Below are positions 1 to 64,000 of a stretch of 64,000 nt of DNA, in pieces (the first letter of the stretch is position 1; the number at the start of each line of letters is the position of its first letter). The position numbers and the translations under genes were made by a program. The stretch comes from Hormiphora californensis (lineage: Eukaryota > Animalia > Ctenophora), in the NCBI GenBank assembly GCA_020137815.1, contig CM035350.1, positions 1,798,001-1,862,000 on the forward strand, in the 5' to 3' direction. The notes below the pieces were generated by a model that was given only the letters and a program-made list of their open reading frames with translations, searched no databases and had not been told where the DNA came from.

Positions 1-3000
1 GAGAAACAGAGGATACAGCCCAGGATACCCATCGCTAAGTTCAAGGCTGACTCCATTAAAGTTATTGAGATGTGTCAGATTGCTGAGGCGTGGTTGTGTT
101 CCAGTGCGGGATTCCTTGAGGTAAATAGCTTAGATTGGAACAGTAGCGTTAGAAATTTACAAGTTGAAACATCTTGATTGTGATCTAATTCTAACCATGG
201 CAGATCCTAGCTGAAATGTTTAGCATAGAGAGACTGTTTCAACACTCCAATTATCTCCACAGGTCACAGAAGCAGCAGGGAAGATTATCGCTAAATCCCT
301 CAAGCTGGAGGTTGAATCTCGAACTCTAACGGAGCAAGACTTGACCGATTGGCTGGCCCAGACCCTTCCCATTGGAAAGAAGTTATACAAAAACAGACAC
401 ACAGACAAGAAAGAATCCCACGCTGAGCTTATCATGGATGAGGGTCTGGATATGAAGTTTGGAAGAGATATCCACAGTCTGACAGTCCGGCCTGTAGGGA
501 AGCTGAGGGATAAGTTCCCTGGTATTAATAAGAACTTTATCTACATTCCAAAACCTGTTTCTGTCGGGCAGACCGATGTAAGTAATATCGGGAGTTTAAT
601 GGCTACAGCCATGGGAAGTTCAAAGGCGTTGGGTTGATACTACACTCCCATCTCCCCACCCTCTAAGACTGACAGAGTTGGGCGATAAGAGTCTTAGTCT
701 TAGTCTTAGTCTAACTCCAACCCCCCCTCTAGTTGCGGTTTACCCTCAAGTTGGACCATTATGTTGGAGGGTGGGGATCTGAGGACCCCACTGAGACTAT
801 TGAAATCCTGAAACTTCACTGCCCCGATAACCACAAAGTTAACATCTTCTGCAACTTGGACCTGTTTGATTCAAAGCGGGTCTTCAAGATAGGGAACCTG
901 GTTACAGTGCCCCTAGAGGAAATAGAACAGTTCCATAGGCTGGTACACGAGGCATCCAAAGAGGTGAGCGTTAGGGGCGAGTTCTACCTGGCTATGTCTA
1001 ACTTCCTCCTCCTCCCTCCCAGATATCCCAGCTATGTCTAACCCCCTCCTCCTCCCTCCCAGATATCCCAGCTATGTCTAACCCCCTCCTCCTCCCTCCC
1101 AGATATCCCAGCTATGTCTAACCCCCTCCTCATCCCTCCCAGATATCCCAGCTATGTCTAACCCCCTCCTCCTCCCTCCCAGATATCCCAGCTATGTCTA
1201 ACCCCCTCCTCCTCCCTTCCATATATCCCAGCTATGTCTAACCCCCTCCTCCCTCCCAGATATCCCAGCTATGTCTAACCCCCTCCTCCTCCCTCCCAGA
1301 TATCCCAGTTATGTCTAACCCCCTCCTCCCTCCCAGATATCCCAGCTATGTCTAACCCCCTCTCCCCCTCCCAGATATCCCAGCTATGTCTAACTTCCTC
1401 CTCCTCCCTCCCAGATATCCCAGCTATGTCTAACCCCCTCCTCCTCCCTCCCAGATATCCCAGCTATGTCTAACCCCCTCCTCCTCCCTCCCAGATATCC
1501 CAGCTATGTCTAACCCCCTCCTCATCCCTCCCAGATATCCCAGCTATGTCTAACCCCCTCCTCCTCCCTCCCAGATATCCCAGCTATGTCTAACCCCCTC
1601 CTCCTCCCTCCCATATATCCCAGCTATGTCTAACCCCCTCCTCCCTCCCAGATATCCCAGCTATGTCTAACCCCCTCCTCCTCCCTCCCAGATATCCCAG
1701 TTATGGCTAACCCCCTCCTCCTCCCTCCCAGATATCCCAGCTATGTCTAACCCCCTCCTCCTCCCTCCACGATATCCCAGCTATGTCTAACCCCCCTCCT
1801 CCTCCCTCCCAGATATCCCAGCTATGTCTAACCCCCTCCTCCTCCCTCCCAGATATCCCAGCTATGTCTAACCCCCTCTCCCCCTCCCAGATATCCCAGC
1901 TATGTCTAACCCCCTCCTCCTCCCTCCTAGATATCCCAGCTATGTCTAACCCCCTCCTCCTAGCCTCCCTCCCAGATATCCCAGCTATGTCTAACTTCCT
2001 CCTCCTCCCTCCCAGATATCCCAGCTATGTCTAACCCCCTCCTCCTCCCTCCTAGATATCCCAGCTATGTCTAACCCCCTCCTCCTAGCCTCCCTCCCAG
2101 ATATCCCAGCTATGTCTAACTTCCTCCTCCTCCCTCCCAGATATCCCAGCTATGCCAGGAGGACCGTGTAAACGCGGAACACGTCCTCTGCAAGGCTATG
2201 GCCCTCAGTGGACCTCAGTTTGCTAACATCCAAGAGCGGTACCCTGACGAGCACTTTATGAGGGTTCAGGCGTACTTCTATCTGTGGAAGAACATGAGAC
2301 CAGAGGACCAGGATAATCTACAGGCACTCAATGAAACCCTCATCAAGGTATAATGATAGGGTTTTAGTTGGTCGATGTAAAGGAGGGTTAGAATATACCA
2401 AGGTTTTAGCAGCAGTAGACCGAGTAAAGATAATTCTTAGATCATAGTTTATGTTTAGAGTTTTTGGAATTCTGTGATAGCATTAAGCATAATTTGATTA
2501 GGACGAAATTTCCGAAATGAAAGTCAAAAGAACCCAAAAACAAATTACCAAGTAGCTGAGCAATTTCAAAAACTTTGCGAGTGACTCATAAATTCCTGAG
2601 TTTATCATTATCAATTATTAATTGAATTAAACATTTCCACACCCCATAAAAGGCTAGGCCGAGTTTGTGCTGTTGCACCTCCCCCGCGCAAAAATAAAAA
2701 ATAATAGTATGAACAATACAAGGCCGAGTCCCCTCTAACAACACCCCTCCCCTACCACAGGTCGGTATGAAGAAGCGTCCATGGCCGATGAGGGGCAAGC
2801 TGGGTGTACCTGATGTTACTGTAAGGACTGTCATTCCTGCACCACCTGAGAACATGATGTTTAGTATTGCTTACGACTACTTCAGCGGTAAGTGGATAGA
2901 TTGGAAGTTGGATCTGTAGGAGAGATCAACCAAATATATTGGAACATTCCCATGATGTATTTTAGAGACTAAAAAGGACTGCGTAAGGGATATAACCAAT

Positions 3001-5514
3001 AAACCAACCCAATTCCCCATCCTAGATCGGTTAGAGAAAGCCACAGAGAAGAACGATAAGGAAAACATTGAGAAGTATCAGACCTTCTTGAGGCATCTAG
3101 GTACCCATCCCGCCAAGAGGGATGCTGAGGGAGCCAAGTTTAAGAAGAAGCTACTTACTTCAATATTCAACACTGGCGCTAAAAAGGGTAAGTTGTTGGG
3201 TATGTTATCCCTATATCCCGTCAGTATGACTAAAATGTAAAGTCTTATCGATCTATTTCCTAGTGTTACACAGATGACTCCATATCTAACCCTTTTCGTT
3301 TGTCTCACAGCGTCAAAGAAAGAACAAATGAAGGCTCTAAGGAGACAAGCCAAGTCAAAGGTGAGAACACTCTTCTTAGTTATATACAAGGTGTATGCCT
3401 GTTTGTACAACAGTTTGTAACTGTATCATAACTCCTAAACCACTATAAGGACTGGAAGACTCTGGGTAAGGGTATAATGTTGTACAGACGACAGTTGAAG
3501 GTTGACTCAGTACAGAGTGAGCATGATAGGACACTGGGTACCTCAGAGGCGGGTACCTCAGAGAGGGGTGGCACCTCGGAGGCTGGAACCTCCCCACGAC
3601 CCCTCTCCCCACCGGCACCAGAGCAGGGAACTAAGAATGGGGGAAAGAGACAAGTACGGCCGCTACTTGCTTGGATAGCCCTGATGCTAGATGGCATTAT
3701 GATATCCCAGAGGGCGACCCTCGCTATAATTGTATTGGCTTAGCTTGGTTTCAGTAATCTCAGAAGGAACCAGCTATAGCTATATCGCCCCCACAATACC
3801 ATACACCACGGCACACGCATTTACATAGATGTCCGATGGCGTAAAAGGCTGGTCTGCTAAATTTTACGGTATAAATCCGTGAATACCCCACCGCTATAAT
3901 TTTATAACTCTGTGTGAATTCTCTCACCAAGTCACCCCAGCGCCCCCTACAGAAAGTTAAGAAGGAACCCTCGGTTGAAAGAAATACTGGAGCTGGAGAG
4001 AAGACAGCTAAATCAAAGTTCAGATCGACTGCTAAGATACACTGGTTCCATAAGAAGAGTACCCCCACTGGTGATGTCGCCAAGTAAGTCTCATCATCAT
4101 TATCTTCAGTTTGACTTTCACAAACCGACATTGCTCTTTTTATTGTTTGGCTCTTTTTTTCGGCTGAATTCAAACCCTCTCTGTTTGTTATTCACCCCCT
4201 CCTTGCTCTATAGTGGTACTGCCCCCTCGTCACCTAACACTAAAGATATAGTACCTGAATCACCATCCACCTCAGATCCGTAAGAATACACGTTCTTTGT
4301 GTGTTACCCGTGCATGTGTGGTACAATGGTACCATAATTTATGTGTGTGTGTGTTATTCGTGTAACAGATTTGAGTGTTCTTCTACCGATGCTATTCCAT
4401 TTTAGTGGATTTCAATCATAATACTTCCACGTTTTCGGTATTTGCTGTGTACTGTTTTGTTCAAATTCATATGGTGTGTCAACCATATCGTTTTGTGTTT
4501 TATGTGATCCTGCTCATTCGGTGCTGTGTTAAATAATTTCCGTTCCTGCTTTTACTTTTCCCGCGTGATTGTGAAGTTCCAGAGTGCTCCGTTTCACTGT
4601 GAAGCTGCAATTTCTCTCTGATATTATGTCTCTGATCCCCCTGGCTTCTCACCAGAGAACCCCTGGTATCTGAGCGGAGAGATAAAACTGAGGAAGATGA
4701 TGGAGAGATTAGGGCAACATCACCCCTCATCCCTGAGCGGTTTGAAGAGTCTGAGGAAGTCCCTTCTGATTATAAACCCAGGACCACCTCCTTCATGTCC
4801 TCCCTAAGGAGCAGCTTCAGGAGGAACAAGAAACCAGTGTCAGCCTCACATAGCGAACCAAACCCTCCTTTAGGTTGGATAGTTGTGTCTGTAATTGTGA
4901 ATCACAGTTGGTTGTGCAATTGTGATTTGTACAGAGTGTTTGTGAACTTGTATCATTGTGCGTAATAATTGTAGTGTCAAGTGTGTGACACCTTTTGGGT
5001 TTGTTGGATGTTACAATTAAATGTTTGAATCTAGTTGGAAACATGCGCAGACCCTTCTCATTTCTTATTAGGAGCCCTTTAATGTTTCTGTGTAGTTGGA
5101 ATCCTTCCCTCTAGAAAATAGTGAGCCATGACGCCTTCCTACCTTCACAATCCCAACTATCGATTATCAAAAAGAGCCTTATATCAGTTGTTATCAGCAT
5201 GTTTTATATGTGTTTAGAGCATGTTTTGTGTTAGATCTGTGTTACATTATTGAACTGTGTTAGGTTCAACAAGAAATACTTTCTGTCTACCGATCAACCA
5301 TCCATAATTGGTCCAATTACATGTCCGCACGGACACCACATTCATTATCCTATCACACTCCTCCCTAGTTTCTAACACCCTATCTCTCCCTATTTCAGGT
5401 ACCAGAACTCTCCCTATGGAAACCCGTCAGACATCCTCAAAGCAAGATCACCCAGACCTCCCCGCCGAAAATTCGAAGCCATTGTCGAGTGAAGATGACA
5501 AGACTGAACAATAA
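1..5514 (+). CDS. Multi-exon death-domain-containing protein, 5'-truncated by the window edge
   Basis: Phase-consistent GT-AG exons at about 1-120, 263-577, 733-963, 2141-2347, 2761-2888, 3026-3187, 3311-3360, 3450-3653, 3952-4083, 4214-4279, 4656-4873 and 5399-5514 (TAA). Exon 2141-2347 reads ISQLCQEDRVNAEHVLCKAMALSGPQFANIQERYPDEHFMRVQAYFYLWKNMRPEDQDNLQALNETLIK, then VGMKK, which fits a death-fold pattern. Family not identified. Confidence 0.6.
990..2154 (+). repeat. About 40-bp minisatellite (~29 copies); unit = branch point + polypyrimidine tract + AG acceptor + first 14 nt of the exon
   Basis: Unit tctaaccccctcctcctccctcccag|atatcccagctatg. Only the last copy (AG at 2139-2140) continues into the open exon. 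Confidence 0.95.
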
Positions 5515-5789
5515 CTTTGCCACGACAGGAACACGTGTTGTGTAAGGGTTTCTTTGAACAGTTGATCAGGGTCTGCCAGTGCTCTGATAGATCAGTGTGG
5601 TACAGGTGTGTGTGAAATGGTAGTGGTACTACCAGGTACAGTGGTGTGACACACTGTGTATGAACTGACTTGGGACAATGTGATTTAGAGAGAGAGAGAA
5701 CAGAACTATGAGATGACTCGAGAAATAGAGCAGGTTATATATGACAATTTCAAGTTGATTTTATATGTTAAAGTTTTGTGCTAGGACTG

Positions 5790-6080
5790 TCTTTTCCCAA
5801 ATCCAAATCCAACGAGTTTCATTCAATTTCAACTAATCTCGGCAGACTGAGTATTGGAAAATTGCACAGGAGTTTTCTAGCGGCACTGACTGCTGAGTGC
5901 TGACCCAATCTGAATACATAATTGTTCATGTTGAGAATCAATCAATGAATACAGGTTCGGCGCCGCCACATTCCACACGAGGGAGTTGACTGCTGTTTGC
6001 GTATCAGTCAAGATTGTCTGCCGAGATTAGCTTTGTGTATGGAACTGATACTCGGGTTATTTTATATTTGAAGAATCCAA
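5790..6080. mobile_element. Probable degenerate MITE
   Basis: Inverted pair ctaatctcggcagac (~5833) / gtctgccgagattag (~6016) with further degenerate flanking symmetry. Confidence 0.4.
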
Positions 6081-6412
6081 AATACAGATTACAAAAAGCA
6101 CACACATTTCTAAAACAAAGTCAGATAAAAAAGTAACTTTTTACTCTCTAATTTCAGCATCTACACTCTCATTTTGTACAGGATACGTGAGCTTCTTTAT
6201 TCGATCTCAAATATTCCTCTAACTTCTGTTTCTCTGACTACTGACATACCATGCTCTGCAAAGATACCACGAACAATATTCCAAGTCGTGGGGATATCAG
6301 GAACTACATTTACAGACAAAAAGGCACATATAAATTCTGCTAAGCTACTCAACTCTCTCTCTCTCTACACACTGAACTGCAACTGCTAGTTTTTAGAGGG
6401 GATGTGATCAGC

Positions 6413-8885
6413 TCAGGCACTGTAGATACTCTCAATGTCTATAACCTCATTATTTTCCAATACAGCTCCATCCCGTACCATTGTACACACAATGTTGGCA
6501 ATGTTTCTTGTGTCCGATATACCACTGTGGGGCGTCCTAGGGGAGGATGAGGGGGTTAGAATAGGCTTTATTTATTAGGGGAGGAGGGGGTTAGAATTAG
6601 CTTCATTGGGGAAGAGGGATTAATGCTGGGCCCTTCCCGAATCCCGGCTCCATATTCCCCTCCTTCCCAGCTGGGGGGAATATGGAGCCGGGATTCGGGT
6701 TACTGGGTTAGCCTATGGAAGAGGGGACCGGTAAATTAGATAGACTTACCCCTCAGCTTGTAGCCCCAGTGTTTTTAACATCAAGTCCAAATTTACTCTC
6801 TTCACTCCGTAGAAATTACAGAATTTCCGTCTCACATTGCAGAACTGCATACACATTTGGGGGAAGTCCATATTGTTATATCTGCATTCCTTCGCTAGGA
6901 ACTTCTTGAAATCCCATGGCCTGGGTAAAGGAGATGATGGTGATTTGTCGAGTTTAAATGAGGTTTAAACACACTTGCACTTTTTGGTTTCTTCAGTCTC
7001 AATTTGTTGGGCAAGTCCCTACACTTACCCGTCAGTTATGAAGCAGAGATTGGTTATTCGTTCATCTGATCCTTCCTCCTCATCCCCCTCCTCCCCAGGC
7101 GGGGCTCTCTTCTCGTCCAACCACCTCCCCAGATCTCCCCAGACACTCGTGAAATCTCTACTCTGATTTATCATAGTCTGAGGGAGAGTTTGGGTCGTGA
7201 TATTCTCAAATACCTATCAAAGAAACAATGTGAGACTGATAGACTGATCACAGATAGACAATAAAATTAAACGAATGAAACAGAAAAGGGGAAGGTACCT
7301 GGTTGATTCCGGTTAATTTCTTGCAAAACGGTGACAACTGAGGGCACATCTTGGGTTTAACATACTCGTGGAAGATATCAACCTGTAAGAGAAATAAGTA
7401 ACCAATCAGTTACACAGATACAGTAACAATGCAACTGTGTGTGACTCACTATTATGTGTGAAGAGCGATGTTTGGGTTTTTCAAGCGATCCAAAGGGAGA
7501 CTTTGCGCGGGGTCGTTCACAAGTCGTGCACCGCGCGCTACAAACAATGCAGACAGGGAGGGAGAGGAAGGAAACCAATCCTGGGGAAACAAAAACCACA
7601 CCGCATCACATACTGTCATGGATTGGTAATGAAATTCCCCCTCTGCGCTAGCTCACGGAGGGGTAATAATATCGCTTGTACGGCGGGAAAAAAATTCCTG
7701 TGTCCAAACTACAAAACAGAAAGTTCTAATTTTTTGAACATACCGAGGAAATTGTCTGAGCTACCATTACATACCGGAATTTTTCGATATTTTGGCCATT
7801 AACACTGTTTTTGTTTTTGGAAAACTATGAAGATGCTGGAATTTGGATACAAAAAGCTTCAGAAATGTGCAAAATGCCATTCCAAAGGTATTAGAGGTGG
7901 ATTCATTGATAACTAAGCTATAGTCGAGTCAGAAAAAATTCCACAAGATTGGAATTTTATGCCCATATAAGGAGTTATGCGACACACCTCTGTTGTTAAA
8001 CATGTGGTGTAATCGCTACCGGTCGTTACTTTCTGTAGAATTCAGGTCCTGGTTACTATACAAACTAGTACCATACGTTTTAGATAGGTTTTAGACAAGT
8101 TTTCGATAACTTTTTATGAGAAGGTCCCGTAAATTTTCATTTTTAGGTAGGCGGTATTGTCACCCCTATATGCAATAATAGGGGTGACTTCGTAACCAAT
8201 GTCATGGACTAGTTACAAATAAACCACCAGATAATAGTGATCTCTCTCTAGACACTTACAATTCTGGCAGTAGCGACCTCGATCAGAACCAGAGGAACCT
8301 CAATTATCTCGTGCATGTAATCCGTTCCAACAGCACTGCGAGAATTATTGTCATTGTCATTGTTAGAAACCAGAGGAATACCACGATATTCATTCATCCT
8401 AATTATCTTAATTAGGGTAAAAATACCTACTTTTCATCACATGTCGCTTCAAAATCAATGACAGCGTAGTGCGAGTAGGGGTTCTTCCGGTGCCAAATAA
8501 GAATGTGTGGATAACGGAGTGATTCTACTCTCCTGTAGTGCTCTTTTAGTCGCTTCTGGAGGACTTGTGGCGAACCCCTGCAAGGGAGATAGGGTTTAGT
8601 TGTGGCAGAAGCATTGATATAGTGGCCTCACAGAGCGGAGATTGTGGTCGCAGAACCAAACACAAGCGTGGTTGAGGAACTCATGGGCTTTGTTTTTTCT
8701 TCTCTTCCAAGTACTTGACTTAGGAGAGAAAATAGCACGCGAAATTCCTAACGGCCTAGGACCTACCTAGTATCAAGTCCCACACTATTTAACTCTTCCT
8801 TTAGTACAGCAGTAGATATAGTGTGGATGCGGCCGAACTCCTTAGTTAAATTGGATATCCTCTTACTATCCTCATAACTTGACAT
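6413..8885 (-). CDS. ERI1: 3'-5' exoribonuclease 1 (SAP + DEDDh domains), multi-exon
   Basis: Hand-spliced: MSSYEDSKRIS...LKEELNSVGLDTR|GSPQVLQKRLKEHY (SAP), YAVIDFEATCDE, HEIIEVPLV, FHEYVKP...LSPFCKKLTGINQ, FITDG|PWDFKKFL, PHSGISDTRNIA. These are the ERI1 exonuclease motifs. TGA at 6413-6415. Absent from the ORF track because the exons are short. Confidence 0.92.
6636..6699. repeat. Near-perfect hairpin in the last ERI1 intron
   Basis: cccgaatcccggctccatattcccc ... ggggaatatggagccgggattcggg (25-bp arms). Confidence 0.85.
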
Positions 8886-9479
8886 TGGGCCTAGTTAGAT
8901 TGGGTCGGGTTAGTACTATTGGGTCGGGTACCTAGTTTATTGGGCATTTTGGGTTAACTTATTGGGCTAGATTAGGATCAGTTAGTATAGGGAGTATGTT
9001 TATTGCAGGGCGGTGTTAGAAAATAGTGGACCTCAGTGCAGAGATATAGCAAGGAGCAATACACTGGGGGCATTGGCGACTACTGCATCTCTCATCAATC
9101 TAATTTCGGTGTCCTCTAACTAAAAGGACAAAAGGTACGGGAGCTCTAACTTGGGGGAAACAAAAAATGTAAACAATGTACTAAATCAATTAAAATTATT
9201 TTATAATCAACTTTCTATAAAGTCTAAAAACAAAACAAAATGTAACCCTGCAATAATAAATTAAGTTGTTTGATTGTGTAAAATAGGTGTGTGCTTTGAC
9301 ATGCTAACATAGCAAAATAAAAAATCCTATAAAACTGCTTGTAAAGTGGAGTGACTGTAATACCATGTAGCACGCTTGTAAAGTGGACTGGAATTTGTTA
9401 TGTTCAAACCCTCCGGAGCGCACGGAAAGAGGGTAGAGCAAGGCAAACTGGAATCACTCAAGACCATTCTTGAGTGTAA

Positions 9480-10317
9480 CTACTCAATAAAGGTGCAAAT
9501 CTCGTCGAGTGGTTTACGTCCAAAGTCAGGGACAGTAGCCTTGTCAGAGGGATAACCAATGGGCAGCAGGTAGGCCAACTTCTCGTGATCGGGACGATTC
9601 AATAACCTGAGATGTGTAGAAAGGGGTGGATTCTCTCTTTTAGTTAAAATAACGATCTCACCGCAAGAGTAAGACCTTCTGTTTTCCATAAATCCCATTC
9701 AGTAAGGTCTCGTCACTACAATAAACTAAACCTGCTAGGTGGTCTACACTCTACATACCTCCGTAAGGCAGGCCCGCAGTTCATGGGAGTACTGGTAACT
9801 GTAACAAGTCCAACATTGTTTAGTGCACAGAGCAGGATACCAACAGCAATGGAAACAGACGCCTGGGGGTTGTAGTAGGAGTTGGAGAAGGAAATGCAGT
9901 GGAAATATACAGTAGCAGTGGAAATGGTAGTCGCAGCTAGAAACAATAGTAATGCAGTGGAAATGGAAATGGAAACAGTATGAAATTCTAACTTGAGTAT
10001 TCGAACATCTCTGTGAAGAATGAGATGTCTCCTATGCTGTTATGTCGCATTATGGGCGTGGTGACAACTGACAAAGGATCGAGCTAAGAAATATCTATCT
10101 CACCTCGTAGTACCAGTGGTTATGTCTCTATCTCACCTCGTAGTACCAGTGGTTATGTCTCTATCTCACCTCGTAGTACCAGTGGTTATGTCTCTATCTC
10201 ACCTCGTAGTACCAGTGGTTATGTCCCCATACACAAAAGTCGTGGAGTTTCGGGCGTGAACTCCAAGTCAAATTCATGAGTTAGAATAGGGAAAAAGTCG
10301 AACTAAAAACGAGGGAA

Positions 10318-10411
<94 letters not shown>

Positions 10412-11433
10412 CTCTAAGCAGTAAGTGCTTGCGTATCATGGCCCATGTCAGCGCCTTGCCTTGTAAACATATTATGGCCCTTGTCAGCGCCTTGCCTTGT
10501 ATACATATCATGGCCCTTGTCAGGCCTTGCCTTGTAAACATATCATGGCCCTTGTCAGGCCTTGCCTTGTAAACATATCATGGCCCTTGTCAGCGCCTTG
10601 CCTTGTAAACATATCATGGCCCTTGTCAGCGCCTTGCCTTGTAAACATATCATGTCCCTTGTCAGCGCCTTGCCTTGTAAACATATCATGGCCCTTGTCA
10701 GCGCCTTGCATTGTAAACATATCATGGCCCTTGTCAGGCCTTGCATTGTATACATATCATGGCCCTTGTCAGGCCTTGCCTTGTAAACATATCATGGCCC
10801 TTGTCAGCGCCTTGCCTTGTAAACATATCATGTCCCTTGTCAGCGCCTTGCCTTGTAAACATATCATGGCCCTTGTCAGCGCCTTGCATTGTAAACATAT
10901 CATGGCCCTTGTCAGGCCTTGCATTGTAAACGTATCATGGCCCTTGTCAGCGCCTTGCATTGTAAACGTATCATGGCCCTTGTCAGGCCTTGCATTGTAA
11001 ACGTATCATGGCCCTTGTCAGGCCTTGCATTGTAAACATATCATGGCCCTTGTCAGCGCCTTGCATTGTAAACGTATCATGGCCCTTGTCAGCGCTAGTA
11101 ACTTGTCAAATGAGACCTGAGAGAGAAGCATGCATTTGAATGGTGAAAAGACACTCCAGGCGGCTCCATGATCTCCCCCTACCCCCTTTATAATGTACGT
11201 GACGTCACCAGTATTTAGACTCCATATAAAATGACTCTCACTCTTCCGACTCCATACTTGTTGATTCTGACTCCAACTCGCGCGGCTTTACAAGTCGCGC
11301 GCGATTTATACTCTCTTGAATTGTAAAAGTAGTATCTCTTCCATGGTGCAACGGTTAGCAGCTCCGACTCTGAAGCAGGCGACCCGTGTCCAATTCCCGC
11401 AAAACTCATAACAAACTAATGAATTTTTTTTAA

Positions 11434-11483
<50 letters not shown>

Positions 11484-13853
11484 CAAGGCGCTGACAAGGG
11501 CCATGATACGTTTACAACGTGAGGCGCTGACAAGGGCCATGATAGGTTTACAAGTCATATTTCTCCTAAAAATTTGGACTCCAAGTCCACTCTCAGACTT
11601 TTGGGTTAGGGGTTATGTCTCTATCTCACCTCGTAGTACCAGTGGTTATGTCTCTATCTCACCTCGTAGTACCAGTGGTTATGTCTCTATCTCACCTCGT
11701 AGTACCAGTGGTTATGTCTCTATCTCACCTCGTAATACCAGTGGTTATGTCTCTATCTCACCTCGTAGTACCAGTGGTTATGTCTCTATCTCACCTCGTA
11801 GTACCAGTGGTTATGTCTCTATCTCACCTCATAGTACCAGTGGTTATGTCTCTATCTCACCTCGTAGTACCAGTGGCTATGTCTCTATCTCACCTCGTAG
11901 TACCAGTGGTTATGTCTCTATCTTACCTCGTAGTACCAGTGGTTATGTCTCTATCTCACCTCGTAATACCAGTGGTTATGTCTCTATCTCACCTCGTAGT
12001 ACCAGTGGTTATGTCTCTATCTCACCTCGTAGTACCAGTGGTTATGTCTCTATCTCACCTCGTAATACCAGTGGTTATGTCTCTATCTCACCTCGTAGTA
12101 CCAGTGGTTATGTCTCTATCTCACCTCGTAGTACCAGTGGTTATGTCTCTATCTCACCTCGTAGTACCAGTGGTTATGTCTCTATCTCACCTCGTAATAC
12201 CAGTGGTTATGTCTCTATCTCACCTCGTAGTACCAGTGGTTATGTCTCTATCTCACCTCGTAGTACCAGTGGTTATGTCTCTATCTCACCTCGTAATACC
12301 AGTGGTTATGTCTCTATCTCACCTCGTAGTACCAGTGGTTATGTCTCTATCTCACCTCGTAGTACCAGTGGTTATGTCTCTATCTCACCTCATAGTACCA
12401 GTGGTTATGTCTCTATCTCACCTCGTAGTACCAGTGGCTATGTCTCTATCTCACCTCGTAGTACCAGTGGTTATGTCTCTATCTTACCTCGTAGTACCAG
12501 TGGTTATGTCTCTATCTCACCTCGTAATACCAGTGGTTATGTCTCTATCTCACCTCGTAGTACCAGTGGTTATGTCTCTATCTCACCTCGTAGTACCAGT
12601 GGTTATGTCTCTATCTCACCTCGTAATACCAGTGGTTATGTCTCTATCTCACCTCGTAGTACCAGTGGTTATGTCTCTATCTCACCTCGTAGTACCAGTG
12701 GTTATGTCTCTATCTCACCTCGTAGTACCAGTGGTTATGTCTCTATCTCACCTCGTAATACCAGTGGTTATGTCTCTATCTCACCTCGTAGTACCAGTGG
12801 TTATGTCTCTATCTTACCTCGTAGTACCAGTGGTTATGTCTCACACCCTTGTCATCATCATGGTATGGAACTTTAAAGACCAGGATAATAGCGGGGGCCT
12901 CTGTGATGTACTCCTTGACAAATGTAGTCTTGATTGTCTGCAAATCACCCAACCACTTCTTACCCATTCTCCGCTCGTAGTTAACCTGTAGTAAATATGA
13001 AATAGTTAAGTATGTAGTCGAGATAAATCACTTCCATCATTATCACAACGGTCAAGGAAGTCGAGTTCCTATGAATTCAGTCATTAAACTATTACTGTTA
13101 CACCATTATAACTCACCCTCTCCTCATCCTCTACTAGAGACCTGATAACCTCTCTGTCCTCCTTATTGTACACCACTACAAACCTCCACGGTTCAGTGTG
13201 TGCCCCACTAGGACTAGTCCCCGCTGCCAGGACACACTGCTCAATCACCTTCCTCTCTACCGGGTCAGAGGAGAAGAACCGGCAGGATCTCCGCTGGTTT
13301 ACCAGCTTGTAGAAGTCACGTGATCTTTGGAGCATGGTGGCGGGGTCGTACCGGGGTAGAGAGAAGGGGATGTGAGTGGAATCCTCCTCAATCTAGAAGG
13401 AGAAGACAGGTTAGGGAGAACAAGGGGCAAAGGTCAAAGAAGATACTGGAATATTTCGTGAGGTAGTTTTTTATACAGCTTAGTATCTAAGGCAGAGTAA
13501 AGCCTGCAATTCAACGAGAAAAGACTCACGGAAGGGATGTATTTCTCGTAGAAGTAGTTTCCATCACTTTCCTCCACAACATTCTTATCAGCAAACAAAC
13601 CACCATCCGGTGCCTCCTCCTCCTGCTTCCCCTTAGCCCCGCCACTCTCCTGAGATACAGATTCCAGTTGTATAATATAGTCAGTCTGATAGACTTGTGT
13701 GTCCCCCTAGTCAGTCTGATCCCCCCTGCTTGAAATAGTACATTGAGGAAAGTGAAAACATCTACACCTCAAGTAAATGGATCAACGCTTCTACACACAT
13801 ATCAACATCACATAATTAGCATACTGCTGCATATGCACACGCTTTCCCAGTTT

Positions 13854-13884
<31 letters not shown>

Positions 13885-14061
13885 TCCCTCCCTCTCTCTC
13901 ACACCTAGGTGCCAACAAAATAGGCTTACATTTGGAGGGGAGGTGGGGGTTTTAGCAAATATTAGGTCCAGTATAACTTTAACAAGGAGAGCAGCTACAC
14001 CCATTACAAGATATTTGCAAAGCATTTTGTTCTCCGATATAATCTTGTTGACTACCTCCAT
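9480..14061 (-). CDS. IYD: Iodotyrosine deiodinase (nitroreductase fold with N-terminal membrane anchor), 6 exons
   Basis: Exons at about 14061-13931, 13650-13531, 13392-13118, 12985-12818, 9861-9758 and 9606-9480. Motifs [43 protein letters not shown]|[46 protein letters not shown]. Confidence 0.96.
10225..11612. mobile_element. Non-autonomous DNA transposon inserted into the IYD 33-bp array
   Basis: Imperfect TIRs ccccatacacaaaagtc / gacttttgggttagggg. Target duplication TTATGT (6 bp), or GTTATGTC (8 bp) if the termini are CCC/GGG. No transposase ORF seen. Confidence 0.75.
10435..11096 (+). repeat. 31/33-bp minisatellite inside the transposon, with inverted copies at ~11484-11552
   Basis: Unit gcccttgtcagcgccttgccttgtaaacatatcatg-like, about 20 copies. 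Confidence 0.93.
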
Positions 14062-14317
14062 GGTATAGCCTTGCTATAGAAGGAAGTTAGTTAGAGAGAG
14101 GGGGTTCTGAAACGGGGCATGTTGGGAACTAGATTTATATCGGTCAGGGTTGAGGGGTAAATAAGTTATCTTTAGTTTTCATGTAAAGTTATAATAATAT
14201 AGTGGTACATCAAATAGTAAATCACACTTTCCACTCGCTCGTCATTATATAAATATTGATTCTTTTGTAAAAATGTCTTGTAAAAACAGGGGGCGCTAGC
14301 CAGAGCACTCTCCTGAG

Positions 14318-17300
14318 CTAAATGTGTCCATGTGAGGTTTGATCGAGAGCGGAGCACTTTTTGATCAGTTTGTTGTATCCCCTGATCTTTCTCCTTCTTC
14401 CGCCTGTCACGTGAGGTCGAGCCCTGTGTGAGGAGAAAGAGAGTTAACGTGACAATGAAACAAAACACACTCTGATTCTCTTTCACTATTATCTCTTTCT
14501 ATCTCTCCCTTTCTACCTCTCTCCCTCTCTCCCTATCTCTCTCTGATTTCTACCTCTTTCCCTCTCTCCCTATCTCTCTCTGATTTCTTCTTTTTTGTTC
14601 TACCTCTCCCTCTTTCTTTCTCGGATACAAATCTCTCGTGTACATAATTTCCCTACGACAGCTGTAACATATTAGGGGTTATGGAACGCTTTTCATACAC
14701 ACACAATACACCACCTCTGACCAGGACCTTACATATTCACATAAAGATGATACATCCCATGATCTAGCTACAATATTCACATATCGGTACTTCTCTCAAT
14801 TACTATTGTTCTATCTTATTACCCAAATCTATATCCTAATTTTACCTTTTCGGGGGAGGTTCATCTGTCACACCATCACCATCACCCTGTTGTTGTTGTT
14901 CCCTACCAGCTGCAGTAGACGTGGTATCCGTCTCTACTGATACCGGAACTGTATCACTCTAACGGAGGGGATGTGAGGAGTGTATGGGAGTGGGGAGTGT
15001 GTGTGTTTATAGAGTGAGTAGGATGGAAGTGTGTGGGAGATGAAAAACATATCGTGGTATCTGCCGTAGAAACACACCACAGCTCAGAGATCACAAAACA
15101 CAATATCCAGTTTTAACCTAATTGCAAACTAATTACTAATTAATATAATTAATTAATTACCGTTGCACAGAGATCCTGTTTAATTGCCCTCATCTGTTGT
15201 TTCTGTATACTCTTGTAGAGGGTCTTCAGTTCCAACCACCGTGTCTTGGGGAACACCCTGATATCCTGTAGTTCACACTTCTTCTTCTCCTTGATCTTCT
15301 TCTTCTTCCTTCTCTTCGCCTTCACAATCTTCAACTGCTTTCTCAGCTCTGTGTCGGATACTACTACAGCAGCAGTAGTAGGTGTAGTAGCATGTGTAGT
15401 AGATGTGGAGTCGATGAGCGGACCAGACAAGCTGAGAACACGTTTAACCTAGAAGTTGAGTTTGTTAGTTAATGAGTTAGTTAGTTAGTTAATTAATTAT
15501 TTGGCAGATACGTAGCTACGCACGCGAGAGGATGGAGTAATTTGAGACAGAGAGGATTTGCCAACTTCATTTTCAAAGTCAATACACACGAAATGGAACA
15601 AAAGCAGCGACTGTGCAAAGTTGTGAATCAGCTACTCATCATGATTATTGAAAGACAGAGGCCGATCAAAGAAAGAAGTCTTTACATGGCCCCTTTAGAT
15701 ACACACGTGTCACGACCCGTCTCCCTCTATCACTATTATTATGACACACTCCAACATCCCAAGCAGAACCCCCCTAGTCTAGTATCACCGGTGTTCCGAG
15801 CCCCTGTGAGACTAAGAACTTCCGATGCCCCTTGTTTCCCCCCGATTCCCTCACGTACCTTCTTATCAGTGATGGGGGACTCTGTTTCAAAGCTAGTTCT
15901 CTTCCTCTTCCTGGCAGAGTGAGATCCAACAAGGCCGTGATGCAGTTCCGTAGGAGTTGTTACTGCTGCTGGTCCGGTGGGGGATATCAATAGTAGGGGA
16001 TCCCTGGGAGGGGTGATAAATATTAGCTTCTCCGTTAGTTAATGTAACAAACTCTCGTTTGCTCTTTCTCTAGTAAATGTAACACACGCTCTTTCGGCTG
16101 TAGGGTAGCTCAGCTTTCTAATATTCGAACAAATATGGAATATAGAAACTAGAAAAGACACCGAATACCGGCAGTATGTTACATGTCCCAATCTCACTCC
16201 ATTATTATTATATGGACATGATCATAAAGTCGGGACACTTTTGAAATTTCAAAGTTTAAAAATATCGACCAAATTTTTTAAAACTAATAATTATGGTACT
16301 TTTATTCATCCAAACAACTCAAAAATTTGGGAGCAGATAAAAATATGAACAAAGTACAATATTTGATAATAAAAAATACGATTACTCAACCGAAGTGGAT
16401 CTCAGGACAACATTTGTAAATATTAAAATACAGAACCACAGTTACCACCATTTTAGTTTTAGTCCAACGGGTATTATAGATAATCGTCATGACTAGCTTA
16501 TTAGGGTTGGTTGAGTTGTTAATTACTCAACCTATGTGGATCTGGAGACACTTGAACTTTGGGAAGCGAAAAAGGGTCTATAGAATTCTCATAGACAAGT
16601 AATTCAGGGCTTATCTTTTTGGAAAATGTCTAAAGTTTCCATATTTGGCAAAGGTGGAAGAATAGGACGACTCAACCGGTGTGGATCACCGTTTTAAAAC
16701 CTCACTTTGAAAACTTTTCAGCTAAAAATGGAATTTTAATCACTTGTATTGGTGGCAATGGCTACTAGACCTTTTTACAACTCAAATAGAAAACTCATTC
16801 CATGTGGATCAATTTTTTTCTGAGAAATTTCACTTTTGATCCACAATGGTTGAGTCAGAATCTATTATTCCGCTCCACATTATGTTTTGGTATGTAGTTC
16901 CCAGATAGTACACACTGTTTTGATGCATAGATTTCCCATATGATCCACAAATATTGCCTAGAAGTTAGACTGCTAAGAATGGTTTATTATATACTGACTT
17001 CGAGCAACGGTTACAAAAGTGATGATCCACAAGAGTTGAGTCATTGCTTGACAAAAATTTGGATATAGTCTAATGTCGGATCGATTTACGAAACTTTTGA
17101 GAATAATCGGGACCCGAAACTTCGTCATAAACTTCCGGTTGAGTCGCATTTTATGAGAAAATTGAAAAAAATCCACATTGGTTGAGCATACTTTGTATAT
17201 TTACCCATGCCAATCAATTTGTTACTATACCATCTATCATCCCACAAAGTTTCAAGGACGTACCATTAACCTAACTCGGTTGAGTATGCTGATCCACACG

Positions 17301-19056
17301 TTTCTGATCCACATACTTTAAAGCCTTATAAAACAAAGCATAATTAAGCTTTAAAATTCTAGTTTTCACAATTTTTATCTAGTGACAATTTTTGGTGGAT
17401 CAGATTACTCAGCCAGGTGAAAAAACCAAATTTAAAACTCAAAATCCACATTTTTTTAAACATTGTAAAAGTGTCCCGACTTTATGATCATGACCATAAT
17501 GAAGTAGTCGAGTCATGAAACATAATCCATGTTCCACTGCATATTAAAAATTCACACGAAGCGGGATCCCAGGAATATACCTGTTTTGACTCTTCAGATC
17601 TGCCAGACATACAGAAGATCTACGCCTTCTTCTCTTCTTCTTCGCTTCATCTTTAGCCTCTTTTGTCAGCTCCGTCTCAGAACAAACATCTGAAAATCCT
17701 TGTTAGTGGCAGGAGATAGGTATCTAACACAACTGAACAAGTTAATTGATTAATTAATTACCTGGTGTTCCACTAGACAGTTCAGGAGTATCAGTGTTTG
17801 GTGTTACAGAGTCAGATCTTGAGAAACTGAGACTTCTTGGAGGACTTCGAAATGGTTTTAACTCTGGTTTCGCTTCCTTCCAACCCAATCCCTAGTTTGG
17901 AGAAGGCTTACTTAGACTCAAGAGGTAACTTATATCAATTATTCATCGTATTACTGTATGTGTTAGTGTACAAGTGATCTGATTTAATACCTTTAGAGCA
18001 GCGCTGGCCTCCTGAACTGTCCTGAACTCAACAAAAGCGAACCCTTTTAGCTCTTTGTTGTTTTTAAATCTTGGCAGAGAGATCTTCATGGCCTGTCCAT
18101 ATTTCCTGAGGGCTTGCTCTAGTCGCTTGTGGTCCATTTTAGTAGGTAGGTTCTCCTGAAACGGGTGGTTTTGGTAAAGACAATATATAAAATAGGCGCA
18201 ATCATACTCTCCAGCAGAAGTAAATCTAGGTACAAAATACCGCCGAAACTGAGAGCTGATACAAGTGAACAATCACAAGTCACAACTAAAGAACTTACAA
18301 TGTAGATAGACCGATTGTCAGCATTGTAAAGAGGATTAACTGTAGTGGTTCTCCTCACACTCTCCCTATCGGGGCTCAACTCTAGCTCCGGGAGGAAGGA
18401 TATACTCTTGACGAGGAGATCCCTGCCACAATTCAACTCAATCATCCGACCAAACTGCTCTATAGTAGAAAGAGGAACATCTGGAGAGGGAGAGAGTGAC
18501 AGACATTACATCTGGAGAGGGAGAGAGTGACAGACATTACATCTGGAGAGGGAGAGAGTGACAGACATTACATCTGGAGAGGGAGAGAGTGACAGGCATT
18601 ACATCTGGAGAGGGAGAGAGTGGCAGACATTACATCTGGAGAGGGAGAGAGTGACAGACATTACATCTGGAGAGGGAGAGTGATATATCAATAAGAGTGA
18701 CAATAAGAGTCACATATTATAACAGTTAGACACGTCCTTCAAACAAGCTGTTGCGACATACGTTGGTCCATATGGCTATAAATTAGATTATTTGTAATCT
18801 AGTACTTACAACCATCTGGATTAGCTTTCATGAGTTTTAACATGTGCTTGTCCGATAACAGATTACTATCACTAAAGTAGAAGGAAACCTGGAATAGAAC
18901 TTCATCATTGCTGATCAAATAAAGTAAGAATCATTTCATTTGAGTAGTGTTTTAGTAGGTGTTTACCTGCTTTTTAATTTCGTTGATGATGTGCTTTTTT
19001 CGTTTCCTTTTTCCCGTTCGATTAAACTGAAGTCCATACCTCACAAAGTTGGTCAT
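14318..19056 (-). CDS. LARP7: La-related protein 7 (La motif + RRM1), multi-exon
   Basis: MTNFVRYGLQFNRTGKRKRKKHIINEIKKQ|VSFYFSDSNLLSDKHML...DG|YVPLSTIEQFGRM (La motif), RSIYI|ENLP...KGFAFVEF (RRM), IRVFPKTRWLELKTLYKSIQKQQM, and C-terminal RKIRGYNKLIKK, matching LARP7 conserved blocks. Confidence 0.88.
16213..17496. mobile_element. Non-autonomous TIR DNA transposon in a LARP7 intron
   Basis: 30-bp TIRs tggacatgatcataaagtcgggacactttt / aaaagtgtcccgactttatgatcatgacca, flanked by TA. Many internal gatccac and actcaacc motifs. Confidence 0.85.
18477..18683 (-). repeat. 31-bp minisatellite (7 acceptors); unit = LARP7 polypyrimidine tract + CAG + first 4 exon nt
   Basis: Minus-strand unit aatgtctgtcactctctccctctccag|atgt. 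Confidence 0.95.
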
Positions 19057-19612
19057 TGCCTATCAGGTGTTGTCGTTTGTTAGTCAATGTAATAATGTTA
19101 AGTCAGACAGTATTTCATGATGAAATTTGAAATCTGGGATCTGCTAGCTTTTTTGGATTGCAATATTTACGCTACAGTGGCTTCAAACCAAGGTTCGCTT
19201 ATAAACCTGTCCTCCACGTTCTTTTAAATGTCTCAAAAATCGGGAAAAGGATGTGCACCTTTACAATTTGGGTGCGTGCTTCCAAAAAAGTTGATTCAAT
19301 AAAATGGCTCTAACTGCCAAACCACTCAACCGTTTTGGATAACTCAAAGTTTATCTGGTAGGAAATGTCAAGGGACAAGGCCTAACCCCAACCCAAACCT
19401 TTACTCTTTAGCAATTAGCCCTAACCCTAAAAACCGTTTGTCAGCACTCACCAAACACCCAGATTTTAACGCTGGCCGAAAAGGATAGGCAAACGCTGCT
19501 GGGATAACTGATAAGGCAGCGTTTTTCAAGAAAAGGGAGGTACACAGCTCGTGTTTTGCAATTTTGGTCAAAAAGGTTTTCGGAAAACCAGCTAAATTTT
19601 TAGGCGCCAATA

Positions 19613-19994
19613 AGGAACCATAATAAAGTTCAAGAGCGCACCCCATCCAAGAGCGTACCACCTCCAAAAGACACCACTCCAAGAGCGCACCACATCAAAG
19701 AGAGCCCCCCGTCCAGAAGATACCGCGCGCAGGGGACACCACGCGCAGAAGAGACCGCACGCGCAAATACAACGCCGCGCTGGTCTCTTCTGCGCGTGGT
19801 GTCCCCTGCGCGTGGTATCTTCTGGATGGGGAGCTCTCTTTGATGTGGTGCGCTCTTGAAGTGGTGTCTTCTGGAGGTGGTGCGCTCTTGGATGTGGTCT
19901 CTTTTGGGTGTGGTGCGCTCTCAGGTGTGGTCTCTCTTTGATCGGGTACGCTCTTGGGTGCTCTTGGAGGCTCTTGAACTTTATTATGGTTCCT
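19613..19994. mobile_element. Foldback MITE
   Basis: TIR aggaaccataataaagttcaagagc / gctcttgaactttattatggttcct, with largely palindromic internal aagagcgcacc repeats. Confidence 0.85.
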
Positions 19995-19995
19995 T

Positions 19996-20234
19996 ATAAA
20001 GTCGAATTTTTTATTTAAGCGACAGGCCGCCGCGCATCAAAATGCAGCGCTTGAAATCGATTTCCGGTTCCTGATAAGCTAGCGACTTTTTCTTGGTGCC
20101 ATTGGAAAGATAAAATTTTTATCTTTCCAACGCAACCGGGATCAAGTCTTTATCTTATCAGGAACCGGAGATATGACCAATTAACCAATTGAGTGCGCGG
20201 CGGCCTGTCGCTTAAATAAAAAATTCGACTTTAT
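19996..20234. mobile_element. Hairpin MITE abutting the previous element
   Basis: 41-bp inverted repeat ataaagtcgaattttttatttaagcgacaggccgccgcgca and its reverse complement. Confidence 0.85.
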
Positions 20235-20358
20235 TTAGAAACCCCTGCGCGGCGCGGCGTTTTCTGCCAAATAGCCGCTGCATTTGTATTGACGCCGCGC
20301 GATTCAGAAATAAAGTTTCAACGGCAACGCGACGTTTTTAAAATCTGAGTGCCTCTCT

Positions 20359-20581
20359 AGGGATCCCTAATAAAGTTGTGACTTGTCACCAAACATGTGG
20401 TTCCCGTGGCGGCGCGGCTTCAAAATGCGCGATTGTAACTTGTCACCGCATGGTTTGCGCCGCGCCGCAGCTACGCGCAGTGGGAACCACGTGCGTTTTG
20501 GTACGCGCACACGCGGTGACAAGTTACAACCGCGCCTCCGCAAGACTACAGTGACAAGTCACAACTTTATTAGGGATCCCT
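20359..20581. mobile_element. Hairpin MITE
   Basis: 31-bp TIR agggatccctaataaagttgtgacttgtcac / gtgacaagtcacaactttattagggatccct. Confidence 0.85.
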
Positions 20582-20910
20582 CTGGGCTCTGGCCGCTGGC
20601 GGTCGAGTCTCGAGAGTGAGACGGATTCGGGATTAGACCTTAGAGCTGTCCGTTATCGTCTGATTAGGGCTATGTTTGGGCTTATCGGTTAGCGCTATCC
20701 GTTATCTGTCCAATACCGTTTATTCAAACTGGCCATGTGATCGCTAAACTCGCGGGTTGTGAAACTTTGGTTGGCAAATGACTTCCTACCGCTGGGATCT
20801 GAACTGCAGTAGCTCAGCGTGCAGAAGCCTGCAGTATAATGCAACCAGGCTGTCTAAATTTATGATTAAAAGTTTATTAAATAACCCGCTTTGTTGTCAA
20901 AGTTGCCAAA

Positions 20911-21216
20911 ATGTCAGTTAAAGATGGTCACTCATTTTGCAAGCTGAAAGATTTGCCATCGCGAGCACCTGGTGACACAATCTCTACACTAGGATACGTT
21001 ACATTCTTTGACCCTACCACCGGACTTGTTAAGTTATCATTTGAAAACAGTACAGTCAAAGTGAACACCAAAATGTTAGACCCACAAAACTACACGCCCG
21101 GGTCTCTTTTCTTCTGTCTAGGATATGTCGAGAAGGATAGGACACTGTTGGCAAAGATCCTCCGTGCAAGTAATGAGCTGAATATCGAGAAGTTCCTGAG
21201 TATAACTGGACAATGA
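20911..21216 (+). CDS. TEN1: CST complex subunit TEN1 (single OB fold), intronless, 101 aa
   Basis: GDTISTLGYVTFFD...VKVNTKMLDP...GSLFFCLGYVE...LLAKILR...LNIEKF parallels TEN1 as I recall it (GSTLRTFGRL...VLVCTKLVEP...GSLYIVLGEL...VKARVL...MNLPLL). Confidence 0.8.
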   Translation: MSVKDGHSFCKLKDLPSRAPGDTISTLGYVTFFDPTTGLVKLSFENSTVKVNTKMLDPQNYTPGSLFFCLGYVEKDRTLLAKILRASNELNIEKFLSITGQ

Positions 21217-22374
21217 GTAATGTCACAACGTTACTCTACCAACGGTCATTTTCTTTGTTTGATCCATCTTTTACACATACGGTCCGATCCAACCTCACCC
21301 TTTCCTTCGACCTGACCGGTAATACGGAGCTGCAACTAAAATCTCAACACCCATCGTACTGTCTTGACATTGATAAAACTGGGGAGTTTCTCCTGTCAGG
21401 TGATAATGGCGGTGGGGTCTCAATACATGAAGTACACAAGATCGAGCCGTCAACAAACAATATTCTCCCACCTGTGAGCCATAAACGGCAACTTCACAAA
21501 TTTGCCATAACTTCTGTTTCGTGGTATCCACTGGACACTGGGGTCTTTGTGACCGGATCCACGGATAAACAACTCAAGATATGTGACACTAACGCTATGA
21601 CAAGTGTTGATAACATCAAGCTGAAGGGTCATGTTTATGATATAAGCATGTCTAAACGGACGACAGGGAAAACAACTAATTTAGTAGCTGCAGCGTGTTC
21701 AGACAATAGAGTCATGGTATGTGATCTGAGGTCTGGGTCAGCTACCCATACACTCCGGGGTCACGAACAGGCAGTTAACTGTGTCACCTGGTCTCACAGG
21801 AACTCATACACATTATTGTCAGGGGGACGGGATGGTAAGATAATTACATGGGATATCAGACGTGCTAGGTCAGCTGTGAGTTACCTAGACCAAGATAACA
21901 GAGGACAATGAAGAGAAGGCCCATAATGGAGCGGTAACCAGTATCACACAAACCCAGGACGGCTTCCTGCTCCTCTCTACCGGCCAGGACAGGATGGTGC
22001 GGTGCTGGGATATAGCTGAGGGTAGCAATACATACACCAACTTTGGAGCTGATTGCTCCTCGGTGAGCTGTTAAGAAGATTCAGAGTGCAGTGAGTGTGA
22101 ACTCGTGTTACCCTGGCCTGGTGTATGTCCCAAATGGGGGCGAGATCAGGGTTTATGATGTGTTGACCGGGCAGAATCTGGCAGACTATAAGGTCCATTT
22201 TAATGGGGTGAATGCAGTTCAGTACAACTGGCACTACCCGGCACTGTACACATGTTCTAATGATGGGGCCATGAGGGTCCTGGAGCCAGTTAGAGAGGAT
22301 CAAACCGGGCCAATTAGCAGTGACAATACGGGAGAAATGAAATGCCAGGGGATACATGGAGTGATTCAGATTGA
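21213..22374 (+). CDS. ERCC8: DNA excision repair protein ERCC-8/CSA (WD40), intronless, with 4 apparent +1 insertions
   Basis: HKFAITSVSWYPLDTGVFVTGSTDKQLKICDTN, DLRSGSATHTLRGH, WDIRRA...LDQ. Continues in shifted frames as AHNGAVT, GLVYVPNG, and ends GDTWSDSD*. Removing 4 bases gives 385 aa. Confidence 0.9.
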
Positions 22375-22587
22375 AATATCATTAAATGTACTTTGTACTA
22401 AGGGGGCCATCAGTTTCATATTAATATTACATTATGTTTGTATCATGATTATGTTTGTGTCTTGAACCGTTGAGACATTATATTGAGCAAATAAACACTC
22501 AATTTCTCTATTTAGAACTCTGTGCCCACTGCCCACGTCCCCTCAATACTTGTTCATTATGTCAATATAATGTTCTCTCTCTAGACA

Positions 22588-28874
<6,287 letters not shown>

Positions 28875-29906
28875 ACTGTTTTAATTTCAATCACACTGGA
28901 ACGTTTTAACTTTTATATGTAACTACAAGTGAGAAAGAGAGCTAGAGTGAGATAGAACTGTAAATCACCAAAATATTACCATAATCATGGTGGACACTTC
29001 TCATTTTCTCACCCGCTACATTTTTCCGAGGCTGGAGCCTCACCGCTGTATTTTTGCTGTTATTCATTGTGTTAGAGAGCTGAATTGTTGTATTTGAAAG
29101 ATATTTTCTGTTCAGAATCCGTTAACTATGATGTTTAGTTTCTATCACAAGGAGCTCTCTCCCCGGCCGGGTTAGAAGTTAGAACAAGTCAGGGCGTGTT
29201 CGTCTGAACACTGTTAAGACGAATTAGGTGAATGTGCCAGGCAGCGGCGGCCGCCGAACGTCTCAGCTGTGGATGGTATCGCGCGCACAGTTGTCCGCGA
29301 GTGTATCGGCCGCGCAACACTTGCTCTCCCACCTTCTCACACACACACACACGGTGACTGGCCAGTTAAGTTTTGGTTTGCTTCTTCTCTGAGGGTGTTG
29401 GAAGAATGATGGTCGGAGAGTGTGTCAAGTTTTATTGTTGTTAAAAACGGTCCTTTATAGAACTTAGTACATGTAGATTGTAGAATCTACAATCTAAATG
29501 TGGTCAGTTTCCCAAGTTGGCTCCTAGCTCGTGTACACTTGGTCATTGTGTACACTCCATACCCAAACAGTATACATCATGTATAATGATTATACATGAG
29601 ATGTACAGTATAATACATCGTGCCATGTATCTCAATTCTAAGCATTATTCCAGCTCCCAGTGTTGAAAGTTCATTCAGGGAGGTAATTCTCACGCTCCCT
29701 GCATGACAAGAGGTGGGGAGAGGGAAACACATGAGAGACAAGTGGCTCAACCATGCATCCCCCTGTAGCCTCGACTCTTGGGACGGCTAAGTGACGCCTG
29801 TCTAGAAAACTTGGGTTTTTGCCAATGATAGTGGATGGATATGTTGCTGCCAAGAATCCAGGCGGGGGAGTCCTGATGGGGGCCACTATGAGTCATAGTA
29901 TGACTT

Positions 29907-30127
29907 CAGAATCTAGAGCCCAGATTTGAGGCTATCACTCCAGAATCTAGAGCCCAGATGTGAGGCTATCACTCCAGAATCTAGAGTCCAGATGGGGATA
30001 AAGATTCCAGAATCTAGAGTCTAGATCGGGGTAAGGATTCCAGAATCTAGAGTCTAGATCGGGGTAAGGATTCCAGAATCTAGAGTCTAGATAGGGGTAA
30101 GGATTCCAGAATCTAGAGTCCAGATGG
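29907..30127 (+). repeat. About 32-bp tandem repeat, ~7 copies
   Basis: Unit tccagaatctagagtctagatcggggtaaggat-like. Confidence 0.85.
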
Positions 30128-30915
30128 TGGGCTATGACGGGATAATGACAATCAATTCCAGAAAATTTAGAACGTCTGTCAAAGTTATGTTACAGCACCT
30201 GGCATTATTACGAAAATGATCTTTACTTTCTATCCCTGGAAGAGATAGAAGGGATAGAAAATTATCATTTCCGTTCCATCATGGGAGACCTGGTGACGGT
30301 GAGTCATCCATGATTATTTGATGTTATAACAATCATCTATCCAGAAAATTCGGTGAAAGCCCAATAAAATTTGGCCTCTAAACAGTGCTTTTTATCTGGA
30401 TAAACGGTGCACGACATTGCAATTGCACCCACACAATGACAATATATTATCACCAGGATAAAAATGGCGATGACTGTTGGGGCGAGTCACGATCACCCCA
30501 CAATGACTGTTCATTAACCTGATCTCTCTTCATCAGTCACGTCATTATGTTATACCGAGATGGTATATGCATTACGCCATTTGGCTGGTGGATCTATTAT
30601 AGCAAGAGAGGGTGCCACCATTTACCCCTGCCCTAAATGAACGTGGTATTGGATCTTTCTCTCCGAATAATTTCTCTCCAATGACACATTCAAACAATCC
30701 TCTCTCCTATTTTCGTGCTTTATGTAATACGAGGGTGCGGTGGTTTATGACAAATTCTCCCACTTTAACCTCGCAGTCGATGCTCTAATTACTAAACAAA
30801 GGTTTACCATTGGATGCAGCGACATTGATATTTGCTTCTTGCGAATTTAGGATTATGTGAATGCTATACGGACAATGGTTGAATTGTGGAAAGATGCAGT
30901 CCTATCCGGTAAATC

Positions 30916-32255
30916 GGGGGGGGGGGGGGGGCCCGCGTGAATTTAATATCCATGTCCTAAATAAACACGTCCGACTTTAATGTCCCTGGGACATTAAAGG
31001 ACATTAAAAGACATTAAAAGACATTAAAAGACATTTAATTAAAACATGAATTTTCAGCTATTATTAAACTAAAATGGCGTTTTCAACCACTTAATATTTA
31101 CTCCTAATGTCCCCTCTATCGATTCCAACCAATACCATAGATGTTGGGGGTGATTACGCATCATTTTAGGGTGGCCCGGTACCTCGAAGCGAACCCCGGA
31201 AATTTTGAAGTTTTGGACTAAATTTCAAGGTTTTCAAGTGAAAATAGCCCCGATTTTGATGAAACTCAGTCAGAATGGTCTTTGGTGTCTAATTAGAAGT
31301 CAAAAAATTTTTAAATGCTCAAATCCTAAATTTAGGTTTTTCTAGGATTTTTAGGTTTTTTTGCTTTTATGGGTTTCAGGAACGTCCTAGAACAAAATAA
31401 ACAGAACCATCTTTCTCGGCGTGAAATTCTGCATCGATTATAGTGGCTATAAACCTTTCTATGACGTAAGGTAAAAACCTTTGGTTAAAACATGTGGTAA
31501 GGTTTTTTAGGTTTTATTCGTTACACAGACATCGCAGATCAAAATGGTTTTCACTAAAATGATTTACGTATCATCAATACACGTCGATTGAGTACCTATA
31601 ACATGGTTTTCTGACAAGAGGTTCGCCCGGTAGCCTAAAACATGTACCCGCCCCTATAACATGTACCCGTTTGGGATTTTTTGGGATAACTTCTTAACCT
31701 TACGCCATAGAAAGGTTTATAGCCACAATAATCGATGCAGAATTTCATGCCGAGAAAGTTGGTTTTATTCATTTTGTTCTAGGACGTTCTTGAAACCCAT
31801 AAACGCCAAAAAACCTAAAAAACCTATATATCGTAAATTTTGGGTTTGAGCACTAAAACTTTTTTGACTTCTAATTAGACACCAAACACTATTTTGACAA
31901 AATCGGGGCTATTCTCTACTCGTTTCATAAGATGATTTTGAGATATCGTCTAGGCTAGAATTATGCACATGTAAAAGAGGCACCGCACCCACAGCCCACA
32001 CAAAAGCAAGCCTAATCACCACTGAAAACTAATGAACATTCATTGGAATCGAAAAATGGGACCTTTAGTAGTACATTGGTGGTAGATATGTTTGGTAACA
32101 CATTTTGAAATGGCTTTTGGAAGTTATAATTTAATGTCTTTTAATGTCTTTAAATGTCCTTTAATGTCTTTTAATGTCCCAAATTACCCCGGACAATTTA
32201 ATGTCCCAAAAATCGAGGGACATTAAAGGACATTTTAATACGCGGGCCCCCCCCC
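30916..32255. mobile_element. Non-autonomous DNA transposon with G/C-run termini (Mutator- or Merlin-like)
   Basis: Termini (G)n-cccgcgt / acgcggg-(C)n. Target duplication ggtaaatc (8 bp, extendable to 9-10). Subterminal gacattaaa repeats. Internal inverted arms at ~31280-31475 and ~31695-31890. Confidence 0.85.
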
Positions 32256-32916
32256 GGTAAATCTCAAAATAAAATAATCCCGATTTACAAGATTTGTGCG
32301 AAATTGAAAATCTTAAGAGAGATTTATATTACAGAACGAACTTAGAAAAATATAACAATATCCCTTTTAATATCGGAGTCAGAGAAATTAAAAAGATAGG
32401 GTCAACATCACGATTATTATTTCCATCACAAGATCAGTTCGCATTTCCTCAATAAAATCTCACAATCTCTTTATCTGTCTGTCTCCCTCTCTATATCTGT
32501 CTGTCTCACTCCCTATATATCTGTCTGTCTCACTCTCTATATTTGTCTGTCTTGTTCTCTTTCTCCGTTCCCATCTCTGTCTGATTCTCTCATCGTCTTG
32601 CTCACTTTGACTCCCACAATCTCTGTATGTCTCCCTCTCTTTGACTGAGTCTACCCCTTTCCGATGATTTTGATCAACATTATGCCGCTAAAATTACGGA
32701 GAATAAAGAGGAGGAGGTCATCCGATTAATCAGATTGGGCAAATATATTATTTCTAGCGGTTACCACGGACTGTTTACCCTTCACTTCCAAAGTCTTCTA
32801 TAGTCTTCTCTCCTCTAGCTCCCTTCTCTATCTCTATCTCACTCTCTCTCTCGCTCTCTCTCCGTCATCGTGAACCCGGTGCCGGAGTAGATAGAGAAAG
32901 AAAGGGAGAGGGAGGA

Positions 32917-32970
<54 letters not shown>

Positions 32971-33837
32971 GGTGAGCGGCGATCACGCGGTGGGTCACGG
33001 TTATAACATCCTCCTTCTGCCCCGAGCTGCAGCAGCACAACCCCCCGCCTCCTACTGCAGTCCTGCTCTGCATATGCTCCATCACCCTTTTCTCTTTTAC
33101 TTGCTGTCCCATCTTGGAGGCCACCACCGCCTTGCGTCTCACGTCGGGACCTTATCCTCCCGCGGAAATTTATTGACATGAGTTGACCTTGGTAACGAAG
33201 TTACCCCTCTGTCGAGGGGTAACAGAACCGCCTACCCGTTTTTAAGTAAATTCCTTAAAAAGTATCGCTGACACGTCCAGGCATGGCACCCCACCCCACA
33301 TTTACTATACTTTACGTAGGGCGCGATGGCACGCCAGGACATGATATGTCACTAGTCCAAGATTTTAGCCTCCGAATCTGCTGTTTTTTACCAACTTTGT
33401 CGAATTTTCACGGCCAAACTATAACTTAATTTGAATTGATTTTATCACAATTGTCCTAGGTATAGTCCACAGCACCATCTCACCGAATATGAAGTTTCAA
33501 AAACGCGATCTTCATCGAAATTCAACTTCAAAAACAGTGTTAATGATGAAATAACATCAAAATTAACATACTACACAATTCTTGAGACAATTTCATGGCT
33601 GTAGAAAAAGGATTTAGCCAAATCTGTTTTATGGTTGAGGCGGTATTAATTTTTGAAAAATATGAAACCGATTCTGTTACCCCTACATAGGGCATTGCGA
33701 TAGTAAGGCACGTTTTAGCGTGCCCGCAATGTAGGGGGAACTGCGTTACCAAGAGTTGACCTTGTACTAATCTTTCCCGCCCTTGCTATAATCATACTCT
33801 CAAGTCTCATCTTATAAATGTGCTCTAATTTATAGTC

Positions 33838-36123
33838 ATGATAGTATTATACGGGGCTCTGATTGCCCTGGTTTTCCTTGGCCAACCAGGTAACTCATTA
33901 TTCCATATATGGCATAACCACCAGATGGTTACCATGGTTACTGATTATCATAGTTACCCTGTACTTTCCAAGGTGAGACAAGGGACGCAGCGTGTGAGGC
34001 AAGATCAAGGAGGGGCCTCCCACCCGGTACACAATTCAAGATCGAGGCTAGTTGTCAGATATGTGCGTGTGATGGAGCTAATCGGTTATTCTGCACCTCA
34101 GACTCCCAATGTAAGTTCAACTTGTTTAGTAACAGGCCAGCAAAGTCCAACTAGTGTGGGTGGTAAACAGTGCTCCATCAAACTGATCCTGATATCCAGG
34201 AAGTCCTAACTCTGATATTCCTGTAGGTAAGGATCGAAAGGAGGAAGAGTACAATTCGAGGCACAGAAGACCCTGTATGATGGATGGCAGTGTGTTCAAA
34301 GACCTGGCTAAAGTCCAGAGGGACTGTAACATTTGCACCTGTAGGAATGAGACCTGGGTTTGTACTGAGGAGCAGTGTGATAACGGTCGAGGGAGGACTC
34401 CAACCAACACAGGTTTACAAGCAAAACGTCATGTAGTGACCGGGTTTACTTGGGGTTTTTTTTTGTCGTAGTTGATACGAGGTTAATACCCCACAATTTC
34501 ATTCCCAACAATAAACCCATGATCGTTTCAGGATCAAACGAGAGAGAAAGGACAAGACAAGATGAGAGAGCAAGGAACCCCGAAAGGACAAGACAAGAAG
34601 AGAGAGCAAGGAACCCCGAAAGGACAAGACAAGAAGAGAGAGCAAGGAACCCTGAGAGGACAAGACAAGATGAGAGAGAAAGGAACCCTGAAAGGACAAG
34701 ACAAGAAGAGAGAGAAAGGAGTCAGGAGAAGACCAGACAAGATACAGATCAGAGTACCAACAGGGGGTCTACATCAGAAGATCAGCGGGGAGACAGGACA
34801 TCTTCAAACAGCAGAAAACAACACAACACCCACCGAAAACACCAACCAGCAGCCGCAAAGAAGTGTGTGGACACAGATAACAGGTGTTCTGGAATCATAT
34901 CACGACGGGGTCAGGACATCTGCAACACCAACCCAGTAGTACTGAAGAGATGCCCAGAATCATGTGGGAAGTGTGAGTGTAGTGATTCAGATGACAGGTG
35001 TGGGGATTGGATTAGAAGGAAGGGGCAGGGTGTGTGCACCACTAGTAGGTATGTGGGGAGAATGTGTGACCAGAGTTGTGGGAAGTGCCAGCCTGAAGAA
35101 GAGGAGGAAGTGGTGTGTGAAGACCTGGATGCTAACTGTGCTGTGTGGGCTAAACGGGTGAATATCTGTAAGAGATACAAGTATATGGAGAAGAAGTGTC
35201 AGTTGTCCTGTGGATTCTGTACCCCTCCCCCTGGGCAGGAGGAAGAGGAGGAGGAGGAGGAGGAGAGGACTATTGAAGAGGAGGAAGAGGAGGAGCAGGA
35301 GGAAGAGAATAGGACTGATATGGAGAAGAGTTATATAGAGGAGTGGAAGGCTGATTTGGTTGCAAAAGGTCTACTTGGGGATACCCACAAACCTAATGGT
35401 AGGTAAAGCAGCCTGGTAGATGTTGGTAACATGCCAAAATTAGTGATCATCATGACAGTCATGAGTGCTATCTTGCCAACATTTTTCCAACACCTTCTTT
35501 GCCCCATCAATGTCCAACCTGCCAACTTCTTTTCCATCCTCTAATAATCTCTGGAAGTTTCTTTCCACTCACGTGTGCCAGTGCTACTTGCTAGCCGGAC
35601 ATTTCCCTTGTTGTCACCCCTTCCTCAATAAGATTCCCAAGACCTTCCTCTTTTCTTCCACCTTGCAGAACTAAACTTGGTTAGTTAGCCACTACCCTGT
35701 CCCTGTTACCAGACAATATCTAACCGCGCTCTCTCTCATGTAGACCCCCCTAGACCATACCGCTCTCTCTCATGTAGACCCCCTCTAGACCACAGAACAT
35801 CGTGTTGGAGACAATCCAAGCCACAGCTGATATTAAACCGCCATTGACCATTCTCATTTAAATTACTTCGTGTCATTCATAGCTTCTTCTATCCATCTCA
35901 GCCAATTTCTCTATCCCACCACCTAACCGCCCTAAAATAACTCCACGCCCCCTCCCTAGGTTGCCAGTTCCGATGTGGGGGCCGTGTTTACCCGTGGGGA
36001 TCCCAATTCCAAGGTGACTGTGGACTATGCACGTGCAGACTGAGAAATGGGACCCTCAACGACTACTACTTCTTGTGTTCTAGCCCCACGTGTGGGGAGA
36101 TCGCTCTTAACTGTGAGGGTTAG
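33838..36123 (+). CDS. Secreted protein: signal peptide, VWC/pacifastin-like Cys modules, 12-aa E/R repeats, three ShKT domains, poly-E, terminal VWC-like module
   Basis: Exons at about 33838-33889, 33973-34110, 34227-34412, 34532-35398 and 35960-36123, all joined in phase 1. Motifs CQICACDG..LFCT, DCNICTCRNETWVCTEEQC, CxDxxxxC...CPESCGKC (three copies), GDCGLCTC. Confidence 0.8.
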
Positions 36124-36360
36124 TTAGGCCTAGGGGATCTACTCCTTCTCTGAACACAACTCCCAACTGCCCTCTGTCTCCCCAGAGGATAAAAAACTGA
36201 AAACTCTGAACACTGTGCACGTGCTGCTCTGTCATGTGTGTCTCATATCGTGACTCGATCTGTTAATCAATAAATTGTACTAAATATACAACCAACAATA
36301 TACACACACAATCCAATATGACCCTATATATATTTTAACCAGCTGATAATATCGGTGATA

Positions 36361-39300
36361 CTACGCGACACAAATACCTAAACAGCTGCCTTGTTTCTCC
36401 ATGTTACTCGGCACCAAATCCATCGCAATCATCACCGCCTTATCGAATATCACCTTGATGTTTTTCTGCGTCACCGCTGACGTCTCAAAGTAATGGCATC
36501 CGAGATCGTATGCTAGCTGGAGCCCTGAAAAATGTTAAATCTTAGAATTTTAAATTGACATCTGGTTAAAGGCAGCTGGTAGGGTTTAGAAGAGGGATAG
36601 CGACTTTGCAGCTTGCCTTTACCACTAGTCGAGCTCTATACCAAGTCGACGCGGGTGATCAAGTTTGTCGCCCAAATAATATTTCAGCGCCAATTTCATT
36701 AAAACTTTGGTGTCGGGGTTCCTTATTTCAAAGGAATATTATTCGTTATCAGTTGGTCGTTAGTCGTTATGGTACCCTGAGTTCTAGAATCCCCCCATTA
36801 CTGAAGAACTTTTAAATTAAATTCAGCTGGGAAACTTGCCAGGATAGTTCATGGGCTTATGCAAAAATTACCAGAGCAGATAATCTCGAAGGAGGGAGAT
36901 TGATAAGGGTAAGGGAGAGAACTGAGCCGGGACGAGATTGTCTGGTCCGGTTACAGTTTCATTATGGATAACTTCAGGGGTAACTTCATGGTAGGGATCA
37001 TGAGACTCTGCTCATTTATCTGTGATCTCTACCTCAACTTCATGGTAGGGATCATGAATAAATGGGCAGAGTTAATCCGAATAACCGGCTGAACATTGAA
37101 TCGCCTGACACTATCATGTTCCGCGCTACATATGAAAAGCGGGGATATGAATTATGAACCGGCAGAATTGTAGCAAGCAGAATAATAAGCAGGAAACCCT
37201 AAGTAGCCGGATTGTTTGTAGGTTACAGTGAGTAGCCATCACTTTCTGTATAACCCTTATTAGAGCAAGCTATCACAGTCTAGTGATGATCCTAGAGGGA
37301 CGGGTAACACTTGCCCTGAAACCTCAATAACTAAACGTGTGAAGCCGAGCACGCGATAGGTTAAGTAAGTAGTTGGGAGATTAGTTAGAATAGAAAAACA
37401 GTGGGAACGCTATATATTTTCCAACTCCATGGAGTTGGAAAATATAGAGCGTTCCCACTGTTTTTCTGTTCTAACTAATCCCCTGCAACTACTTATCTAT
37501 CCTATATCATACTGAAAAAGAAGAGCAGAGCTCGAACCTATTAAAACATGGCTTGGCCTGGGCCATCCCATCCTGGCGGTAGAATTTTACTCAGAGACCC
37601 AATTGCTAAATGTGAAATGTGATCACACATACCTTGTTCAGTTTTGACATGGCTCATGGAGGTGGGGTCCCTATTATCAACTTGACATCCAACAATTATT
37701 AAAGGGGGTACATCACTTCTTCGTATCCTTCTAATCTCATTCACCCAGAACTGAAAAACAGGGGGTCAGGATTTCACCATTATATAATAAACGGGGGGGG
37801 GGGGGGGGGGCTGTTTTGGTCTGTCACCAGATCGAAATAACAGCTAAAGCAGAATGTCATGCATCGCCTGATCACTGTTATTAGGTCGTTGGGTGGTCAG
37901 AGGAACAGCCCCAAGTGAGCCAAGAACGGACATGGCAGTCAGCCAGTTATTGTACTGGACAGGGGTGCAATGTTTAGCCGTGGCACCACCCACAAGTTTG
38001 TGCAGTATTGCACCCTGTGTACCCAAAATAAACAAAAGGAAGGTGTGACGGTGTGGTCGAGTGAATACTAAACGCGTGTTATACGCAATGAACCAGATCA
38101 CCATAACTATAATCTCAGATCCATTCCGAACCAGCCACACCACACTTCAAGGGGGAGGGGGGAAGGGGTCTGTCTGGCGCCGCCGACCCCATCTGAGCGC
38201 ACTGTCGCTTTGAGAATCAAATGGGGTATGGCGCCGCCATATAGGGAAGGGTCAAGTCACTTACCCGCTCCACGTGGTGGAAAGATGCTGCATCTGAAAT
38301 GTTGAAGCAGACAATGAAAATATGGGCTTTACTGTAGAGCTGGTGCCGAACATTGGTCGTGTGTTTTGCCTGGGAAATAGGAAGATCAGGGAGTTAGATT
38401 AGGTCATATGTCCAACAATTAGAAGGGATAAAAAGAAGTATGTAATAGGTTTTAGCAGCGTTAGCCAAGAGTAGAGAAGACTGTCTGGAGTCGCCAGACC
38501 CCGTTTTGTGCGCTCAGTGCGCTCAGATAGGGTCGGCGCATCCAGAAAGAGAGAAGATGGGTTTCCCTCCTTGCTAACATACACACAGTACCAACCTGTG
38601 AGCCCCCGGTATCGTGTATAGTGACGTCTATCTGTTCCACTAACCTGTGAGCCCCCGGTATCGTGTATAGTGACGTCTATCTGTTCCACTAACCTGTGAG
38701 CCCCCGGTATCGTGTATAGTGACGTCTATCTGTTCCACTAACCTGTGAGCCCCCGGTATCGTGTATAGTGACGTCTATCTGTTCCACTAACCTGTGAGCC
38801 CCCGGTATCGTGTATAGTGACGTCTATCTGTTCCACTAACCTGTGAGCCCCCGGTATCGTGTATAGTGACGTCTATCTGTTCCACTAACCTGTGAGCCCC
38901 CGGTATCGTGTATAGTGACGTCTATCTGTTCCACTAACCTGTGAGCCCCCGGTATCGTGTATAGTGACGTCTATCTGTTCCACTAACCTGTGAGCCCCCG
39001 GTATCGTGTATAGTGACGTCTATCTGTTCCACTAACCTGTGAGCCCCCGGTATCGTGTATAGTGACGTCTATCTGTTCCACTAACCTGTGAGCCCCCGGT
39101 ATCGTGTATAGTGACGTCTATCTGTTCCACTAACCTGTGAGCCCCCGGTATCGTGTATAGTGACGTCTATCTGTTCCACTAACCTGTGAGCCCCCGGTAT
39201 CGTGTATAGTGACGTCTATCTGTTCCACTAACCTGTGAGCCCCCAGTATCGTGTATAGTGACGTCTATCTGTTCCACTAACCTGTGAGCCCCCAGTATCG

Positions 39301-39671
39301 TGTATAGTGACGTCTATCTGTTCCACTAACCTGTGAGCCCCCGGTATCGTGTATAGTGACGTCTATCTGTTCCACTAACCTGTGAGCCCCCGGTATCGTG
39401 TATAGTGACGTCTATCTGTTCCTTGTTGATAACAAGGGATGTGACGTAGGAGTAGGCCACTGTAGCCTCGTAATCTTCCGTGTAACTACCTGGGGGAGGG
39501 GGAGTTAGGAGAAGTAGTTATGATCGGAAATGAAGGGAGAGGGGACCTCAACATGTGAGTCTCTATCACATTTCATGCTGGATGTATTGTGGTACCTGTT
39601 CCATAAGCGTCTATAAGGGCAGTTTTCCCAACTTTACTGTCCCCCACTACCACCAAATGCAGTCCACTCAT
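36361..39671 (-). CDS. Atypical Rho-family small GTPase, 5 coding exons
   Basis: MSGLHLVVVGDSKVGKTALIDAYGT|GSYTEDYEATVAYSY...TIHDTGGSQ|AKHTTNVRHQLYSKAHIFIVCFNI...|FWVNEIRR...PPLIIVGCQVDNR...|GLQLAYDLGCHYFETSAVTQKNIKVIFDKA...SCLGICVA*. Confidence 0.85.
37355..37505. repeat. Loopless palindrome of about 150 bp in a Rho intron
   Basis: Centred on ttttccaactccatggagttggaaaa, with arms aaaaacagtgggaacgct / agcgttcccactgttttt. Confidence 0.9.
38593..39422 (-). repeat. 49-bp minisatellite (17 donors); unit = 3' end of Rho exon 2 + GT donor
   Basis: Minus-strand unit gaacagatagacgtcactatacacgataccgggggctcacag|gttagtg encodes EQIDVTIHDTGGSQ followed by the donor. Confidence 0.97.
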
Positions 39672-40534
39672 GGTCCTCAACACGCAATACCACGTGATGT
39701 ATATCGTTTAGCTCATGTACCAGTCTGCTGAAGAACCTGGTTTAATAATAGAGGGGGGTATTAGTAACATTCAACAAAGCTAAATAGAGTTATTGTTTAG
39801 CTTTGTTGAATGTAGAGTTGTAACTTTAGTGAGGTGATCTAGCCTCTACAAATAAATCCCTTCACAAGCTATTAGCTAGGCTGGTGTCTATTCACTATTG
39901 ATATAAAACGAACAGAGTTACCAAGATCAGGGGGTAGAACTAGAACTAGAACGTAACAGTATGTAAGAGACTAAAAAGAATATGATAAATTACATTTTAC
40001 CACTATGCAAGTAGAGTGCAGAAAATGACTTATACGGTTTAAGTGCATGCATCGTGGATAAATTAGTTGTACGGCAAAAAACTATAGTCACCCCGGCCCC
40101 TTACTCAACAACTCTACCTTCCAGTCTCACAGACATGATCGGCAATAAGATCTTGTTATAATAGGTCTCTAGCTAGGCTCGTGTCTCAATCTCGTGGACA
40201 CACGGATGGTTATGACAGTGGTTGTTATGGAAGAGAAATTTGAGAGTATCAGTGTGTGAGAGAGAATGATAGAAAATATATCAGAAACTTGATCACATAA
40301 TGAGGCCACGATGCAACCTAAAGATCTGCCAGTGCATCAAATTTGACAGCGCATGGTACATGGCATAGAAAGCTAAATTTAAGTTCTCAGATACCACAAC
40401 TAAATACTGAACTGCTGTAACTTCGGGGTGGGTACCCTGGCTGATGGGGGGATAGCAATCAAACCAAGTGACAGGTGTACACGTGTGTGTGCTTGACAGA
40501 TCACCTTCCCCCCTCCTAGAGATCATACAACCAT

Positions 40535-40598
<64 letters not shown>

Positions 40599-41889
40599 AG
40601 TCTATAATATTCAAGCAATTCGTCTGCAGCGGTGATTAAAGGTGGTCAAGGATAGAAACAGATGTATATCAGAGCCATTCGAGGGGGGGGGGGGTGGAGT
40701 TAAGCAACTAAAATAAAGACGGAAAGATAGGAATGGCCTTGTAGTTAGGAGAGGGAGAGAGTGAGAAAAAGGAAGGGAGAGAGAGAGAGTGAGAGGGATA
40801 GAAATGGAAGGGAGAGAAAGTAATGAGACTGAGAGGGATGGAAAAGGCGTACAGAAGTATGGAGAGAAAGACTAATAATCGACAGAGAAAAATATGTAAT
40901 GCTGCTGCAGAATAAGACACGGAACCTGATTTTTTTGCAATTACACGCCCCTCTCTTTTCGGGAGCTACTCTCCCCATTCTTGCTGCAAGAATCTCTCCA
41001 TACGAGCAGCAGGGAGGTCATGAAATATGGGTGAAGCAATCATTCCAGAACCATACACTAACATTCCCCTCTCTCACCGGGCTCTCACTCTCCCTTCTCT
41101 GATCTATCACAAGGAGGTATCATGTTCGTTCATCGTGTTTAACTTCGTGATCATGAAATGGAATGAGTATCATGTATGTACAATGTACATGACCCACTAA
41201 TCTACATGTATACATGGCAATGATAATGACAAGCACACTGACACATAGAGGACGGATCTGAGAAACTGAGAGAGGGGAACTGAACGGGGGAAAGAGAAGG
41301 TATGCTAGAGAAGCAAGAGCAATGCTCTGAGCATGCAATCACTGGGGAGGCCCTCTATGTTGCAGGATTATTTTCTACTTACACCATTACTACGCAAGAC
41401 ACCGATGACGGTATCGACACTATTGACACGCAAAAGGGACACACAAAATGATGAAATAGAATTGGGAACAAAGAAGCGAATTAGCTTCATTTGTCACTCT
41501 GAGCCTATCTGAATCGTTCTTAGTATCTCTACAACTCTCTTTACATCAATTAATTTCTCCATCTTTATATAATGAATCTGACAGCCAGATATTTCCCATC
41601 TCTCTATCTCTCCCTCCCCGTATCTATCTCCCAGTGCAAATCTCTCAAGATACCACTATCATGGTGATACCCTATTGTGCAGAGGTTACCAAATTATGTT
41701 TCATCTAGATTCTAGAAGAAGGGATCCAAATATGAGCTGTCAATATACAGAATATTACTCAGATGAATATATATCAGTTTCCTGGCAGAGTTTATAACAA
41801 ATGAAGAGGACAACGTTCTTTCACACACAAACACACACAACTGAGGGCGAGGAATGTTAATCGGGTTGTGTAAACAACTCAGTCAACCT

Positions 41890-41968
<79 letters not shown>

Positions 41969-42622
41969 TGGGTTGATCTAGGTGTTGTGTAAACACTAAA
42001 GAGACAGAAAAAGGTGGCAGAGAATTGAAAAGATGATAAGTCAAATAATGGGGTCAAAGGTAGGTCCGTCATTGCGGCATGGACGAAATAATATTCATAA
42101 TATCAGCCGCCTAGATGAACAATGAACATGTATCTTGTAACTTGTATCGCAATGCATTTCGTTTAGTGGGATTCGATATCAACAAGAATATAAGGGTGTA
42201 CCCTGCTAGGGCACGGAACAATAAATAGGAAATACAAAACACTCTCTCCACACAGTATAAAAATAGTTAAAAACAAACGCGGGTCTTGGATCAAGTGAAA
42301 GTTAAAAACGGCAACATAATACAATGGCATACAATGTTACCATTCTCAGTCTGTCTCTCTCTCTCTCTCTCTCTCTAACTCTCTCTAACGCAATCTTTAG
42401 ATAGGTCTGGAGTAATGGATAGTTGTGTAATCGCTCTTATAGAGTGAGGAACATCTCTCTATCTCTCTCCCCCCTCTCTCTCTCACTCTCAATATCTAGG
42501 TAGAGGTCATACACGCCTACCAAACGTAGACAAAGCAAACCGCAGAATGTAGACAACCAGAACTAAGATTTCTTTCCAAACTCACTCTTCTGCATCGCCG
42601 CGATATTCAATTCCGGATTCTT

Positions 42623-42653
<31 letters not shown>

Positions 42654-42667
42654 CAAGAACTTATATA

Positions 42668-43421
42668 GGGTAAGCTGGGGTAAAAGTGGCCCACTTTTAA
42701 CGTTTTAGGTTCTAAAATACGCAATTTATACAGCAGGAAGAAAAAAATTATATAGGCTATCCAATGAAACCTTTTCCTTTCAGCCGAGCTAAATTTTATT
42801 ATCTACAAGTTTTATTTAATGGGTTAATTAATCAATTCAAATAATTTGGTGAGGCGTTTTTTGGAAAATTTGCACCGGGGCAAAGTGGCCCAAGCCAATA
42901 GCATTGCTCGATTTTATCACGTGCCTGGTGTTGTTAGACGAAACGATCAAACTAGGGGCAAAGTGGCCCATGTTCTGCACCGGAACATGGGCCACTTTGC
43001 CCCTAATTTGATCGTCTGTACTACATTTTTGTGCATTCCAATATCACGTGGTATTGCAGGCGCCATTTCATTGGTCCTAGAGGTGGGCCACTTTGCCCCA
43101 GACCGGACCACTTTGCCCCGGAGAGTGGGCCATATTTGCCCCGATTTCACAAAATTGACAATTAAGACAACAAAAATGCCAATTTCTTCAAAAATTTTTA
43201 TACCACGTTTTAGAGAATTATAAAGCCTAACTGGCAGTTTTTGCAAAATTAAAATCGGCTAACCCAAACAGAAATGACAGCAGTTTTAAAGCGAAAATTC
43301 GGAACAGAACGAGCAGGTCTCCGCTGGAGAAAAAGTCACGTGACCACATGTAATAACTAGGGCCACTTTGCCCCATACATGGGCCACTTTACCCCGCGGG
43401 CCATTTCACCCCAGCTTACCC
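42668..43421. mobile_element. MITE with TA target duplication
   Basis: TIR gggtaagctggggtaaaa / tttcaccccagcttaccc. Internal repeated gggccactttgcccc motifs in both orientations. Confidence 0.8.
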
Positions 43422-43609
43422 TACCGCCCATGTTCCCCAGTAGCAGAGCAATATTATTGACACTGAACTGCGGAATAATCAGAGCAGTATATCCTAGGGA
43501 AACATATATATAACTATCTCTGTCTCTCTCTCGAAGCGGATTAAAAACATTTGATAAGCGCTCAACGCTCATTGCTATCCAGTTTCAAAAATCAATCAAG
43601 TATCATACC

Positions 43610-43760
<151 letters not shown>

Positions 43761-44437
43761 GTCAAACTATCAATCTATGACGCATGGAAATCAAAAATAA
43801 ATACCAAGTCTCGGCAACTCCACACTTTAAAATTCCCATGTTTACTGTTACTAGCTTGTTCTGATTATAATGCCGCGACACGTAAAATTGAAATAGTCGC
43901 GTTTACTACTACACAAGATCTGTCTGGCCGCGACAGTGCACTGATCAGATTGGGTCGGCACCGTCAGACAGTACGAGAAGTAGTAAACGGGTGTCAAAAA
44001 TCATATGCAGTGAAACTTTGTTGAAAGAACTGTTTGAAACGTCTCGGCACTCGGACGAACGGTTCAAGTAAAAGCCACCTCTTTGACTTCAAACTTCGGG
44101 GATTGTGCCTTGCTCGACCTTGTTTTGTTCAAACCCACAGAAAGTTTCCGGGAAACAGGGTCGAGCAAGGCAAGCTCGACCCTTTCTTAGCCCGCACCAG
44201 GCCACACGCCTCTTCGCTATTCTACAAACTTTGTAACAGAAAACAAAGCTGTTTTTTACGTGTATGGAGTTGAGTAAATGTCACATTCTCACACGAGACA
44301 GTTTCTTTCTTTCTCTCTCTCTCTCACAGTCACACACACACATATACACATAAAATACCTCATTTCTTACTCCCTTCCTGTATATATGCACAGGGCCGTT
44401 GATACACACACATACTGATGGGTAAACTGCAGTACTT

Positions 44438-44503
<66 letters not shown>

Positions 44504-44990
44504 AATTAGGAAAAGAGATAGGAAGATAGATAGATAGAAATGGAGAGAGAGTGGGAGAGGAAAAAGTACATTCTTTCTTGCATTGCAAGGTGCATGTGTA
44601 GTTGTGTACATTGATGTGTTTGTGTACTTTATACATGACACCGAGCTGAGAGAGGGGAGGGAGAGAGGAAGAGAGAAGAGAGAGAGAGAGAGAGAAGAGT
44701 GAGAGAGAGAGAGGGAGAGAGAGAGAGAAAGAGTAAATAAGTAAGAGAGATAAGATGAGAGAGAGCATCGTATCTTGGTAATATGCCAGGATTGAATACA
44801 CGCGCGCTAAGGCACACTCTCACTGCCTCAAGCTTAACTTTCCATACCGCCGCCTCCGTAAAATGTGCTAGTCGTGTGGTAATCTTGCAATATTGTCCCA
44901 CCCAGCTCCCTGGCGCTATGCAGCTGGCAGTGCGTCTGGCCTAGTTAGCTGGTACGGCAGCTTGTTGTACAACTGTCCATGCAATCTCCC

Positions 44991-45169
44991 TCACTCCTTC
45001 CATTGATTGTTACACGATGTATTGCAGCATTTGTAGAAGGTCGTCATTGGTTCATCTGCAGACCGGGTCTGAATCTGCATGAAGTAGGCCTTGGTGTGGC
45101 TACACTTGGGGCAATCAGCCTCTGTTGAGTCTACATTCTCCCAGGCTTCCTGTAATGAGGGAATATAAT

Positions 45170-45232
<63 letters not shown>

Positions 45233-45574
45233 ATAGAGAGAGGCATAAAGAGAAAGAGGGGAAGTGGGTATGGAAGTGTGTGTATGTGTAATGTAAATTT
45301 AAAAGGAGAGAACCAAACTGAATAAAACTAGAAGAGTTACAAACAGACAGACAAACAAACACCCAGACACAAACAGACAAACAAATAAACAGACAAACAA
45401 ACAAACCTTTCCTCCAAGCACATCATCCAATTCCTTTAACTTGTGGTACACCCTGTTAGTAATCTTCTGATCAATCTGGTGAACGTAACTGCACGTTTCA
45501 CACACAAAGTCGAGCCCAACCTCCCCCTGACCGACTGTAAGGGCGTTAGAGCAGAGTGGGCAGAATAGGAGCAT
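44991..45574 (-). CDS. POLR3K: RNA polymerase III subunit RPC10/C11, 2 exons (45574-45407, 45149-44991)
   Basis: MLLFCPLCSN...KLKELDDVLGGK|EAWENVDST...CPKCSH..AYFMQIQTRSADEPMTTFYKCC. Confidence 0.97.
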
Positions 45575-46493
45575 GCTAGGAAGAGAGAGGTAGGAGGATT
45601 AATTAGACATGTTGTTCGACACGTGCAGGGTTATCAGTGGGAGGGGGTTCTCTGGGGGTAGTACGAGGGTTTCAGAGGTTGTTTTTTGTTGTTGAAGTCG
45701 GGAGAGAGGCTTTGGTTTTCGTGGGTTAAAGAAAATAATAAATTATACTATTTTCAATGTGAAACATAACAATCGAAAATATAACTTAATAGCAAACATT
45801 ACAACTAAAAGTTCCAAACAATTCAACATTTTTCGATGATACCAGTATGTTAATTAATCTTTTCCATTCACACACTCTCTCTCACTTTCTGAGTTGGAAC
45901 TCTTAGAAAACAATCTAAGCTAAATCTAGTGCTGCAGTAGTATACGATCTCACTCCTTCTCTCACTCTTTATCTCTGTATCTCTCTGTATCTTATGATGT
46001 TTTTCACTCTGTATCTTGTTTCTTACTCTCTCTCTCGCATGGCTGTGACTTATTAAAACATGGGAGTTGTCAAACCCTAAATCTTTTTCAACGGATAAAT
46101 TTTCCAGAAAAAATACTTAAACCTAACAACACACTCTACGCTACGACATGACAGAATATTTCGAGATCGTTGAAAAAAACATAACAAACAGTCTCTCAAA
46201 AAATATTCCTCCCTTTCTCTTTCCGATGCAATGCACAGTAAAAACCCACACTTTTTAAAATCCCAAACTCTCACTCTCCCTCACTGTCTCCCTACATCTC
46301 TCGCTCTCTTCATAAGAAGGGTTTACAATCCAGGAGATTCCTTTTCTTGAAATCCTCCATGACAATGATCACCCACGAAGGATCAAAGTGTACCACACTT
46401 CATCACCATAATAATTATATACTCTCCCTCACTCTAAACCATACACACACTCACACACACGCTCTCTCTCACTCTCGGACTAAGATAAAAACC

Positions 46494-49400
46494 TTAAAAT
46501 GTTCGGTACTGGGTGTTCATATGAAACTGATTATAGTTCGTCGGTGGAGGTACACCTGCACTAGCTGCGGGTGTGGTGGCGGTGGTAGGAGTGGGGAAGG
46601 AGTGCTCCGGGTAGAGAGAGGTGGGGTACATCTCTCCTCCTGCGCCTCCGAACTGGCCATTAGGTGGTGGTCCAGGGTAGGAGGGTGGTGGGGCAAACTG
46701 AGCTCCTCCCCTTCCATCAGACTGGTCCTCTCCCTTCACAAGGGCTTGTTTCAAGGGGTCCGATTCCACAAGAGAGGGAGGAGGGGCAGCGTATGGAGTG
46801 GTGTAGGAAGGCATTGGGTACCCTCCCGTAGCGGGACTGTTTTGGGATGGACTGTAGTGGGAGAGGGGTGTGGAGACAGCCTTCTCAGGGGTGTATTGGC
46901 AGGGAACAGGATGATGTGCCATGGGCGGCCCTAACTGTGACATCGGGGGAGGCACCATTTGGCCAGGTTGCAGGTTGGCTGGCATCATGCCAATCTTAGC
47001 GGGACTACCCTGGAAATGCTCCGCCCCGGGGGGACCGTAGAAGTAGGCAGGCGGTTTGTTGGGGGAAGTGTTGGAGAAACCCTCCGGGAAGGGTCCAGGG
47101 AACTGAGGTCCTGGCACCATTCCAGGCATGTACCTCCCTGGAATGTTGTACATGCCATTCACTGCGGGGGGCTGCTGCTGCGATGCGGGGGGCACCACTG
47201 ACGTCACGGATGTACTTGTCTCCTGCTTCACCTTCGGTTTCCGCTTCTTCGGTGGTGCTCTGGGCTTGTTTGGATCCTTTGGCTTCCTCCCCTTTTTCTT
47301 GGGAAGCTGCTTGAGGACTTCCTGTTCATCAGTTAAATCACACCCATCCAGTTCATTTAGCACACCGAGATCCAGATTATCCATGTCATCATCCACTCCT
47401 ACCCCGGCCTCCCCGCTCAGATTCTCAGAGCTAGTTGGACTGAAGAGACTGGCTGACCCGGGTGATCCTGACAGAGTCTGGTTGGGGGTATACTGTTGAT
47501 CTCCTGGCATGTATTTCACTGGGCTTCCGTTCATACCATGGGCACTAGCGAAGAAGTCCTCCGCCTTGTACATCAGGTTCTCAGAGTTGGTCCTCTTCAC
47601 ATACGGCTGACCCATGTTGGGCATAACAGGTTCTGATGCCTGCCGGTAGAAGCTTTGTTGTCGACTATCTGGCATGAATCCAGGAGGGGGAGGAGGGGGG
47701 AGTTGCTGCTGGGGTACATCCTCCCCCGGGAACACACCATGGGGGGCCAGGGTGGTCCACCTCCTCCCTTATCCACAAAGGGGAAATCAAACTGGTTCAG
47801 TGCTGGCACATTATCTATCTTCCTCTTCTTTTCCCTCTTCTTCTTCGGTGCAGCATCCTCTTTCGTCTTCTTCTTCCGTGGTGCCCGCTCCTTCTTCTCT
47901 TTCGGTGACTTCTTCGTCTTCTTGCCAGGCATTGCAGTGGCGGGTGGGACGTTTAGGGCCATCAGTTGGGCGGGAGTTAGGGCCAGCCTGGAAGGTACAA
48001 CGGGCTCCTTCATCTCCTCCTTCATTGGGAAGTGAGGGGGCATGCCTGTAGTTGGATCCACCCCTCCTGGGATATCCGGGGGTCTGCAGTACATGGGAGG
48101 TGGGGAGAGCAAGTAGGGGTGGGCACCGGGTGAGGCCCCCTGCTGGCGTGGCGTCGGTTCTTTCTTTGTCAGTTGGGGTGGCTGGATCGGCAGGACGGGT
48201 TTAGGGGCAGTTGGAGTCGGTTCCGGAGCAGGGACATCATCTAGAGATGGCATTGCGGCATCGTCGTCATCACTAGAGCCCGCATCACTTTTACTAACTG
48301 ATCGGGAGCGCTTCCGTGATACTTCCACCACTGTAGGTATGGTTACCGGGGCAACGGCTTCTGTCGGGCTGCTGGTGATCGGAGTTGTGGAGGCGGTAGT
48401 GGTGGGTGTGGTTTCTACAGAGCTGGCGTTGTTGTTGGGAGGGATCTCTCCAGACTCTGCTGACACAGCCTCTCTCAAAATGGGACTGGCAGGGGCTTCT
48501 TCTTTAACGGTTGGCGATTGTCCAGCAACAGGGTGTTCAGCTGGGGGAGGAGGGGGAGGCGAGGACTGGGCTGGGAATTCGGTTACTGGTGATGATGGAT
48601 GATCTGAAGGATCGGGAACCACTTCAGATTCAGAAGGTTGAGTTGGTGTCTCTTTTGTTGGAGTTACTACCGGGGATGTCTCTACAGATGCAGATACAAT
48701 AGGTGTGGGTGGCTCAGGATCAACGTCAACGGTAGCATGCTCAGGTTGTTTCGAAGTAACTGCTGTTGACACTGCGGTCGTTGCGGCTGATTGAGTTTTG
48801 ACCGGTTCTCCCTGATTTTCTGTGCTCGAACTAGCTGTATTTGACTTGTTGACGGCCTTGAGAAGTAGCTCTCTGATTTGAGCAGCAGATCCCTCCTTGT
48901 TTTTCACATTCGAGATAATGCTCAAGATATGACTGACGTTAGCCGTGTTCTTCGCTTCATTGTTCTCTGCTATTTGGTTGATAAAGTTTGCCACTGCTTG
49001 TCGGACTGCTGACTTAGCGTTATCGTTCACTTTGATCTTCTCTGCACTCACCACAACTGGTTCAGGTGGGGGAGGTGATGGGGATTTGGAGGGTGGTTGG
49101 CTTGTTCTAGCTACCACAGGAACGGGCGCTGGCAAGTTCTCTGTTACTACCGGTGTAACCACAGTAGGAGGAGCGGATTGTACACTCGACTCTCCCATCT
49201 TCTTCTGTTTCTCCAGCATAGCTGTTATCTTTTGAAGCTGTTCAAACTCGGCTATGATCTTGTTGGTGATGGTGTAGAGAGTGTCCACATCGTCCGTCAA
49301 TATCCTCGGACTATACAAGAGAAGTTGCTGGGGGACGGTCAGTTTGAAGAGTTTTAGTAGCACCACAATCGCCTCATCAACAGGTCTTGTTTCCACAGCG

Positions 49401-52400
49401 CTTTTCACGTGGATACCCTTTACCTTCATACAGAGCTTTAACAGCTTTATCGAGTGCTCTGAGCTCTGCTTTCCCGTCTGGTTGCAGTAGTCCGAGACAC
49501 GTGTTCGTAGTAGAGTATCAAATTGTGTGAGGGTCGCCTGAAGGAAGGGTGCTACATCCCCGACAAAGTTGTTCAGTTGATCTGCTGTCTTGACCATGTT
49601 CTCAAACAACTTTATCAGGTTGCTGATGTCCTTACAGTGAGCCAGGGACGATATTATCAGGGAGAGACTCTTCCTCATGTGTCTAAAGAACCCACCGGGT
49701 CGGTCTACAGTGTCAATGGGGATCCTCCAGATACCAAAGAAAAGGTGTTTTCGACTGAACAGGAACATTCCCCCAGAGTTGGAGGTGTCCTGGAGCATGA
49801 GGTTCTTGGCATTCTGGAAGGCCACCTGGCTCTCTGTTGATCGCTCATGGTATATCTTACAGAGGGCGTTCCGGATTTTATAGTGTTCTGGCCACCGTGA
49901 GAATGCCTCCTCCAGTACCCTTACACACAGCTCCTCGAGACTCTTATCAGCTGCATCATCCAGACCCATTAGGGTGTAAAGTGCTCTCATACTCTCCACC
50001 ATCTTATCTTTGACATCTGCTTCCTGGAGTAGCTCAGGGTGCTCCCTAGTCCTCTTGTAAACTGAGTATGAGATCCTGAACACCAACTCGAAACACTCCA
50101 TGGAGAAGTCAGCAGGGGAGCTGGTGTTGATCCTCTTTGTTAGGGCACTGTGATACCCGGATAGGTTCTCAATACTCATCATGTAGTTTTCCAGCCATAC
50201 CAAACTCTTATAATTGAACTTCTCCGCGATCTTGCCCAGCATGAAATGCTTCACCCACTTTTTAGGACCATCCGGTTCAGCGCCCTTCTCCAAGATCTCC
50301 TTGCTCTTCAAGAACAGTGTCAACCGTTTCATGTCTATCTCTTTAATGACCGCTGCATTCTCGGAGAGCGCCCCGGCCACCTGGTTATAGACAGAGGCTA
50401 TGGTGTAAAGGAAGATGGCATACTCAGCAGCCACATCAAAGGGAGTGACGGTATTGCTCATGTAGTGGTCGAAACAGAATACCGCCTTGGGCGCAATTGA
50501 CTCGATCACAACTTTGAGGTCACTTTGGGACTGGTTGAATTGGTCCTCCGCCACACTCAACCAGCATAGCCCCATGGACAGCCAGGACTCCAGACGGTCT
50601 GGGTTGACTGCCAGGTCACATATAAACCAGTCGATGGCCTTCAGGAAATCCCCATACTTCCAGATGTAGTCCCCACACAGGTAGTAAATGTCCTTGAAAT
50701 GTACAAGGGCCGGTTCCTCTGAGTATGGCTCATAGTTGATTACCTTTTCCGAGTTACTCCCAGTCACCTGCTTCTGGTAGGTTTCAATGGACAGCTTGAT
50801 CTTTACAAAGGTCTCAGACCGGGACACATCGCTGGTGAACAGATTGACTATCTGGCACATTAGCTCCAGAACATCAGCCGAGAAGTGCTTTCCACTTTCC
50901 ATGGGGCTAAACATTTCGGAGGGGAGGTAAAACTCATAGATACTCTTAGCATTCTCAAGGGTGAGAGGCACGGGTGTAGCAGCATGATCAGATCTGTTTT
51001 TCTTGGAGCGTTTGGATCCCGCCCCTGGGTGACCTATATAACAGAACACTGCCTGTTCCACCATGTTGGTACAATCCTCAATGTAGATCCCTTGTTTCTT
51101 GTACCGGACACAACACTCAATGATGTAGGAGAGGAAGAGACCTCCAGAGAGGGTACAGATGTAGCTCTCTCCGAGGAGCTCATGGCAATGAGCCAGGGAT
51201 TGTATACGAGCAATGTTATACTCCACAGCATCCGTCTCTGAGAGACCCTCTGGGATGCACTGTATCAATTGTCATGTGGTAGACCATGAATGCCCGATCA
51301 ATGGGGTACTCGTTCAGGACAACCCCCTGAGTTTCATCCATGCTGACCTTGAAGAAGTTTGTAATGACACGGAACAATGTTTCCCATCAGCCTTCCATAA
51401 GCTGATTGCCCCATCGCTAAAGGGCACCTCTGTCATCGAGTAGATAAGGGCTTTCAGGACCTTGGTGAGGAGTGATTTGAAGGTGTCGGTAAACCTCAAA
51501 ACGGGGACCAGTTCATTCAGGAACACCTCCCCGCACTTCAAACACGTCTTAGCATCTCCCACCTTCCTGAAGCGATTCCAACAGCATAAGAAGATTCTTT
51601 TGCCGAATAGCCATCTCGCTCTCCGTCTCTGGTTCCTCGCCCCTCTCACTTAGCATCGGACGGAGCAGCTTCAGCGACTCTCGAGTAGTTTTTCTCCTTG
51701 AACAACTGGGCCACATTCTCCCGTTCCTGTACCTCTATCAGGGTAGACCTCTGTTTCTCGATAGTAGCTTCACTCACCGTGTGCAGGTCACTGTTTCCAA
51801 TAACAACCTGGTCGAAGTTACAGCATTTCAACTTGGCCAATGCTATGGAGATGAGCTGAATGGAGCACTCGATGTTGCTGAGTTTAGCTTCATACAAACA
51901 GTAAACCCAGGCGTACCGGAGCTGGAACAGATCATACTGATCGCTGCTGCTGAACATCTCCTGGATCTTCTCGTGCTGGTTGGCCGTCCTCAGGAACTCC
52001 TGGTCTTTGCTCATCGCACTGCTCGTTAGGCTACCCTTTATATCCTCGAAGAATGGATCGGACGTCAACTCAGCGGAGAAAAGACTGTTGTTGATAATGA
52101 TCTCAAATGCACATAGCAGTGTCATCACATTCTGCTCGGTGTCGTCCTCACGGAAATTCTGCAAAATGTTTGGCAGTGCCTCGAACTCTCGATAGTTGAG
52201 GTATACCTTGAGGAAGGACTTGACGACGCTTGGGGACCACTTTTTGGAGAACTCTGCTGAGAGTTGGTTGCAGTAGGTCTTCATCAGGGGGATGAGAAGG
52301 AGGGAATCTTCACTGGTGATCTTCCTTACAACCTCCTGCTCATCGAGAGGCTCAGGCTCAGGAATCTCCTCCGACCCGTTCTCTAGCGTTACCTTGACTG

Positions 52401-53688
52401 GCCCGGGTGTAGATGTTGACGAGGTGAATTTCAGGATATCGGGTATCCATGCCTCCAGTTTGCTGGTTATACTCTCAATCGGGTCATTAGTCTCCGCCTG
52501 TAAATCCTTTACACGCTTTGACCGGCGATGTCCCTCTCTCTTCTCCTTGTTCGTAGCTTCCTTCACTTCAGTGACCTCTGGAATGTCTTCCAGTGCAACA
52601 TCCACCACAGGAGGAGGCTCAGGGGCAGTGGTGGTGGTGCCGTTTTGAGTTGGTTCATCTCCTTCATCAGCTGGATCAGTAGCAGGAAGAGCGTTGTCAT
52701 CATCTCCATTAGATGTTGCTGGTGGTGGGGGTTCTTCAACCACTTCATCGCACTCCGAGGGTGCTGCAGAAACACTTGCCGACCCATTTTGAAGAACCTC
52801 CGTCAGGTTACTCTTGGAGAAGTCAACGGGGCAAAACAAGGAGAGATCTTCCTCTTTGCCCTTGATGAACAATTCACAGATGGCCTCGCCAAGATCTGCC
52901 AATGGGTTGTCTTTTGAGAGAGGTCGGAGGTAGAGAGTTGGATCACTCTTGATTGGTGAGGAGATCTTCTTGGCTTGCTGGTCCTTCATCCTCAACTCCA
53001 TCGGGTATTTCATCTCCTTATCCGCACTCTCCTTCTCAGGTTGTAAATCTGCAAACCCGTTCCTCCACTTGAAATTCTTGAACAGACACGGATCCTCCGC
53101 TTCAATTTGTGACTTCACGCTCAGGGCCCTCTGAAACTCACTGTTCAGGGTTAGGGAATGTTGGACAAGATAGAGACAGGATAGATAATCACCGAGCGCA
53201 TAAAGAAGGCAAATGAGAGTGTCAATGCTCGGCCAAAATCCCTGATTCAGGTTCAGACATTCCTTTAGAGAGTCAACAGCCAAGGTATAGTTTGTCATTT
53301 TTATAGCAACAGTAGCAATGTTATACCACGTTGTAATGTCTGATTTATCGGAACTCACTGCCTCTAGATAAAAGCCCAGCGCGTCATCATAATTAGAGGT
53401 ACTCTCATGAACCTTTCCAAGGTTCTTGTAGATGGAGGTAAGGAGTTTCACGGCTGGATCATTAAAGAAGTCAGCTGCGGTGAAGGTTTCCTCCTCCAAG
53501 TTGAAGTAAGGGTGCAGAAGGAGTTCTTTCAAGGCCTTCTCAGCTAACTCATGGTCCTGGTTCTTGATAAGGCTGAGGGCCCGGTTATACTTCTGGAACG
53601 CATCAGACTGGACTACTTCCTTCGTTTGGGTTCGACCCCTGTCCGCGGTACCGTCAGGGGCGGCGTTGAGCGCAGAAAACTTGATCAT
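46494..53688 (-). CDS. CABIN1: Calcineurin-binding protein cabin-1 (TPR, HIRA complex), single coding exon with 7 apparent +1 insertions
   Basis: MIKFSALNA...TKEVVQSDAFQKYNRALSL, TPRs, RRSKRVK, VAELLRPML, IYYLCGDYIWK, HFMLGKIAEK, FFGIWRIPIDTVDRPGGF. Four ORF-track pieces join into 2395 aa after removing 7 bases. Confidence 0.9.
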
Positions 53689-54293
53689 GAAATGACCTGA
53701 AAGGAGAGAGGGGATTAATCTTAGTTACAAGATGTACTAATAAACAAAGTGAACACTTCTCATCACATCATCTCACTGAGCACGTACAGCTCAGAATGAG
53801 GGGTTTATGAGACATATCATGTCATCTAGCTAGTTGAAAGTAATAAAGAGAGAGAAGATGAAAAACCTTACCTAACCTCTCTAAACGAAAAGAAAAAAAC
53901 TTCTCGCTTACTTTTGTTCAAGCTCCAGAGAACTCTGTCGAGCACTGTCACTGTCAGTTAACAAATCAAGTAACTTTCAAACTTCTTACCTCTCAAACAC
54001 TCAGTCTATGAGTGGGGGTCTTGCTGTCAATTGATGACTCAGGTACATAATATCCTACACAGAGAACGATAGAGAGTTAAATTGAGCGCAACAGCAAAAG
54101 GGATTGGGGAATGTGAAAGGTCAATAATGAGGGGCTGTATGAGGGGTCGCATGATATTATACTCGGAAATACAAACCTACATAAAGGGGCCTTTTGTGTA
54201 AACTGAGATTGTGTACACCATTAGCACACACACACACACGCCGTACCAGCACCTGGTTTCTCTTGACTCTACACGTCATTCGAAATGGGGATG

Positions 54294-54366
<73 letters not shown>

Positions 54367-54435
54367 CAGAGAGAGAGAGAGAGAGAGAGAGAAAGGGAGA
54401 GAGATAGAGAAAGAGAGAGAGAAAGAGAGAGAGAT

Positions 54436-54532
<97 letters not shown>

Positions 54533-55712
54533 TTATTACAAAAGAGTCATGATGCAAAGGTCAACACACACATGATATATACAGGCCCCCCATTGTGTAT
54601 TGAATGTACCCCACCAGGGGGGGGGGCAGCATTGTACAACCCGAGAGAGGTGCAGTGTTGGTGGGTGTGTGTGTGTGTGTGTGTGGGTGTGTACCATTGT
54701 CATAATTCACCCACTCATCTCCCACTACCTCACAGGAAACATATATGCACACACACTCAGGGATGGGTTGGTAGGATTGGTAGCAGGAAGTGGAAGAGTA
54801 CCAGCAGGTGGGTTTGGGAGGAAGGAAGCGGGGTGACACGAGTAATAAAACAGCTTCAATTTCGTCAAAGTATTGAAAAGGATAAACATTTTAAATTCTT
54901 ACAAAAAAGGACATGAATTACAACAATGCGGGCTAAAAATTCTGTCATGCACACGTGTATTATACACGCACATTAACAGTTCAGCAAATGTTATAGCATT
55001 AGAGAGATTAGGAGAGAAAGTGAGAGTTGTTTGTGTATGAGTGGGAGAGAGTAGAACAGGGAGAGAGTAGAAGACGGAGAGAGTAGAATAGGGAGTTGTA
55101 TAATGATGGAGATCTGATGTGTGTTGTCGAATGGAGAACGTCGTGAGTCAGAACTCAGAAAAGAAGGAGGGAGAGGTTTGGCGACAGATTAAAAATAGAG
55201 CATCCTCTGGACACAGCTAAATAGGGGGAAGATGGAAGAAAATTGAACTTCTCATATCTTAATTTTTATGATGCTGATCCCTCTAACCAACATCCCCTTT
55301 ATATACCTCCCCCGGTTCCTCGAACTGATTTTATAGTTTGGAATACACCGTGTCACTAGTCATGGAGAGATGTTGGAGAGAGGAAGGAAGGAAAAGGGAG
55401 GGTTTTGAGGAAGATATGAGTCTAGACAATGCGTGATGTACACATGAATCATTGCATGCACGTGGAGTGTGGACAAAAAGTCGTGTACTATGTACTGTGT
55501 AGCAACAATTTTACACGTAAAACATTCAACCCTTTCGCATAAAACTTGGAGTTCCCAAACAAAACCAATCTAAAACACAGAAATTAATAATTTAGCTACG
55601 CCTTTAAAAATCTGTCATCAAAATTCGCATTACATAACACGCGTATCATAACTAACTACAATAATTAAAACATGCACCCAAAATGTCTCGTTATATCTCT
55701 GACCTCCACACC

Positions 55713-57066
55713 TCACTCGTTCTTCTTGCTCTCGGACCTGCTGCTCTGTTTCTGGGCGGCCATACTCATTCTAAAGATATCAAAGTAGTAGCATGCCCCA
55801 TTCCAGGTGATAAAGACGAGGAGGAGAACCAGGGCACACACGTTGATCCAATAGTACCGGTACGCTAGAAGGGTGAAGGAAGACATGAGGATACACAAGA
55901 TCCAATTCATCCCCACAAACACAATGTAGGGTGGATTAGGACCAAACATCTTCTTGACACTTTTCTTAGCTCGGAGGATACCGGAATGATGTTACAATAT
56001 GCTCCTCCGGCTGCAGGATCACATTCACCAGTACAGTGTAGAGGACTGGTGTGGGTTACCATGACAATACAGGGAGCTAGGAGATTCCAGACCAGGGAGG
56101 GAGGGTTGGCAGTCTCCGGGAAATGAGGAGTGCCAGAATCGGGAACTTTCCTCCGGGAACCAGCGTATGCCAAAGGTGAAGGAGCACGGGAACGGTGTGA
56201 ATGTAGGTTGATGTCATCTTATCCACGCTGTGAAAGACGAGTGAGTTACGGAAGGAGAATGCCCCGAGGAAGAGCATTCCGTGTGCGATAGAGAACTGGA
56301 GGGCGCACAACTCAGGGGAGGAGGGCCTGAACCAGAGAATTAGTGATATGATCAGGTTACCAAAGTAGCAGAAATCCAGGCAGAAATACTGGAACTGGCA
56401 CTGCCAGTACGTCACGATCCTCCACGCGATCAGAGTTGGGCAGGTCAGGGCGTAGTACCAGGGGAGGAGCCACTGTCCTGCACACGTGGCAAAGGTCTTT
56501 AGAACGAGTGTCAGGACACTCTTCGTAAAGATCACTTTCTGTCGATAATCCTCGGTGGGCTCCAGTGTTTTCAGCCGTTTTAGTCGACGGTAAGTTTTAC
56601 GTTGTAGAGAATGGATCTTTTCTTTTCCAGCGTCCAGCTTCTCCCTGCTTTTCTCACGCAGTCGTTCCTTTTGCTCAATCACAGCCTCCCTCATCCTCTC
56701 CTTCTTTCTCTCCAACTCTACCTTCATGCTCTCTTTCCGACGTTGTAACTCCTCGGTAACCTCAGCGCTCCTTCGTTCTACCACCGCCTTGAGACCTCCC
56801 ACAAAGCGATACACGTCTTGGTAGTATGCATAATCTTCAGGATCCGCTACCTCTGTGTCAGAGCTGGGCGAGGATCCAGGATCATCGCTCCTACAGCCGT
56901 CCTCCTGGCCACCCTGGTCACTGTAATCCAGGTCCATGGATGTTGTGAAGAGGTAGTCTCCGTCAGAGGAGTCCATGGAGTCAGCACGGTATCGTGGGGT
57001 AGAGTCCGCTGAGTCAACCCTGACCCGGGGGATAGTTGGGGGGTCCCCTCCTTCCTCGGATGCCAT
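55713..57066 (-). CDS. GPC1: Glycerophosphocholine acyltransferase 1 (DUF2838), intronless, with 4 apparent +1 insertions
   Basis: QYFCLDFCYFGN, FRNSLVFHSVDKMTSTYIH, TSFRYL, ITWNGACYYFDIF. Corrected length 449 aa. Confidence 0.88.
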
Positions 57067-57352
57067 CTAGAGAGAAAACAAAGGATGGAGATATTATATA
57101 ATGTCAGGTTTACACATGCAATGTGGCCTATACACTGGAAGAACTCCAGAAAAAACACGATATATCACTTGATATAATGTATGGCAATCAAACACAATCT
57201 GGCATACCCGAAAACAATAAAATAATATATTGGCAACTTACAAAAAAATATCTCAATGCACCCTTGATCTGTAAAACTCTCCAGCAGCCCAGCTCTCTAT
57301 AAACTCTACCTTCAAGCAGCAGCAGCAGCAGCTTTCTAAATTCTATAAAACT

Positions 57353-58800
57353 CTAATTTCCACCACCAGCAGCAGCAGCTTTTCTAGCCTCCCTCTCATC
57401 TCTCTCCTCCGTCATTCTCCTCTGCTTCTCCTTATAACGGTCCTCCTCTTCATTCATCATCTGGATGATGGACTGGAGGCTCGTCACGGGGATCCCAAAC
57501 TCATCAACCTCACCCAGGACCATACAGAAGAGGGCACTCTCAACGGTGAACTTGTACTCACAAACAGCCGGCTCCTCCAAGTACATGGTCAGCATGTTCA
57601 TGTGGGTCCCAGATCTCATCGAGCACCTCAACCGCACCTGGACACGCCGGGGCAGGCCCGTTTGGTCGCATATCTCCCCGTTAAAGAAGTAGAGATCCGT
57701 GAAGAGGACGGAGGTGCGTTTTTGGTCAATCAGATTGTTTTCACGGACATGATCAATGTGCATCTTCTCATCCCACAGTCCCAGCAAGATTTCCCTTCGT
57801 CCCTTCTTCTTATCCACATGGTACTGTTTGATACTTTTGTTGTAGCAAAACTCATACTTCCACCATCCCGCACCACCGTCCGCACACTGTGTTCCGGACA
57901 GGAAGAAGGTCACAAATGAAATTCCCATTGGCCATTCCGACTTTTTAATCTCCTTTCCGGCGTTATTCCGGGTTTGTTTCGGGTTGGATTCTACCTTGCT
58001 GGTGAGGTGAGGAGCAGTGTAACTATCGAACAGGGTCTGGCTCCTCTTGTTCTGGATCTCATCGTAAGCGACTGGTTTGGCCCACTTCTTCCCATCTTGT
58101 GAGAGACAGTAGATGTGGTTTATGGGGTCTTCCCTGACCCTATACAACTTGTTGCTACATAACAGGCTTGTATACACAATCACCTCATATGCACACGTAG
58201 ATTTCTCCTTGACACTGACTATTGAGGTTTGGAAGTCCGGCATACACAAATAGAACACTGTCGTTTCCCGCTTCGTACCCGGGATGAGATCGCATGCTGT
58301 ACCCTCTGTGTATTTAACGGAGTAGTAGGGACGCAGAGCACCAGCGTGGTTGATAGTGGGAATGTTACTGCCCTCAACCTCATTCATCTCAGGGTAGGAT
58401 TGGGCTGTTATGTTACCCAGGAAGTACTGCTGTTTGAGCAAAACCTTCCGGTCCTTAGGATCTCGCTCTTCGTGGAATTGCTTCACGTAGCTCCCGTGGC
58501 AAACCTCATAAACCCAGTAGGAATCTACTCGGTAGGAACATGCCTTTTCCCCCTCTAAAAGACCTGATAATCTCACGGGCAGATGAAGTTGAACTCCCAA
58601 TAGAGGGTACTTCCTGTTCGATCGGTTTTGGAAGCTGACAAACATATTCTTCATTGTTAGCAGTACGCATTTTTAATCTGCGTTTTATCGCTACTGAAAT
58701 CGTTAATAGGATCGCCCCATACCACATCAAAATGGATTGAATCGTCAAAACTATCGAAGGCTGCAAAGGTGCCAAGGAGAACAGAAAGAAAGAATATCAT
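57353..58800 (-). CDS. ERLEC1: Endoplasmic reticulum lectin 1 (XTP3-B, two MRH domains), intronless, with 2 apparent +1 insertions
   Basis: Signal peptide MIFFLSVLLGTFA, MRTANNEEYVCQLP, CSYRVDSYWVYEVCHG, GGAGWWKYEFCY, YLEEPAVCEY. Corrected length 481 aa. Confidence 0.92.
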
Positions 58801-58801
58801 A

Positions 58802-59213
58802 TCAGGAAGGAGATGAGTACAGAACTTCAATTGTTAACGAGCAGCCAAAGCAGGTCACGTATCGTTCCAAAAGGTCTACGTCGGCCTGTGATAAAACATA
58901 TTCCTCCTGGCACCTGCAACAGTAGAAATAATTTCCCTCTTCATCCCGGTCAAAGTCTCCTATAAAAACACTGTCAGTGACAGCAACAGTTTGAAGGGTA
59001 TTAAAGGTAAGGCGCGAATCATAAGCCTTTCGCTTTTCTGGCGATCCCAGGATCTCCCAGGCTTTTGACACGTTGAAAAACTCGACTTCAGCGCCAGTTA
59101 CTTTGTCGGGGTGACTCATTAGGGCAAGTTTATGGTACGCCTTTCTGATTAGAGTCAATGGAGGCGTCTTGAGGAACGTCTAGAATGTCATAATATGTGC
59201 ATCGTTGCTCCAT
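58802..59213 (-). CDS. DNAJC24: DnaJ C24 / Dph4 (J domain + CSL zinc finger), intronless, with 1 apparent +1 insertion
   Basis: MEQRCTYYDILDVPQDASIDS+IRKAYHKLALMSHPDK...AWEILG, YCCRC...CFGCSL. Corrected length 136 aa. Confidence 0.92.
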
Positions 59214-59850
59214 TTCCCTGATTTTAAGGCGGATTTTGTTACAAAAACTCAGATTTTCTTTTCTGAAAAAAAATCGTTGGAAAAAGGGTCAAAATTTTCT
59301 TCAAACATTATAAAAATAACCGCGCCGCGCAAATTGCAGCGTTAAATTGTCAAAGTTTAGCCGCGGCGTGTTTATGCGTCGTGATTTAATCGAGTCGAGC
59401 GCCGCGCGGTTGGGCAAAAAAATTCGTTTCGGGCGCGACCTGCGGATCGGAAAAACGAGAGATTTTCGTTTTCGCCTTTCGGACTTCGGTCGAAACAGTC
59501 ACAACCTCGAACCTGGCCAACCACCGGGAGCCACTCGCCAGGCTTAAATGAATCTCATTGTGTATTCAATGTTAAGGACCGAGCTTACCTTTGCACGATC
59601 GAAAGTTATTACTTTTTGGAATCCGACAAGATCCAGGCCCCACCGCGAGCTGTCAGCTAAGAAACCCTCGGCTACAGCCACCAAAAAGCTTAGATATTTT
59701 AGTATTGAACTTAAGCTATTTCCCTAATCGATTTCAGATGTAGATTCGGGGCTGTTAATGATATGTATTTTATTTGATAGTTGACACTAAACTTCTAGGG
59801 GGCCGGGACTTTTCTCACATGTACCATTATTTCCACATTTAGGCCTCAAT

Positions 59851-62800
59851 ATGACGGACATGGAGGACAATGACAAAGCCCTCAATGAACGGAAGCCCGA
59901 GGCTAAAGCAACCCCCTACATGTATGTTGTTACTGCACAGAAAGCTACCGCCACTAACGTCGCCATTACAGCTAATTTCACCGGACCAGACGATCTCAAT
60001 TTAATACTGGCCAAGAACACTAAAGTTGAGATTCACATCGTTTCCCCCGAGGGTCTTAGACACTACATGGACCTGGACATAAATGGGTGTGTGACATGCC
60101 TTCAGAGTTTTCGTCCCAAGGGAGAGAGTTGTGATTTGGTGTTCGTTTTGACGAAACGGTATCACGTGTTTATTATTCAGTACAAGGACAAGGAACTGAT
60201 AACACGAACATATGGCATGGTTGAGGATAGCATTGGTAAACCAACCGACATTGGTGGAATCGGTTTAGTGGATCCTGACTGTAAACTTATTGGTTTGAGG
60301 TTATACGAGGGCTTACTGAAGATCATACCACTAGACTCTGTGAAACAGAAGGATCCCAAAGAACTGAAATCATTGAACATCAGAATAGAGGAGCTGAATA
60401 TTATCGATATTAAGTTCTTGGAGGGGTGTAAAGCTCCCACAATAGCCTACATCTATCAAACACAAAAGGGAACCCGCCACATAAAAACATTTGAGGTATC
60501 TTATGCCAATAAGGAATTCATGAAGGGTCCCTGGAAGTTGACAAACGTTGAAGCAAACGCCAACCTCATAATCCCAGTCCGAGGTCCCCTGTACGGTGCG
60601 ATAGTTATTGGTCTCAGCACTGTATCCTACTGTAAATCAGATACCTTCTTCTCTGCCTCTCCCATTGTACTCAAGGACTGTGTCATTACCACTCACTGTG
60701 TTATTGATAGCCACCGGTACCTGTGTGCGGATGAGCGAGGTCGTCTGTTTGTTCTGACCCTAGTGACAGATGGTGATGATAATGTTACTGATATTCAGAT
60801 GATACTGATAGGGGAGACCACCATCGCCTCCTGCCTCGCGTATCTGGACAACTCTGTTGTGTATGTGGGTAGTGCCCAGGGTGACAGTCAGCTGATTAAG
60901 ATCAACCCCATCAGGAATACTGCAGTAGGTGCGGGGTGGACGGAGGAGCATCTAACTGTCCTAGAGACATACCCTAATCTAGGGTCTATCCTTGACATGT
61001 GCATTGTTGATGCAGACAAACAACCACAACTTGTTACCTGTTCAGGTCGTGATAAGGAGGGTTCACTGAGAATAGTTCGGTGTGGTATTGGCATTCAGGA
61101 GCTGGCTTCAATCGATATTCCTGGGATAAAGGGTATTTGGCCCGTTAGCATCAAACAGGGCGGTATAACAGGACAGGATAACGCCCTAGTTGTCACCTTC
61201 ATGGGTTACACCAGAATGTTGTATTTCGATGGGGAGGAGGTGGAGGAGGTGGAGAGTCGGGCACTGCTTTCCAACCAACAGACCCTGTATAGTGGTATGA
61301 CGGCTAGTGGTCAGATAATCCAAGTTTGCTCCTCCCGGATCACCCTGATTGACGCCCAGACTCTGGGGACGGTAGCAGAGTGGCACCCTCCAGAGAGGAT
61401 CGATCATGTGGGGTGTAACAGAACACAGTGTGTCGTCTCCACCGGTAACAGGATCTGCTACTTTGATGTGGGTAATGGGGCCATAACTCAGCTGTCTACC
61501 ACGGAGCTGAGCCATGATGTTGCGTGTATTGATGTCACTCCTCTGGAGGGTGATAAGAGTTTGTATTGTGCCCTGGCGTGTTGGGTAGATGGATCCATCA
61601 AGGTGTACTCTCTACCTGATTTCCAGGAGCTACACTCCCACGAGCTGGGTGGTGAGGTGGTCGTCAAATCTGTTCTCATGTGTCCATTTGACGGGAGTTC
61701 CTACCTCCTAGCTACCCTTGGAGACGGCTCACTCTTCTATTGTGACATTGACCCTGAGACGGGGAAACTTAGTAAGAAGAAGAAGATTGCTCTGGGAATC
61801 CACTCAACCTCTCTCCGACTATTCCACGCATTTGAAGCTAACCACGTCTTTGCCTGCTCCGACCGTCCTACTGTTATCTACAGCAACTCCAATAAGCTTG
61901 TGTTCAGTACAGTTAACATGACTGATATAAACCACATGTGCCCCTTGAACACCAGCGCTTACCCGGGCGCACTAGCTCTGGCAAGTTCCTCAGGACTGTG
62001 TGTGGGAAGTGTTGCTGCGATTCAGAAACTCCACATTCAGACTGTGCCCATGGGGGAGACACCAAAGAAGATCGCTCACCAGGAGAGCACCAGCACATAT
62101 GGGATAATAACACTACGAAGTAACACCGTCACTGCCCCCAGCGTGTGTACCCTGTGTCCCAATGTCTCTGATAGTGTGGACGGGAACGGTGTTGAAGCAG
62201 CCTCATCTTCAGCTGTCACCCCAGGAGCCAAGGTGAGCAAGAAGGAGGCAGCAGCTACCTCAACTGAGGTTCACAGTCTCGTTGTAATGGACAAGAAGAC
62301 GTATGAAGTGTTACATGTACACAGGTTCCCACCTACTGAGTGGGCTCTCTCTATCTACAGTTATACTCACGGGAACACTGAGTACTTTGTAGTTGGGACA
62401 GGGTACCTGAATGAAGATGAGAGTGAGCCTAAAGTGGGTAGATTACTGGTGTTCAGGTGGGATGGTACCTACCTGAGACAGGTAGCAGGGACTGAGGTAA
62501 TGGGCGCTGTCAACTGTGTTACTGAGGTGTGTGGTAAGATCCTGGCGGGGGTGAACAACAAGGTCACTGTGTTTGAGTTTAAAGAGGACGAGGGGTTGAA
62601 GGTGGAGTGCAAGTATCACAACACCCTCATGGCTCTGTATCTGAGGGCCAGGGGTCGGTTTATCCTGGTGGGGGATCTCCTCCGCTCCATGGCGTTATTA
62701 GTGTATCGTCAGCTAGAGGGCAGGTTAGAGGATATAGCAAAGGACTACCGGGCTAATTGGATGACCCAGGTCGAGATACTGGATGACGAGACGTTCCTAG

Positions 62801-63318
62801 GGGCGGAGCATTGTCACAATCTGTTTGTGTGTGTGAAGGTTGTGGAGGAGGGAGACAGGAAACTCCTCCCCTTTGTAGGGTTGTTCCATCTGGGGGAGAA
62901 TGTCAATGTATTTAGAGAGGGCTCCCTGGTCCTCCAGAACCCATCAGGTGCCCCCTCCCTTGTACACAAAACTGTCCTGTATGGCAGTGCTAACGGTGCA
63001 ATAGGTATTATCGGTTGTATCGAGAAGGACCTGTTTGATCTGCTTCACCAACTCCAGGAATCCCTAGCTGCCATCGTCACCAGTATCGGATGTATCCCTC
63101 ACAGTAAGTGGAGGGAGTTCCAGAATGACCGGCAAAAATCACCTGCCAGGGGATTTATTGATGGAGATCTGATTGAGAAATTCTTGGACTTGCCCCGGTC
63201 AGAGATGAGCAAGATTTGTACCGAGGTGTACTATGATTTTGATGGAACTGGTATGAAGAGACAAGGCACTGTTGATGATATGATCAAGTTAATTGAAGAC
63301 TTAGCTAGAATACATTGA
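59851..63318 (+). CDS. DDB1: DNA damage-binding protein 1, single uninterrupted coding exon, 1155 aa
   Basis: YVVTAQKAT...NFTGPDDLNLILAKNT, IGLRLYEGLLKIIP, IQKLHIQTVPMGETP, GFIDGDLIEKFLD, LIEDLARIH. Confidence 0.99.
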   Translation: MTDMEDNDKALNERKPEAKATPYMYVVTAQKATATNVAITANFTGPDDLNLILAKNTKVEIHIVSPEGLRHYMDLDINGCVTCLQSFRPKGESCDLVFVLTKRYHVFIIQYKDKELITRTYGMVEDSIGKPTDIGGIGLVDPDCKLIGLRLYEGLLKIIPLDSVKQKDPKELKSLNIRIEELNIIDIKFLEGCKAPTIAYIYQTQKGTRHIKTFEVSYANKEFMKGPWKLTNVEANANLIIPVRGPLYGAIVIGLSTVSYCKSDTFFSASPIVLKDCVITTHCVIDSHRYLCADERGRLFVLTLVTDGDDNVTDIQMILIGETTIASCLAYLDNSVVYVGSAQGDSQLIKINPIRNTAVGAGWTEEHLTVLETYPNLGSILDMCIVDADKQPQLVTCSGRDKEGSLRIVRCGIGIQELASIDIPGIKGIWPVSIKQGGITGQDNALVVTFMGYTRMLYFDGEEVEEVESRALLSNQQTLYSGMTASGQIIQVCSSRITLIDAQTLGTVAEWHPPERIDHVGCNRTQCVVSTGNRICYFDVGNGAITQLSTTELSHDVACIDVTPLEGDKSLYCALACWVDGSIKVYSLPDFQELHSHELGGEVVVKSVLMCPFDGSSYLLATLGDGSLFYCDIDPETGKLSKKKKIALGIHSTSLRLFHAFEANHVFACSDRPTVIYSNSNKLVFSTVNMTDINHMCPLNTSAYPGALALASSSGLCVGSVAAIQKLHIQTVPMGETPKKIAHQESTSTYGIITLRSNTVTAPSVCTLCPNVSDSVDGNGVEAASSSAVTPGAKVSKKEAAATSTEVHSLVVMDKKTYEVLHVHRFPPTEWALSIYSYTHGNTEYFVVGTGYLNEDESEPKVGRLLVFRWDGTYLRQVAGTEVMGAVNCVTEVCGKILAGVNNKVTVFEFKEDEGLKVECKYHNTLMALYLRARGRFILVGDLLRSMALLVYRQLEGRLEDIAKDYRANWMTQVEILDDETFLGAEHCHNLFVCVKVVEEGDRKLLPFVGLFHLGENVNVFREGSLVLQNPSGAPSLVHKTVLYGSANGAIGIIGCIEKDLFDLLHQLQESLAAIVTSIGCIPHSKWREFQNDRQKSPARGFIDGDLIEKFLDLPRSEMSKICTEVYYDFDGTGMKRQGTVDDMIKLIEDLARIH

Positions 63319-63697
63319 GGAGAGAGTGAGAGTTGGTATATTTATAGTTCAGTTTACTGTTTTAGAGTATGAAAGTGAGGAAGAGTTAGAGGGTGACTGA
63401 GGAGAAACTGAGAGATATTGATGAGTGGACTGAGGAGAAAGTGATGAGCGGAAAAAAGGGGTGGTATATTTTTTACTCGTCATATCCAGTGAATTAATAA
63501 TTTATTTCTTGTTACAAACACACACCGTAATTTACAGCCTTTTTATTATCTTCTGTCGTGTCCTGATGTTCCCCCTCTCATATCTCCCCCCCATCTCCCC
63601 CTAATCAAAGAAATACCGTCCCCCTTTCTTCCCTATCTCACTAATATAATACCCATCATTTCTCCAATCTCCCTCTCTCTCAGCATCGTGACACATC

Positions 63698-63931
63698 ATG
63701 ACAAGCAAGGCCACTTCAAAAAAGATAACTCTACGAGTACCGGAGAGCAGTACACCCACCATAGTCTGCACCACAAGCGCAGTGGATCGGAACAAGAATT
63801 TCCAGGATAAAACTAAGATAACTTGCTACCAGAACACTTCAGATCCTGACAACCCCAGATTAGCGGGACAGAGAATGCTGCTGATGGATTGTGATGGGAT
63901 TCAAAGCGTTGGGAAATCTTGGGAGTCAAAG
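63698..63931 (+). CDS. POLR1E: First exon of RNA polymerase I subunit RPA49/PAF53 (partial)
   Basis: ITCYQNTSDPDNPRLAGQRMLLMDCDGIQSVGKSW resembles the POLR1E N-terminus as I recall it (FTLYENKDSTNPRKRNQRILAAETDRLSYVGNNF). Followed by a GT donor. Confidence 0.7.
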
Positions 63932-64000
63932 GTATAGTTAATGAGATGTTATAAATGTCGGTTAGGGTTATCTAAACACACCATTTTAACTTCATACCAA

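Follow-up and report, generated by a model that had tools for sequence, protein, structure and literature searches.

Genes and repeat arrays in the window

The window analysed here is a 64,000-nt stretch of the genome of the ctenophore Hormiphora californensis (assembly GCA_020137815.1, contig CM035350.1), in which we modelled by hand nine intron-containing genes with 50 introns, the median intron length being 196 nt; some UTR introns may be missing from these models. Eight of the nine gene models are open across their introns. The ninth, with two predicted introns, is a long minus-strand CABIN-like reading frame; this frame seems to be interrupted around 51250-51650, where the base pattern is odd, possibly as a result of local sequencing errors. 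Four tandem arrays, with units of 40, 33, 31 and 49 bp that are unrelated to one another in sequence, occupy introns of four host genes in 7 to 41 copies, and a fifth gene carries a duplication of two copies (Table 1).

The names that the initial annotation attached to the host genes stand to different degrees. Pfam supports those of IYD (Nitroreductase), LARP7 (La and RRM) and Kelch, and the Rho exon has a weak match to the Ras family (E 0.004). The label "death-domain gene" for the host of array 1 is unproven, as a Pfam search with this gene gave no match: FADD was found at E 0.23 and ranked behind unrelated proteins, and the atlas matches were Myb-like and all under 0.9. One homologue search returned 22 candidates, none of them significant and none a full-length relative, and another gave three matches, of which two were short fragments and the third a long protein that matched weakly. 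The sole match of the IYD exon is a Bolinopsis microptera protein with 75% identity, and EukProt model sb/3463465, which we take to be a Pleurobrachia model, matches LARP7 exon 3 with 100% identity.

Several features of the gene neighbourhood were noted in passing. An ERI1-like exonuclease gene begins about 600 bp past the IYD stop, the two genes occupying 6750-8885 and 9480-13650 of the window on the minus strand, and a Bolinopsis model (P0001) merges these neighbours into one protein with Nitroreductase, SAP and RNase_T domains; IYD and the ERI1-like gene are conserved neighbours, and the model may reflect either a shared precursor transcript or an annotation in which two genes were merged. 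On the plus strand at 20850-22375 there are two short adjacent frames; by eye, the second resembles WD40 and seems to be broken near 21900 and 22380. Other sequencing runs have one-base deletions at 21902, 22379 and 22398 in this region, where the window may hold sequence errors or a broken allele.

Table 1. Positions of the junction-spanning repeats and of the element-like DNA associated with them (window coordinates)
Feature	Position	Strand	Description
Array 1, acceptor	991..2154	+	40-bp unit, 29 units; putative real acceptor end 2140, donor 964
IYD donor array, distal part	10094..10225	-	4 units of 33 bp; 41 donors together with the proximal part
Insertion within IYD array	10226..11611		1386 bp; imperfect inverted ends 17/25; 8-bp target duplication
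IYD donor array, proximal part	11611..12842	-	37 units of 33 bp; putative real donor 12817
LARP7 acceptor array	18477..18680	-	31-bp unit, 7 acceptors; putative real one 18481
Kelch donor duplication	26757..26828 and 26896..26967	+	72-bp copies; exon end and donor 26820, second donor 26959
Kelch spacer	26829..26895	+	67-bp internal fragment of a ~100-bp palindromic MITE-like repeat, also in L001-L004
Rho/Ras-like donor array	38593..39422	-	49-bp unit, 17 donors, 99% identical; putative real donor 39379

Anatomy of the junction-spanning arrays

In all four arrays the repeated unit spans one splice site together with the adjoining exon edge of the host gene, as determined by Tandem Repeats Finder, splitting of the arrays into units, and exon joins. 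The coordinates, periods and copy numbers of the four arrays found with Tandem Repeats Finder match those first reported. Each unit of array 1 repeats a branch-point-like CTAAC, a pyrimidine tract, the AG and the start of the exon. The splice signal is kept in 26 of the 29 units of array 1 (AG) and in every unit of the IYD (41/41), LARP7 (7/7) and Rho-like (17/17) arrays. An AG/GT lies inside the repeated unit in IYD and Rho and is missing from array 1, LARP7 and Kelch. The order of unit variants along the IYD array includes a 17-unit block that is present in duplicate. Both ends of the 40-bp unit of array 1 share a 6-nt match; inspection of the Rho unit by eye revealed no terminal microhomology. 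Spliced cDNA was considered as a template for the units and is ruled out, because each unit consists of contiguous exon and intron DNA and not of exon joined to exon. Kelch had been described as a two-copy version of the same arrangement; two donor copies are indeed present, but they are not in head-to-tail contact, and the duplication is better seen as a spaced version that encloses a 67-bp spacer.

Mobile-element-like sequences in IYD and Kelch

The insertion that splits the IYD array into 37 and 4 units, to which the initial annotation did not refer, is, on its sequence features, likely a non-autonomous DNA transposon, and it carries a 36-bp minisatellite of its own at 10434-11095. It also contains an (AG)n run and, at 11486-11553, an inverted two-copy piece of the 36-bp minisatellite. 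Further elements with inverted ends, MITE-like by eye, were seen at 16170-17510 (in a LARP7 intron), 30925-32260 and 42660-43430.

A 31-nt piece of the Kelch spacer matched four metagenome loci (L001-L004), whose alignment defines a repeat of about 100 bp with inverted ends; the spacer corresponds to an internal part of this repeat. The spacer pattern was found at no locus in viral contigs and at none in prokaryote genomes. An ordinary cut-and-paste MITE insertion fails as an account of the spacer, which lacks inverted ends of the L001 type and is flanked by the 72-bp copies. At L004, a fragment of the spacer type lies between two 30-bp copies (93% identical) of a pyrimidine tract, an AG and the bases that follow, which together resemble an acceptor with a putative exon, and looser 26-bp copies (81%) enclose a second fragment. 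The other three of the four metagenome loci have no flanking duplications. Taken together, the Kelch and L004 sequences hint at duplication at junctions with captured filler DNA. Fuller palindromic copies occur at 1700-1815 of L001, 1020-1115 of L002 and 110-240 of L003, where they adjoin acceptor-like sites or directly follow stop codons of other genes.

These observations raise the question of whether mobile elements seeded the arrays, with breaks caused by the palindromic MITE-like repeat, or repair from it, duplicating splice-site flanks that later expanded. The Kelch copies enclose an element fragment whose ends show short homology, which would fit such an origin, as would the enclosed L004 fragments and the full L001 copy that abuts an acceptor-like site. 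We regard it as quite unlikely: the palindromic element is present in none of the four large arrays, L004 is the single metagenome locus with flanking duplications and its exon is putative, and both the fragment ends and the duplication lengths vary in a manner unlike ordinary cut-and-paste insertion.

Support from other sequencing runs

The initial annotation had called for the arrays to be checked in other samples, and contigs from three samples support the LARP7 array, with a variable copy number. Contigs of run X1 stop at 18506 and resume at 18651, 30 nt into the array from either side, as happens when k-mer assembly meets a multi-copy tandem repeat; at fixed positions close to the array, X1 also has other letters than the window and is therefore not simply the haplotype of the window. 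A 203-nt contig of run X5 enters the far flank after three acceptors. For a related organism (organism B; runs X7 and X11, from two studies), 18496 is joined to 18683 by 31 other letters, such that there is one full acceptor and, exactly 31 nt away, a second copy of 9 nt of the junction motif, without an array; given its length, this copy seems likelier to be a decayed old duplication than a chance homology. The locus is unstable in length, with seven acceptors in the window, three in X5 and one plus the seed in X7 and X11, and the seed, three copies and seven copies may be read as stages of one array.

For IYD, the bin at the array edge that holds three units has a depth of 1038 in run X2, as compared to 67-103 in the next three bins, and a depth of 75, without excess, in run X7; contig depth is not a copy number, and this support is qualitative. 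In run X5 the depth at IYD showed no clear signal, and run X11 covered the LARP7 flanks. Short-read contigs back two of the arrays, LARP7 clearly and IYD by depth only. An artefact of assembly or sequencing might be suspected from the 99% identity of the Rho units, and the comparison with reads covered LARP7 and IYD; such an artefact is nonetheless extremely improbable as an explanation of the arrays, given the contigs at LARP7, the depth at IYD, and the diagnostic unit variants and higher-order structure within the arrays. Between LARP7 and the next gene, at 19081-20664, there is a very high-copy repeat with nested palindromes, for which the depth exceeds 100,000 in X2 and X5.

Splice-site choice and reading frame

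Translation across the exon joins gives an open frame through the junction in each of the five cases when the exon-proximal site is used, and an earlier stop whenever another site is used (25/25 sites in array 1, 40/40 in IYD, 6/6 in LARP7, 16/16 in Rho and 1/1 in Kelch), which bears out the earlier claim that the other sites add a stop or a frameshift. The alternative Kelch join was computed at 26958, one base off 26959, and since the stop lies directly behind the first donor this offset leaves the result unchanged. The Bolinopsis homologue P0001 runs uninterrupted over the proximal IYD join (WYYEASVS). We considered P0002 as transcript evidence for LARP7 and set it aside; it is 100% identical to LARP7 exon 3, yet apparently represents a predicted model that has an additional segment where the junction lies. 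The RNA-labelled run X13 yielded six short repeat pieces only and is uninformative for these genes.

By analogy with human F7, for which exon-proximal choice by scanning has been demonstrated (PMC1557585), the spliceosome would take the site next to the exon and skip the copies in the array, and leakage to decoy sites would be removed by nonsense-mediated decay. The stepwise splicing that had been suggested is geometrically possible in IYD and Rho, where the unit contains AG/GT, but not in the other three of the five cases. The farthest decoy of array 1 would define an intron of 59 nt, comparable in length to the shortest ones present in the window, and pure intron definition should therefore choose the wrong site; site use in array 1 would thus discriminate between exon and intron definition in ctenophores, the shift to exon definition having been placed at the bilaterians (PMC6142364).

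The premature stop behind every decoy also invites the view that the arrays are functional, either tuning expression through decoy leakage and decay or, in the case of donor arrays, being removed stepwise by means of the AG/GT in the IYD and Rho units, and the length of a VNTR in human ABCA7 does affect splicing (PMC5954066). We hold a function of this kind to be very unlikely. The units are unrelated to one another, the LARP7 array is missing in a relative and variable within species, three of the 29 array-1 acceptors have been lost, the IYD array has a transposon-like element inserted in it, and three of the five cases have no AG/GT. The arrays are likely to be a harmless side effect of duplication at the DNA level.

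Relationship to known repeats at splice junctions

Judged by their sequence anatomy, and in so far as the available parts of the published descriptions extend, the arrays in the window belong to a class that is already described, namely the "mirages" of amphioxus (lancelet) and the human VNTRs of the F7 and ABCA7 type. Amphioxus mirages are reported for Adh3, the globin genes BflGb6 and BflGb9, troponin C and PGBD5 (PMC3087553, PMC3902484), with units that range from 10 to 160 bp, a range that includes the 31-49 bp of the window units, and with an origin stated as unclear (PMC3087553). They are like the ctenophore arrays in anatomy, in the involvement of both boundary types, in their retained splice signals and in their length variation (PMC3087553, PMC3902484). 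As far as the accessible text of these reports goes, the ctenophore case differs in its short introns, in the presence of four arrays and one duplication within 40 kb, in copy numbers of up to 41, and in a duplication that encloses a fragment of a mobile element. Regular splicing is reported for amphioxus mirages (PMC3087553) and would be predicted for the ctenophore arrays.

The human examples are donor-side VNTRs, and include those of F7 IVS7 (37 bp), 6-16, CBS, LMNB2 and PDGF (PMC1557585) and the 25-bp repeat of ABCA7 (PMC5954066). In the F7 type the donor is spanned by the first unit, the units behind it carry identical pseudo-sites, and splicing normally proceeds from the most upstream site (PMC1557585); in ABCA7, one retained unit leads to a premature stop (PMC5954066). 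These are described, in the portions of those papers available, as single donor-side loci in a large genome, whereas two of the ctenophore arrays are on the acceptor side, one of them with a branch-point-like motif in every unit. The arrays also recall the AG/GT intron-gain model of Rogers, in that the stretch between copies in IYD and Rho is formally spliceable with the exon end unchanged (PMC3087553, PMC2812944). They depart from the model as outlined there, in that the copies sit at the edge of an existing intron and lengthen it, and the other three cases have no AG/GT.

The literature that we searched, which covered few subscription papers, contained no ctenophore mirage, and the available part of PMC10078293 contained nothing on junction-spanning units. 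What is new here is the ctenophore lineage, the density of the arrays, the series of stages at LARP7 and the duplications filled with element sequence. The ctenophore case carries mirages to a very early branch of the animals, and junction arrays of this kind can mislead both gene prediction and short-read assembly.

Enrichment at junctions and origin of the arrays

The initial annotation had proposed a test for enrichment of junction-spanning units over random placement, which we carried out within the window only. Arrays were collapsed to one copy, and a unit of 31-49 bp was placed on tolerated positions relative to 100 junctions, with a resulting probability of spanning a junction of 0.08-0.13 when the whole of the non-coding DNA was considered and of 0.17-0.25 when placement was confined to genes. 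Among non-coding arrays with units of at least 30 bp and at least five copies, four of six span a junction (P 0.0005-0.0033), as do four of the five that are genic (P 0.004-0.016). For all complex local duplications the counts are 5/13 (P 0.003-0.019) and, within genes, 5/11 (P 0.03-0.12). Excluded from the counts were microsatellites, subrepeats of 10 bp located at transposon-like ends, an AG-rich repeat of 16 bp, a degenerate repeat that lies within a high-copy element, and two repeats in coding sequence. The window and the thresholds for length and copy number were picked post hoc, and all of these P values are nominal.

The excess suggests a junction bias without proving one. Of the junction-associated duplication process that the initial annotation had in mind, the local excess remains (4/6 as opposed to an expected 8-13%), but its products fall into a described class and do not call for a new process specific to this genome. 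The competing explanation offered at the time, survivor bias, accounts for the tolerance of these arrays as compared to exonic ones, but not for their excess over purely intronic arrays; the latter should be at least equally tolerable, and survivor bias alone therefore predicts no junction excess. The true competitor of junction bias is a chance cluster selected from many windows. There would then be no preference for junctions, and a repeat-rich genome with short introns would make junction-spanning units fairly common. The null is already high for each array inside genes, where introns are short, P values of 0.004-0.016 are expected in some windows of any whole genome, the thresholds were set with the data already seen, the genic count for all duplications is weaker, and one published ctenophore genome, possibly of another species, consists of 13% tandem repeats (PMC8527503). 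Against this, all eight variants of the null for the larger arrays give P of at most 0.016, and the sole intronic array of that size away from a junction lies inside the transposon-like insertion. On balance, we consider a chance cluster rather unlikely.

We favour, with a probability of roughly two in three, the reading that the arrays are mirage minisatellites, that is, arrays that likely began as local duplications, likely grew by slippage or unequal exchange and are likely skipped in favour of the exon-proximal site. Birth of an array would involve a template switch or slip at short homology, such as the 6-nt match at the ends of the 40-bp unit or the 9-nt LARP7 seed one unit length upstream in the relative, and might sometimes capture foreign DNA, Kelch being an example; growth would proceed by unequal exchange, to judge by the block of 17 units that occurs twice in IYD. 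Junctions may in addition be preferred to a modest but real extent, with conserved exons probably anchoring pairing beside introns rich in indels. The published ctenophore genome mentioned above has a heterozygosity of 3.2% and raised indel rates in introns (PMC8527503), and by analogy with these figures an exon-anchored exchange bias is plausible.

It is more tentative, and on present evidence doubtful, that ctenophores in general have genome-wide junction-biased duplication, seeded in part by palindromic elements, in which the proximal site is still chosen among up to 40 identical decoys. If this were true, exon-anchored selection of splice sites would predate the bilaterians and work in a short-intron genome, and polymorphic arrays would serve as its natural reporters.

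Two junction-adjacent arrays were kept out of the junction-spanning tally. One, at 24639-25252, is a degenerate minisatellite with a 12-bp unit, which begins 5 nt past a Kelch donor at 24634, the donor itself not being copied; the other, at 34546-34720, is an in-frame 36-bp coding repeat with about five copies, 14 nt past an acceptor in a ShK-domain gene.

Follow-up and report, generated by a model that had tools for sequence, protein, structure and literature searches.

How are two proteins made from a locus where one gene's stop codon lies across the start codon of the next? In the window (the whole 64,000-nt stretch of DNA analysed here), the 101-codon open reading frame (ORF) of TEN1 (20911-21216) closes with a TGA at 21214-21216 that overlaps the ATG of ERCC8 at 21213-21215. 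The original prediction had described a 4-nt ATGA overlap between two intronless genes with no intergenic room, and this geometry holds (Table 1). With stop and start overlapping and no spacer, a TEN1 mRNA must extend into the ERCC8 coding sequence, and an ERCC8 mRNA must start within or upstream of TEN1. Read-through of the stop or an in-frame fusion is ruled out, since the frames differ and the ERCC8 frame is closed at 21174-21176. From the second ATG, at 21220, the TEN1 frame stays open for just 31 codons.

Table 1. Features of the TEN1-ERCC8 locus and of related loci in the window.
Feature	Position	Strand	Basis or remark
Intronless coding sequence of TEN1 (CST complex subunit), 101 aa, ATG with A at -3	20911..21216	+	Pfam, PDB profile
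ERCC8/CSA coding sequence, intronless, ~386 aa, three single-base frame breaks	21213..22374	+	PDB, Daphnia alignment, contigs
ATGA, ERCC8 start overlapping TEN1 stop	21213..21216	+	ORF map; gap-free bridging by X1 and X5 contigs
High-copy repeat upstream of TEN1	20300..20650	.	Contig depth ~3,700-340,000 vs ~50-900 over genes
Out-of-frame 7-codon ORF, 13 nt past TEN1 start, context strong (A at -3, G at +4)	20924..20947	+	ORF scan
Acceptor-like pyrimidine tract and TAG inside TEN1, 91 nt before ERCC8 ATG	21101..21121	+	On conserved G-x-L-F-x-C-L coding motif
Out-of-frame 18-codon ORF, between acceptor-like site and ERCC8 start; second ATG 21173 (2 codons), same stop	21125..21181	+	ORF scan
AATAAA, the only one between TEN1 start and 22600; likely shared poly(A) signal	22490..22495	+	116 nt after ERCC8 stop
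Pyrimidine tract and TAG, 2 nt before likely BTB-kelch ATG 22587; likely trans-splice acceptor	22564..22589	+	BTB-kelch gene lies 212 nt after ERCC8 stop
Chain LARP7-like, iodotyrosine deiodinase-like, ERI-like exonuclease	6400-19100	-	Names presumed
Chain DNAJC24, ERLEC1, DUF2838/GPCAT-like, CABIN1-like, RPC11; mostly intronless	44991-59213	-	Pfam in part
DNAJC24/DPH4 (J domain and CSL zinc finger), first ORF, intronless, one frame break; stop TGA 58804-58802	58802..59213	-	Pfam
ERLEC1, second ORF, intronless; likely start ATG 58800, rival 58727	57353..58800	-	Signal-peptide-like start

TEN1 was recognized by Pfam Ten1_2, with a score of 34 bits where the cut-off is 27, and a profile built from 11 relatives ranked human TEN1 first in the PDB (E 2e-5). 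For ERCC8, the best natural PDB match was human ERCC8 (E 4.5e-34, residue 51 falling on residue 49); the next natural WD40 protein followed at 1e-18, and two designed propellers scored like human ERCC8. Met1 aligned with Met1 of Daphnia ERCC8 over 57 residues without gaps and the next methionine is residue 129; position 21213 is therefore the ERCC8 start. A word-based protein search returned no close ERCC8 relative (4 matches among 299 candidates of near length and 36 among 2385 of longer length).

A point absent from the original prediction is that ERCC8 is not one open frame in the window: there is a stop at 21911 and the frame changes three times. We compared the locus with contigs from four short-read runs: X1, which may be the source sample; X5, which comes from another study and another sample; X8, from organism B; and X14, presumably an RNA run, whose contigs cover neither the junction nor the genes. 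The short-read contigs carry single-base indels relative to the window at 21902, 22068, and 22329. All three are present at full depth in X5, and X8 has those at 21902 and 22068 only. With these three indels, the ERCC8 frame is open to its end at 22374. Because short-read contigs carry indels at all three sites, the frame breaks look like assembly errors. Single-base frame breaks also occur in DNAJC24, ERLEC1, the DUF2838 gene, and the CABIN1-like gene, which points to an unpolished assembly; other frameshift findings in the window need read checks.

With so many frame breaks (ERCC8 alone has three, and others affect DNAJC24, ERLEC1, and the DUF2838 gene), the overlap might itself be an assembly error, or ERCC8 a pseudogene. 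The junction, however, is bridged without gaps and with at least 31 letters on either side in two of the four runs (X1 and X5), the second of which supplies all three frame-restoring indels. The X8 contig is also gap-free across the junction but ends 13 letters beyond it. None of the nine substitutions in the X1 contig falls at the junction, and at least four of the five differences in the X5 contig lie away from it. In addition, P0007, a metagenome protein of independent origin, is likewise 101 aa long and shares the C-terminus, and all three pieces of ERCC8 match Daphnia ERCC8 at 38-45%. The short-read contigs already largely refute the artefact explanation, and we regard error or gene decay as hardly credible.

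Relatives of TEN1 indicate how far the overlap is conserved. The 90% cluster has three members (P0005, P0006, and P0007). The C-terminus of P0007 is identical to that of the window TEN1. P0005 and P0006 are 104 aa long, and their last six residues differ from the window TEN1 and resemble the window's shifted frame, which has its stop TAA at 21218-21220. We infer that the 104-aa forms arose by a small insertion, which would place the stop 4 nt further on and give an 8-nt overlap that keeps the ERCC8 ATG. In the distant relative L001, whose TEN1 is 43% identical, an intronless TEN1 is followed after 417 nt, behind an acceptor-like site, by SET and not by ERCC8. L001 (100-1060) also has an acceptor-like site 44 nt before the TEN1 ATG, so that a tight chain is present there too, with other neighbors. 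As for conservation of the overlap, proposed as a check, P0007 shares the TEN1 end; two of the three near-identical proteins are longer by three residues, and L001 does not have the pair. Judging from these protein ends, the exact ATGA is not fixed even in near-identical TEN1 relatives, and, by the one distant relative with DNA, the pairing is lineage-restricted. It looks like lineage-specific loss of a spacer between unrelated, low-abundance housekeeping genes and not like a functional module.

A whole-library search with TEN1 gave 14 matches. With regard to a possible fused TEN1-ERCC8 protein, the 10 TEN1-like ones were all 80-109 aa; on the ERCC8 side, the two long ERCC8-like proteins examined out of 36 had no TEN1 part, in a database without a close ERCC8 relative. 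A metagenome scan found no relatives among 307 pattern matches with the window TEN1 and one among 100 with alignment A2.

One way to reach ERCC8 on a dicistronic mRNA would be leaky scanning combined with rescanning after short ORFs, or internal entry, in which case the overlap would reflect compaction only. In green algae, leaky scanning has been demonstrated, and some of the loci concerned have overlapping codons (PMC7896298, PMC11291117). An overlap alone thus does not show reinitiation. The out-of-frame ORFs in TEN1 are also short, at 7, 18, and 2 codons, and all of them close upstream of the ERCC8 AUG. By the FlyBase account, simple scanning fails to fit most of the dicistronic pairs in flies, and internal entry is suggested there (PMC4528330). 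On the other hand, TEN1 contains four internal ATGs (20924, 21073, which is in frame, 21125, and 21173), in line with the several that had been predicted, and these are not depleted: four were seen, where window coding DNA predicts 5.2 and synonymous recoding 2.7. Upstream of ERCC8 there are five AUGs, three of them with A at -3. The weak ORF1 start and scarcity of upstream AUGs that leaky scanning calls for were not found, by a start consensus for this organism drawn from 10 genes only. The earlier argument that internal ATGs disfavor leaky scanning is therefore supported by four ATGs without depletion and by the A at -3 of TEN1. No structure pointing to an entry site was found. We consider this explanation quite unlikely.

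Alternatively, a capped transcript of ERCC8 alone might begin within TEN1, or cis splicing might give an isoform without the TEN1 start; the two genes would then overlap in their untranslated regions only. In flies, dicistronic loci often yield monocistronic isoforms too, by way of internal promoters or alternative splicing (PMC4528330), and the acceptor-like site inside TEN1 could serve a cis intron. To avoid upstream AUGs, however, a separate transcript would have to start within the 32 nt that follow the last of the short ORFs, and the touching codons would be left unexplained. We rate this as very unlikely.

The original prediction had also pointed to a pyrimidine tract and AG within TEN1. 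The tract is present, with its TAG ending at 21121, and 15 of its 18 positions are pyrimidines, as compared with 9-16 in 10 intron acceptors read by eye. Only two sites reach this score in the 15,517 nt of coding DNA examined elsewhere, and 5.7% of 20,000 synonymous TEN1 recodings do so; the tract is only borderline beyond chance. If it is used, one primary transcript could give alternative products: leader trans-splicing at 21121 would produce a monocistronic ERCC8 mRNA without the TEN1 start, and the unspliced form would produce TEN1 and carry ERCC8 as 3' UTR. Besides scoring like real acceptors, the site is unchanged in the X1 contig, and the equivalent stretch of L001, where ERCC8 is not downstream, has no AG. 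In chains, the downstream genes carry acceptor-like sites 0-12 nt ahead of their ATGs, and the site of the kelch gene is just 94 nt past the AATAAA; these sites and the kelch position suggest trans-splicing in this organism. BTB-kelch, VWC, and ShK domains mark the genome as animal, and it may be that of a ctenophore. Ctenophores do trans-splice, and a leader is present on 56% of Hormiphora Iso-Seq reads (PMC8527503). The published ctenophore leader motif had no match in the window, and an Rfam search gave no matches.

Operons that are spacer-less and mutually exclusive are known in Ciona and C. elegans, but the boundary there lies between the mRNAs and not within the upstream ORF (PMC1488885). 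Several further points argue against trans-splicing at 21121. The tract encodes a conserved hydrophobic motif; the product would begin with two out-of-frame AUGs (21125 and 21173) before ERCC8; the contact of stop and start would be unexplained; the best site within DNAJC24 reaches only 11/18; and trans-splicing in this organism is putative. We therefore think this route unlikely, though it is a serious contender.

The surroundings of TEN1-ERCC8 bear on both routes. A YAG occurs within ~40 nt of the ATG in seven of the ten genes examined, including all five that follow in chains, and is absent from TEN1, ERCC8, and ERLEC1. Its absence before ERCC8 counts for the dicistronic reading; TEN1 also has no YAG before its ATG, so that the absence is not peculiar to downstream partners. 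Along the chain on the minus strand, the gaps after ERLEC1 are 286 nt (DUF2838 gene), 2023 nt (CABIN1-like gene), and ~920 nt (RPC11), and each of the three has a tract and YAG 0-8 nt before its ATG; DUF2838/GPCAT-like, CABIN1-like, and RPC11 are names that we partly presume. In the other minus-strand chain, whose genes we take to be LARP7-like, iodotyrosine deiodinase-like, and ERI-like exonuclease, an acceptor-like site lies 12 nt upstream of the deiodinase-like ATG at 14061. These arrangements suggest operon-like chains that would be resolved by leader trans-splicing, with both overlapping or near-touching pairs at their heads.

Other features of the window were recorded in passing. Palindromic high-copy repeat elements lie at 19620-20650 between the LARP7-like gene and TEN1, with a depth of up to 340,000 at 20387-20560. 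Long tandem arrays (10460-11100, and 11570-12800 with a 27-nt unit) occupy deiodinase-like introns and give long spurious ORFs. A gene at 33950-35406 (+) combines VWC-like with ShK-like domains and contains stretches of acidic or repeat sequence. Two genes, DDB1 (59851-63318, +, 1155 aa) and the CABIN1-like gene (46494-53688, -, ~7 kb), appear intronless, and there are many introns in the kelch and LARP7-like neighbors. The DNAJC24 chain opposes DDB1 head to head over ~640 nt. DDB1 is a known partner of ERCC8; its position 38 kb from ERCC8 is probably due to chance.

A second pair, DNAJC24-ERLEC1, was met without being sought. ATG 58800 lies 1 nt after the DNAJC24 stop and opens a signal-peptide-like ORF (hydropathy 2.98) that runs into ERLEC1 across frame breaks. 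A rival start, ATG 58727, has a hydropathy of 2.84 and lies behind an acceptor-like site at 58761; 58914 is another candidate splice site at this pair. The codon model put the 58800 frame ahead by 10.8 log units over 123 nt and by 1.1 over the shared 51 nt, and the coding score of this frame was above all but 9 of 648 non-coding frames and below all 95 training windows. Searches for homology at the ERLEC1 N-terminus gave no ERLEC1 match in the PDB with either upstream frame, Atlas matches below 0.9, and no Pfam match; the 58800 ORF presumably resembles the vertebrate ERLEC1 N-terminus. We conclude that ATG 58800 is probably the ERLEC1 start. The likely 1-nt gap, six internal ATGs, and an intronless second gene of this pair count for the reinitiation reading of TEN1-ERCC8. 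The four other stop-to-start gaps measured were 212, 286, ~920, and 2023 nt.

Together, these observations lead us to favor, tentatively and at somewhat less than an even chance, a single dicistronic mRNA from which ERCC8 is made by termination-reinitiation at the overlapping AUG. Reinitiation is favored because it explains the contact of stop and start, fits the AUG load, and would account for a second, unselected pair that likely has the same spacing. After a long ORF, reinitiation needs a start within 20-30 nt (PMC10275272 section 13), and the TEN1-ERCC8 spacing of -4 nt falls inside this range, which counts for it. The transcript would start upstream of 20911 and end near 22510. Ribosomes would terminate at the TEN1 stop and, at low efficiency and without a TURBS, reinitiate at the overlapping ERCC8 AUG. 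Because no intron follows the TEN1 stop, the mRNA would escape junction-dependent decay, and the next gene, BTB-kelch, would be released by leader trans-splicing. In addition to the AATAAA in Table 1, there is one ATTAAA at 22381, and neither hexamer occurs in 20911-22380; such hexamers are weak evidence in this DNA, as ERLEC1 has none after its stop and DNAJC24 has an ATTAAA 125 nt past its own.

The calicivirus-type analogy drawn in the original prediction held for the stop-start overlap, as the two codons lie within ~20 nt of each other and out of frame, but not for the element that accompanies it. No TURBS-like motif occurs in the 120 nt upstream of either junction by match to the core pentamer. 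Nor is there a stable fold before either junction (z +1.83 and +0.98); the last 117 nt before the TEN1-ERCC8 junction fold worse than 199 of 200 shuffles. A motif complementary to 18S rRNA, lying within a structured element before the stop, was thus not found there. As read from sequence, the locus fails tests for TURBS and for leaky scanning and has the makings of a dicistronic locus: two conserved ORFs on the same strand, spaced by -4 nt within a range of -34 to +319 nt. The two mechanisms first proposed, bicistronic reinitiation and trans-splicing within TEN1, are still the best two, although the overlap is not fixed, no TURBS-like motif was found, and algal overlaps use leaky scanning. The routes of expression can coexist.

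A broader scheme would have two tiers, in which chains are cut by leader trans-splicing and the first unit is dicistronic, with TURBS-free reinitiation after an ORF of 100-140 codons. This is a doubtful proposal. If it is true, two pairs among ~16 genes in 64 kb would make stop-start coupling common across the genome, in a bacteria-like manner and far more so than in flies. If ERCC8 is indeed made by reinitiation, the locus would be a compact natural test case for how a cellular animal mRNA supports it after a long ORF with no viral-type element, and the 4-nt and inferred 8-nt overlap variants would offer a natural comparison. Where annotation allows one ORF per transcript, TEN1 or DNAJC24 would go missing, and genes could wrongly be scored as lost. 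Taken singly, the locus belongs to a kind that has been catalogued in flies already; of interest is the frequency of such pairs in this genome.

How does the locus compare with known systems? In viruses, AUGA overlaps need TURBS; reinitiation after long cellular ORFs has been reported, with the rules of distance and sequence stated to be unknown (PMC10275272). Like the TURBS systems of caliciviruses and influenza B, TEN1-ERCC8 has an out-of-frame AUGA overlap after a long ORF (PMC10275272). Unlike them, it has no rRNA-complementary motif or structured element, it is a cellular gene, and its overlap varies in length among close relatives. In yeast, reinitiation that does not depend on cis-elements can be induced (PMC11952965). 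Ciona operons have no spacers between mRNAs (PMC1488885, PMC7986045), and TEN1-ERCC8 resembles these and the SL1-type operons of C. elegans in having no intercistronic DNA and possibly mutually exclusive products (PMC1488885).

Green algae have hundreds of bicistronic loci, some with overlapping codons, that are read by leaky scanning (PMC7896298, PMC11291117), and one added AUG abolished ORF2 output at such loci (PMC11291117). These loci are sensitive to upstream AUGs, whereas the TEN1 start carries a purine at -3 and the gene contains four internal ATGs. The Drosophila catalogue comprises 159 dicistronic pairs, in which small upstream proteins are over-represented and most partners are unrelated, and its exclusively polycistronic loci are spaced by -34 to +319 nt (PMC4528330). 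TEN1-ERCC8 is like these loci in joining unrelated genes head to tail, with a small upstream protein and a short overlap in different frames (PMC4528330). It differs from them in being another gene pair that seems to head a trans-spliced chain, and in having been read from DNA alone, whereas the fly loci have cDNA or RNA-seq support (PMC4528330). Ten1, Dph4, and Dph3 are not named in the 12 supplementary files of that paper that were searched. In the literature searched, which mostly did not cover subscription journals, we found no report of the TEN1-ERCC8 pair or of ctenophore dicistronic mRNAs. The pair was thus not found in print, but two-gene messages of this kind are already known from fruit flies and green algae.
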